Part shown: positions 1-43,094 of the stretch, one piece after another
Layout of the letters: the number at the start of each line of letters is the position of its first letter
Position numbering within the stretch: the stretch's first letter is position 1
DNA from: a virus
Taxonomy: Duplodnaviria > Caudoviricetes
DNA: 43,094 nucleotides
IMG/VR virus record: IMGVR_UViG_3300050003_000007
Span: 1 to 43,094 of that record
Direction: 5' to 3' (one strand)
Translations under genes and position numbers: made by a program
The notes under the pieces: model-generated
Databases searched by the model: none
Seen by the model: the letters and a program-made list of their open reading frames with translations, nothing else
Told to the model about the DNA's origin: nothing

Positions 1-5
1 ATGCA

Positions 6-36
6 GAGGGGGTGTCTGAATTGCGAGACCCCCCTC
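6..36. other. Terminal hairpin (terminator or packaging-end signal)
   Basis: GAGGGGG-T-GTCT (6-17) pairs with AGAC-CCCCCTC (26-36); lies just downstream of the last gene. Confidence 0.4.
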
Positions 37-61
37 CCCCTATATGAAATTATATTTTCGA

Positions 62-328
62 TCAGGCTACGACATCTTCCCTGTACTCAGGTGGAGCTGC
101 CACTTTTCTGTACATTCCATTGATGTTCTCGCGAATGATCTCATCTATCGCGGTCTCTATCGCATTCGATTGATCAACATCAGACAGACTGTCCGAGGAG
201 AGGGTCAGGCGGGCTAGGTACTGCGTTGTGTTGTAACCAGAACTCTCATCGAACTGTAACCATTCATCGTACTGCATGAATGGATCGTAGGGGTTGTCTA
301 TTGTTGTTAACATGTGCAGTGCCATCAC
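62..328 (-). CDS. Conserved phage hypothetical protein (MLTTxDNPYDPF type)
   Basis: 88-aa acidic ORF directly after the polymerase gene, with purine-rich RBS. Confidence 0.75.
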   Translation of the reverse strand: MMALHMLTTIDNPYDPFMQYDEWLQFDESSGYNTTQYLARLTLSSDSLSDVDQSNAIETAIDEIIRENINGMYRKVAAPPEYREDVVA

Positions 329-339
329 TAACCCCCTTT

Positions 340-2979
340 CTATAGGGCTTCTTTCAGAGTACTGAGGGATACACCAATAGCATCGGCTATCTCAGCCTGG
401 GTGTAGCCTGCTGCAAGCATGGACTTAGCACGTGTAGTCTTGGCATCCGTCATCATGATCTTGGTCCTGGGTGTTGCCAGTTCTTTGACCAGGTCTAGAT
501 CTGCATTGGCTAAGATGTTGGACAAGGTGTTGTTGCTAATGGCGCCTGCTTGAATGGCCGCCCATTCTTGGGGGGAGATCTGAATTCGCTGCTTGCCGGC
601 GCCTGTTCGGGCGCGTGCCTCTGCTAATGCTAATCCCTGAATCTTCTTCAGATCAGACTTCTCCATGTCTGGATTAGCGTCCTGCTTTGCCCGGACTATG
701 GCGTTTGCTAGAAGCTGGGCCTGCCTTTCAAGGGGCTTGTTTCGTTGGGCTATGTTTAATTTAGCCTGGAGGGTAGAAACTTCTTTCGCGTAAGCCTTCT
801 TTGCAGCTGGACTGTAAGGCGTTGGCTTGGTGTTTACCGCAATGCGCCGAGCTTTGTTAGCCAGATCTTTCAATCTATTCGAATGATCGGCATATACCTT
901 CTCAATGGGAGTACCAGAAGAAAGGGTATGAGCATCATCCGTTTCGGCTAACCTCTTTGATTTGATTGTACGTACTACAGTGCGACCTCTGTCATCCACA
1001 TACGAAGCGCCTGTGGGGACGAAGACCTTTCTTCCCGTAGTTTTATCTACTGCGCCACCTTCCGCAGCAGGACGGGGCTTCCTTTCAGGTACGTTTGCCT
1101 GAGCTCTAGCCCTAGAGATTAACGTAGATGCACCAGCTCGCGAGCCGCCTTGATACTTGGCTTTGAGCTGAGCAATCCCATTGTCGATGGCTGATTGTTT
1201 CCAATTCAGTTTGTGCTTTTCAGCATCGATAACAACCATTGAATGACGAACTGCACGAGCCAGCTCTTGATGGGTCGCGCCATGAATCGTCATGTCGGTG
1301 ATAAGGTTTGATACCTCACCCATTTGAATTGCTTTGGTTCTAGCCGTCATAACTTTCATACCCTCATATGCTGGATACGAACGCTGCGGATCGAACCCCT
1401 TCAGACCGTCCAACGCAGGGGAGGTCTTCACTTGGCGTTTGTTATTGGGAATTACCAGAACAGTATCGCCATCGAAGTCTGCGCCTGACAGTCTCTCTGC
1501 CACCTTCGAGTTGATACCGACTGCATCTTGAGCATTCCCCAATGCACGACGTGCTTGAGGATGACGGTTGTTGACCGTCAATTCTGGAATCTCAAACACA
1601 CCACCATGGGGGTAGCGGATAAGAGCAACTCGTTCTCCATCTCTGAAGTTCGGAGCATAGATTTCATTCTCGCTCAGCGAGTTGATAGGAAGAATGACAT
1701 TCGATCGTTGACGTGGAAGTGCAGCAGCTTTCAGATGAACGGCTGCAGAATCCACATCGTCGGAGTAAGACTCCAACAATTTCTTTCTCACAGCAGGATT
1801 AGTCAACGCCATGATGTCGTCGAATTCGCGCTGCTTTCTTTCGTATGTCATGTCCAGTTGCTGTTTAGCCAACTTTGGCGACTGCTTGGACAACATCTGA
1901 GAAGAAAGATTCTTTGACCAGCGATCCCAGTCGCCTTCTTCATTCACGATGTTCATTGCTGATTTGACCTTTCCCGTTTTGGGATCGGTCATTTGACGAA
2001 CGACAGCTCCGAACGGGTTGTCGGGATCGTCTTTCATTGCCTTCATCGCGTCGAGCTTGTTGCCCGTGCTCTTCTTATTCGTGTTGAAGACGAGATCCAC
2101 GCCAGGCGGCAGATCGTCCTTGTACATAGCCATACCTTTAAGGTAGTGACTACCATCAACTGCGATTCGAACCTGAGCATATCGAGCACCGCCAAGGTTG
2201 ACATCAGGAACCCCAGGTCGAACATGTATAACGCCGTCTGAATCAGCGCCACCGTCTTCAGCGTAACGAACCGCGACCCGTTTACTACTGATCGAGAGCG
2301 GCGTTTGGATCCCCAAATACGAGCGGCCACCATCTTCAGAGTATGACTGAATTTGTCTGATGTTTGCACGATTCTTCGAAACCTCGGAGTACTCTACATC
2401 AGGTGCTGTGAGAACTTTGACAGTCGTTTGCTTTCCCGTACCAAGCTGCTGTACTTTCAGGTAGTGGATTTTGTATCCCTCTTCCTGAAGAACCGCAACG
2501 GCAGTAGACAGTTTGGTCTGACTGATACCAAGCTGATTCTCGACACCAGTACCAATGTCGATGTATTTCTTGTCCGCTACTTGTTGCCTGAGCATGTTAC
2601 TCGTGCTCATCAAGATGTCTGCTTTGTCCTTGACACCAGGCGCAAGCAATGAACGCACAGTGGCTTCAGGCTTACCCATCTTTTCTGCGATAGCAACGAC
2701 CGACACACCCTTGTCTTTGAGACGGGTAGCCGTGTTGATGTCGTTTTGTCGTTCTTCATTTCGTGCAATTGATTTTGCTGCTCGAAGTTGTGTGGTGTTG
2801 ATACCCAAACCTTCAGCGATCTGTGCTTCGGTCAAACCCTGCTGTTGTAGTTGGGCTACGTAGCCCAAGAAGCTCTTGTTACTGGCCTTCTCAGGACCAC
2901 CAGAGCCCCAAGGATATCTCCCCGACTTACGAAGGATTCCGTAGTGAGCGAGATAGTTTTCCTCGGGAATGATCGTCAT
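340..2979 (-). CDS. Putative single-chain two-barrel (double-psi beta-barrel) RNA polymerase, QDE-1/YonO-like, with multiple HTH modules
   Basis: LSGADFDGD (D501-D505; nt 1465-1479), R455-Y-P, upstream DSDGVIHV and AQVR...YLKGMA, downstream MGEVSN and VIDAEK; HTH-like segments GLTEAQIAEGLGINTTQLR, GVSVVAIAEKMGKPEATVR, VENQLGISQTKLSTAV, GYTQAEIADAIGVSLSTLK. Confidence 0.8.
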   Translation of the reverse strand: MTIIPEENYLAHYGILRKSGRYPWGSGGPEKASNKSFLGYVAQLQQQGLTEAQIAEGLGINTTQLRAAKSIARNEERQNDINTATRLKDKGVSVVAIAEKMGKPEATVRSLLAPGVKDKADILMSTSNMLRQQVADKKYIDIGTGVENQLGISQTKLSTAVAVLQEEGYKIHYLKVQQLGTGKQTTVKVLTAPDVEYSEVSKNRANIRQIQSYSEDGGRSYLGIQTPLSISSKRVAVRYAEDGGADSDGVIHVRPGVPDVNLGGARYAQVRIAVDGSHYLKGMAMYKDDLPPGVDLVFNTNKKSTGNKLDAMKAMKDDPDNPFGAVVRQMTDPKTGKVKSAMNIVNEEGDWDRWSKNLSSQMLSKQSPKLAKQQLDMTYERKQREFDDIMALTNPAVRKKLLESYSDDVDSAAVHLKAAALPRQRSNVILPINSLSENEIYAPNFRDGERVALIRYPHGGVFEIPELTVNNRHPQARRALGNAQDAVGINSKVAERLSGADFDGDTVLVIPNNKRQVKTSPALDGLKGFDPQRSYPAYEGMKVMTARTKAIQMGEVSNLITDMTIHGATHQELARAVRHSMVVIDAEKHKLNWKQSAIDNGIAQLKAKYQGGSRAGASTLISRARAQANVPERKPRPAAEGGAVDKTTGRKVFVPTGASYVDDRGRTVVRTIKSKRLAETDDAHTLSSGTPIEKVYADHSNRLKDLANKARRIAVNTKPTPYSPAAKKAYAKEVSTLQAKLNIAQRNKPLERQAQLLANAIVRAKQDANPDMEKSDLKKIQGLALAEARARTGAGKQRIQISPQEWAAIQAGAISNNTLSNILANADLDLVKELATPRTKIMMTDAKTTRAKSMLAAGYTQAEIADAIGVSLSTLKEAL

Positions 2980-3536
2980 CCGTAAGCCTCCATCCTAAGC
3001 TCTTCGATGCGACGGTCAAATACCACAATCTTATCCATGATGTTCGTGACCGTAAGAGGATCGCCCTCGAAGATCTGAACCTCATCATTCTGGTAAATGC
3101 GAAATTCCATACCGATGTCGATTGGTTTGAATCCGTACTCGAGACAGAACAAAGCCCCATACACTTCTAGCTGAGTAACTTTGGTAGGGGTGACGCCTGT
3201 TTTGAGATCGTGAATTCGGAGGAAGTTTCTACGGAAGGCGATCGTATCTGTTGTACCATAGCAGTTGGCAGAATAGTACAACGTTTGCTCAGGCTTCATT
3301 CGAAATCCGATCGCGTCATTGACGTATTGATTCAACGTAGCGCTAGATTCCGGAAGTTTGACACCCAAAGTGATCATTCGCTGGGCGAGATCATGCAAAT
3401 CGCTACCACGCTTAGCGGCAAACGCCGTAGTGACTTTTGTGTCGAGCCTGTCTTCGTCGTAGTTCACCCAATGATAGCTGCTGGGACTCAGAAGAGCATG
3501 GCTGCCACTAAGATTCGAATGCTCTCTGAATCGCAT
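2976..3536 (-). CDS. PD-(D/E)xK nuclease (DUF2800/Cas4-like exonuclease type)
   Basis: HALLSPSS, G-x-x-x-H, GTTD...IHDLKTG, QLxVY motifs. Confidence 0.75.
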   Translation of the reverse strand: MRFREHSNLSGSHALLSPSSYHWVNYDEDRLDTKVTTAFAAKRGSDLHDLAQRMITLGVKLPESSATLNQYVNDAIGFRMKPEQTLYYSANCYGTTDTIAFRRNFLRIHDLKTGVTPTKVTQLEVYGALFCLEYGFKPIDIGMEFRIYQNDEVQIFEGDPLTVTNIMDKIVVFDRRIEELRMEAYG

Positions 3537-3825
3537 CTAGCACCTCGACTTCGTTCTCGGGACAAATGAAATCCGCGATACCGCCCATGTGTACGATGGT
3601 CGTTACATAGTACACCTGGTTTGGTTGAGTTTGCTTGAAGATGTCTTCCAGACTCTTCTTGACTTCCAGCAATGCGTAACGTCGACCATGCAGAACTGTC
3701 AGATCAGGAATTCCCTGTATGTATTGCTCGTCGTTTTTCAAGACGAGACACCCGGGAAAGCGAGCCTCGATTCGTTTGATCAGTCCAGCTTGGTAGTCAC
3801 GCTCCAGTTTACCCAAGTCGATCAC
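3508..3825 (-). CDS. VRR-NUC / Holliday junction resolvase-like nuclease
   Basis: E...GIPDL...LLEVK...PNQ pattern in a 105-aa protein. Confidence 0.75.
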   Translation of the reverse strand: MIDLGKLERDYQAGLIKRIEARFPGCLVLKNDEQYIQGIPDLTVLHGRRYALLEVKKSLEDIFKQTQPNQVYYVTTIVHMGGIADFICPENEVEVLDAIQRAFES

Positions 3826-3863
3826 CGCATAAAACTAAACAGATGTATGAAAACACATTCTGT

Positions 3864-3895
3864 CCCTTCTATTATAATCCATGTTTTTCCTGCGA
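3864..3895 (-). promoter_or_regulatory. Phage promoter-like motif copy 5 (TCGCAGGAAAAACATGGATTATAATAGAAGGG)
   Basis: Intergenic; matches four other copies; upstream of the nuclease-nuclease-RNAP operon. Confidence 0.7.
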
Positions 3896-3903
3896 GATAT
3901 TGT

Positions 3904-4395
3904 CTAGTCGGGATCAACCCATTCAAAACAGTGCATCACAGGGAAAACATAGGTTTTGTTGACGATGGAGAGAACAACATCGTTGTACAGGACACCGAAA
4001 GCGAAGACTACAGCCCACACGTCTTCGTACACTACTCGAGTATTGAGATTGCGCACAGCACTGGTCTCACCCAGATCTTTATAGAACTGGGACGTGTGCT
4101 GAATAGCAAACCATCGGGGTCGCCACACAAGATTGGATGCTCGACAGTTCGTCAAGTCGCCGTCCAAATGAATGGGGGTGTTGAACCCGGGACGCGGGAA
4201 CTCTAGGAACGTCTTACAAATGAGTAGAGACAAACCCCGCTGGACTTGTGTACGCCCCAACATCAGTTTCACAGCCGGTCGAGCGTCGCCGGTTCTTGAG
4301 ACGGCGAGAATTGTATTGGTGGAACTATTCCGTATCCTCCCTAGGTCGCTCGCTTCGTAGCCTGGGTACCCGGGTAAGGGCAGCCACTCCTCCAT
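3904..4395 (-). CDS. NUMOD4-HNH endonuclease-like protein
   Basis: N-terminal EEWLPLPGYPGYEASDLGRIRN (NUMOD4); IHLDGDLTNCRASNLVW (HNH_3-like). Confidence 0.8.
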   Translation of the reverse strand: MEEWLPLPGYPGYEASDLGRIRNSSTNTILAVSRTGDARPAVKLMLGRTQVQRGLSLLICKTFLEFPRPGFNTPIHLDGDLTNCRASNLVWRPRWFAIQHTSQFYKDLGETSAVRNLNTRVVYEDVWAVVFAFGVLYNDVVLSIVNKTYVFPVMHCFEWVDPD

Positions 4396-4404
4396 ATCGG
4401 CCTC

Positions 4405-4594
4405 CTAACTTTGCCAAGATTTTTTCGAAAAAAAACTTTTCTATTTCGTTTACCTATTGTCTATATAGACATTACCTAAAACTTTATTACAAGTTATTTT
4501 TGAGATTTTTCTAGGCAAGGATTTTTACCCTATAACTGCAGGTCAAACCCCGTTTTAAGATCAACATCTAATCTTGGCAAAATCTTGGCAAACT
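4405..4594. other. AT-rich intergenic region, candidate replication origin
   Basis: TTTGCCAAGATT (4410-4421) inverted against two AATCTTGGCAAA copies (4570-4581, 4581-4592); palindromes TTTTTTCGAAAAAA (4420-4433) and TGTCTATATAGACA (4458-4471). Confidence 0.6.
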
Positions 4595-5752
4595 CTAAAA
4601 GTCGGGCAATTCGGACTCATTGAAGCTTCTCTTCTCCACATAGGCTTGCCGGATGGCCTGATCGATCCATGCTTTGCTCATCGGGACGTAGTAAAACAGG
4701 TTGCCAAACGGCGTATTCAGTCGATCGATCCTACCGTACGACTGTTCCATGAGCTTATACGAGTAGTTCTGCGACCAGAAGAATGTCGCATTCGTCGTAA
4801 TACACTCCCAACCCTCAGCTCCGGCGGTGTACTGCACAAGATACAACCATCGCTCAGTATCGGGAATTTCGTCGTGTTTATGCCCATTCCATTCGCGAAC
4901 CGGAAGTCCCTCAATCGTCCTCAAGATCTGCAACTCGTAGTCGAAGTTGTAGAAAACTATGAGGCGGGGGTGTTTTTCTATCTTTCGTTTCAACGCTTCG
5001 AGCCGACTAGGGTCACTGTTGACGACCCTACGCATCAAGGAGAACAGCTCGGCAGCGTTGCGAATCGGTCGTTCCTCCCAAGGATTCCACCGATTCTTCA
5101 TCACCACACGCATCTTCTCTTCGTCGTGTTCAACCGGAATTGCGATGGTGTGTCGGGTCGTGAGTCGTTCGTACGGCATGTGGACCAGTATCTGCTGCCG
5201 TAACTTGAGAAGTTTCCCCTGCTCGAGGTAGTGATCTACCGCGGGGAATTTCGTATACGACTTATACACGACATGACGCGCCTTAAACTCCGTCCGGTTC
5301 TTGTAGTAACCATTCGCGATGAACACAGGGACGTAATCCAGCCACGAATCTCCGGGTGTCGCTGAAAGGACAATCCAAGCGTTTCCTCTGGCAATACGTA
5401 GAAATGCCTTGACCCATCCACCACTACCAACAAGACGTTGCTCATCAAAGATAAAGAAGGCGTCCCGGACATCTCCATACTTATGGATGTTGTTCCAGCT
5501 ATCGATTCGAAGGACTCCGGCAACCGTATCATAGGTATTCGTCCCCACCCCGAAGCGTGCGAATTCTCTTTGCCAGTCCAGACTGTCCCTCTTCTTGGCC
5601 GTCGTGATCACATAGACGTCCCGGTTGCTGTATTCCTGGACATAGTGAGCGGCCGCAACCATGCTCTTGCCAGAACCGACACCGCCCCACAGGATCTTCC
5701 CGGACTTCAAATTCGATAACGCGATCTTCTGGTGAGGCCTTAGCTCCGGCAA
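4595..5752 (-). CDS. SF2 DNA helicase
   Basis: LRPHQ Q-motif, GGVGSGKS, IFDE, LSATPG, QSYGRIDR; TTG start with AGGAG RBS. Confidence 0.88.
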   Translation of the reverse strand: MPELRPHQKIALSNLKSGKILWGGVGSGKSMVAAAHYVQEYSNRDVYVITTAKKRDSLDWQREFARFGVGTNTYDTVAGVLRIDSWNNIHKYGDVRDAFFIFDEQRLVGSGGWVKAFLRIARGNAWIVLSATPGDSWLDYVPVFIANGYYKNRTEFKARHVVYKSYTKFPAVDHYLEQGKLLKLRQQILVHMPYERLTTRHTIAIPVEHDEEKMRVVMKNRWNPWEERPIRNAAELFSLMRRVVNSDPSRLEALKRKIEKHPRLIVFYNFDYELQILRTIEGLPVREWNGHKHDEIPDTERWLYLVQYTAGAEGWECITTNATFFWSQNYSYKLMEQSYGRIDRLNTPFGNLFYYVPMSKAWIDQAIRQAYVEKRSFNESELPDF

Positions 5753-5869
5753 TTCGATCTCCTAGCGTGTCGCAAAACGGACACAATCCTTTGGTGACGA
5801 GATTGTTCCAGAACAGAACGATGTGGCATGCTCCGTTCGGACACAACAATGCGTACGCTCGATCTATTC

Positions 5870-6037
5870 TCACCGCAAGCGCTCCAATTCCCATTCTTTG
5901 TATTCCAGAACTTCACCCAGTTCATCCACGTACACCCAAATGGAACCGTCATCGGAGATTTCCTCGACCGTGCCGGTAGCTCCCGAAGCGATCATTCGAA
6001 CTCGTGGCTTATCAAAGAACGGACCTTGATTTGTCAC
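5870..6037 (-). CDS. 55-aa small beta-barrel (SH3/KOW-like) protein
   Basis: Hand translation MTNQGPFFDKPRVRMIASGATGTVEEISDDGSIWVYVDELGEVLEYKEWELERLR; GTGA overlap with the upstream ORF. Confidence 0.6.
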   Translation of the reverse strand: MTNQGPFFDKPRVRMIASGATGTVEEISDDGSIWVYVDELGEVLEYKEWELERLR

Positions 6038-6177
6038 GGCTTCTTCCCAATCTCGTTCGTAGTGGTGTGATCCGATCCCTCATCGCAGTTGCAGGTGGTC
6101 TTTGTCGTGGTGGTCACCGACCCCGTGCTCGTGTGGATCGTGATGATCACCGTGTGAACGTGCATTGCGCCTGCCAT
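6034..6177 (-). CDS. 47-aa Thr-rich micro-protein with HxH...CxC...H
   Basis: Hand translation MAGAMHVHTVIITIHTSTGSVTTTTKTTCNCDEGSDHTTTNEIGKKP; AAAGGAG RBS. Confidence 0.6.
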   Translation of the reverse strand: MAGAMHVHTVIITIHTSTGSVTTTTKTTCNCDEGSDHTTTNEIGKKP

Positions 6178-6207
6178 GTATCTCTCCTTTTCATAAAGAT
6201 AATCCAG

Positions 6208-6240
6208 GTAAAGCCAGGAGCCCCGTAGGACCCCTGGCTC
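6208..6240 (-). terminator. Hairpin with cUACGg tetraloop, terminator-like
   Basis: Minus strand GAGCCAGGGGTCC-TACG-GGGCTCCTGGCTTT; G-U pairs form only on the minus strand; short U tract. Confidence 0.6.
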
Positions 6241-6246
6241 ACCCGA

Positions 6247-6340
6247 CCAATCGGCGCATCACAGCCCTTGAGTGTTGTATCCATTTGCTTCGGCGGGGGC
6301 ACGAATTTCCTGTGACAAATGGCACTCGGTAACCGATTGG
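6247..6340 (-). ncRNA. Candidate structured RNA (nested stems with possible pseudoknot)
   Basis: Complementary pairs 6247-6254/6333-6340, 6270-6274/6323-6327, 6281-6287/6316-6322; crossing pair 6259-6264/6310-6315. Confidence 0.4.
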
Positions 6341-6429
6341 AGGTCTATCGCCGGCCTAGCCGGATAAATTCACCACTCACGGTTGAGGATGTTCCTCATA
6401 GGCTCACCTCCTCTCGCCGACGTGGAAGC

Positions 6430-6606
6430 TCAGTAGACGCGATGGTTGTTCGCGTCCCACTTTCGGACTTCACCGTTCGTGTCGCACTTCTTTCCTTCGC
6501 GACCTTCGGCGATGCAGTCCTCGCCGTACCCACCGGTGTCGCTGTCCCAGTTGATTTTGCCACAATACTGGCAGCATTTTTCCGTGAATACGACCGGCCC
6601 AGGCAT
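6430..6606 (-). CDS. 58-aa Cys-rich (putative Zn-binding) protein
   Basis: Hand translation MPGPVVFTEKCCQYCGKINWDSDTGGYGEDCIAEGREGKKCDTNGEVRKWDANNHRVY; GGAGG RBS. Confidence 0.65.
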   Translation of the reverse strand: MPGPVVFTEKCCQYCGKINWDSDTGGYGEDCIAEGREGKKCDTNGEVRKWDANNHRVY

Positions 6607-6617
6607 TGTTCCTCCAG

Positions 6618-6779
6618 TTACTCGGTGGGCATCAAGCCCGTCTGGAGATCTACCGTGACGAAGTACATCTTTTCCTCGAACGACAACGAGTTCCAGAACT
6701 GCTGGAATTCCTCCAGAGTCACCGACTTGTAGTCGGACTGGAAGTAACTGATCAACGTCACCATCGAGTTGTTCGCCAT
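6618..6779 (-). CDS. Small hypothetical protein
   Basis: MANNSMVTLISYF...VTLEEFQQFWNSLSFEEK; start chosen at the second Met of the track ORF. Confidence 0.65.
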   Translation of the reverse strand: MANNSMVTLISYFQSDYKSVTLEEFQQFWNSLSFEEKMYFVTVDLQTGLMPTE

Positions 6780-6814
6780 AAGTGATCTCGCTTTCTTGAG
6801 TATATGCATTGGGT

Positions 6815-6895
6815 GCAGGCCTAACCCCTTACCTGCGCGACGTCTCCCATATCTCGGAACCTGGGGGTCGTTCCGATACCTTGTTCCTTGACGTC
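6815..6895 (-). ncRNA. Candidate structured RNA with possible kissing loop
   Basis: Stems TCGGAAC/GTTCCGA, GACGTC/GACGTC, GCAGG/CCTGC; loops contain complementary ACCCC and GGGGT. Confidence 0.3.
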
Positions 6896-6908
6896 TTCCG
6901 GAGTTCTT

Positions 6909-7058
6909 TCAGCCGCCAGAACAGATCATCCTGTCCATCTCTTGTTTGGCGGGATTCCACACGTTGTAGACGTGCTCTTGCCCCCGCTTGTTTGCGGGAA
7001 CATACGTGCTACACGTGCTGAAGTTGGGGCATTCGAGCAAAGGCGGTTTCTTCGCCAT
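6909..7058 (-). CDS. 49-aa putative Zn-binding micro-protein
   Basis: Hand translation MAKKPPLLECPNFSTCSTYVPANKRGQEHVYNVWNPAKQEMDRMICSGG; TAATG coupling to the upstream stop. Confidence 0.6.
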   Translation of the reverse strand: MAKKPPLLECPNFSTCSTYVPANKRGQEHVYNVWNPAKQEMDRMICSGG

Positions 7059-7681
7059 TAGGCGTCCGTTCTGGGCAAGTTTCCTGAATTGATGGCGTAC
7101 TGATCGAGCTGCAGCTCTGCGGCGCCGAACACGTACTTCTGACCCGTGTTGTCCAGTTCGACCTCGTAACCCGCGGTGCCGTCCCCGCGGTCCACGTTCT
7201 CCACGACCACCTTGCCGTAATCACCCGTGTCTTCGATCTGAACGTGGTCGCCCACGCTGAAGGTCTTCTCGAAACTGCCGTCCGCATAGGTCATCTGAGC
7301 GACCGCGGGCATACCGCTGATGTCACGCAGAGCCCGACTGTGTGCACTGGAGTTCTCGAATTCGAAGGTGTGCTGGAACAGACCGTCCCGATAGACGTGG
7401 ATTTCTCCACGAAGAGGAACGATCCAGTCCATCAGCCGAACGAACACCTCACTCGGGTCGCGAACCTCGGCGCTGCCGTTCTCGAAACGATCGGCACTGA
7501 AGTAGAAGTACGGTCGCCCCTGCGCGTCGTAGAAGATCTCCTCCTCGAACTCGAGCGAGAGTTTGCCGATGTTCTGTGGCGTCACCTGGATGGCCTGGGT
7601 TCGGATGTTCTTGGGGTCGTATCGAACCCAGTGGGGGTTCAGGTGGGACAGGTTGAGAGATTCGGCGTTGAACGTCTTCAT
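7058..7681 (-). CDS. Hypothetical protein with C-terminal KOW/SH3-like domain
   Basis: Start MKTFNAE with GAAGGA RBS; FSVGDHVQIEDTGDYGKVV. Confidence 0.7.
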   Translation of the reverse strand: MKTFNAESLNLSHLNPHWVRYDPKNIRTQAIQVTPQNIGKLSLEFEEEIFYDAQGRPYFYFSADRFENGSAEVRDPSEVFVRLMDWIVPLRGEIHVYRDGLFQHTFEFENSSAHSRALRDISGMPAVAQMTYADGSFEKTFSVGDHVQIEDTGDYGKVVVENVDRGDGTAGYEVELDNTGQKYVFGAAELQLDQYAINSGNLPRTDA

Positions 7682-7818
7682 GTGTCCTTCTTTGTGAGTT
7701 GTGCTTTCATGCAGGGCCATCAGGGTGGCCATAGCAGTCCGCCGAGCCACGTGCTCAAGTGCGTACATACTCACCACCCCGATGGCCGCTCCGCGTGCGA
7801 GCCGCAGAAGAAGGTGCA

Positions 7819-8466
7819 CTACACCAGCTTCATGTAGGTCTGGGGGTCCTTCTCGGCGATCTCCAGTGCCTCGGGGGGCACGACCGCGAAAGTACCCTCC
7901 GGCTGCTGGTCGCTGACGACCACGTCGAGATCCTGCACACGCAGGTTCTCCGGGCTCGACACAGTCAGCTGCTCGGAACCCGGGACGACCTCGGTTTCCC
8001 AGGGGGTGAGCTCCTCGAACGAGGCCTCGAACTGGGCGGGCTTGTAGGACCGGAAGCTGCCCTTGAGCTCCACGACCCAGCAGCCCAGCGCCGCCACGAA
8101 GTCCTTGCCGCGGTTCTCGCCCTGGCCCTTGAGGCGGATGACCGGCAGGTCGGTGGTGGTCCCCATCATCTTCGTCGGCACCTGCTCGATGGTGCCCTTG
8201 CACCACTCGGCGACCTCCTCGATGTTCTGCAGGGTCACCTGGACCGCGGCGACGGGGAAGGGCCTGCGGGTGTACTGCTTGGTTTCCATCGTTCCTCTTC
8301 TCGGATTGAACTTCACGAGCTTGTAATTGTAAAACCAGCAGGTTTCATCATCCTCGATGAACTCTACCTGAGACATCATTTTTTCTTCGCTGACACGTTT
8401 GACGAAGCCGGTACAGCCAGCCCAGCCTCCAAGAGTAACTCTGACCCAGTCGCCGACTTCGATCAT
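7819..8466 (-). CDS. Hypothetical protein (N-terminal KOW-like module; probable second start at 8289)
   Basis: IEVGDWVRVTLGGWAGCTGFV; METKQYTRRPFPVAAVQVT preceded by its own RBS. Confidence 0.65.
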   Translation of the reverse strand: MIEVGDWVRVTLGGWAGCTGFVKRVSEEKMMSQVEFIEDDETCWFYNYKLVKFNPRRGTMETKQYTRRPFPVAAVQVTLQNIEEVAEWCKGTIEQVPTKMMGTTTDLPVIRLKGQGENRGKDFVAALGCWVVELKGSFRSYKPAQFEASFEELTPWETEVVPGSEQLTVSSPENLRVQDLDVVVSDQQPEGTFAVVPPEALEIAEKDPQTYMKLV

Positions 8467-8467
8467 T

Positions 8468-8695
8468 CTAGCTACCTTCTTTCGTACCCCTGTCAATTCG
8501 AAATGTTCCGTCGTGCCCACGAATCACCGTGTCGCCGACCTGTGCGCGTTTCACTTCGCCGCCCACAAGAACGTTGACGCCGGGGGTGGTCAAGTCATGC
8601 TCCAGCGCATTGTGCTGCATCACGGCTCGACCACCACACCATTCGGCGATCTCATCCGCATTGAGCGGCGTGAGCATCCTCGCCTCTTCGGACAT
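8468..8695 (-). CDS. Hypothetical protein, paralogue of the two downstream genes
   Basis: LTPLNADEIAEWCGG...AQVGDTVI; TGATG coupling. Confidence 0.7.
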   Translation of the reverse strand: MSEEARMLTPLNADEIAEWCGGRAVMQHNALEHDLTTPGVNVLVGGEVKRAQVGDTVIRGHDGTFRIDRGTKEGS

Positions 8696-9231
8696 CAGGT
8701 CAGCTCGTATTCGCCCTCGACGATCATGGGATCGTCAGATGACGCCTCGAGAGCACGCTGGTCCTTCTTGTTGTCCTCCACGAAGGCGGTCCACTTGGCC
8801 TGCAAGTAGTCCTCCTCGATCTTGACGTAGAGAGCCTGCAGATACGCCTTTGTGCCGGCTTTTCCATTGACGCTCCAGTCGTACGGATTCAGCGTGCAGT
8901 CGGCCGTCTCGATGTCCACCCAGTCGAGCATCTCCACCTCGTCCTCGGTGAGGTAGGTCATGCTCTTCGAAGTGACCATGCAGATCTTCGGTGGCCTGTT
9001 CTTGTACGAGACCGCCACCTGGATGTAAGGCTGTGGTTCGTCGCCCTCATCCCTGGGTCGGAGGTACTTGACATTCCAACCGTCCCGGAGCATTTTGTCC
9101 GCTTCTTCCGGGGACAGAATGATCGCGAAGTTCCGATCACCCTGACGGTTGTACATGTCCTCCTTGCCGGCGAAGTTGCGAAACGCGATTGTGATGTCTT
9201 CGAGCGTTATGTTGCGATCGTTCTTCGCCAT
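8695..9231 (-). CDS. Putative single-stranded DNA-binding protein
   Basis: FRNFAG...RNFAI...PY-x-W-x-VNGK-x-G-x-KAYL, acidic tail, located after the polymerase. Confidence 0.7.
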   Translation of the reverse strand: MAKNDRNITLEDITIAFRNFAGKEDMYNRQGDRNFAIILSPEEADKMLRDGWNVKYLRPRDEGDEPQPYIQVAVSYKNRPPKICMVTSKSMTYLTEDEVEMLDWVDIETADCTLNPYDWSVNGKAGTKAYLQALYVKIEEDYLQAKWTAFVEDNKKDQRALEASSDDPMIVEGEYELT

Positions 9232-9326
9232 CAGTCTTCCTCCCAGTCAACGTCACCTTCGACGACCAGGTCTTCGACTTCTTGTCGGAGTTCCTCTTCT
9301 TCCGAACTTGATCCTTGTTTGTCCAT
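9231..9326 (-). CDS. 31-aa highly acidic micro-protein
   Basis: MDKQGSSSEEEELRQEVEDLVVEGDVDWEED; TGATG overlaps at both ends. Confidence 0.55.
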   Translation of the reverse strand: MDKQGSSSEEEELRQEVEDLVVEGDVDWEED

Positions 9327-9439
9327 CAGTCGTCCGACTGTGTGATGGTGGTCTCGCGTCCCGCGTCGCCCTGCAGTGTGTTGATGTCCGCGATGAGATC
9401 GTGAACCTCGACCGCGTCGTTGTCACGTGGTTGACTCAC
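9326..9439 (-). CDS. 37-aa acidic micro-protein
   Basis: MSQPRDNDAVEVHDLIADINTLQGDAGRETTITQSDD; AAGGAGG RBS, GTG start. Confidence 0.55.
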   Translation of the reverse strand: MSQPRDNDAVEVHDLIADINTLQGDAGRETTITQSDD

Positions 9440-9683
9440 GGTCGTCCTCCTTGGGGTATTCGTCGTCGATCTCGGGGACGTACTTCACGCCGGCCACCTG
9501 CGCCAACGATGGCCCTTCTTTTGCCTCGGTCTCCACCGTCTCGAGAAGCGCGGTGAAGTCCTCGAACATCTTGATGGCGCTGACCAGGTTGACGTTCAGC
9601 GTCTCGTGGATCTTGACCATCTTCCGCAGTTCGTAGTAGATGCCCTCCAGGGCTTTTGCCTGCCTGTCCTCAGCTGCCGGCAT
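9423..9683 (-). CDS. Hypothetical helical protein
   Basis: 86-aa ORF, GAGGAG RBS, tiles with its neighbours. Confidence 0.7.
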   Translation of the reverse strand: MPAAEDRQAKALEGIYYELRKMVKIHETLNVNLVSAIKMFEDFTALLETVETEAKEGPSLAQVAGVKYVPEIDDEYPKEDDRESTT

Positions 9684-9870
9684 CGGGCTCCTCCTCCGTG
9701 ATCTTGGTGATGGTCCCCTTGACCTGGTTGCCGCCGAGCATCTTGATGATGCCGGCGTAGGTGACGGTCATCTCGATCACCGGGTTTCCGTTGGGGACCT
9801 GCTCGATCTTCGCGGTGCCGACCTCGACCTTGTTCGCTCCCTCGCCTACGATGAGACGAACCTGCTTCAT
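9670..9870 (-). CDS. Hypothetical protein
   Basis: 66-aa ORF, AAGGAG RBS. Confidence 0.7.
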   Translation of the reverse strand: MKQVRLIVGEGANKVEVGTAKIEQVPNGNPVIEMTVTYAGIIKMLGGNQVKGTITKITEEEPDAGS

Positions 9871-9873
9871 GTG

Positions 9874-10074
9874 TTACTCCTTGTCCAAGCTGAATGTCTC
9901 GGCGGATGTGAGACTGAATTGAGAGTAATCCACCGAGAACAACTCTTTGTTGGCTTCCGGATCCTCGATCAAGACGCGGATGATTTCGTAGTTTGTGGAT
10001 CCTTCTTCGAGCTTGATTTGCGCTTTACCGACGAGTTTTCCGTCGAAGCGCAGTTCCACCCATCGAGTTGTCAT
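9874..10074 (-). CDS. Hypothetical protein
   Basis: 66-aa ORF, ATGA overlap with the polymerase stop. Confidence 0.7.
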   Translation of the reverse strand: MTTRWVELRFDGKLVGKAQIKLEEGSTNYEIIRVLIEDPEANKELFSVDYSQFSLTSAETFSLDKE

Positions 10075-13000
10075 GACACGAACTCCTCGAATGATCCGAA
10101 TTTCTCGATGGTTGCCTTGGCTTCATCGACCAGCTTCTCGAAGTAGCTGTGGTCGATCTCGATGTCGACACCCATGTGTTTGGCCATGTCGGACTCGATC
10201 CACCAATAACCCTTGGTGCCGGCGACGGCGTATTCCTTGTCCTCGAACTTACGGACCAGTTGTCCGCCAATGCCCGAAGATTCGGTGACCGGTACGAACC
10301 TGCCCGTCCTACCCACGAAGTGTGGCCCGGTAGGGAAGTTCAACACCATGTGACCTTTGGCGACCTGCTTGGTCTCGGCCAGATCCTGCCGCAGAATCAC
10401 GTCACCCGAGAATAACGTCTTGAAAACGTACGGAACCTTGAACTGAGTTCCGACAGCCGTCCAGTCGACGTCATTCCCATTGCTGGTCTTCGCGATGTAC
10501 ACCGCATCGTTCACGAGACAGAACTTCTGATATGTGCTCTCGTGTTCGAAGGTGTAGCCGTACTTCTCGCCGTACTCGAACACCAAGTCGATGATCTCGT
10601 CATCAGCATCGGCGATCTTAATTGAGTCCGTTTTGATGTGTACGACCTTGTAGCCCATGTCCTGAACATACTGCTTGAGCTGGATCATGAACAACGCACC
10701 ACGCTTGGCAGCGATGTTGTCCTTGTTCCGCTTGTCACGGAATGGGCTGTCGAACGTGGCCGAGGTCAATCCGTACACGATGTTGATCACGATCTTCAAC
10801 GCATACGAGAGAGCCTTGGCTGTGCCTTCGTCTTTCAGGTACGGTTCCAGCTTCCCGTCCAGCATCTTTCGAGCAGACGTGTAGTCCTGATGTTTGATCG
10901 CCAGTCTGGCGTCCATCAGACCCTTGAAGTTCTGCGTGTACCTGTCGCCGAACATGTTGAGCTTGATGAGCGATGTCGGGTGCATCGAGGCAACGTCCAA
11001 TAGTGCGACGTTGTGGTGGATCCCCGGTTCGGCGTAAACGTAACCGCCTTCTCCGACTTCTTCACCCATGAACGTGGACTTCCCGGCGTCGAACACGTAA
11101 CCGGGAAATTCCTCGGACAGATCGGTGTAGATAAACGAGGACTGTGGATTTCTGTCGCCCTCGAAGATGATCTGTGCTGTGTGCTTGGCCGTCGGGTCAT
11201 TGACCGTCAAGCCACTGAGCTCTGCGAGAATCTGCCGAGCGACGAAGTCCTGCTCGCGGTCCTCGAACGTAGCCTCAGTCGCGTTGACATCGTTGACGCA
11301 GTACTCGACCACCTTGGGCCAGAGTTCTTCTGGAACTGGCTGATCCCACGGATGATCCATCTCCATGTGTGGGAGATCCAGCTCGATCTCGAACTTCTTG
11401 AGAGACTGTTTCTTGCTGGAGAAATCCCAGATGTCCGTATACGACAAGCTGTACGCCGCGGCGAACGACGCACCATTCCTGTTGTTCATCAGTCGTTGAC
11501 TCAACTCGTAAAGCTGCTGGTTGTTGTAGCCCATGTAGCGACCGTAGATGATGTGGTTGTCGTACCTACGGTTGTTGAAGCCCACCAGCTTGAGCTTCAT
11601 TATCATCTCCATATCTTGCGGAGATGGGTTGATCATCCTGACAACGTTGTCAGAACCTTGATATTTCCAGCAGACGACGAAGAGGTTGGGGAACACTTCG
11701 ACGTCGAAGAAGGCAATGACCTGGTCGTCCTCGTATGGCTGACGCGGCGCGGGAATTCCTCCGGGAACTTCGTCGGAGTTGAATCGCATTCGCTGAACCA
11801 CTTTGAGGCAGGCCATGGCTTGGTTGGTGCTGTTGTTGGCGAAGGCGACGACCTTGGGGCGCAGATCGGTAACGTCGTAGGTAAGGCCGGATGCGTATGC
11901 GTCCTCAAGAATCTTCGCAATAAAATCAATTGATGGTTTCGTACCGGGGTGTATTTCCTTTCGAAAATTGCGCGCGATAAGGTCACGAAGACCTTTTTCA
12001 CTCCGGACGGTATCTGCCGAGAGCACTTTGGACTTCTCCTTGATGGGAAGGCCACTGTTGATGGTGGCAACGGGAACGGTATTGCACTTGGTGAGTCGCC
12101 GACGGAGCGAAGCCTTTCCAGTGAATACCTTGATTTCAATTCCCTCGGAGTAGAGACGAGAGAGCTGAGTGACATCGCCGTCGTAATTGTAGTGAAGGTG
12201 AACACCCTCGCCAGATTTTGAAAGCTCAGCGTACGTTGGTGGCCAAAGAGAGGCGGCCTCCAGATTCCTGGCGAGTGCCTTCCCACCATTAGCTCCCTTC
12301 AGATCAAAATCGATCACGATATGTTGTTCCGGAACACGAACATAGTGTTCCTTGTGGGTGTCAATTTCTTTCAGTGTGGTCGTTACTTTGGCCCACGGTA
12401 GCGCCGGCGTGCCAGCGTCATTCGATTCCTGAGCGAGCTCATCAGCCAAGAGTTCGTCAAGAAGAGATACTTTGTCCTCGATGACAACCGAGAACACCTC
12501 TTCTTTAATATTGGTAGGGGTTTTGAATTGCGTAGCGTTAAAACCCGAGAAGTAGTTTCGAACTGATTGTCCATCGATCTCGGTCCGATCTTTGAACTCA
12601 TTGAAATAGTTCTTGAGCTCTTCTCTGAATTTGTATTGCGGAAGCGGCTTATCAATTCCTGATGTGTTGCAGTATTCTTTGTACAGTTCGTACGCCTGTT
12701 TTAGCGTGGCGCCGTCCTGATATTTGAACACGTCGTACGTGGCCTCGACGAAGTTGAAGATAATGTCTGTCTGGAACATCATCTCAGTTGGTCGATAGTC
12801 ACTGTAGTAATTTCTACCCAAAGTCCGATAAACCTCGAGGCAGTGATACGCGATCGCACCCAGCTCGAAATCAATACGGCTGATAAGGGTGTTGTACAGG
12901 TTCTGGGGAATCAGGACACCTGTCGGGTGAATATCGATCAGACGACGAATAATACCCGATTTGGCGTCCGAGATCTTCACCGGTTTGTTCGAACCGACAA

Positions 13001-13808
13001 ACAGCAGTGCATTCACACGGCCTGTATAGCTCGGTTTGTACTTCTCGTTCATTCGCATATCTTCGTGCGACACGATGGAGTTCAATACAGTGTTGTCGTC
13101 GATCCTCGAAAGATCGCCATCGTGTTGAATCGCCACCAGGGGATTCATCTTGAACGCCTCGGTCGCGAAGGAGTTGTTCGCGGAACCCAACGCCTTCGCT
13201 TCGAAGGTCGCTGTGTATCCTTCGAAGAGCTTCTGCACGATCGATATGACCGTACCTTTCCCACTCCCAGGTTTCCCGTAGAACACGAAGAACTTCTGGA
13301 TCTTCTTCGAGTCCCCGGATACGATCGAGCCAATTGCCCACTCGATCTTCCTCCTTTCCTCTACCGAGTAGAGTGTCCCCACCAACTCGTCCCACGATGA
13401 GTGATCGCCAGGTTCCAACGAGTACGGAAGGCGACGACTAACGTAATCCGATCGTTTTACCTTCTGATCCGCGAAGGTCAGACTCTCGTCAAGCTGGTGA
13501 GCATTGTCACTGATGTTGGCGATCAGATGACGGTAGTTGATCCAGGATTTGCTGCGGAAATTCCTCATCGTCATGATGCTGACATTGGAATTCGGCATCT
13601 TCTGCGCGACGTAGTCCTGCATTTCCTTATCAACAATTCGAGCAACATCGTATTCATCGGTGGACCACAGTCCAGCTTCCTCGTCCCAGATGGCATAAAA
13701 CGTACGTCCTCGCACCATCAGGTCTCTGGATTTTCCTACTATGAAGTTGGGGGAGAGAACAAGACTTCCGTCTTTTTTCTCGTCGACCTGCATGTTGTAG
13801 AAGTCCAC
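10071..13808 (-). CDS. Fused SF3-type helicase / primase-polymerase / family B DNA polymerase
   Basis: Walker A FYGKPGSGKGT; AEP motifs VIDFD and SKSGEGVHLHY; exonuclease FFDVE, GFNNRRYD, YCVND; PolB motifs DVASMHP, KIVINIVYG, HIKTDS. Confidence 0.88.
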   Translation of the reverse strand: MDFYNMQVDEKKDGSLVLSPNFIVGKSRDLMVRGRTFYAIWDEEAGLWSTDEYDVARIVDKEMQDYVAQKMPNSNVSIMTMRNFRSKSWINYRHLIANISDNAHQLDESLTFADQKVKRSDYVSRRLPYSLEPGDHSSWDELVGTLYSVEERRKIEWAIGSIVSGDSKKIQKFFVFYGKPGSGKGTVISIVQKLFEGYTATFEAKALGSANNSFATEAFKMNPLVAIQHDGDLSRIDDNTVLNSIVSHEDMRMNEKYKPSYTGRVNALLFVGSNKPVKISDAKSGIIRRLIDIHPTGVLIPQNLYNTLISRIDFELGAIAYHCLEVYRTLGRNYYSDYRPTEMMFQTDIIFNFVEATYDVFKYQDGATLKQAYELYKEYCNTSGIDKPLPQYKFREELKNYFNEFKDRTEIDGQSVRNYFSGFNATQFKTPTNIKEEVFSVVIEDKVSLLDELLADELAQESNDAGTPALPWAKVTTTLKEIDTHKEHYVRVPEQHIVIDFDLKGANGGKALARNLEAASLWPPTYAELSKSGEGVHLHYNYDGDVTQLSRLYSEGIEIKVFTGKASLRRRLTKCNTVPVATINSGLPIKEKSKVLSADTVRSEKGLRDLIARNFRKEIHPGTKPSIDFIAKILEDAYASGLTYDVTDLRPKVVAFANNSTNQAMACLKVVQRMRFNSDEVPGGIPAPRQPYEDDQVIAFFDVEVFPNLFVVCWKYQGSDNVVRMINPSPQDMEMIMKLKLVGFNNRRYDNHIIYGRYMGYNNQQLYELSQRLMNNRNGASFAAAYSLSYTDIWDFSSKKQSLKKFEIELDLPHMEMDHPWDQPVPEELWPKVVEYCVNDVNATEATFEDREQDFVARQILAELSGLTVNDPTAKHTAQIIFEGDRNPQSSFIYTDLSEEFPGYVFDAGKSTFMGEEVGEGGYVYAEPGIHHNVALLDVASMHPTSLIKLNMFGDRYTQNFKGLMDARLAIKHQDYTSARKMLDGKLEPYLKDEGTAKALSYALKIVINIVYGLTSATFDSPFRDKRNKDNIAAKRGALFMIQLKQYVQDMGYKVVHIKTDSIKIADADDEIIDLVFEYGEKYGYTFEHESTYQKFCLVNDAVYIAKTSNGNDVDWTAVGTQFKVPYVFKTLFSGDVILRQDLAETKQVAKGHMVLNFPTGPHFVGRTGRFVPVTESSGIGGQLVRKFEDKEYAVAGTKGYWWIESDMAKHMGVDIEIDHSYFEKLVDEAKATIEKFGSFEEFVS

Positions 13809-13817
13809 TAAGCCCCC

Positions 13818-14345
13818 TTATCCATCTTGTAGGAGATATTCGCTGAGCTGACGCCAAATTTCGACCTTGGTTTGGTCGTTGTCAGTGTATCTGAGGGGAA
13901 ACAATCCCCCATTACCGTTCGCATCGTACGTCCGCCATATAACTGCGGAGGTACGATCGTCAATATCTTGCTCGAGAAATCTACTTCTGTCGTTGTGACC
14001 CAGAAGCCCCAAGTTCCCGATGAGATGCCAGAACCAAAACACAGAATCTTGTTCGGTCTGGAATTCCAGTCTCCGAGAAAGACCGATCAACATCTCCAGG
14101 AACGAGCAACCAAGCGACGCCCAATGCTTGTCCACATCGACATCCACGGATGACGCCCATTCAAACCGAAGCTCCCGACCATCCTCAGCTCTGTTGTCGT
14201 CGTTCGGAACGAACCAAGCAAACTCGGTGCAGAACAGTTTCCTTAGTAAATTCCAGTACGTACGAGGGCCTTTCCGGGTCTTGACGTCCGCTACTTGACT
14301 GTACAGCCAGTAAAAGTATTGGTCGTCAAGAGTCCCGGTGGGCAC
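13818..14345 (-). CDS. Conserved phage hypothetical protein
   Basis: 175-aa ORF (DDNRAEDG, LEMLIGLS, GGLFP, EIWRQ) immediately upstream of the polymerase. Confidence 0.8.
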   Translation of the reverse strand: MPTGTLDDQYFYWLYSQVADVKTRKGPRTYWNLLRKLFCTEFAWFVPNDDNRAEDGRELRFEWASSVDVDVDKHWASLGCSFLEMLIGLSRRLEFQTEQDSVFWFWHLIGNLGLLGHNDRSRFLEQDIDDRTSAVIWRTYDANGNGGLFPLRYTDNDQTKVEIWRQLSEYLLQDG

Positions 14346-15046
14346 TATGGCCTCTGACGACCGCTCGGAAGTTCAGGGCCTTCCGGATCGATGCCGTTCA
14401 CTTCCTTCGCGTACGAGCTGGGGTTCAAGCAGACTTCGAACTCCATCTGCAGTCGCCCATTTCGAATGTGCAGAACGTTCGGATCGCTCGAATTCACGCC
14501 GAATTGTTGTAGGTTCTGCAACCCGACAGTCGCGTCGACATCCTCGATCAGATCATCCCGCTCGTCGGCCAGGGCGCCATCCTCCTTGTAGTACGTCAGG
14601 ACAGCCTGTACGTACTCGGAGTCGTTTGCCATGAACCAGTCTTGCGGGATGATGTGCGGCTTCTCGTTGAACAGGTTGTGTTCGTCCTGTGCAGGAGGCG
14701 GAGCGATTTCCGCCTCGACGGCCAGAGTCTCTTCGGGATCGTCGTCCGGGTCGTAATTGGTCTTGACGATCTTGTGGTACTCGACCCTGCCGTTGGCTCT
14801 TTCGGCAGGGCTTTCTTCGTCGGGCTCTTCCACCGGCGGTTCTCCTCGAATGAGGTCCGCAGCCGCCTCCTGCGGAGTGGAGTAGGGTTTCTTGACGTTG
14901 CGGTAGAAGATACGCATCTCTGCCGTCTCCCGCTCGAGACGCTCGTCGAATTGCGCAGCCAACCGCTTTTCTGCGACTTTGTAACCGATCCCGAATCCGA
15001 CCGCCAAACTACCGACAGCAGTCGCAATCAAAAGGGGCTTTGTCAT
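14345..15046 (-). CDS. Hypothetical protein with N-terminal membrane anchor
   Basis: LLIATAVGSLAVGFGIGY followed by coiled and acidic domains. Confidence 0.8.
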   Translation of the reverse strand: MTKPLLIATAVGSLAVGFGIGYKVAEKRLAAQFDERLERETAEMRIFYRNVKKPYSTPQEAAADLIRGEPPVEEPDEESPAERANGRVEYHKIVKTNYDPDDDPEETLAVEAEIAPPPAQDEHNLFNEKPHIIPQDWFMANDSEYVQAVLTYYKEDGALADERDDLIEDVDATVGLQNLQQFGVNSSDPNVLHIRNGRLQMEFEVCLNPSSYAKEVNGIDPEGPELPSGRQRP

Positions 15047-15056
15047 CCTTACCCCT

Positions 15057-15956
15057 TCAGATCTTCTCGAAGATCAACCCGTCGACGTTGAAGTCGAGGA
15101 GGATCGAGTACTCGCGACCGTTGACGAAGTCTCGCACCCGCGGGTTGCTGAGATCGTCGAAGATGCCGAAGTCGACGAAGCCGTCACCGTTGCCATCCAG
15201 CACCCAACCGACAACCTGGCCCTCCCTGGACCGCGGAAGACCCAGCGCGTCGTAGACCTCGTTGAGGAACAGATGACCGCGGGCCCTGAGCTTGTCGTTG
15301 GCGTAGGTCTGCTGACACTGCAAGAAGATCCGGTTGAGCTCCGGGTTCCGGTTCCAGTCGTTGCAGTACTCGTCGAAGAACCGCGCGTACTTGGACGGAC
15401 CTTCGCTGGAGTCCACGCGTGTGTGCTTGACGTTCTTCTTCTTACCGTCCTCGCCCTCGACCGTCTCGGTCACGATCTCGGTGCCGTACCGGAAGTCTCG
15501 GTCAGCGTCGGAACCCAGCTGTTCCACGACCCGCTGACGGTACTTCTCGAAGGCCTGGTCGACCGATGCGTAGGCCGCGGTCAGCGATGCGTTCCGACGG
15601 TTCAGGGTCACGTGCGAACCCGTCAGCAGTGCGACGGACAGCGCACCCAGACCCACGGCCGGCGCGTACAGCTTCGTGACGTTCAGCGCACTCCTGACCT
15701 TGATGACGGTGAGGTCACGCTTGTACTTGTTCTTGTTGTATTCCTCGTCGGTGGCCGCGGTCTCGCGGGCCAGGTGCTGCAGCTTCTCGCTCTCCTCGAG
15801 CGTGTCGCTCAGCTTGAGCGTGGCTCGGCACGCCAGGACGGTCGACGCGACTGCCGCAACGACGCCGGCACCGAACATGACCTGTGGGGACTGCTTCTGC
15901 AGGTGGAGGAGTGGGCGACCCAGCTTGTTGGTCACGGCCTCGGGGATGAGTTTCAT
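15057..15956 (-). CDS. DUF6353-like phage protein
   Basis: SPQVMFGAGVV hydrophobic N-terminus; LxAAY; FLNEVYDALG...GQVVGW; LDFNVDG. Confidence 0.7.
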   Translation of the reverse strand: MKLIPEAVTNKLGRPLLHLQKQSPQVMFGAGVVAAVASTVLACRATLKLSDTLEESEKLQHLARETAATDEEYNKNKYKRDLTVIKVRSALNVTKLYAPAVGLGALSVALLTGSHVTLNRRNASLTAAYASVDQAFEKYRQRVVEQLGSDADRDFRYGTEIVTETVEGEDGKKKNVKHTRVDSSEGPSKYARFFDEYCNDWNRNPELNRIFLQCQQTYANDKLRARGHLFLNEVYDALGLPRSREGQVVGWVLDGNGDGFVDFGIFDDLSNPRVRDFVNGREYSILLDFNVDGLIFEKI

Positions 15957-15965
15957 TCTTGTTCC

Positions 15966-16604
15966 TTACTGATCCAGTGAAACGGTTTTGGGCAACACGA
16001 GGATGTATCCGTCTCGCACACGACGAACTTCCGAACTCTGCAAGTCCGTCCATCCCCATTTGCGATCGGTATAACTCGATGACAGACCGACGAGACTGTA
16101 GAGGTCCGCCACGGTGACCGCATCATAGTCTCGCAGAAGGTCGTACATTCGATCGATGACCAGTTCTGCTTCCGGCCGAGTCGCCAGAAGAATGTCATCG
16201 ATGTCCTGCGTCCTGACAGACGCAGCCGGTCGTCGGTCTTCGACACCTTGGCGACCGATCGGGTTGTTACCCCGCACCGCGTAGCGCGTGTAGTTCGTCG
16301 GACCGGGTCCCGTGGGGTGTCGAGTTCCCGTACGACGACCTGGCCGAGCTTCACCGTAAATCAGTTTCTCGAAGCCCGAACTCACAGCCTCGACAAACAT
16401 CTCTTTGGCTTGGGGCATCAGGACGTCCGAGAATACGTAGCTGATGACCGTCTTGGTGTCTCCTCCGATGAACACTTCCCGGAATCGCCGACCGAGCGAT
16501 TTCTTCCTCGAAGTGACCTCACCGGTGACGACCTGCTCCACGACGCGTTCGGGTTCAGGCTTGGGTGGTTGGGAGTTCTTGGAATTGCTCGGGAACTCGG
16601 TCAT
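15966..16604 (-). CDS. Hypothetical protein
   Basis: 212 aa; PSNS N-terminus; VADLYSLVG...WGW C-terminal domain. Confidence 0.8.
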   Translation of the reverse strand: MTEFPSNSKNSQPPKPEPERVVEQVVTGEVTSRKKSLGRRFREVFIGGDTKTVISYVFSDVLMPQAKEMFVEAVSSGFEKLIYGEARPGRRTGTRHPTGPGPTNYTRYAVRGNNPIGRQGVEDRRPAASVRTQDIDDILLATRPEAELVIDRMYDLLRDYDAVTVADLYSLVGLSSSYTDRKWGWTDLQSSEVRRVRDGYILVLPKTVSLDQ

Positions 16605-16620
16605 GGTCCTCTTTCCTTGG

Positions 16621-16652
16621 AAAACCTAAACCCCTTGTCGGGGTTTTCGGTT
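16621..16652 (-). terminator. Intrinsic terminator (repeat family)
   Basis: AACCGAAAACCCC-GACAA-GGGGTTTAGGTTTT directly after the stop; near-identical to 19067-19097. Confidence 0.75.
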
Positions 16653-16909
16653 CAGTTCTCTTCGGTGGAGTTCTTTCGGTCCTTGATCTTCTGAAAGAAG
16701 ATAACCATTTCATCGATCTGATTGCTGGTGTACTGGCTTGTCAGTTCGCCAATGGCACCTCCGATCGCAGCGCTCGCTGCCGCGACGGTCACCTTATCGG
16801 TGATGGTCTCGGTTGCGACGTTGCTTTCGATGATACCTTTGACGACCTTAGCTGTTCCAACGCTCACAACGAGCGAAACGGCCTTCTTCAGGATTTCAAT
16901 CTTCTTCAT
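16652..16909 (-). CDS. Small hydrophobic protein in a promoter-terminator cassette
   Basis: Start MKKIEIL with GAAAGGA RBS; 85 aa. Confidence 0.75.
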   Translation of the reverse strand: MKKIEILKKAVSLVVSVGTAKVVKGIIESNVATETITDKVTVAAASAAIGGAIGELTSQYTSNQIDEMVIFFQKIKDRKNSTEEN

Positions 16910-16926
16910 GATCTTCCTTTCAGAGT

Positions 16927-16958
16927 GGGTCTCATTATAGGCCGTGTAATTCTTGCGA
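16927..16958 (-). promoter_or_regulatory. Phage promoter-like motif copy 4 (TCGCAAGAATTACACGGCCTATAATGAGACCC)
   Basis: Repeated intergenic motif just upstream of the RBS. Confidence 0.75.
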
Positions 16959-16959
16959 G

Positions 16960-17060
16960 TGAGGGGCACGTTTTGTCGTCAGTTGTCGTTTAAGATTCGC
17001 GTCTGGAATAGATAGGAGACCTCCGCCCGTGGCAAGCGGCTATCTCGCGAATGCCCCTCA
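16960..17060 (-). ncRNA. Candidate structured RNA (multi-stem)
   Basis: TGAGGGGCA/TGCCCCTCA, ATTCGCG/CGCGAAT, AGATAG/CTATCT and CCGCTT/GGGCGG nested stems fill the intergenic gap. Confidence 0.45.
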
Positions 17061-17063
17061 TCG

Positions 17064-17615
17064 TTACTGCGGGTTCCTGTTCGACCTCATCTGGAACGCC
17101 TCGACCAGTTCCGCCTGGGACATGTTGCGGAGCTCGACCTGCGTGGGCTCTCGACCCTCACTAACCCAGGCCGGTCGCTCGTCCTTCACGCCGGGGTCCT
17201 TGAAAGGGTCCGGTGCCGCACCGGTCTGCTTGGCGAGCTGAGCCTGCATTTCCTTTTGCATGCTTTCCGGGATGAGGTTTCGAACGAAGTCCGCGGAGGC
17301 CTCCGCGTTCGTCGACAACTCCATCAGGAGCTCGTCGTAGGCCGGAGAGTCGAACAGCATGCTCCGGGCCTCGTCGTCCTTAATGAAGCGCTGGCCGTCC
17401 TCGGATCGGACGCCGACGGACATCCGGATGAGCTCTCGCATCTCCTGCAGGATGGCCTTCCCGTCCTTGGCCTCTGTGATCCGCTTGATTCGGTCCATGA
17501 TGACAGTGCTGTCGGCGGCCATCTCGAGCAGCTCTGCCTTCGACATGTGGAAGTAGAACACCTGGGCGTTCTGTACTCCGTTGAAGTCCTTGTATTCGAT
17601 CGTCTTCGAAAACAT
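17064..17615 (-). CDS. Hypothetical protein, possibly a displaced tail assembly chaperone
   Basis: Start MFSKTIEYKDFNG...FYFHMSKAEL...SEDGQRFIK...SPAYDELLMEL; AAGGAG RBS. Confidence 0.7.
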   Translation of the reverse strand: MFSKTIEYKDFNGVQNAQVFYFHMSKAELLEMAADSTVIMDRIKRITEAKDGKAILQEMRELIRMSVGVRSEDGQRFIKDDEARSMLFDSPAYDELLMELSTNAEASADFVRNLIPESMQKEMQAQLAKQTGAAPDPFKDPGVKDERPAWVSEGREPTQVELRNMSQAELVEAFQMRSNRNPQ

Positions 17616-17623
17616 TGTTCTCC

Positions 17624-18391
17624 TTACTGACAGCGATCGTAGCCGCTGGTGGGCGCGGTTTTGAAAGACATGGCGATCGCCGGTCGTCCGTCTTTGAGTA
17701 TTGTGGCGGTGTATGTGACGTCGAGGAGCGCGTCCGTATTCCATCCCACGCCGTCCGAGAATGATGTCGGGGTCAGCCCGATCTCCTCGTAGAATTCGGA
17801 CAACGTGGCGAAGTAGAAGTTGTTGACCTTGTGGTTGATGTCATTGACGGCCTTACGGATCTTCTCCATCTCGTTCTTGAAGAAGCGTCCCGATAGATCG
17901 TCGTAAAACACGACTTCCGGCCCAGAAATGATGATGGTCTCTGCTCCACCATTTCTATCCATTCGGTCTGCGGCCAACTCGGCGCGCATTTTTTCTTCCT
18001 TCTGAGCCCCCAACGTCTTCACGACGCGGTCCTTATATTCCTCGGTCAACTGCTCCGAGAGTTTGAACGCCGCAGCGATCGCCGCAGTTCGACGCGTGCC
18101 GATGTGATTTGCGGCGATGATACAGGTGATTGTGGTGGCACCGACCGCCGCTGCCGGAACGAATTCCTTCCAGAAAAGTTGGATCTTTTCCTTGGGATCC
18201 ACCACAATAAAGTCTCCTTTGTTGTCGAGTTCCCGTTCCATGGCAGCGATTTTCAATCCAGTTGAATATGCGGCCTTACCGGTCAGGATGGCGGTCGTGA
18301 TCGTCCCCGCCACACCCAGACCCGTCAGGATCCCCGGGGAGTTCTGGGTAACGAACCGTTCGACGCTGTGGAACAGGGCCTTGACTGTCAT
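17624..18391 (-). CDS. DUF6353-like phage protein (paralogue of 15057-15956)
   Basis: NSPGILTGLGVAG; FYDDLSGRFF; TLSEFYEEIGL...GVGW. Confidence 0.75.
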   Translation of the reverse strand: MTVKALFHSVERFVTQNSPGILTGLGVAGTITTAILTGKAAYSTGLKIAAMERELDNKGDFIVVDPKEKIQLFWKEFVPAAAVGATTITCIIAANHIGTRRTAAIAAAFKLSEQLTEEYKDRVVKTLGAQKEEKMRAELAADRMDRNGGAETIIISGPEVVFYDDLSGRFFKNEMEKIRKAVNDINHKVNNFYFATLSEFYEEIGLTPTSFSDGVGWNTDALLDVTYTATILKDGRPAIAMSFKTAPTSGYDRCQ

Positions 18392-18569
18392 CCGTTTCTT
18401 CTTCCTCTTCGAATTCCGCGTATTCGAGCTGTAGCTTGATTCTTTCGAGTCGAAGTCGTTCGGCCGCTCTATCCGACATCCCTTCGACGATCTTGTACAG
18501 GATGGCGAATACCAGCAACATCCCGATCATGCACAGGATCAATCGCGCGATTTCGTATTCAGGTAGCAT
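18276..18569 (-). CDS. Small membrane protein
   Basis: TM helix ILCMIGMLLVFAILY then a coiled coil; 3' end overlaps the next gene by 116 nt, so the end is uncertain. Confidence 0.5.
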   Translation of the reverse strand: MLPEYEIARLILCMIGMLLVFAILYKIVEGMSDRAAERLRLERIKLQLEYAEFEEEEETDDSQGPVPQRRTVRYPELPGDPDGSGCGGDDHDRHPDR

Positions 18570-19035
18570 GATTCAGAACCACCATTCTTGTCATTCCCAT
18601 GGCCTTGAGTTCGAACGACATGACGCCGTCGCCGACGATGAATTCCTTGGATATCGCCTGCGACATGACCGCCTTGTCGACCTCGATCTTGTCGGACTTC
18701 ACAACCTCGCCGTCGTCCGCGGAGTCCACGAACGTACCCATCCAGTAGATCATCGAGACGCCTTCGTTCTCCATCAGGATCTCGATCGTGTTGTTTTGCA
18801 CGGTGGCAGTCATGACGGCGCCGTCGCCACTGTCAGCCGTCCATGTTCCGTTGAGACTTTGCAGGGGTATGTCCACCTGGGCGTTGGGGGTCTCGGTCTG
18901 ACCGGGATGATATTCGACCGTCGAAACACCCGGCGAGCTCAGCCACAGGGCCAGAACTGCGAAACCCCCGCCGGTCACGAGAGCAATCGCGCTGAAAAGA
19001 ATGACGAGGTTACGAACGGACTTGTTTTTGGACAT
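18559..19035 (-). CDS. Membrane-anchored exported beta-rich protein
   Basis: Basic N-terminus, TM helix, LNGTW beta domain; AAAGGAG RBS. Confidence 0.75.
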   Translation of the reverse strand: MSKNKSVRNLVILFSAIALVTGGGFAVLALWLSSPGVSTVEYHPGQTETPNAQVDIPLQSLNGTWTADSGDGAVMTATVQNNTIEILMENEGVSMIYWMGTFVDSADDGEVVKSDKIEVDKAVMSQAISKEFIVGDGVMSFELKAMGMTRMVVLNHAT

Positions 19036-19066
19036 TTCTTTCTCCTTTGAGGTTACGACCCTACGG

Positions 19067-19097
19067 AAAACCTAAACCCCTTGTCGGGGTGTTAGGT
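19067..19097 (-). terminator. Intrinsic terminator (repeat family)
   Basis: ACCTAACACCCC-GACAA-GGGGTTTAGGTTTT. Confidence 0.75.
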
Positions 19098-19099
19098 GT

Positions 19100-19321
19100 C
19101 TACTTGATCTTTGCCTTGGCGGCAACAACTGCAATTTCGCAGATGGTTTTCAGTACACGGTTGGCAGCGACCACACCGCCGATAACCGCGACGGCTTTGA
19201 TCGTGTTCTCCGTGATGATCTCAGCGATCTCAGCGGGGTCCACGGGCATAGTGTCGTAGTTGTCGTTGGGGAGGTCCTTGTCCTTCGTGAACTTTACCTG
19301 CATTGTGCGGTTCTTGAACAT
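19100..19321 (-). CDS. Small hydrophobic protein in a promoter-terminator cassette
   Basis: 73 aa, GAAAGGA RBS. Confidence 0.75.
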   Translation of the reverse strand: MFKNRTMQVKFTKDKDLPNDNYDTMPVDPAEIAEIITENTIKAVAVIGGVVAANRVLKTICEIAVVAAKAKIK

Positions 19322-19339
19322 GGCTTAAATCCTTTCGTA

Positions 19340-19371
19340 GGGTCTCATTATAAGCCATGTAATTCTTGCGA
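19340..19371 (-). promoter_or_regulatory. Phage promoter-like motif copy 3 (TCGCAAGAATTACATGGCTTATAATGAGACCC)
   Basis: Repeated intergenic motif. Confidence 0.75.
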
Positions 19372-19542
19372 TTACTTTTTCTTTTTGGTGGTCCCAACAA
19401 GAACCCATTCTTTCCCCGCACGAACGGGAAGTTTCTTTCGAGCATGCGCCGGATTCTTTGCTCTGATTATGCGAGAAGGTGCACTTTCATCAATAGTCCG
19501 TATGCCTTCCCAGTCGTACGCCTGCTTGAAAATGTAAAACAA
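19372..19542 (-). CDS. 56-aa basic protein
   Basis: TTG start after GGGGAG; FYIFKQAYDW...IIRAKNPAHARKKL; fills the gap between terminator and promoter. Confidence 0.55.
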   Translation of the reverse strand: MFYIFKQAYDWEGIRTIDESAPSRIIRAKNPAHARKKLPVRAGKEWVLVGTTKKKK

Positions 19543-19559
19543 ATCGTCTCCCCAAAACG

Positions 19560-19590
19560 AAAACCTAAAGCCCTTGGGGGGCTTTAGATG
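19560..19590 (-). terminator. Intrinsic terminator (repeat family)
   Basis: ATCTAAAGCCC-CCCAA-GGGCTTTAGGTTTT. Confidence 0.7.
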
Positions 19591-19592
19591 TG

Positions 19593-19754
19593 TCAGTTGG
19601 TTTCGACCTTCAGCGGGCTTTCCTTGGCGGCCTTCTTGATCTGGGATTCGGTGCGAATCGTCTTGAACGTCTTGTAGATCTCGACACCCGCGTGGGCGGT
19701 GGTGGCGACAGCAACAGTGACGTACAGGGCGAAGACGAGCTTGTCCTTGGTCAT
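19593..19754 (-). CDS. 53-aa single-TM protein in a promoter-terminator cassette
   Basis: Start MTKDKLVFALYVTVAVA with GAAAGGA RBS. Confidence 0.7.
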   Translation of the reverse strand: MTKDKLVFALYVTVAVATTAHAGVEIYKTFKTIRTESQIKKAAKESPLKVETN

Positions 19755-19778
19755 GAGGGTTCCTTTCAAAGTTACATG

Positions 19779-19810
19779 GGGTCTCATTATAGCGCTTGTA
19801 AAACTTGCGA
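19779..19810 (-). promoter_or_regulatory. Phage promoter-like motif copy 2 (TCGCAAGTTTTACAAGCGCTATAATGAGACCC)
   Basis: Repeated intergenic motif. Confidence 0.75.
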
Positions 19811-19839
19811 ATGAAAATATATAACGTGTAAAACACCCG

Positions 19840-19876
19840 AAAACCATATGACGTGTGGGGGATACACGTCATACGG
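19840..19876 (-). terminator. Intrinsic terminator
   Basis: CCGTATGACGTGT-loop-ACACGTCATATGG-TTTT. Confidence 0.75.
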
Positions 19877-19902
19877 CTTCGAGCTTCTTGCGGTTGGCTT
19901 GT

Positions 19903-20316
19903 TCAGAGGATCTTCTTCAGAAGCCCGAAGGTCTTCGTCGCGATCACGTGGGCTCGTTCGTGGTTCAGAATCATGAACATCCCAGCGAGGTGCGTTCCGA
20001 CATTCAACCAAGTCTCCAGGCTGATGGTGTCCTTGTTGCGCATTTCCATGAGCTTGGCACTTGCGGCGACCGCCTTGCTGTAGTCTTCGGTCTTGTTCCT
20101 CCGAAGCTGGTACAGTTTGGCGGCCGCGTTGGCCATTTTGTCGTACTCTTCGTCATACGCTGTCAAGTTTGTCATCAGCTCAAAGAGCTTTTTGATTTGA
20201 ATGTCGAGTTCGTGTTCTACCTCGTCTTTGATGTCCGTTCGATCCATCACCTGGAACGAGCGCATGATCTGCGAATCGAGTTCCTTCTCGACTTCGTCTT
20301 CTTCTCGCTTGAACAT
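19903..20316 (-). CDS. Hypothetical protein with internal duplications
   Basis: Start MFKREEDE with GAAAGGA RBS; C-terminal hydrophobic segment ending ILNHERAHVI. Confidence 0.75.
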   Translation of the reverse strand: MFKREEDEVEKELDSQIMRSFQVMDRTDIKDEVEHELDIQIKKLFELMTNLTAYDEEYDKMANAAAKLYQLRRNKTEDYSKAVAASAKLMEMRNKDTISLETWLNVGTHLAGMFMILNHERAHVIATKTFGLLKKIL

Positions 20317-20331
20317 GGCTAGTCCTTTCAG

Positions 20332-20363
20332 TGGTCTCATTACTAGCCATGTATTTCTTGCGA
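20332..20363 (-). promoter_or_regulatory. Phage promoter-like motif copy 1 (TCGCAAGAAATACATGGCTAGTAATGAGACCA)
   Basis: Begins immediately after the holin stop; marks the boundary between virion and non-virion genes. Confidence 0.7.
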
Positions 20364-20726
20364 TCACTCCAGAATGACCTCACGACGAACGTTCAGAACC
20401 ACGTGACCACCGTCCTGGAAGATGGGGTTCTCCTGAAGTCCCACGATCCTCATGCCCATGGGGGCTCCGGTCTGGTCCTGCTTCACCACGAGTTCGCCGA
20501 ATACTTCTTCGTCCTGAGCCTTGTAGTTACTTGCGCTCTTGCCCAGGATCGCACCCAGGAAGGAGTCCACCAGCGTGATGACACCCGCCACGCTGGTTGC
20601 GCCGGTCCAGGGAAGCAACACCCCCAGTCCCAAGACGAGGGTTGCCACGGCGGGCAGCAGGACCAGCGCGACGAACTTCAGGAAGTCGTACAGTTTGGGT
20701 GGGATGGTGAAACCGGTGTTATCCAT
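20364..20726 (-). CDS. Holin (Dp-1 holin-like N-terminus)
   Basis: KLYDFLKFVALVLLPAVATL, two TM helices, FLGAILG-x-S-x-x-NY. Confidence 0.8.
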   Translation of the reverse strand: MDNTGFTIPPKLYDFLKFVALVLLPAVATLVLGLGVLLPWTGATSVAGVITLVDSFLGAILGKSASNYKAQDEEVFGELVVKQDQTGAPMGMRIVGLQENPIFQDGGHVVLNVRREVILE

Positions 20727-20997
20727 GTGTGTTTTCCTGTTCTAATAGCGATACCCGCCTTCTGAGAGCTTCATTATCGGCTCTCAAATCTTTTACTTCT
20801 TGGCGGAGTTCTTTGATTTCTTCGTCTTGCCTTTCGATCGTCTCTACGTCCATCTTACGTGCTCGATTGTAAGCTTCAGTTTCGGCTTCCGTTCGAGCAC
20901 TGTATTTTGCAGCATTCTGAGCAGCTCTACCCGCCAACCATGCGGATATGACACCGATGGCAGCTATGACGACACCAGCCCAATTAAACTGGTCCAC
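20719..20997 (-). CDS. Membrane protein with coiled coil (lysis cassette)
   Basis: N-terminal TM helix, heptad-repeat C-terminus. Confidence 0.75.
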   Translation of the reverse strand: MDQFNWAGVVIAAIGVISAWLAGRAAQNAAKYSARTEAETEAYNRARKMDVETIERQDEEIKELRQEVKDLRADNEALRRRVSLLEQENTHG

Positions 20998-21418
20998 GAC
21001 TGCCTACCGCGGTGTTATCGGGATTCAATAGTCCAGAAATGGCCCACCACATGAAGGCGAGCAATGCCCACACCAATGTTCCCGAAACATTGACGGATGG
21101 AGCATGGTAGAACATCAACCCCATCAAATATGATGTCGACCAGGCCGAAGATAGTCCAGTCAACATCATGTATCCCCAGGTTTCCGCAAAGGGAGGCCAT
21201 CGAGATGAAATCGAAGCCAGGATACCCGAGGTCAAAAATATCGCGCCCCAAAACTGAATAGGAGCAAATTGTAGAACCGCGACCAATGAACGATCGCGAT
21301 TGGGGTTTGGTTCCGCGATGATGTATTGATACCCAATCACCGCGTACATGATTCCGGCCACCATCAAAATCGTACTATGACGTTTCCAGGGTCGCAAACC
21401 CCAAAACTTTCGGCGCAT
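20984..21418 (-). CDS. Four-TM membrane protein (lysis cassette)
   Basis: Start MRRKFWG just after the upstream stop; four hydrophobic segments. Confidence 0.75.
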   Translation of the reverse strand: MRRKFWGLRPWKRHSTILMVAGIMYAVIGYQYIIAEPNPNRDRSLVAVLQFAPIQFWGAIFLTSGILASISSRWPPFAETWGYMMLTGLSSAWSTSYLMGLMFYHAPSVNVSGTLVWALLAFMWWAISGLLNPDNTAVGSRGPV

Positions 21419-21420
21419 CC

Positions 21421-22407
21421 TTACACCGAAGTTCTCTTCCATACTCCTGCCGTCTTCACCCACGGCTCTGCCACCTTCCATACGCCGCCATCCCGCACAT
21501 ATGGAACTGCACGTTTCCACTCTGTGCCCACTAAAATGCGAGCCCCCGCGATCAGATCGACTCGAGCACTTGCAGACCAAGGGCCCCATCCAACTGAATT
21601 TCTTGCTCGCCCCCAGAAGTAATAAGTACCTCCTGGGTCCAAATCTTCGAACAAATACTGACCCCCCGACGGAGTTACCGTCAAGAATCCAGTAGAACCT
21701 GTCGGATCTTTGCTGTAGCCTATTTGACGTTCCAGAATCGGAGGATCGTTGCTGCGGGAGGCATACACAAAGAGCAATTCAACCGATGTTTGGCTTTTGT
21801 CAAGAATTCCTGCTTTAGCGGGAGCGCTGGGCACCATCCATGTGACGCCTTCGCCATTGTTCGACCAACCACTCCAACCAAGAGCGTTTCTGGCACGTGA
21901 CCAGAAAAATACTCGTTGACCGGGATAGAAACCACCAACATCGGTAGTACCATCAGACGTTACAGTCGCTACCGGTCCTCCCAGCGAGAAACCGTAACCA
22001 ATCTGATATTCCAGAATCGGTGAGCCACCATCGTAATTCCCGTAAAACACCACATGGAATGCAGTATCCGATATAGGAGTTACTGAGACCAAAGTGGGCG
22101 TAGCGGGAGTGGTAGAGCGCTGAATATGCTGGAAGAAATCTGTGGTTCCCCAGCCAAGTCCAGCGCCTTCGATCGTGAACCGAATTGTTTGATCGTAAGT
22201 GACGTACACCGACCCGAAATGCTGCCAGTTACCGCCTCTGAGAAGACGAAATTTCTGTCGAGAACCCGTACCATTGGCGCCCCAAGACCACCATTGATCG
22301 TTGTTCCATGTCTGTGATCCGGTCTTGAACCAGAATTCGACCCATCCGCCAAGATCGCGGATCATCATGACATTGGGGCCACCGATACCCAGCGTGTAGT
22401 CAACCAT
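21421..22407 (-). CDS. Minor tail protein with two fibronectin type III domains
   Basis: DGGSPILEYQI, RARNALGWSGWS, LDPGGTYYFWGRARNSVGWGPWS. Confidence 0.8.
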   Translation of the reverse strand: MVDYTLGIGGPNVMMIRDLGGWVEFWFKTGSQTWNNDQWWSWGANGTGSRQKFRLLRGGNWQHFGSVYVTYDQTIRFTIEGAGLGWGTTDFFQHIQRSTTPATPTLVSVTPISDTAFHVVFYGNYDGGSPILEYQIGYGFSLGGPVATVTSDGTTDVGGFYPGQRVFFWSRARNALGWSGWSNNGEGVTWMVPSAPAKAGILDKSQTSVELLFVYASRSNDPPILERQIGYSKDPTGSTGFLTVTPSGGQYLFEDLDPGGTYYFWGRARNSVGWGPWSASARVDLIAGARILVGTEWKRAVPYVRDGGVWKVAEPWVKTAGVWKRTSV

Positions 22408-22414
22408 GCGTCAC

Positions 22415-22654
22415 CTACGACAAGATCTTGAAGTAGATGTCGCCGTCCGTACCGCCTGTTGGCTCAGCGGTGCCGGAACTGATTCCGGATGCCGTTCGGT
22501 TGGCTTCCTTCGAGATGGGAATGAGCGCTTTCAGAATGGCGACGTAATCACGCGTCCGGTTGAGCTCACGAGCGCCCCATTTGACTTTGCCGTCTTCCCC
22601 GGTATCTGGCACCAGGGAAAAGCCTGCGGCTGCAGCCTGATCTCCAACAGCCAC
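22415..22654 (-). CDS. Small tail-tip / fibre adaptor protein
   Basis: GTG start MAVGDQA with GAAAGGAGG RBS; C-terminal SGTAEPTGGTDGDIYFK. Confidence 0.7.
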   Translation of the reverse strand: MAVGDQAAAAGFSLVPDTGEDGKVKWGARELNRTRDYVAILKALIPISKEANRTASGISSGTAEPTGGTDGDIYFKILS

Positions 22655-22667
22655 GAAGGCCTCCTTT

Positions 22668-23888
22668 CTACTGGTTGGACCAGTACTCTTCTGAACCCAT
22701 CGCGGACCATTCAACGTCGTACTTCCACGAGGCCCAGGTTCCGGGGTTAACGAACGATTTAGTGATCAATGACGGATAGGATGCTTCGCCTTCTCCATCA
22801 CATTTGAAGATTTGTTCCACGACCCGCATGTATGCAGTTCCGCCATCATTTCCACGGACCTCGACAATGTCGCCCAGATTGTAGTCTACCTCGTAGACAT
22901 ACGTACTGTTCTTGGCAATCTCACCGTCGTACACACTGATGGGGCGATTTCGATCTAGTTCTTCTTCGCCGAGTTTGACCAAATGCGCTGGAACATCCAC
23001 CAGATCCATATCTTCCGGAATCTGTGTGACAGACAGCAATTTCACCTTCTGATCGAATCCGCCTTCAGAGAAATTCAGCTCCGGAGCCTTCACGAACTCG
23101 ACCAAGGTGACATCGTTTTCAAACTCGTCTTTGTAGAAATACACCACCATGACAGCGTTGTAGTACTTCGCGTAGTCCGTGAATTCAGTCGTATCGATCA
23201 AGTTGGCCATATCCTGTGAGAATATAACCGGAGTGAAATCATCTTGTTGAGTCGTTCGATCGCATCCCAAGATGGGCTCGAAATATAGCTTCGATTCGTT
23301 GGGATTTTTGTAGAAACGGAATCCGATGTCGTACGCCGTGCAAATATTCCGCATGGCGGTGTATAAATCCATCGGTTTGGTAGACCACTCGAAGTCGATA
23401 GGCCAAGTATCTAGGATGTTCTCAACTGGATACAGCCCGGGATCATCGTATTGAATGAACGGGATGATATCCCCTGGATTGGACTCACCCCAGTAACAGA
23501 TGCTGAAGAAATAGAGAATCAAAAGCTCTGGAGGAGTCCATCCATAGGTATCCCATGTGACGCTGATGTTTCCAGACAAGGTGCTGTAGCTTACAGCCAG
23601 TCGTTTCTCCAGCATCACATTCAGACACCGCCCTTTCACCTTCAGGACGGTGCCCTTTTCTACGTCATCAGTCTCTTCGATCGTCTCGACGATCATCACA
23701 CGCTTGGATTGTGTGATGGACAATTTCGTGTCCGCAACGAAACGACGTTTGTTGTCCGGACTGCCCCAGGTGATTAACTCGAAATCACCCATGGAATCCC
23801 AACGTTCCGTCCACAGAAACGAGATATATCCATCTGCATCCACCACGTCGATCGGACGCAGCAGCGGATCGAGGATATAGATGTCCAT
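22668..23888 (-). CDS. Tail-tip hub protein (ReqiPepy6 Gp37-like)
   Basis: SFLWTERW...GDFEL; YEVDYNLGDIVEV; position after Dit. Confidence 0.8.
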   Translation of the reverse strand: MDIYILDPLLRPIDVVDADGYISFLWTERWDSMGDFELITWGSPDNKRRFVADTKLSITQSKRVMIVETIEETDDVEKGTVLKVKGRCLNVMLEKRLAVSYSTLSGNISVTWDTYGWTPPELLILYFFSICYWGESNPGDIIPFIQYDDPGLYPVENILDTWPIDFEWSTKPMDLYTAMRNICTAYDIGFRFYKNPNESKLYFEPILGCDRTTQQDDFTPVIFSQDMANLIDTTEFTDYAKYYNAVMVVYFYKDEFENDVTLVEFVKAPELNFSEGGFDQKVKLLSVTQIPEDMDLVDVPAHLVKLGEEELDRNRPISVYDGEIAKNSTYVYEVDYNLGDIVEVRGNDGGTAYMRVVEQIFKCDGEGEASYPSLITKSFVNPGTWASWKYDVEWSAMGSEEYWSNQ

Positions 23889-24709
23889 TACAGACCTCCA
23901 TACCTAACGATGTATTCCAAAACGTATGGAATTGGGTCTCCTTCCGCGTAAACACGGAAATTGTTCAGACCTTCGTCCAGCTGAATCCAATTTGACTGAG
24001 CGGAGCGACCGTACAAATATGAGCTGGACATTCCTGCTCGAGTCAGCGTGATACCCTTGGCACCTCGCAGCGAACTGATGACAAGAACATCATCCGCCAG
24101 CAAAGAACCAGCGAAATCGAGCTGGAGAAGATTTCCGCCTTCATCCGAGTTGTAGATCGTGAATTCCGTCAAAGGACGATTCACATTCAGAGTGACAACC
24201 GTTCCCGTTTCGACAGTCCCGGGGTAGTCGAGGACCATGCTCTCAGTATCGTCCACAGAAAGACCATCCACCTGGATAATCCTGGGATCCATGAAGTCGG
24301 GCTGATAACACATGATGGAGATGTTCACCGAAGGATCTTGCTCGAACATCGGCGAACTGAAGTCCTCGACTACCCCATCGATGTCCACATACAGCCCCGT
24401 CGAGGTGTAGAAACGGAGCTTGATTTGGGATTTGGGGAGAAAGAACGGATAAAGACCTTGCCGTAGGGTTGTGTATGTGTCGTTCACGAAATCCGGGTCA
24501 AGATCAAGTTTGATTTTGATGTTTCTCGCGCCGCGTTTTGCCGACTGGAAAACCTCTCCATCGTTGCCGGCGTAACTTGACGATGTCAGGGTGGCTTGCA
24601 CGGGCTCCAAGCCTTCAATACCGCCCACTTGATACGGGTTGTCGTCTTCGTCGATGGCGAGCGTCAGAACATTCCCCCGACGATTGGTGACTTCGACCTT
24701 GGTGAGCAC
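23888..24709 (-). CDS. Distal tail protein (Dit)
   Basis: Follows the tape measure gene; IEGLEP, RNIKI, WIQLDEGLNNF. Confidence 0.8.
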   Translation of the reverse strand: MLTKVEVTNRRGNVLTLAIDEDDNPYQVGGIEGLEPVQATLTSSSYAGNDGEVFQSAKRGARNIKIKLDLDPDFVNDTYTTLRQGLYPFFLPKSQIKLRFYTSTGLYVDIDGVVEDFSSPMFEQDPSVNISIMCYQPDFMDPRIIQVDGLSVDDTESMVLDYPGTVETGTVVTLNVNRPLTEFTIYNSDEGGNLLQLDFAGSLLADDVLVISSLRGAKGITLTRAGMSSSYLYGRSAQSNWIQLDEGLNNFRVYAEGDPIPYVLEYIVRYGGL

Positions 24710-27700
24710 TATTTACCCTCCTTCGTTTGCGAGATAAGATTCTTGGTCTGACGATAGATTTCAACCTCGGATAGAGCCTTGGGCGACGTATTGTTCTGAG
24801 TGTAGTTGTACGTGTCACCAGAACCGTTCGTGCCATCCCCGTTTGCGGGTGTTTCCCGATTTTCCTCAAAGCCGTTATTCGCATTCTGAGCACTGCTAGA
24901 AATTGTGCCCAGATCAAACACCGGAGCTGCGAGAATATCGGCTAGGGAAGTGGCTTCCTTCTTGACTTGCGAAAGGTCAAGAACTGGCGTAATAGTCGGG
25001 TTGAAATCGATCAGATCGCTACCCAGAACAGAACTCAATCCACTCAGAGTTTTGCCCATGGAATCAACGACGTTCTCACCGACGTCTTCTGCGGCCTTGG
25101 CTCCGAGATCCGAATAGTCATTCAGACCCTTAGCCATACCGAGCATCAGTTGCTTGGACATCCAAATGAACTTCTTGGAAGGTGAAGCAATCCCGAAGAA
25201 ATCCATTACGGCATTCCAGGCCTTCTTACAAATATCGACAATCGCACCGATAACCTTCTTGACCAAGGCCCACAGACCACGAACGATACCTTCGATGATG
25301 GCCGTTGCAATATCCCAACCAGCATCGACGATTCGCTCGCCACTGTTTCGAATTGCATCCGCGATTGCGGCGATGAAGTCGAACACCATGTCGACAGCAG
25401 CATCGATGATCTTTCCGGCGTTCCTACCGATTCCTTCCAGAACCGCAACAATCATTCGAGCACCTTGGTCAATCACAGCGCCCAGATTATCCGCGATGCC
25501 CTTCATGAAACCGATAATGATCTTCATACCGCGATCAACCATTGTGGGTACTGCTTTGGCAAGCTGATCGAGAATTTCCACGATCATATCGACGACCGCT
25601 TTGACAACCTTGGGCGTCACCGAAATGACAGCGTCAAGGAACGCATTCATGACTGTGGTAATTGCTGCTAGAATCGAAGGTCCGGAGACCGCGATCACAT
25701 TGGCAAAGGCGATCAAGCCGAGAGCAATCTGCTCCATTACGTATGGGATCAGCCCCACCAGGCCGGCCACGATTCCCACGATGGCTGCAACTGCCCCAGT
25801 TCCCGCAGCCGCAAGGACTGTGAGACCTGTAGCGAACGCCAATACACCAACGCCTGCTGCCAGAACGGCAAGACCCAGAAGGGCTATACCCGCAGCAAGG
25901 GCAAAGATCACTGGAGCCAAAGGCCCCAGAAGAAGTCCTGCAGCTCCCACAATGATGAACACGCCAGCCAAACCAACGAGTCCCTTGATAATTTCTTCCC
26001 AGCTCATTTCACCCAGCGTAGTAAGCACTGGGAGAAGAAGCCTAAGAGCCGCGGCCACAATCATGACGGCTGCAGCACCAGAAATCGCTCCTTGCATGAC
26101 GCGAACTGCACCAGCAATGAGAATGAGAGAAGCAGCAAGAAGCGTAAGCCCCTTCGCAATCTCACCCCACGTCATGCCTCCCATTTTGCCTAGCGCGTCC
26201 TGAATGATCTGTAGGGACGCTGCAACGACCAATACCGCAGCCGCATTGAGCAACGAACCAGCAGGAATCAACTTCAAAGCCGCGGCAATCGAGATCAAGG
26301 CCCCTGCCAGGACCGTCATACCTCGACCGATCTCGTCCCACTTCAAACCGGACATATCTTTCACACCGGCGGCGATCAACTTCAAGGCTGAAGCCACAAT
26401 GAGAAGACCAGCACCCTTGAAAACGGCGCCTTCAGGAAGGAGATTCATCGAGGCTGTGATCAAACCAAGACCAACGGCGACGCCAGTCATTCCTCGAGCA
26501 AGTTGCTCCCAATTGAACTTCGTGAAATCTTGTACCGCACTTGCTAGAATCTTCAGACCCGTTGCAAGCAGAACAATTCCTGCTCCCTGCGTGATGCCGC
26601 CTTTGTCTGCTTCCGCAAACTTGGTGAACAACGCCAGGGAAGCCAACAGAGCACCGACACCAACCAAGCCCTTGGATAGGGTGCCCCAGTCCATCTTACC
26701 GAGTTCTTCGACCGACTCCGTCAAAAGACGTATAGCAACTGCAAGGACTGTGAGTCCTGCCGCGGTACGAATCATTCCCGGTGCGACGGTATTCAAACGA
26801 TTGCTGGCCGCAACCAAAGTGGTCAACAACAAAGCCACGGCAATAAGACCGCGGTGCAAGACCTCCAGTTTGATAGCACCCAGTTTTTCAACCGAACTTG
26901 CCAAGATACGAACAGCTGTAGCCAGAAGTATCAGCCCAGCAGACATCGCGCCTACTTTGACTGCAGATCCTCCGGAGCTAATTTTGTTGAAAGCCATGAA
27001 CGCAAGGCTCAATTGAGTGAACATCACAGCAATGGCCGCGGAACCTCGCGTCAGACCAGCGGCATCGATATCCGCCAGCCCAATCAAAGACAAGGTAAGA
27101 ACACCGACCGCTACCGCAATGGCAAGCAACGCAGTCGCATTCAGTGCGTTCTGCATGCCTTCAAGAGCACCGGTCAAACCGTCCAATGCATCGGTAATTC
27201 CGCTGAAGACTCCGGAACCACCTGAAAACATATCGCTCAGATTGCCCAGAAATTTCTTCAGTCCGAGAACAAGAGCGGCAAACAGGCCAGTATTGATGGC
27301 GCCCAAGATCGCATCGAAATCCAGCCCACCTTGGAAGACGCCAGCAATAGCAGCGCCGACCCCTCGAGCCCAATCGATGAATTCCTTAGCAACACCCTTG
27401 ACCTTGTCGGCAACCGTCTCGAAGATGTTTTGTATTTTCTCCCAGACGCTGCCAATGAGCCTGCCCAAGCGCTCCAAAGGATCAAGCGAGTCTGTGAGCT
27501 TGTTGACCGATTCTTCCGCATCGCCACTGTCCAAACCGCTGAAAAGATTACCCAGCAATCCAGCAAGGGTTTTGATCAGATTTATCGGGACGGAAATGAT
27601 CTTCCCGAGGACTTCGAAGATCTTTCCGAAAGCATCACCATCTTTGATTGCCTGATGAAGCGCAACCAAGAAGTCACCGATGCTGCCCGTGAATTCCAGG

Positions 27701-29136
27701 AAACCGCCGGAGCCTTGTGTCAGACTTCCAACGAGATCGAAGATGAACTTGACACCGGCTTTGATCAGTTCCCAGCCGATTCCCAAGATCGCAAAGAACC
27801 CCGCGAATGTCCTCCGGAGGTTATTTGCAGTTTCCTCTCCTATTTTGAGCCTTTCCATGAAGTCTCGGAAAGAAACCGTCATGTCGTACAGCTGCTGAGC
27901 TGTAGTCGCCGGGAAGATCTCCCGGAAGGCATCCTTGATAGGTTTCAGGATGTTCATCAACGCTTGGAATGCGTTACTAATGCCGTCAATCAGGGCCTGA
28001 CGGCCACCAAGGTCTTTCCAACCCTGTAGAAGGTTGTTTCGAGCTTCAGCAGAATCGCTGATCATCTTGCCGAGAACGTTGTTTACCCCGGTGAAGAGTT
28101 CTTTCGCCTCATCGAAGTCACCGAAGACGATTTGCCATGTCTTGGCCCAGCCAGACCCTACTGCTTCTCGCAGAGTGTCCAGAAGCTGAGACATGGTCTT
28201 GACTTTGGTGGCCGCATCGACTGCGGTCTTACCCATCTCAAGAATTCCCGCAATTTGTTCTTCGGTATAACCCATCGACTTAAGCTGATCGGCTGTCAAA
28301 TCACCCGTGAACTTGCTGAGGGTCTCAGTCAGAAGCTCAGTGGTAAGCCAGCCTTCTTGTAGGCTCATTCTGAATGAGCCATTTTTCTTGATGAGATCGT
28401 CGACTGCTACACCGTGTACACGAGCGGTTTCGATCAGGGCGTCTTGGAAGACCTTTCCGCCCATTCCCGCATTAACTACCGAGTTCCAGTCTTCCAGTGA
28501 TACCTTGCCTGCTGCCAAAGCTTGCGACAGCTGATACATCGCCGCTGAAGCTTGTTCGGCGTTTGAACCAGACACCGCAGCAAGGTTAGCAATACCCTTG
28601 ATCGCGTTGGTTGAGACATCAAGACTCACTCCTGCAGCCGTGAACGTACCAATGTTCTTGGCCATTTCAGAGAAGTTGTAGATCGTCTGATCCGAATAAT
28701 GATTCAGATCATTGAGAGCCGCATTGACCGTATTAAGACCTTCAGCGCCTTTCAGACCGGTGTTCGCCAGAATGGTCTGAATGGAACCTAGATTTGTCTC
28801 GTATTCCCGAAAACCAGCAAGTACTGGTTCGATGGAGAGAGACTTCGCCAATTGCAAACCTGCATTTACGGCCTTGTTGACAATATTCGAGAGGGCTGTG
28901 ATTGCTGCAATTTCAAGAGCGCCAAACTTCTCCGCGAATGCGGAAACTTGATTTTGAGCACCAGCGGTGTTGAAACTCCCAACCGCTGAGTTAACTTCGT
29001 TCAAGCCTTGTGAGGCACCATTCAACTGCAACGCTTTGTTCAGAGCCTGGAGCTGTGACATCGTTGAGCTGACGCCATTGGCGAAGGCGGCGTTGTCAAA
29101 CTTCATACGAACAACGCGCTCTTCAATGCTACTCAT
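24709..29136 (-). CDS. Tape measure protein
   Basis: 1475 aa, Ala/Gly/Leu-rich helical repeats; tape-measure N-domain (YSDQTIYNFSEM...AMYQLSQALAAGKVSLEDWNSV). Confidence 0.93.
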   Translation of the reverse strand: MSSIEERVVRMKFDNAAFANGVSSTMSQLQALNKALQLNGASQGLNEVNSAVGSFNTAGAQNQVSAFAEKFGALEIAAITALSNIVNKAVNAGLQLAKSLSIEPVLAGFREYETNLGSIQTILANTGLKGAEGLNTVNAALNDLNHYSDQTIYNFSEMAKNIGTFTAAGVSLDVSTNAIKGIANLAAVSGSNAEQASAAMYQLSQALAAGKVSLEDWNSVVNAGMGGKVFQDALIETARVHGVAVDDLIKKNGSFRMSLQEGWLTTELLTETLSKFTGDLTADQLKSMGYTEEQIAGILEMGKTAVDAATKVKTMSQLLDTLREAVGSGWAKTWQIVFGDFDEAKELFTGVNNVLGKMISDSAEARNNLLQGWKDLGGRQALIDGISNAFQALMNILKPIKDAFREIFPATTAQQLYDMTVSFRDFMERLKIGEETANNLRRTFAGFFAILGIGWELIKAGVKFIFDLVGSLTQGSGGFLEFTGSIGDFLVALHQAIKDGDAFGKIFEVLGKIISVPINLIKTLAGLLGNLFSGLDSGDAEESVNKLTDSLDPLERLGRLIGSVWEKIQNIFETVADKVKGVAKEFIDWARGVGAAIAGVFQGGLDFDAILGAINTGLFAALVLGLKKFLGNLSDMFSGGSGVFSGITDALDGLTGALEGMQNALNATALLAIAVAVGVLTLSLIGLADIDAAGLTRGSAAIAVMFTQLSLAFMAFNKISSGGSAVKVGAMSAGLILLATAVRILASSVEKLGAIKLEVLHRGLIAVALLLTTLVAASNRLNTVAPGMIRTAAGLTVLAVAIRLLTESVEELGKMDWGTLSKGLVGVGALLASLALFTKFAEADKGGITQGAGIVLLATGLKILASAVQDFTKFNWEQLARGMTGVAVGLGLITASMNLLPEGAVFKGAGLLIVASALKLIAAGVKDMSGLKWDEIGRGMTVLAGALISIAAALKLIPAGSLLNAAAVLVVAASLQIIQDALGKMGGMTWGEIAKGLTLLAASLILIAGAVRVMQGAISGAAAVMIVAAALRLLLPVLTTLGEMSWEEIIKGLVGLAGVFIIVGAAGLLLGPLAPVIFALAAGIALLGLAVLAAGVGVLAFATGLTVLAAAGTGAVAAIVGIVAGLVGLIPYVMEQIALGLIAFANVIAVSGPSILAAITTVMNAFLDAVISVTPKVVKAVVDMIVEILDQLAKAVPTMVDRGMKIIIGFMKGIADNLGAVIDQGARMIVAVLEGIGRNAGKIIDAAVDMVFDFIAAIADAIRNSGERIVDAGWDIATAIIEGIVRGLWALVKKVIGAIVDICKKAWNAVMDFFGIASPSKKFIWMSKQLMLGMAKGLNDYSDLGAKAAEDVGENVVDSMGKTLSGLSSVLGSDLIDFNPTITPVLDLSQVKKEATSLADILAAPVFDLGTISSSAQNANNGFEENRETPANGDGTNGSGDTYNYTQNNTSPKALSEVEIYRQTKNLISQTKEGK

Positions 29137-29510
29137 GCAGAGGTCACCGCCTTCCATACAGTCTCTGCGATTTCATCGAATATCGGTCGCATCGCCGGAT
29201 TGATGTAATCTCGTCCTTGAATCCAACCGCCGGTCCCTGTTCCGTGACCGTACTGCAGCATCAGGGCTACAGGAAACCCATTCTCTACGTCTATATTCTT
29301 CCACCAAATGGTAGTGGAAGATTTTGTATGCTCGATTTCGTACGACCAAGAATTTGCTGCGATCCCCGAATCTTTCGGTGTACCAGCCGCCAAAGCCCGC
29401 ACACCCTTCTGGGCTTCGTTATCGCAAATCTTCTCAATATCGAGGTGTTGCATGGCCGCAAGGAACTTGAATGTTTTATCGAACGACCCTTCCGAAGAAA
29501 AGGAGATCAC
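29133..29510 (-). CDS. HK97 gp10-like tail completion / neck protein
   Basis: TPKDSG...SW...LQYGHGT...GRDYINPA. Confidence 0.75.
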   Translation of the reverse strand: MISFSSEGSFDKTFKFLAAMQHLDIEKICDNEAQKGVRALAAGTPKDSGIAANSWSYEIEHTKSSTTIWWKNIDVENGFPVALMLQYGHGTGTGGWIQGRDYINPAMRPIFDEIAETVWKAVTSA

Positions 29511-29521
29511 AAGGCCTCCTA

Positions 29522-30664
29522 TTAGTCACTGAGTCGTGTGATGGTGAAGTCGTTTCGGTTGCCGAAGGTATCGTCAGCTTGGTCAGAGATACTGGTGGTG
29601 GGTGGTTGGTAAGCCGCACCAACGGTTTCACCAGCGGCCAAGCGAACACGAACGCTGAATTGACCCGTCGCAGTTGCGGGAATATTGCAGTAGTATCGTG
29701 CACCGGTCAAAGTGTTATCATTGACCATTTTCGCACAGATGAATGCGCCTTGGCCGGTCCCAGCAGTGGTAATGATGTTTCCACCGATGAGATATTCGCC
29801 GCTTTTGTTGACAATGATTCTACGTGCCGTGCTCAGACCGCTACCTGGGATACTGAACCATTCGTTGTCCGGGTTGTAGAAATCTTCCGTACTGTCGATC
29901 GTGTTGTACGGAACACATGTCGGACTACCGACCGAATACACTTGAGTTCCCGTACGCACTGCACGAATCTTGGGGAGACGCTTTCCCGCATTCAAGGATA
30001 TCCCGACCCAGGCATCGGTTCCCGTCTTCAACAGCCGAACAGCACCATATCCGGGCATAGCATTCGATGCTCCGCTGAGAGTCACACCTCCCGACGGGTT
30101 TATCTTTACGCCGCCCGCTCCAATAGCCACACATTCGATCCAAGCCCCAATGGGATATGGAATAAATGCATTCTGTGGAATGGACATCGTCACTTGTGCG
30201 GTCAACGACGAGTGGTTGACAAGAACGGTTTGATATGCGTCGGCTAACGCGAAAGTGCCGTTCGCCGTCAGAGTTCGAGCAACAGTCAGAAGGTTTGAAG
30301 CATCCAACTGCGTTTTGTTCACCACATCGTCAGATGCAGTACCAGCCGCAGCCTTTGCACGTCCATCACTCAGACGACGCATGACCATATCGGCCGTTGC
30401 GGCTGTAGAAGTGTCGATAACCTTCACAAAACTATCGGCACTAATTCCTTCAAGAAGTTCGGAGTTTGCCGCGGTCCCCAATAGCGGAAGATAGTCGGAA
30501 TGAAAAGCTATATTCAACTCCGACCATGGGCTGGTACCGTTACCGATCTTGATGATTCCGGTGTCAGTCGTAACACCCAACTCGCCAGCAGCCAGAACGT
30601 AATCGGACGTGGTCCACACCGCTTCAGTGGCACGCCGCTGTTGCATACGTGTGCCGTCTGCCAT
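29522..30664 (-). CDS. Tail fibre with Mtd/hyaluronidase-type N-terminal domain
   Basis: QQRRAT...W...LAAGELGVTTDTGIIKIGNGTSPWSEL; beta-rich C-terminal head. Confidence 0.75.
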   Translation of the reverse strand: MADGTRMQQRRATEAVWTTSDYVLAAGELGVTTDTGIIKIGNGTSPWSELNIAFHSDYLPLLGTAANSELLEGISADSFVKVIDTSTAATADMVMRRLSDGRAKAAAGTASDDVVNKTQLDASNLLTVARTLTANGTFALADAYQTVLVNHSSLTAQVTMSIPQNAFIPYPIGAWIECVAIGAGGVKINPSGGVTLSGASNAMPGYGAVRLLKTGTDAWVGISLNAGKRLPKIRAVRTGTQVYSVGSPTCVPYNTIDSTEDFYNPDNEWFSIPGSGLSTARRIIVNKSGEYLIGGNIITTAGTGQGAFICAKMVNDNTLTGARYYCNIPATATGQFSVRVRLAAGETVGAAYQPPTTSISDQADDTFGNRNDFTITRLSD

Positions 30665-31413
30665 TACAGCGCACCTCCATCGATGGTTTCGACGACCGGT
30701 TCATACGGATCGCCTGCGTCGTAGGTCGCAAATACCGGTGTGTATGGCGTACCGGCATCGTAAACCTCGTCCAGATATGAATCGAACAGGAACAGGAGTT
30801 CGCCGGGTGTCGGCAAAGACGAATCCGTCGTCTCAGTTCCGTACAGAAGATCTTCTAGTTGTGTAAGCAGCTCGGTCGGAATATCCCGAGAGTCCACAAT
30901 GAAATGTGCCGATGGACGATAGCCTTCCACCGGTACTGCTCGAGACGTGATTCGCCAATTCAACGTCAACGGCTCGTTTTGTTCGAGAAGAGTTCGATAT
31001 CCTCGGTCCGAGGGCTCTGCTTTCAGGTTATACAAGATGTGAATCTTGTACGCTTTGTTCAGACCAGCCACATCGTTACCGACTTTGGATCGATAGACCA
31101 TATTGAATGGTCGGCGTCGTTGTTGAGTGATCCGAAGACCATTTTCAGCACGATAAGTCCCATCGCACCGTTCGAATTCTTCGGGATATGTATAGGCTTC
31201 GAGAGTTCCTTCGAATTCTTCGGGAGATGAACGATTACTGATCTTGATTCCATCGAGATAGCGCGGTGAGGATTCGCCGCCGGACTGTTGTTGGTTGAAA
31301 TTGACCAACCCCAACCACGGAATACCGGGTTGTCCTTCCACGAACAATACTCCCCGATCGATCCCGGCCTCGAAGTATCGGTTTCCTACTTGATCCCAAC
31401 TGATTCTCGTCAT
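30664..31413 (-). CDS. Second tail-tube-like protein (paralogue of the major tail protein)
   Basis: WDQVGNRYFEAGIDRGVLF...EAYTYPEEFE...AYKIHILY aligns with 31972-32859. Confidence 0.8.
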   Translation of the reverse strand: MTRISWDQVGNRYFEAGIDRGVLFVEGQPGIPWLGLVNFNQQQSGGESSPRYLDGIKISNRSSPEEFEGTLEAYTYPEEFERCDGTYRAENGLRITQQRRRPFNMVYRSKVGNDVAGLNKAYKIHILYNLKAEPSDRGYRTLLEQNEPLTLNWRITSRAVPVEGYRPSAHFIVDSRDIPTELLTQLEDLLYGTETTDSSLPTPGELLFLFDSYLDEVYDAGTPYTPVFATYDAGDPYEPVVETIDGGAL

Positions 31414-31422
31414 CGCACCTCC

Positions 31423-31953
31423 CTACCCTCTGGTGTTGTGCTTAGCAAGCCGACTTTTGTTCAAAGCTTTTCTTTCCGCTGCCGACATCTTTCTCTTCGG
31501 CGTATTTTTGACATTGACTGTTCGAATCAAAGTAATCAAACGGTTCAAATGCCAATATTGAAATTCTACCGGGATCTTCAAAGAGATCATCCAGTAGTAG
31601 ATTAACTCGGTCGTGATAATTTCTCTCGAACCGGAAGCATTCGGGTCGGTATAAAGCTTTGTCGCCGTCATCTCATCGGAGATGTACGCCTCAATCTTCG
31701 CGGAATGTTCATGAATGAGTTTCTGGAAAACTCCCGGAGGAAGTTCTTCGTTCAGAATCATGAATTTCACATAGGAAATCGTTTGTTGGGAAGTCTTCGG
31801 CTTCGTGCCGAGAAAAGGTTCCTTCCACAATGACTCCCATTTTGACGCGGAGACCAAGGAATGCTCGAGCTTCACCCTGAATGACTTCGAAACGACGAAC
31901 TTGTTGTTCTCTTCGTCGAACGATTCCTCAGTTGCGACGTCGATCTCGAGCAT
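31423..31953 (-). CDS. Tail assembly chaperone-like protein
   Basis: Position after the major tail gene; LEHSLVSASKWES, ELIYYWM, WHLNRL. Confidence 0.65.
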   Translation of the reverse strand: MLEIDVATEESFDEENNKFVVSKSFRVKLEHSLVSASKWESLWKEPFLGTKPKTSQQTISYVKFMILNEELPPGVFQKLIHEHSAKIEAYISDEMTATKLYTDPNASGSREIITTELIYYWMISLKIPVEFQYWHLNRLITLIRTVNVKNTPKRKMSAAERKALNKSRLAKHNTRG

Positions 31954-31971
31954 TCCCGGTCTCCGTTCGAG

Positions 31972-32859
31972 CTAGGCGAAGGTGATGAGCCACTCGTCCT
32001 GGACCGGGGTCGGGAACTTGTAGCCCGTGAGCGGCCGCGCGCGCACGAGAGTGTTCGCCGTGATCGGATCCGTGGCACCGGGAGGAACGACCTCGCCGTC
32101 GATCAGGTACTCGACACCGGTGACGGTCGGGATGGTGATGACGTCCGTCGACGAGTTGTACGTTGGCGCCGTCGGAGTCGCCAGAGTCAGCGTGGAGGCC
32201 ATGATCGCGATGACGTCCGCCGGCAACGGCATCGTGGGGTCCTCGGACGATGTCCCGTACAGGTAGCTCTCCAGCGTGGCCAGTTTCGCCGGGTCGACCA
32301 GTGTGCTGTCGATGGTCATGCTGGCGGTCGGAGCGTATTCGACGCTCAGAACCGTACCCACGGCAACTGCGGTGGTCGTGACCTCCCACGAGAACGTGAT
32401 CGCCTCGGGCGAGTCGTTCACGGTGGCGTATGCCTTCTCGGAAGGCGCCGCGAGACAACCCCACACCAGGTGCAGCTTGTAGCCGTAGTTGTTTCCCTGG
32501 GTGTCGTTACCCTTCTGCGTTCGGTAGCAGAAACCGAAAGGCTTGCGCGGCTGCTGCCCGACGCTGACGCCAGCAGTGGGCGACGCCGATCCGTCGTTCT
32601 CCTCGAACTCGGGCGGGTAGTAGTAGGCCTCGATAGTGCACCCGAAGTTCTCGACGGAGATGAGGTTCAGGTACTTGATGTTGTCCGCGTACTGCGGACT
32701 GGCTTCGGCTCCGGAGGGCGATTCGGTGACGGTCGTCAGACCGTTCCATGCCACACCGTCGACGTACTCGCCGGCCTCGTCGACCTGGAACAGGACGCCG
32801 TGGTCGACACCGGTTTCGTACATGCGCTGGCCGGTCTGATCCCACGTGAGGGTTGCCAT
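31972..32859 (-). CDS. Major tail protein with C-terminal Ig-like domain
   Basis: WDQTGQRMYETGVDHGV, AWNGLT, YADNIKY, GYKLHLVW; strongly GC3-biased codons. Confidence 0.9.
   Translation of the reverse strand: MATLTWDQTGQRMYETGVDHGVLFQVDEAGEYVDGVAWNGLTTVTESPSGAEASPQYADNIKYLNLISVENFGCTIEAYYYPPEFEENDGSASPTAGVSVGQQPRKPFGFCYRTQKGNDTQGNNYGYKLHLVWGCLAAPSEKAYATVNDSPEAITFSWEVTTTAVAVGTVLSVEYAPTASMTIDSTLVDPAKLATLESYLYGTSSEDPTMPLPADVIAIMASTLTLATPTAPTYNSSTDVITIPTVTGVEYLIDGEVVPPGATDPITANTLVRARPLTGYKFPTPVQDEWLITFA
32113..32139. repeat. 27-bp exact repeat shared by the tail and capsid genes (copy 1)
   Basis: GACACCGGTGACGGTCGGGATGGTGAT, also at 33663-33689. Confidence 0.85.
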
Positions 32860-32871
32860 GCGTGCTTCCTT

Positions 32872-33171
32872 TCAGAAGTAGATGTTGAAGACATCGTGGT
32901 TCAAGTTGTCCGCGACGTAGAACCGTTCATGCGAGCACATCGGAAGTGCCGCGATTGTGTCGAACGCGGATTGATCGGGATTCCGAGTGATCATAGTCAC
33001 TTGGTATTGTTTGGTGAGACGATAAGTCCCATTGTTGGCGAAAGCCGAATCAGCTCTGGCCCTTTCGTACCGAATTGCAGGATATTCCATTTGCACATTG
33101 GGCGGAGGTTGGAAATATACGTTGGGCAGAATCGTCTCAAGCACTGCTTGCAGCGGATCCCTCTGGACCAT
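32872..33171 (-). CDS. Tail terminator
   Basis: NVYFQPP...YPAIRY...DNLNHDVF; position. Confidence 0.75.
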   Translation of the reverse strand: MVQRDPLQAVLETILPNVYFQPPPNVQMEYPAIRYERARADSAFANNGTYRLTKQYQVTMITRNPDQSAFDTIAALPMCSHERFYVADNLNHDVFNIYF

Positions 33172-33478
33172 TGTATACACCTCCCAGCCTCAGTAGAAGG
33201 CGGGGACTCCGGACCTCAACTTCGGTCACTTCCCACCGAGTCCCCGCCCACTCTACATACCGAATGGCAAAGAAATGTTCGTTCGCGTGCGCATCCGACA
33301 CGATCGAGATGGAATTCGAGACACGAAGGTCGCTGTTGACCTTTTCGTCGTTCTCGGTTCCACGACTGTTTCGAATAACGTCTCCGGAATATATCCGGTA
33401 CTGAATGACTTCTTCGTGAACGCCGTTTCCTTGATCTTGTGTCTGACCGAACCCGACCTTCCCACGGAACCTTGCCAT
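33137..33478 (-). CDS. Head-tail stopper / head closure protein
   Basis: SNSISIVSD...IRYVEWAGTRWEV...PRLLL; follows the capsid gene. Confidence 0.75.
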   Translation of the reverse strand: MARFRGKVGFGQTQDQGNGVHEEVIQYRIYSGDVIRNSRGTENDEKVNSDLRVSNSISIVSDAHANEHFFAIRYVEWAGTRWEVTEVEVRSPRLLLRLGGVYNGPEGSAASSA

Positions 33479-33488
33479 TCCGGACTCC

Positions 33489-35498
33489 TTACGCCGGGCG
33501 GGTGAAGACCCAGTCGGCGTCGAAGTTGTGCGGGAAGTAGTAGCCGGTGTTCGGGACGGCCACGACCGACTGCGACTGTCCCGCGGTCAGAGCGGTCTGC
33601 GCACCCGGGGACAACGTGGTGCCCGCGGCTCCCAGCGGACCAGCAGCCTGGGTCTTGTACGTGACACCGGTGACGGTCGGGATGGTGATCACACCGGTAC
33701 CCGACACGAACGTCGGAACGGTTGGCGTGGCCAGAGTGCCGGTACCACGCACGATGACCTGAGCCCGCTTGTGTCGCTGCAAAGCACCAGACACGCGGGT
33801 TTCGATCAGGTACTTGTACTGGTTGTAGTCGATGTCGAAGTCGTCGAAGCGGGCGATCTCGCCGCCTCGAGTGGAGCCGACCGCGTAGTCGCTGAGGTTG
33901 ACCAGGATCATGAGGATCTCGCCGCCCTCGCGTGTGACACCCTCCATGGCCGGAACCTCGACGATGTCGGACACCATGAGTTCCGCGGCCAGTTCGGCCT
34001 TGGTGCGGAACAGACGCCTGTTCATGCCGTCCTTGGCGAGCAGCATGTCCGTCATGACCGCGTTAGTCATGTACGCCGTGGGGTTGGTGCCCTTGTAGTC
34101 GTTTCGGGCCCGCAGGACAGCCTCGACCAGGTCGATCGCGCCGACATTTGCCGCCACCTCGACCACGTCCGTGTAGAACTCGTCGTCGTGGGCGATCGGA
34201 CGGATCTTGTCCTCGTCGATCTTGTCCTCGTCGTCGATCTCACGGCCGTCACCGACCAGGATCGCGCGGGCGAGCTCCTCACGGAGCATGAAGTACATCT
34301 CGCCCCACAGCCACTGCACGACATCGAAATCCGTGATGTCGATGATGTCGTCGCGGTCGAGCTTCTGCTTCTTGTAGATGGTCTTGGGCGAGGTGGACCG
34401 GGTCGACAGGGTGAAGTACTGCTCTTTCTTCAAATCACCCTTCACGTAACCCTTGGCCCTGGCCTCGTCGTGTGTCAGGTCGGCCGAGAGGGACTTGATG
34501 CGACTCCACGGGAGCTTGTTCGTGCCGTTCAGAACCGACTCGACCCACTCCATCCGCCGAGTGATCCACTCGGGGGTGTTGTTGATCGCTCGAGCGTCCG
34601 GGAACAGGACCTCGATGTTGGTGATGCCGTAGTCCTCGGCGTGCGAGAGGAACGACGCCTTGAAGGAGCCCAGTTTGGCTGCGTCGTCCACCAGCGTTTG
34701 CAGCTGGGAGTGCGTCAGGGTTCCGCCGCGCTTCACGTCGCCGGCGTCCTGCTTGTCGTTCTGCTCGAAGACGTTGCGCGTCATCGTACCTTCCTCGTTG
34801 CTGTGCTTGACCTCCGACTCAGCGTCGTCGGCCTGAGTGTCGTCGGTCTTTTCGGAGTCGTCCGTGGACTCGTTGTCCTCTTCTGACTCCTTGTCTTCGT
34901 CAGCTTTCTGCTGACCGTCCGATTGCTCGGCCGAGCCGAGAGCCTGGGACAGCATGACCTCGAAGAGGGCCTTCTGCTTGTCGTTCAGCGTGTCGAAGAC
35001 GTCCTGGTACGTCTCGGCGTGCTCCAATTCCAGCTCGATCTCGAAACCGGAATGGATGATTGCCTCGTCGTCCAACGTCTCGACGATCATGTCCGCGCCG
35101 TCCCCGTGCGCAACACGGACATAATCGATCTTGGCGCCCTTGTTGGCTCCCTTGAGAACCAGGCTGACCTCACCCAGTTCGCCGTGAAGAACGGTTTTGT
35201 TCTTCTCCACCAACTGCGTGGCGTAGATCGAAAGGGCGTTGATGTCCTTGTGCTCCACGAGAGCCTTGGCACTCTTGGCCGCGTCGGTCTCGTTGAAGAA
35301 GCAGTATGCGTACATTCCCTTGTCGCGGTGCTCCAGCGTCGCATGCCCCAAAATGTTTTCGGGGCTGTTGTGCTGGTGCTGCCACACAAGAGGAATCTGC
35401 TGCTTGTCCATGTGTCGGAATGCCTCGGGCGTGATCGTTCGCCCGTCCGAGCACTTGAGACCGAAACTCGTTGCGTAACCACCGAAATCGTGGTTCAC
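33489..35498 (-). CDS. Prohead protease - scaffold - major capsid fusion with C-terminal Ig-like domain
   Basis: HK97-type protease (PLVWQH, LSI, EVSLVLKGAN), acidic linker, capsid domain (EELARAILVGDG, FDIDYNQYKYLIETR). Confidence 0.9.
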   Translation of the reverse strand: MNHDFGGYATSFGLKCSDGRTITPEAFRHMDKQQIPLVWQHQHNSPENILGHATLEHRDKGMYAYCFFNETDAAKSAKALVEHKDINALSIYATQLVEKNKTVLHGELGEVSLVLKGANKGAKIDYVRVAHGDGADMIVETLDDEAIIHSGFEIELELEHAETYQDVFDTLNDKQKALFEVMLSQALGSAEQSDGQQKADEDKESEEDNESTDDSEKTDDTQADDAESEVKHSNEEGTMTRNVFEQNDKQDAGDVKRGGTLTHSQLQTLVDDAAKLGSFKASFLSHAEDYGITNIEVLFPDARAINNTPEWITRRMEWVESVLNGTNKLPWSRIKSLSADLTHDEARAKGYVKGDLKKEQYFTLSTRSTSPKTIYKKQKLDRDDIIDITDFDVVQWLWGEMYFMLREELARAILVGDGREIDDEDKIDEDKIRPIAHDDEFYTDVVEVAANVGAIDLVEAVLRARNDYKGTNPTAYMTNAVMTDMLLAKDGMNRRLFRTKAELAAELMVSDIVEVPAMEGVTREGGEILMILVNLSDYAVGSTRGGEIARFDDFDIDYNQYKYLIETRVSGALQRHKRAQVIVRGTGTLATPTVPTFVSGTGVITIPTVTGVTYKTQAAGPLGAAGTTLSPGAQTALTAGQSQSVVAVPNTGYYFPHNFDADWVFTRPA
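33663..33689. repeat. 27-bp exact repeat shared by the tail and capsid genes (copy 2)
   Basis: Identical to 32113-32139. Confidence 0.85.
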
Positions 35499-35539
35499 TA
35501 CGGTCTCCTTTCATGTTCTCGATGTCGAGCGACTAGCGC

Positions 35540-36799
35540 TCAGGACGGTGGCTCGCCAGCGGCCTTCACTAATTGAAGTGGAGGCTGTTTTTGAGCCGGT
35601 GGACTGTTCAGCCCGAGTTCGGATTCAGGCATATTGCTGTTTCGAAGCTGATCGGCTTTCTTATCCTTGGCTGGAGGCCTACCGACGATTTGGCGCATCT
35701 CGTTGGAGGACAAGATTTCATTCCGTGTGAATTTATCGGCGATCTCAGCCAATTGTTCCACGGGAATCAGGGCAAACGGATCATAGAAGTACATGATGCT
35801 GTGTCCCTGCGTCCTTGCTGTCTTCGTCAAAAATGATCGGCGCATCGCTTCCACAATCGCATCCATGATGGGTTTGATGGTGCGATGGAAATAGTTCAAC
35901 ATCACCGGTTGGGTTGCGGTACCATCCATGACTTCTTTGGTAATGCCCAGTTGGCTGTACAGAAGCTCGGTCAAATACTCAACCTGCTTCAGAAGATTGT
36001 TTTCGGATGGTCGATTCAGCTGAACAACCTTTTCGGTACCGTCTGTATAAGCGATACCATATTGGCTGCCTTTCAACTGGAACTCGATATCCTTGCGCCT
36101 TTGTTCTGCCTGTTGCCGACGAGTTTCGGACTTGATGGTGTAGGGAAGCTGGATAATCAAATCCAGTTTTCCTGAACTCGATTGCTCATCCACAGCGTCG
36201 AGAAGATTCAACTTTCGAATCAATCGCTGAAGAGTCGAGTTGGGTTCGTTCATCACCGCATAAAGAGGATTCTCCACAATTGCAGTGTACCTCTTGGATA
36301 CGGTGACTTCTTCTTTCATCATTGTTTGTTCGTTGTAGACCAAAACTCGAACCGTATCAGGAGCCCACTGCATGATCCTACCGACTCGCATGGTCTTGAT
36401 GTCGAAACTTCCTGACAATCTAGGATTGACAGTAGTGTCGATGGGGACCAACGCAATGACGCCTTCATCAAACAGCGTTGATACCATATCTTGCCGGAAA
36501 TGACGAGCACCTTGGTCGATGTTCGCTTCCAAATTCAAGCACTCGTTGAGTCCGCTGTTGACCTCAGAGTCATAGCGGCCCTGATCATCGAGCTTGACAT
36601 GCTTGATCACCAGGTCGGAGACGTCGATAGCGATTCGAGTGAGGATAGACGACAGAATCGTCTTCTCGCTCGTGAACCTGTGACGAGTCCTATCCGGCCG
36701 AGAGCCGTAAGCTGTTGCTGTTGTAGACTGATACGGTTCGGGTTTGTCCAGATTGAAAAACACATTCCAGGCGTGCGCCAACCGGCCGAAAACGTTCAC
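35540..36799 (-). CDS. Portal protein
   Basis: 419 aa between TerL and the protease-capsid gene; HK97-like C-terminal ILSSNEMRQIVG. Confidence 0.9.
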   Translation of the reverse strand: MNVFGRLAHAWNVFFNLDKPEPYQSTTATAYGSRPDRTRHRFTSEKTILSSILTRIAIDVSDLVIKHVKLDDQGRYDSEVNSGLNECLNLEANIDQGARHFRQDMVSTLFDEGVIALVPIDTTVNPRLSGSFDIKTMRVGRIMQWAPDTVRVLVYNEQTMMKEEVTVSKRYTAIVENPLYAVMNEPNSTLQRLIRKLNLLDAVDEQSSSGKLDLIIQLPYTIKSETRRQQAEQRRKDIEFQLKGSQYGIAYTDGTEKVVQLNRPSENNLLKQVEYLTELLYSQLGITKEVMDGTATQPVMLNYFHRTIKPIMDAIVEAMRRSFLTKTARTQGHSIMYFYDPFALIPVEQLAEIADKFTRNEILSSNEMRQIVGRPPAKDKKADQLRNSNMPESELGLNSPPAQKQPPLQLVKAAGEPPS

Positions 36800-36815
36800 G
36801 CGGTACCTCCTCCCG

Positions 36816-38561
36816 TCACTCGAACGCCTCCTTGTTCAGTTTGTAGGCCACGTAAGCGTCCATCATGGCCGCCACGTTGTCGATCTTTTCCTCAGTACGC
36901 TTCTTCAACAATTTGCGGTTACCATTGGTATCTTCCAGAGTGATCGCATTGCCCATAGTAAAGGACATCAAGTCCTCATCAAATATGAGCATGCGTTCTT
37001 CACTCAATTTCTTCAGTTCGCCCAAAGGGACCGATTCTGTTCGAGCTCCCTGGATGACTTTCTCAATTCCATATGGTCCGTTTTCTTGTTCCCATCGCGT
37101 CACGAACTCTTTCGAGTTATACGGGTCGAACCCGAAACATCGAATGTCATATCGCATGGCAAGAATATGTTGATCGAGATCGTCGTACACCTCCATCATG
37201 TCGAGGACTGTACCCTCGAGCACGTGGAGACTTCCTTCTCGCCTAAACGTTTCGTATTTGTGCCGCAAAGCACCGGGAAGTTTCATCAAAGTGAGCGATG
37301 AAATATAACTACGCGTTTTGATTCCGAATTCTCCACGAGGGAGAGGAAACAAGAAAGTAAACGCACAGAAGTCATCGCCTTGTGAAAGGTCGGCACCTAG
37401 AGCGCATGGAAGATCCCAGAAATCATGTCTTCCATGTGGAATTGTTTCTTCGTACGTGAAGAAGTAGGTGTAGCCTTCCATCGGAATACCAAAACGCTTC
37501 GCTAAGATGTCGTTTCTTGCAGCGGGCGCTTTCTCCGCACGTTCCACATCCAATTGATACGTCTCATATGTGACCGTTCGGCCTATGTTTGGCTGAGCTT
37601 TTACCCACATATCCGGATCAGCAACTTCGGTCAGCTCATCCAGTTTATAATGCCAGATAGAAACATGCGGTGCCGAATAATCGCCCTTGAGAATCTCCTG
37701 CAACTCCAACTTAATGGTGTCGCCCGAGCCGTTTCGAACCGTTCCTTCTGAACTGATGGCAATGATAAGGTAATCGTCCAGTTTAGACGCACCTTGCTCA
37801 ATTGCTCCGATTACGTCTTCGCGAATATCTCCCGAAAGCCACTCATCGATGGTGGAAATCTTCGGTCGAAGTCCTTGCAATTTCGCAATGGACATGGGGC
37901 GGATTTCTAGCAGACTACCCGTGAGAAAGTTTTCAATACCCTTTTTAGTCGCTGCAAGTTTCTGACGAAGGAAACGGTTGCCCGTCGTATTCTGCATGGA
38001 TCCTTGGGTCAGGAACTTAAACAACGGACCTTTTGCGCGGGTAATTGCTGTTCGAAACGGAGCCATGACTTCTTCGGCTTGTTTCATTGTTGGAGCGGTA
38101 GTAATCTGATGGGTGGTTGTTGTATCCACATTCAGAAAAAATGCTTGGAAGCATTGTGCATACATAGACTTGGCTGCGCCACGTGCCACGATCAAATATT
38201 GCTTCGTGATCAGACGTTTTTTAAGTGTGCGGGTTACGTAATGTCCTCCAGATCCATCATCGCCTGGTTCCCACACAGATCTATCGACGTAATAATACCA
38301 ACCCAACACTTGCTCGGCCCACAGTTTGAATGTGGGAAGTAAATGCAGATCAGTGCCGTCAGTAAGTGTCAACTCGCCTTCGCAATAGAGTATGAAACCG
38401 TTAACGGCATTCGAATCGTACCAGAAAGCAGGGTTCGCGATGAGCGCGTCGATCCGGTTCATCTCCGCCGAGATTTCACGATTGACAGGAATCTCTCCAC
38501 GAAGAACAGCGTCCCTGAACAAACCGTAATAGTGCGGCGTCGCCGTGTTCGACAACGACAT
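36816..38561 (-). CDS. terL: Terminase large subunit
   Basis: VARGAAKS Walker A variant, TIDE Walker B, GADLS...DF nuclease motif, KIDNVAAMMDA. Confidence 0.93.
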   Translation of the reverse strand: MSLSNTATPHYYGLFRDAVLRGEIPVNREISAEMNRIDALIANPAFWYDSNAVNGFILYCEGELTLTDGTDLHLLPTFKLWAEQVLGWYYYVDRSVWEPGDDGSGGHYVTRTLKKRLITKQYLIVARGAAKSMYAQCFQAFFLNVDTTTTHQITTAPTMKQAEEVMAPFRTAITRAKGPLFKFLTQGSMQNTTGNRFLRQKLAATKKGIENFLTGSLLEIRPMSIAKLQGLRPKISTIDEWLSGDIREDVIGAIEQGASKLDDYLIIAISSEGTVRNGSGDTIKLELQEILKGDYSAPHVSIWHYKLDELTEVADPDMWVKAQPNIGRTVTYETYQLDVERAEKAPAARNDILAKRFGIPMEGYTYFFTYEETIPHGRHDFWDLPCALGADLSQGDDFCAFTFLFPLPRGEFGIKTRSYISSLTLMKLPGALRHKYETFRREGSLHVLEGTVLDMMEVYDDLDQHILAMRYDIRCFGFDPYNSKEFVTRWEQENGPYGIEKVIQGARTESVPLGELKKLSEERMLIFDEDLMSFTMGNAITLEDTNGNRKLLKKRTEEKIDNVAAMMDAYVAYKLNKEAFE

Positions 38562-38574
38562 CGTTACCTCCTTT

Positions 38575-39051
38575 CTAGTACATATCGCTCATATCGAATA
38601 TCAAGCGTTTATCACCCCAGGTTGCTGCAATTCGATTGAAATACAATCTACTGGGAAGAGCTGGTGTTCGATATAGCCCTCGGTAAGAAGAATCGTCTTT
38701 GATCGACGTAGCCGATCCGGCAGGACCGATAGTCGCATGCGGTTTGTACTCAGGGAATTCGCCAGTATCCCACTTCTCAACAAGATTTCTTGCGAGAAGA
38801 AGCTGCGGAGTGGGATATAGTGTCAAAACGTCAACGCGTTCGATCTCGCCCCACTCTTCCACGCCCATGACGTTCAAAGAAAACGATCCAGTGATCCTGG
38901 CGGCTGAGACAGCATCTTTCGCCAGTGCACCGAAATCACTATCGCTACGATCCGCAATTGGACCGACATACGCCAAAGTCATGTGAGGGAAATCTTGTTT
39001 ACACCACGAGCCATCTTGCGGAAGAAACACGATCATGGCGTCGTCGCTCAC
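38575..39051 (-). CDS. 2H phosphoesterase (2'-5' RNA ligase / LigT-like)
   Basis: Two HxT motifs, PHMTL and YKPHATI, about 80 aa apart. Confidence 0.8.
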   Translation of the reverse strand: MSDDAMIVFLPQDGSWCKQDFPHMTLAYVGPIADRSDSDFGALAKDAVSAARITGSFSLNVMGVEEWGEIERVDVLTLYPTPQLLLARNLVEKWDTGEFPEYKPHATIGPAGSATSIKDDSSYRGLYRTPALPSRLYFNRIAATWGDKRLIFDMSDMY

Positions 39052-39410
39052 GCAGCACCGCCTGTCGCTACTTTCTTGGCTACCGTAGCCGCCACTTTCT
39101 TACCGAGAGAAACCTGAACCTCACGCTTGCCAATCTCCAACAAGGTGGAGGCCATCCAACGTCGAATGGCAGGCTTCTCATTCACACTGAGCCGCTTGAA
39201 TTGTTGCTCGAGATTCATACGGTTGATTGCTTGTTGAAGTTCTGCGTTGGAGAGCGCCTTGGGCTTGCTGCGCTTCGCGCGTGCGCGAATATCCAACGCC
39301 GTTTGTGCGTCTTTGGAAGGACCTTCCTTCGGCAGCTTGGCTGCTTTCTTGGTCCCCCATTTCATTCCCTTGACGCCGTAATGCGCGAGGAATTCTTCCG
39401 TTGCGGACAC
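39048..39410 (-). CDS. HYGxKGMKWG-motif protein
   Basis: GTG start with AGGAGGAGG; EEFLAHYGVKGMKWG; LSNAELQQAINRMNLEQQF. Confidence 0.8.
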   Translation of the reverse strand: MSATEEFLAHYGVKGMKWGTKKAAKLPKEGPSKDAQTALDIRARAKRSKPKALSNAELQQAINRMNLEQQFKRLSVNEKPAIRRWMASTLLEIGKREVQVSLGKKVAATVAKKVATGGAA

Positions 39411-39421
39411 ACCTCCTCCTT

Positions 39422-40201
39422 TCACTTGGCGGTGATCCAGTCCGTTCCGTTGTGCCCATGCATACGGGCATTCACCCAACTCGAACCGTTCCAAACCTTT
39501 GCTTGACGAGAATCCCAACTCGAACCGTTCCAAACTTTGGGTTTGCCAGTTCGATTAGGAACAATCGGGGTATTCATCCAATCCACTGCTTCCGAATTGG
39601 ACAGGGTTCCCGACAAAATTCGAATTCCCGAAATAGCCACATTAGGATCGGAATTTGTGTTTGACATATCCGGATTATAACCACTGACCCAGGGGAAATT
39701 TTCCCAACTTACAGCGGAAGTTCCGATTCTTGCTGCTTCTTGGATGACGACACCATCGACAAACCATGCGTATCGATCATCGGAATCCACGTTCACAATA
39801 TGATGCCATTGAAAGTCAGATAGCAACGTTCCGCTTTCACGAAATATCGTTTGGTCTCTCCATCGAGCCATCCAGAAAACAGTGTTGCTGGATGCATTGA
39901 TGGCGTGTTTGGTGGAATCTGAAGCACGTGTTTTGTGAATCACGTCCGTGTAATTGGTGTGACTCGCAAACAACTTCACCCATGCCATCGTGCAAATTCC
40001 GCCAGCAGCCATTGGTGGTTCTAGCCCTGTGCGTCCGTAATTGATGGTTTGTCCAGTACCTGAAAATCTCACAGCTCGGGTACCAGTTTGGGGACCATCA
40101 ATATAGGTCGGTGTAAAGTTGGCTGAAGCGACAATCCCGTTACCCGACGTATCGGCGAGATTGTCAAGAAACCCCCACTCCCCAAGCAGGACGTGAGTCA
40201 T
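39422..40201 (-). CDS. LamG / concanavalin A-like virion protein with triple W-repeat C-terminus
   Basis: DTSGNG, TMAWVK, QWHHIV, FVDG, ALS-like LSNSE; KVWNGSSW repeats. Confidence 0.75.
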   Translation of the reverse strand: MTHVLLGEWGFLDNLADTSGNGIVASANFTPTYIDGPQTGTRAVRFSGTGQTINYGRTGLEPPMAAGGICTMAWVKLFASHTNYTDVIHKTRASDSTKHAINASSNTVFWMARWRDQTIFRESGTLLSDFQWHHIVNVDSDDRYAWFVDGVVIQEAARIGTSAVSWENFPWVSGYNPDMSNTNSDPNVAISGIRILSGTLSNSEAVDWMNTPIVPNRTGKPKVWNGSSWDSRQAKVWNGSSWVNARMHGHNGTDWITAK

Positions 40202-40677
40202 GCGCTTGTGTCGATCCAGACATCGCCCACGGACGGCGAAGACGGTGCCGTACTGGCGACTGTGATAGCCGGACCAGTATAATCAACACCATCTTCGCCA
40301 GCGGGTCCTTGCGGACCTTGAATTCCCTGGGGGCCTTGAGCTCCGTCAGCACCGTCCTCGCCTGCAGCGCCGTCTTGCCCATCCAAACCCGGAATGCCCT
40401 GCGGTCCGGGATCGCCTTGAAGAGAGAGTAGCCATTGGTTCACAGTGCCAACGAAGCCTTGGGCGACCGCGATTTGATACGCGGATTGTCCATCGACCCC
40501 AGGAGCACCCTCACCGCTGAGATAGCCGAGTTGCAGCCAGTGACTCGCGCCGTTTCCGATCTTCAGTTTTCCCGTGTCAGTTTCGACGCCGGGTTCTCCT
40601 GATTGCAAGATCGGATTGGTAGCCAACCACTGAGCAGCAGTGCCTCGGCGTAGTTTGAACGTGTATGGCACCGCCAC
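40198..40677 (-). CDS. Short collagen-like fibre with Mtd-type N-terminal domain
   Basis: LRRGTAAQW...NPILQSGEPGVETDTGKLKIGNG; GQSAYQIAV; about 14 G-X-Y triplets. Confidence 0.82.
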   Translation of the reverse strand: MAVPYTFKLRRGTAAQWLATNPILQSGEPGVETDTGKLKIGNGASHWLQLGYLSGEGAPGVDGQSAYQIAVAQGFVGTVNQWLLSLQGDPGPQGIPGLDGQDGAAGEDGADGAQGPQGIQGPQGPAGEDGVDYTGPAITVASTAPSSPSVGDVWIDTSA

Positions 40678-40680
40678 TCC

Positions 40681-41079
40681 TTACGGGCTTCCACCGTCTA
40701 GCACCGGACCCGAGTCCACAAGCTCATCCGGGTCGGTCCAGGCGATACTTTCTCGTTGGACGTTGATCCTCCATTCGAGCTCTTCGATTTGCTTCTGCAT
40801 CGCATCGACCAAATAGCCGATGGTGGGCGGATCGAAGAGCATGCGAACACGGAGGTAGACGTATGTCTTGACGTTGTTGAGGCGAAGGTCGCCCGCGAGG
40901 AAGTCGAACCAGACCGCTTCGTTGTCCTCGATCATGAAACCGCTTTGCGGACCAACACCCAACTGGTTCAGCGTACTGAATGCTGCGTTGATGTGCATGA
41001 TGATGTCCTGATCGAACGATGTGTAGTCTGCATCCAGATTCAGAACTTTTTTCGTGCTATCGAGAATGCTATCGGTCAT
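40681..41079 (-). CDS. Putative head-tail adaptor
   Basis: SILDSTKK...FDQDIIMHIN...LNQLGVG...RMLFDPP...ELEWR helical protein. Confidence 0.65.
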   Translation of the reverse strand: MTDSILDSTKKVLNLDADYTSFDQDIIMHINAAFSTLNQLGVGPQSGFMIEDNEAVWFDFLAGDLRLNNVKTYVYLRVRMLFDPPTIGYLVDAMQKQIEELEWRINVQRESIAWTDPDELVDSGPVLDGGSP

Positions 41080-41116
41080 TGCCCACCTCCTCTGGGGGCT
41101 ACCATTTTGACCAAGG

Positions 41117-41875
41117 TCAGCCGGCGGTACCGAGGACCCTCAGGTCCGCGAAGTTCTCCACGATGTCCGGGTCGCCGCCCTTCCTGGCGATCCAGTACTG
41201 GAGACCCTTGAGCTCGGTCTCGTCCTCGATGTGCCGACGCGTCAGACCGTCGCCGACCCAAATGCCCGAACCGTCCGCGGCATGGGCAATCACCAGGTTT
41301 CTCACGTTGTCGTCCAATCCTGCGATTTGTCTTGCACGGGTGATGATCTGCGGGAGTTGCGAAATGCGACGATCCCCAGGGCAGACCTTTCCCGGGTACT
41401 TCGTCCAGAGTTCTCCGCCGGAGACTCTTCCGCCGTAAGCATATCCGGCCCAATTGCCGTCGATGCCTTGGCGATGGAAACCGATTCCTCGAGAACCCGG
41501 CTTGCTGTCCGGGCATCTCTCAAGGGGAATGCCGTGCGTGAGATGTGCCCACACACAGATTTTTGCGATCGATTCGATTTGCAGTTCCGTGAAGAGAGGA
41601 ACGGCGTGGCCATCGTTGATGTTCCAAGGAAGGAACGATGAATCACGGTCGGCGTTCTCGATGGCGATCACGCGGGAGTTACCTTCGAAGTTTGCCGCCG
41701 AAGCGAACTGCGTATCCCGCGATTGGTAGATGTGCCCATCACCACGAGTAGAGAAGTGCGCGGCATGTGCTGGTGCTGAACCAACAATGGTATGCAAACA
41801 CACAACGTCGTAACGGGACATCTTGCCGTTGTCGTGATGCGGACCGACCCATTCGGCATCGGACATTCTCGCCAT
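41117..41875 (-). CDS. Endolysin, N-acetylmuramoyl-L-alanine amidase (Amidase_2)
   Basis: CLHT, AHF...G-x-IYQ, IAIEN, GFHR, KVCPG zinc-ligand pattern. Confidence 0.88.
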   Translation of the reverse strand: MARMSDAEWVGPHHDNGKMSRYDVVCLHTIVGSAPAHAAHFSTRGDGHIYQSRDTQFASAANFEGNSRVIAIENADRDSSFLPWNINDGHAVPLFTELQIESIAKICVWAHLTHGIPLERCPDSKPGSRGIGFHRQGIDGNWAGYAYGGRVSGGELWTKYPGKVCPGDRRISQLPQIITRARQIAGLDDNVRNLVIAHAADGSGIWVGDGLTRRHIEDETELKGLQYWIARKGGDPDIVENFADLRVLGTAG

Positions 41876-41885
41876 GGAGTTTCTC

Positions 41886-42239
41886 CTATCGGGCTGAAGG
41901 CTTCAGCACCGACATGGCGTCGACGGAACTGAGGCCAGCGGACTCGAGGCGCCGCTGCAGACCCCGCTCGTCGCCCCACTCGCCGTTCTGGACCTGCTGG
42001 GCCAGCTCGAAAGCCGAAGCGCGGTAAGCGGAAGGGGCTCCGCGGGACAGTCGGTAGTTGACCTTGGTGAGGACCTCGGACGCGTCGTAGCCGGCCTCGC
42101 TGAGTCGGGTCCGAAGACCATCGTAGGAACCCCAGCTGCCGCGAAGAACCTCGTTGGCCACGACGTCCACGGACTTGAGCTCGACCTCGGAATCCGATTC
42201 GGTCGTCTTCTTGGCTGCGGTCTTGGTCTTGGGTGGCAT
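41886..42239 (-). CDS. Stand-alone CW_7 (Cpl-7-like) cell-wall-binding repeat protein
   Basis: VANEVLRGSWG...RLSEAGYDASEVLTKVN and LAQQVQNGEWG...RLESAGL. Confidence 0.72.
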   Translation of the reverse strand: MPPKTKTAAKKTTESDSEVELKSVDVVANEVLRGSWGSYDGLRTRLSEAGYDASEVLTKVNYRLSRGAPSAYRASAFELAQQVQNGEWGDERGLQRRLESAGLSSVDAMSVLKPSAR

Positions 42240-42247
42240 GACTCTCC

Positions 42248-42664
42248 TTACCAGAGTTTTGTGTCGCCGGGACTTCGGGGAACGTGCGGTTTAGCCAAAA
42301 GACTGTCGTCCCCATAATGAATTGCATTGTGTGTGTCGTGCGTAGTACAAATCAAGTTCTCGAGATCCAGAGCCATGCGGGTTCCGTACTCGATATCTCT
42401 TTGCGTTAACGGATTCAGATGATGAACAATCAAACGAGAATGAATTTCGTATCCGTCGACGCCCAGGTCGCAACTGTTGTCTCGCAATATGACACAACGG
42501 CGCAATTCGCGCCAAGCTTTGGATGTGTAGAAGCGTTGATTGACCCAGCGATTGAAACCGAAGGTCTCACATCCCACTTGACCGTGCAGAGATAGGTATT
42601 TGAATCTTTCTTCGAACGTTTCGAACTGAATGAGCTCCGAATAAGTCTTAAACGTCGTAGTCAT
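42248..42664 (-). CDS. HNH endonuclease (packaging-associated type)
   Basis: W...R..VILRD..C, IVHHLNP, NLIC...THNAIH. Confidence 0.85.
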   Translation of the reverse strand: MTTTFKTYSELIQFETFEERFKYLSLHGQVGCETFGFNRWVNQRFYTSKAWRELRRCVILRDNSCDLGVDGYEIHSRLIVHHLNPLTQRDIEYGTRMALDLENLICTTHDTHNAIHYGDDSLLAKPHVPRSPGDTKLW

Positions 42665-43010
42665 CGTACTGAGGCTCCTCCTCATCGGGAAGATTGCCAC
42701 TATAAGCTCGCATAGCAGTCAAAGCGTTCTGAATCAGAGCTTCGGTTCGCATTTCAGACTGCATGTGTTCACGCTTGGTTTCCATAAGCGCAACTTCGTT
42801 CTTCAAACGCTGCTGTTCGAGCCTTTCCCGAGAAGATCCGAGCTTCAAGTAATGCGTAATGACTTGCGCCGAGGCCTCACCCGACCTCAACTGACGTTCA
42901 GCGAGGTCCACGGCGGCTTCGATGAGCTCATTCTCTCTTTCCTCAGGAGTTCTTGCTGGGGAGCGATTGGTCTCGCTCACTTCGTTACCAGTTCTCCTGC
43001 GGGATGCCAC
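42648..43010 (-). CDS. First gene, possible terminase small subunit
   Basis: 120-aa helical protein with GAAAGGAGG RBS at the genome end; function inferred from position only. Confidence 0.5.
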   Translation of the reverse strand: MASRRRTGNEVSETNRSPARTPEERENELIEAAVDLAERQLRSGEASAQVITHYLKLGSSRERLEQQRLKNEVALMETKREHMQSEMRTEALIQNALTAMRAYSGNLPDEEEPQYDDYDV

Positions 43011-43094
43011 TGTTTGGACCTCCTTTCAAACCACTTACAAAGACCTCCAGGGCAAAAACATTGCCGGAAAAATCCCCCCGGAGCTATTTTTGGG

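Follow-up and report, generated by a model that had tools for sequence, protein, structure and literature searches.

Five intergenic repeats of a 43-kb phage as candidate promoters for its predicted single-chain RNA polymerase

The question raised by this locus is which enzyme reads a repeated intergenic element containing TATAAT in a phage that encodes a predicted RNA polymerase of its own. The stretch of DNA analysed here (the window, 43,094 nucleotides) represents an almost complete 43-kb phage belonging to the BI/AM/AU/DJ/1706/oengus supergroup. A preliminary description had placed five copies of the element TCGCARG-WWWW-ACA-nG-n5-TAAT on the minus strand, at 20332-20363, 19779-19810, 19340-19371, 16927-16958 and 3864-3895 (copies 1 to 5), and all of these coordinates proved correct. 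The consensus has exactly five matches in the window and none else at up to three mismatches, while shuffled windows contained 0.11 matches on average and never five or more (0 of 100 shuffles). The same five copies constituted the top family of a repeat finder. A weight matrix built from 366 sites of relatives scored them at 27.5-43.5; because the next-best site on either strand reached 10.1, we recognise no sixth copy and no late-gene copy on either strand, joined ends included. As had been described, the hexamer is TATAAT in four copies and AGTAAT in one, GAGACC lies downstream of four copies, and TCGCAR is spaced 13 nt from the hexamer. In the copy at 3895 AGAAGG takes the place of GAGACC. 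Every copy is intergenic, sense-oriented and in fixed register upstream of an ORF with a ribosome-binding site.

The copies show a promoter-gene-hairpin layout, all features given below being on the minus strand. Copy 1, the AGTAAT variant, directly follows the holin stop codon. Its predicted start (+1) is 20338, whereas a sigma70-type start would fall near 20332. Behind it lie a 137-aa ORF (19903..20316, phrog_5818) and a strong terminator-like hairpin at the end of the cassette (19840..19880, z -7.4). Copy 2 (predicted +1 at 19785) precedes a 53-aa ORF (19593..19754), and this second cassette ends in a terminator-like hairpin of repeat family D8 (19563..19589, z -2.8). Copy 3 (predicted +1 at 19346) is followed by a 73-aa ORF (19100..19321, phrog_6618) with a D8 hairpin 3' of it (19070..19097, z -3.0), which is probably leaky because the genes between 19035 and 17064 have no motif copy of their own. 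Copy 4 (predicted +1 at 16933), the last before the replication genes, precedes an 85-aa ORF (16652..16909) and another D8 hairpin (16622..16653, z -2.8); expression of the primase-polymerase, SSB and helicase genes beyond this hairpin would require read-through.

Copy 5 belongs to the AGAAGG class (predicted +1 at 3870) and its position is kept clade-wide. The genes behind it are, in order, a VRR-Nuc-type nuclease (3508..3816; phrog_93 endonuclease, named from the annotation of relatives), a Cas4/RecB-like exonuclease (2976..3536, phrog_3953), the 879-aa predicted single-chain two-barrel RNA polymerase (340..2979, phrog_4291) and a small acidic protein of 87 aa (62..325, pI 4.05, phrog_4303). 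In those relatives that were inspected the phrog_4303 gene follows that of the polymerase, and its product is a possible partner of the enzyme. The positive autoregulation proposed earlier is suggested by position, in that a copy is kept in front of the VRR-Nuc-Cas4-polymerase genes across the clade. A TCGCAA beside cos (window 1-45) was also considered as a promoter and rejected: it sits in the loop of a G/C inverted repeat without an AT-rich hexamer and has no counterpart in oengus.

The 879-aa protein begins with a YLAHYG tag, carries helix-turn-helix (HTH) modules near residues 37-190 and 845-878 and has a core at about 221-721, with DFDGD at 501-505. Some of its HTH matches are sigma-region-4-like. 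D501, D503, D505, R455, P457, R271 and K281 are present in 150 of 150 distant homologues and D248 in 148 of 150; residues of the polymerase were paired with eight Qde1 residues (PMC2919709) by pattern, not by superposition. A sequence search with the protein returned no polymerase among solved structures. Its structure model (pLDDT 79.6), on the other hand, gave 27 Foldseek matches at E<=0.001, headed by QDE-1, P74-26 gp62, P23-45 gp64 and gp96, with RDR2 also among the listed matches. VIA comparison yielded Z 15.2 (rmsd 4.4, 370 aligned) with QDE-1 and Z 12.5 (rmsd 4.6, 360 aligned) with gp62, and the alignments with Z of 15.2, 14.7 and 12.5 cover residues 221-721. The model and the conserved catalytic residues thus predict a single-chain RNA polymerase with two double-psi barrels. 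Its family comprises 1183 clusters at 50% identity (E<=1e-30).

Co-occurrence of motif and polymerase gene had been put forward as a check on their connection, and the two do occur together. Among 46 viral contigs chosen by motif alone, out of 61 with a length of at least 40 kb, 43 encode the polymerase, as do 25 of the 26 that are at least 90% complete; the three contigs without it carry clade genes and look like truncated clade members. The motif matches about 1200 stretches, against 16 when one extra spacer base is inserted. In 401 genomes of one Firmicutes class a motif cluster (11 copies) was found in G354 only, and the polymerase was carried by G354 and the centre, G049, only. The 400 genomes outside G354 gave about 73 motif matches versus about 52 in reversed controls (hand count), which is near background. 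Sense-strand copies are present in phages of Streptomyces, Arthrobacter, Gordonia, Rhodococcus, Microbacterium, Curtobacterium, Lactococcus and Faecalibacterium, and in Vardy (ON970622) they lie in the same register before small central genes. The matrix gave two poor matches in G051, where eight reduced copies can be seen by eye, and it missed the motif in the short loci L349 and L264, the twin contig of the latter (G049:C12) having 18 copies. Apart from the three contigs that look truncated and from background matches, the motif is restricted to polymerase-encoding genomes; other clade core genes co-occur with it equally. Its sites are phylogenetically non-independent, and gene conversion could homogenise copies.

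The five copies share a rigid signal of 27 bases that recurs clade-wide. At 261 sites in 21 lineages the n5 spacers within one genome mostly differ between copies. The preliminary view of a tripartite site with an invariant ACA holds within the window and is too strong beyond it. Across the lineages the invariant base is C13 alone, the box occurring as ACA, GCA, TCA, ACC and TCT, with TCG/ACG frequent in the copy preceding VRR-Nuc, and the upstream CGC has been lost in at least two lineages. R109 of the polymerase is one of 10 out of 230 protein columns that change with CGC loss; as protein-DNA covariation is weak, its link to CGC recognition is suggestive only.

The hexamer itself was examined with the flanks fixed and its bases left free (202 sites). 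The '-11 A' was the weakest position (162/202), the '-10 T' was present in 187/202 and the middle T was 93-94% conserved. Streptomyces -10 elements follow TANNNT with a variable middle (PMC4895711). This pattern fits 147/202 cassette copies and 208/261 sites over the 21 lineages, and it is kept without exception in the whole genomes of Pepy6 (15/15), P162 (12/12) and 1706 (12/12), as would be expected of a host -10 box. The 14 copies of FP_oengus, however, have CTTTAT-type hexamers and RosaAsantewaa lacks the A in five of seven copies; a host -10 is intact in most lineages and not in oengus. Before the polymerase operon TANNNT is found in 50 of 55 non-oengus cases, as against the 147/202 of cassette copies, and host reading of this copy is therefore possible; elsewhere it is TTTTAT (oengus group), TTAAAT (RosaAsantewaa) or TATAAC (Vardy). 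Upstream of the hexamer TTGACA was not in excess over a control window, and an extended -10 TG at -15/-14 was found at only four of 202 sites. Sigma70 scans of window positions 1-40000 listed none of the five copies and returned 6 and 7 promoters where 10.7 and 13.2 were expected. The best anti-Shine-Dalgarno match begins at motif position 30 or earlier in 46/207 sites, at some of which the full GAAAGGAGGT directly adjoins the hexamer. A 5' stem beginning at position 26 is clear in the oengus group only, the pairing profile being confounded by upstream bases. On balance the TATAAT of the motif seems to behave unlike a sigma70 -10 box, although most copies still fit TANNNT.

We consider it likely that the repeats are promoters for the phage polymerase, probably a virion-borne enzyme, with RNA starting right after the hexamer. 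The earlier claim of a non-sigma70 site read by the 879-aa protein gains from the hexamer conservation, the fold and the co-occurrence, although the latter cannot separate the polymerase from other clade core genes. The enzyme would be active at these sites, its HTH modules binding the CGC and W4-C boxes; it would melt the AT-rich hexamer and begin RNA at the purine directly behind it, so that +1 would be motif position 26. Several observations suggest that the polymerase is probably carried in the virus particle. Orf75 of phage 1706, 39% identical to the 879-aa protein, is labelled 'structural protein' in GenBank and Pepy6 gp106 carries the same label. The only other window protein starting with the LAHYG tag is a basic DUF7211 protein of the head module (39048..39410, minus strand), and the window, RosaAsantewaa and Vardy each have an N-terminal tag that polymerase and head module share; scanning of stretches of 1706 and oengus brought up no second tagged protein. 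Packaging would answer how infection starts, a point which autoregulation leaves open. Were the enzyme loaded into the head and then injected, copies 1-4 would fire first, expressing the small genes at once and the replication genes by read-through. Copy 5 would supply new polymerase, and joining of the cos ends might let its transcripts run on into the structural operon, which lacks a motif copy and in which scans of positions 1-40000 gave no convincing sigma70 promoter. In its boldest form, which we consider somewhat less likely than not, one 96-kDa HTH-equipped two-barrel polymerase, loaded into the capsid by its tag and injected, would run the whole phage programme without sigma factor or host enzyme. 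It would read a TATAAT look-alike and start on the next base. The central copies would serve the early and replication genes, and a single promoter, read across the sealed cos, would provide for the polymerase itself and every virion gene.

The copies might instead be read by host polymerase and its principal sigma factor, with TATAAT as the -10 and with CGC/ACA occupied, in place of a -35, by a phage-encoded factor, either the multi-HTH protein or the product of some other core gene. MotA and AsiA of T4 act in this way at middle promoters, where an upstream box replaces the -35. The TANNNT of 208/261 copies, a box 13 nt from TATAAT as in the MotA-box geometry, the rigid spacing expected of a protein contact and the sigma-region-4-like HTH matches of the 879-aa protein all fit such an arrangement. 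It accords poorly with the weakness of the '-11 A', the CTTTAT found throughout oengus and the Shine-Dalgarno sequences adjoining the hexamer; moreover, a pure activator would not need the invariant catalytic residues. The 48 window ORFs scanned yielded no other named DNA-binding regulator, and no MotA/AsiA-type family among the named families, several core genes being without a function name. On balance we regard sigma appropriation as unlikely.

A slightly smaller chance still is given to a mixed scheme, in which host holoenzyme weakly reads the TATAAT copies, above all the one before the polymerase gene, until newly made phage polymerase takes over all of them and no virion enzyme is needed. 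TATAAT remains the clade consensus though many variants are tolerated, the copy before VRR-Nuc has TANNNT in 50 of 55 non-oengus cases, and P23-45 mixes host and phage enzymes (PMC10770324). Against this stand the TTTTAT, TTAAAT and TATAAC of that same copy in the oengus group, RosaAsantewaa and Vardy, and the virion label and N-terminal tag that point to packaging. This scheme overlaps with phage-polymerase promoters, the sole difference being how infection starts. Least probable, and in our opinion very unlikely, is that the copies are ordinary strong promoters of the host without a -35, their remainder kept by cassette recombination, and that the polymerase works elsewhere, for instance on late genes like YonO. 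Such a reading is in print for Vardy and Conley, and Mossy ties the repeat to rearrangements; all eight plus-strand TATAAT in 50 kb of Vardy sit within the motif, and the structural operon lacks a copy. Yet phages from those of Streptomyces to those of Faecalibacterium keep the register and an invariant C13, spacers vary among copies, lineages without TANNNT exist, and in 400 bacterial genomes motif matches hardly rise above background.

The motif bears on how promoters are recognised, in the absence of a sigma factor, by single-chain enzymes that are small relatives of cellular RNA polymerase. It supplies a precise candidate substrate and a predicted start base for a polymerase family for which the available sources report no activity. 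Natural specificity variants (TATAAT, TATAGT, TTAAAT and CTTTAT, with and without CGC) occur in the cultured phages Scap1, RosaAsantewaa, Vardy, Circum and 1706. If phage-polymerase promoters are confirmed, the printed sigma70 reading would be corrected, the ability of one lineage to pass between Actinobacteria and Firmicutes while relying little on host transcription would be explained, and Gram-positive hosts would gain a compact, orthogonal pair of polymerase and promoter.

A 43-50 bp intergenic motif of the cluster DJ Gordonia phages Vardy, Conley and Mossy has been reported for DJ only and taken to be either a sigma70 -10 or a signal for the start of translation (PMC9671010, PMC10868162, PMC11008172). 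By our scan of Vardy it is the same element as the window repeat; unlike our reading, these announcements make no link to a polymerase. The 879-aa protein belongs to the family of 1706 orf75, the FP_oengus 'putative RNA polymerase' and the SEA-PHAGES 'HTH DNA-binding domain protein' (phrog_4291). This family, with DxDGD and HTHs at both ends, is a signature gene of the supergroup and is counted among five families of YonO-like enzymes (Koert et al., bioRxiv 10.1101/842583; PMC2919709). The available parts of these two sources report neither activity nor a promoter for the 1706 orf75 family, 'promoter' being absent from a term search of Koert et al., and those of PMC5513430, PMC7302621, PMC13313380, PMC5883640 and PMC13432834 contain nothing on the motif. 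The supplements of PMC10770324 may list the polymerase family. Motif (as sigma70, in cluster DJ) and polymerase are each already in print; our searches of the openly available literature found no paper that connects the two.

T7-type promoters combine a binding region, an AT-rich melted block, a purine start and rigid spacing, features that the window motif, as read here, would share; the polymerase of T7 has a right-hand fold with no relation to the two-barrel enzymes. With T4 middle promoters the motif shares an upstream box about 13 nt from TATAAT, and these need host sigma together with an intact -10. YonO of the Bacillus prophage SPbeta, a DNA-dependent single-chain polymerase of about 100 kDa, is the only tested YonO-type enzyme and transcribes one late operon, its promoter sequence being left undefined (PMC5467207). 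Our protein is of the same broad class and size, but the copies in our phage stand in front of small central genes, of replication genes and of the polymerase operon. The virion polymerase of P23-45 co-occurs with an AT-rich motif (PMC10770324). P23-45 and P74-26 resemble our phage in having a single-chain two-barrel enzyme, a motif that co-occurs with it and, on our proposal, virion delivery. They differ in that we found one free-standing enzyme of about 96 kDa per genome, which has HTHs fused to it and bears a short tag, not a tape-measure protein, at its N terminus, and in that the motif described here mimics TATAAT.

All five minus-strand copies of the repeat listed in the preliminary description (copies 1 to 5, at 20332-20363, 19779-19810, 19340-19371, 16927-16958 and 3864-3895) were found in place. 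In the register adopted here (TCGCARG, WWWW, ACA, five free bases and a hexamer, then purines; positions 1-27, the hexamer occupying 20-25), a consensus search of the window returned five exact matches against 0.11 expected and, at up to three mismatches, nothing besides. With a matrix built from 366 sites of relatives the five copies scored 27.5-43.5 and all other sites in the window 10.1 or less. The five-copy motif is a real feature. An ORF with a ribosome-binding site lies downstream of every copy: copies 1-4 each head a cassette of presumptive promoter, small gene and hairpin, and copy 5 is followed by VRR-Nuc, a Cas4-like nuclease, the predicted 879-aa polymerase and the gene of an 87-aa acidic protein. 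At 16622-16653, 19070-19097 and 19563-19589 are three hairpins of related sequence, each ending in TTTAGGTTTTC; two of them precede genes without a promoter copy of their own, so the hairpins may act as terminators that leak, as processing sites or as signals specific to the enzyme.

The main genes of the window all lie on one strand: terminase, portal, protease-capsid fusion, tail and holin (43010-20364), then small genes, primase-polymerase, SSB, helicase and the copy-5 operon. In close relatives a 9-base cos overhang joins both end sequences; the window lacks these bases and so represents the whole genome minus the overhang. A G-rich/C-rich inverted repeat whose loop contains TCGCAA (1-45 and the end at 43094), some 26 nt away from the nick at cos, is kept throughout the clade and is a candidate terminase-binding site. 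The AT-rich gap at 4411-4609, flanked by the helicase and HNH genes and carrying direct and inverted TTGCCAAGAT-type repeats, is likely the replication origin; in the relatives oengus and P162 other repeats stand at about this position. Between the SSB region and the helicase, 5900-7100 holds several small ORFs without annotation as well as GC-rich hairpins.

Co-occurrence of motif and polymerase gene, proposed earlier as a check, was confirmed across relatives: 43 of 46 motif-bearing contigs examined (out of 61 of at least 40 kb) encode the polymerase. The other three carry DUF6353 (3/3) and terminase (2/3), a layout that fits truncation at the polymerase end. About 1200 IMG/VR stretches, as estimated from 7 of 64 parts, hold the exact motif, against only 16 when one spacer base is added. 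A strict pattern matched 10 of 15 named phage records, every time on the coding strand, and its reversed control none. An iterated matrix, applied to partial or whole sequences, found at least five copies in 17 of 20 sets (the three misses being short loci) and in five of six more, the sixth having eight reduced copies by eye. Of 167 loci, 137 have a copy scoring at least 12 immediately upstream of VRR-Nuc. When 401 genomes from a single Firmicutes class were tested blind, a cluster (11 copies) appeared in G354 only, which besides the centre genome was also the only one with the polymerase (399 scored); matches in the others were near the reversed-pattern background. Co-occurrence with the motif was equally good for every core gene of the clade.

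Three different clade phages, with motif variants both with and without CGC, were found in contigs C5, C6 and C7 (L560-L566, L264) of one 1.2-Mb assembled genome, G048, and are probably mis-binned. In another genome two same-strand matches lie 533 bases apart (G292:C39:6441-6998); polymerase, terminase and DUF6353 queries found none of the three there, and the pair is either chance or a phage remnant. In the FP_oengus prophage the motif copy heading the polymerase operon is directly preceded by an ORF (L083:27150-27600) that lacks annotation and has a sigma70-like promoter and a terminator.

The 879-aa protein (340..2979, minus strand) matches 250 phage records, the best being RosaAsantewaa (66%) and cluster BI2, followed by Arthrobacter, Gordonia, Rhodococcus, Microbacterium, Curtobacterium, Faecalibacterium and Lactococcus phages, which correspond to the supergroup of Koert et al. 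(bioRxiv 10.1101/842583). PHROG 4291 spans it end to end and Pfam places HTH modules at both termini. Its structure model (pLDDT 79.6) matches QDE-1, RDR2, P74-26 gp62 and P23-45 gp64/gp96; comparison by VIA gave Z 15.2, rmsd 4.4 and 370 aligned residues for QDE-1 and Z 12.5, rmsd 4.6 and 360 for gp62, both within residues 221-721. Among 150 homologs drawn from different 50% clusters, D501, D503, D505, R455, P457, R271 and K281 are conserved in all and D248 in 148. The literature already has the protein as a predicted enzyme, that of phage 1706 being one of five YonO-like families (PMC2919709). In a 1789-aa homolog, P0264, the polymerase lies in the C-terminal portion, a layout that suggests a fusion. 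In those relatives that were examined, the 87-aa acidic protein (62-325; pI 4.05) is encoded next to the basic polymerase (pI 9.66); it could be an inhibitor, a chaperone or a DNA mimic.

Is the hexamer simply the -10 box of the host? A-11 is nearly indispensable in such a box. When the two flanks were kept constant and only the hexamer could vary (202 distinct sites, three of them probably chance), the base was kept at position 21, the would-be A-11, in 162 sites, at position 22 in 187 and at position 25 in 193; TANNNT was broken in 55, an extended -10 TG occurred in four, and TTGACA was no better than in the control. In Streptomyces, -10 boxes are TANNNT with a variable middle (PMC4895711). 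FP_oengus has 14 copies in unchanged register with CTTTAT-type hexamers, and of the Streptomyces phages RosaAsantewaa shows a preference for TTAAAT and Scap1 for TATAGT/TGTAGT; invariant over 261 sites from 21 lineages are C13 and the purines at 26-27. On the other side, TANNNT fits 208 of the 261 sites, a count biased upward by a matrix seeded mostly with TATAAT sites, and several genomes show no exception. The earlier non-sigma70 reading is supported by the first group of observations and weakened by the TANNNT fit. On balance the motif appears not to behave like a host promoter, and plain host promoters are very improbable. The W4-ACA block (positions 9-14, all lineages) is often TTTACA, one base off the -35 hexamer, only 5 nt from TATAAT, and the polymerase has sigma-region-4-like HTH matches.

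Host sigma together with a phage activator would accommodate the TANNNT fit; we consider this reading unlikely. In 46 of 207 sites the best anti-SD match begins no later than position 30, although some of the starts were picked wrongly and the run of purines could be a promoter element in its own right; several have a full GAAAGGAGGT immediately after the hexamer, with ATG at 42-43. A start of the sigma type, near position 32, would cut into these matches. The likely mechanism is that the phage polymerase binds the CGC and W4-C boxes through its HTHs, opens the AT-rich hexamer (20-25) and would start RNA at position 26. Which HTH contacts which box is a matter of speculation: in the second HTH, R109 is present in 18/18 CGC lineages and changed in 3/4 without CGC, but such a pattern occurs in 10 of 230 columns and CGC was lost only about twice.

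The polymerase gene sits downstream of a copy of its own proposed promoter, and a sigma70 scan of 1-40000 found fewer sites than chance. Dual use, by the host enzyme and then the phage enzyme with no polymerase in the virion, might be suggested by the TANNNT hexamers; we regard it as improbable. Two leads point to a packaged polymerase. Orf75 of phage 1706 (39% identical) is labelled 'structural protein' in GenBank, and the only other protein of the window with the polymerase's N-terminal LAHYG is the basic DUF7211 protein in the head module; polymerase and a head-module protein likewise share it in RosaAsantewaa and Vardy. H12 is kept in 141 and G14 in 145 of 150 homologs. Within the first 290 residues of the protease-capsid fusion (33492-35498) there are eight hydrophobic-x-His-(A/S/G) motifs, which look like this tag and may be His-specific maturation cuts. 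The matrix scan found no copy in the 22.6-kb structural operon, only 84 bases precede its first gene, and a U-tract is missing from the hairpin before cos. For late RNA, read-through from copy 5 across the sealed cos would be the simplest source; a late promoter that escaped recognition is a possible alternative.

P23-45 provides an experimental precedent, a two-barrel virion enzyme with its own AT-rich motif (PMC10770324). The YonO report leaves the promoter of that enzyme undefined (PMC5467207). Nothing tying the motif to the polymerase was found in openly readable main texts. The motif would be a predicted promoter class of a candidate two-barrel polymerase family, and its main value is that an open question becomes directly testable in cultured phages. 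In cluster DJ a motif is already in print as a sigma70 -10 or translational signal (PMC9671010, PMC10868162 and PMC11008172), and a scan of Vardy identified it as the same element as that of the window.
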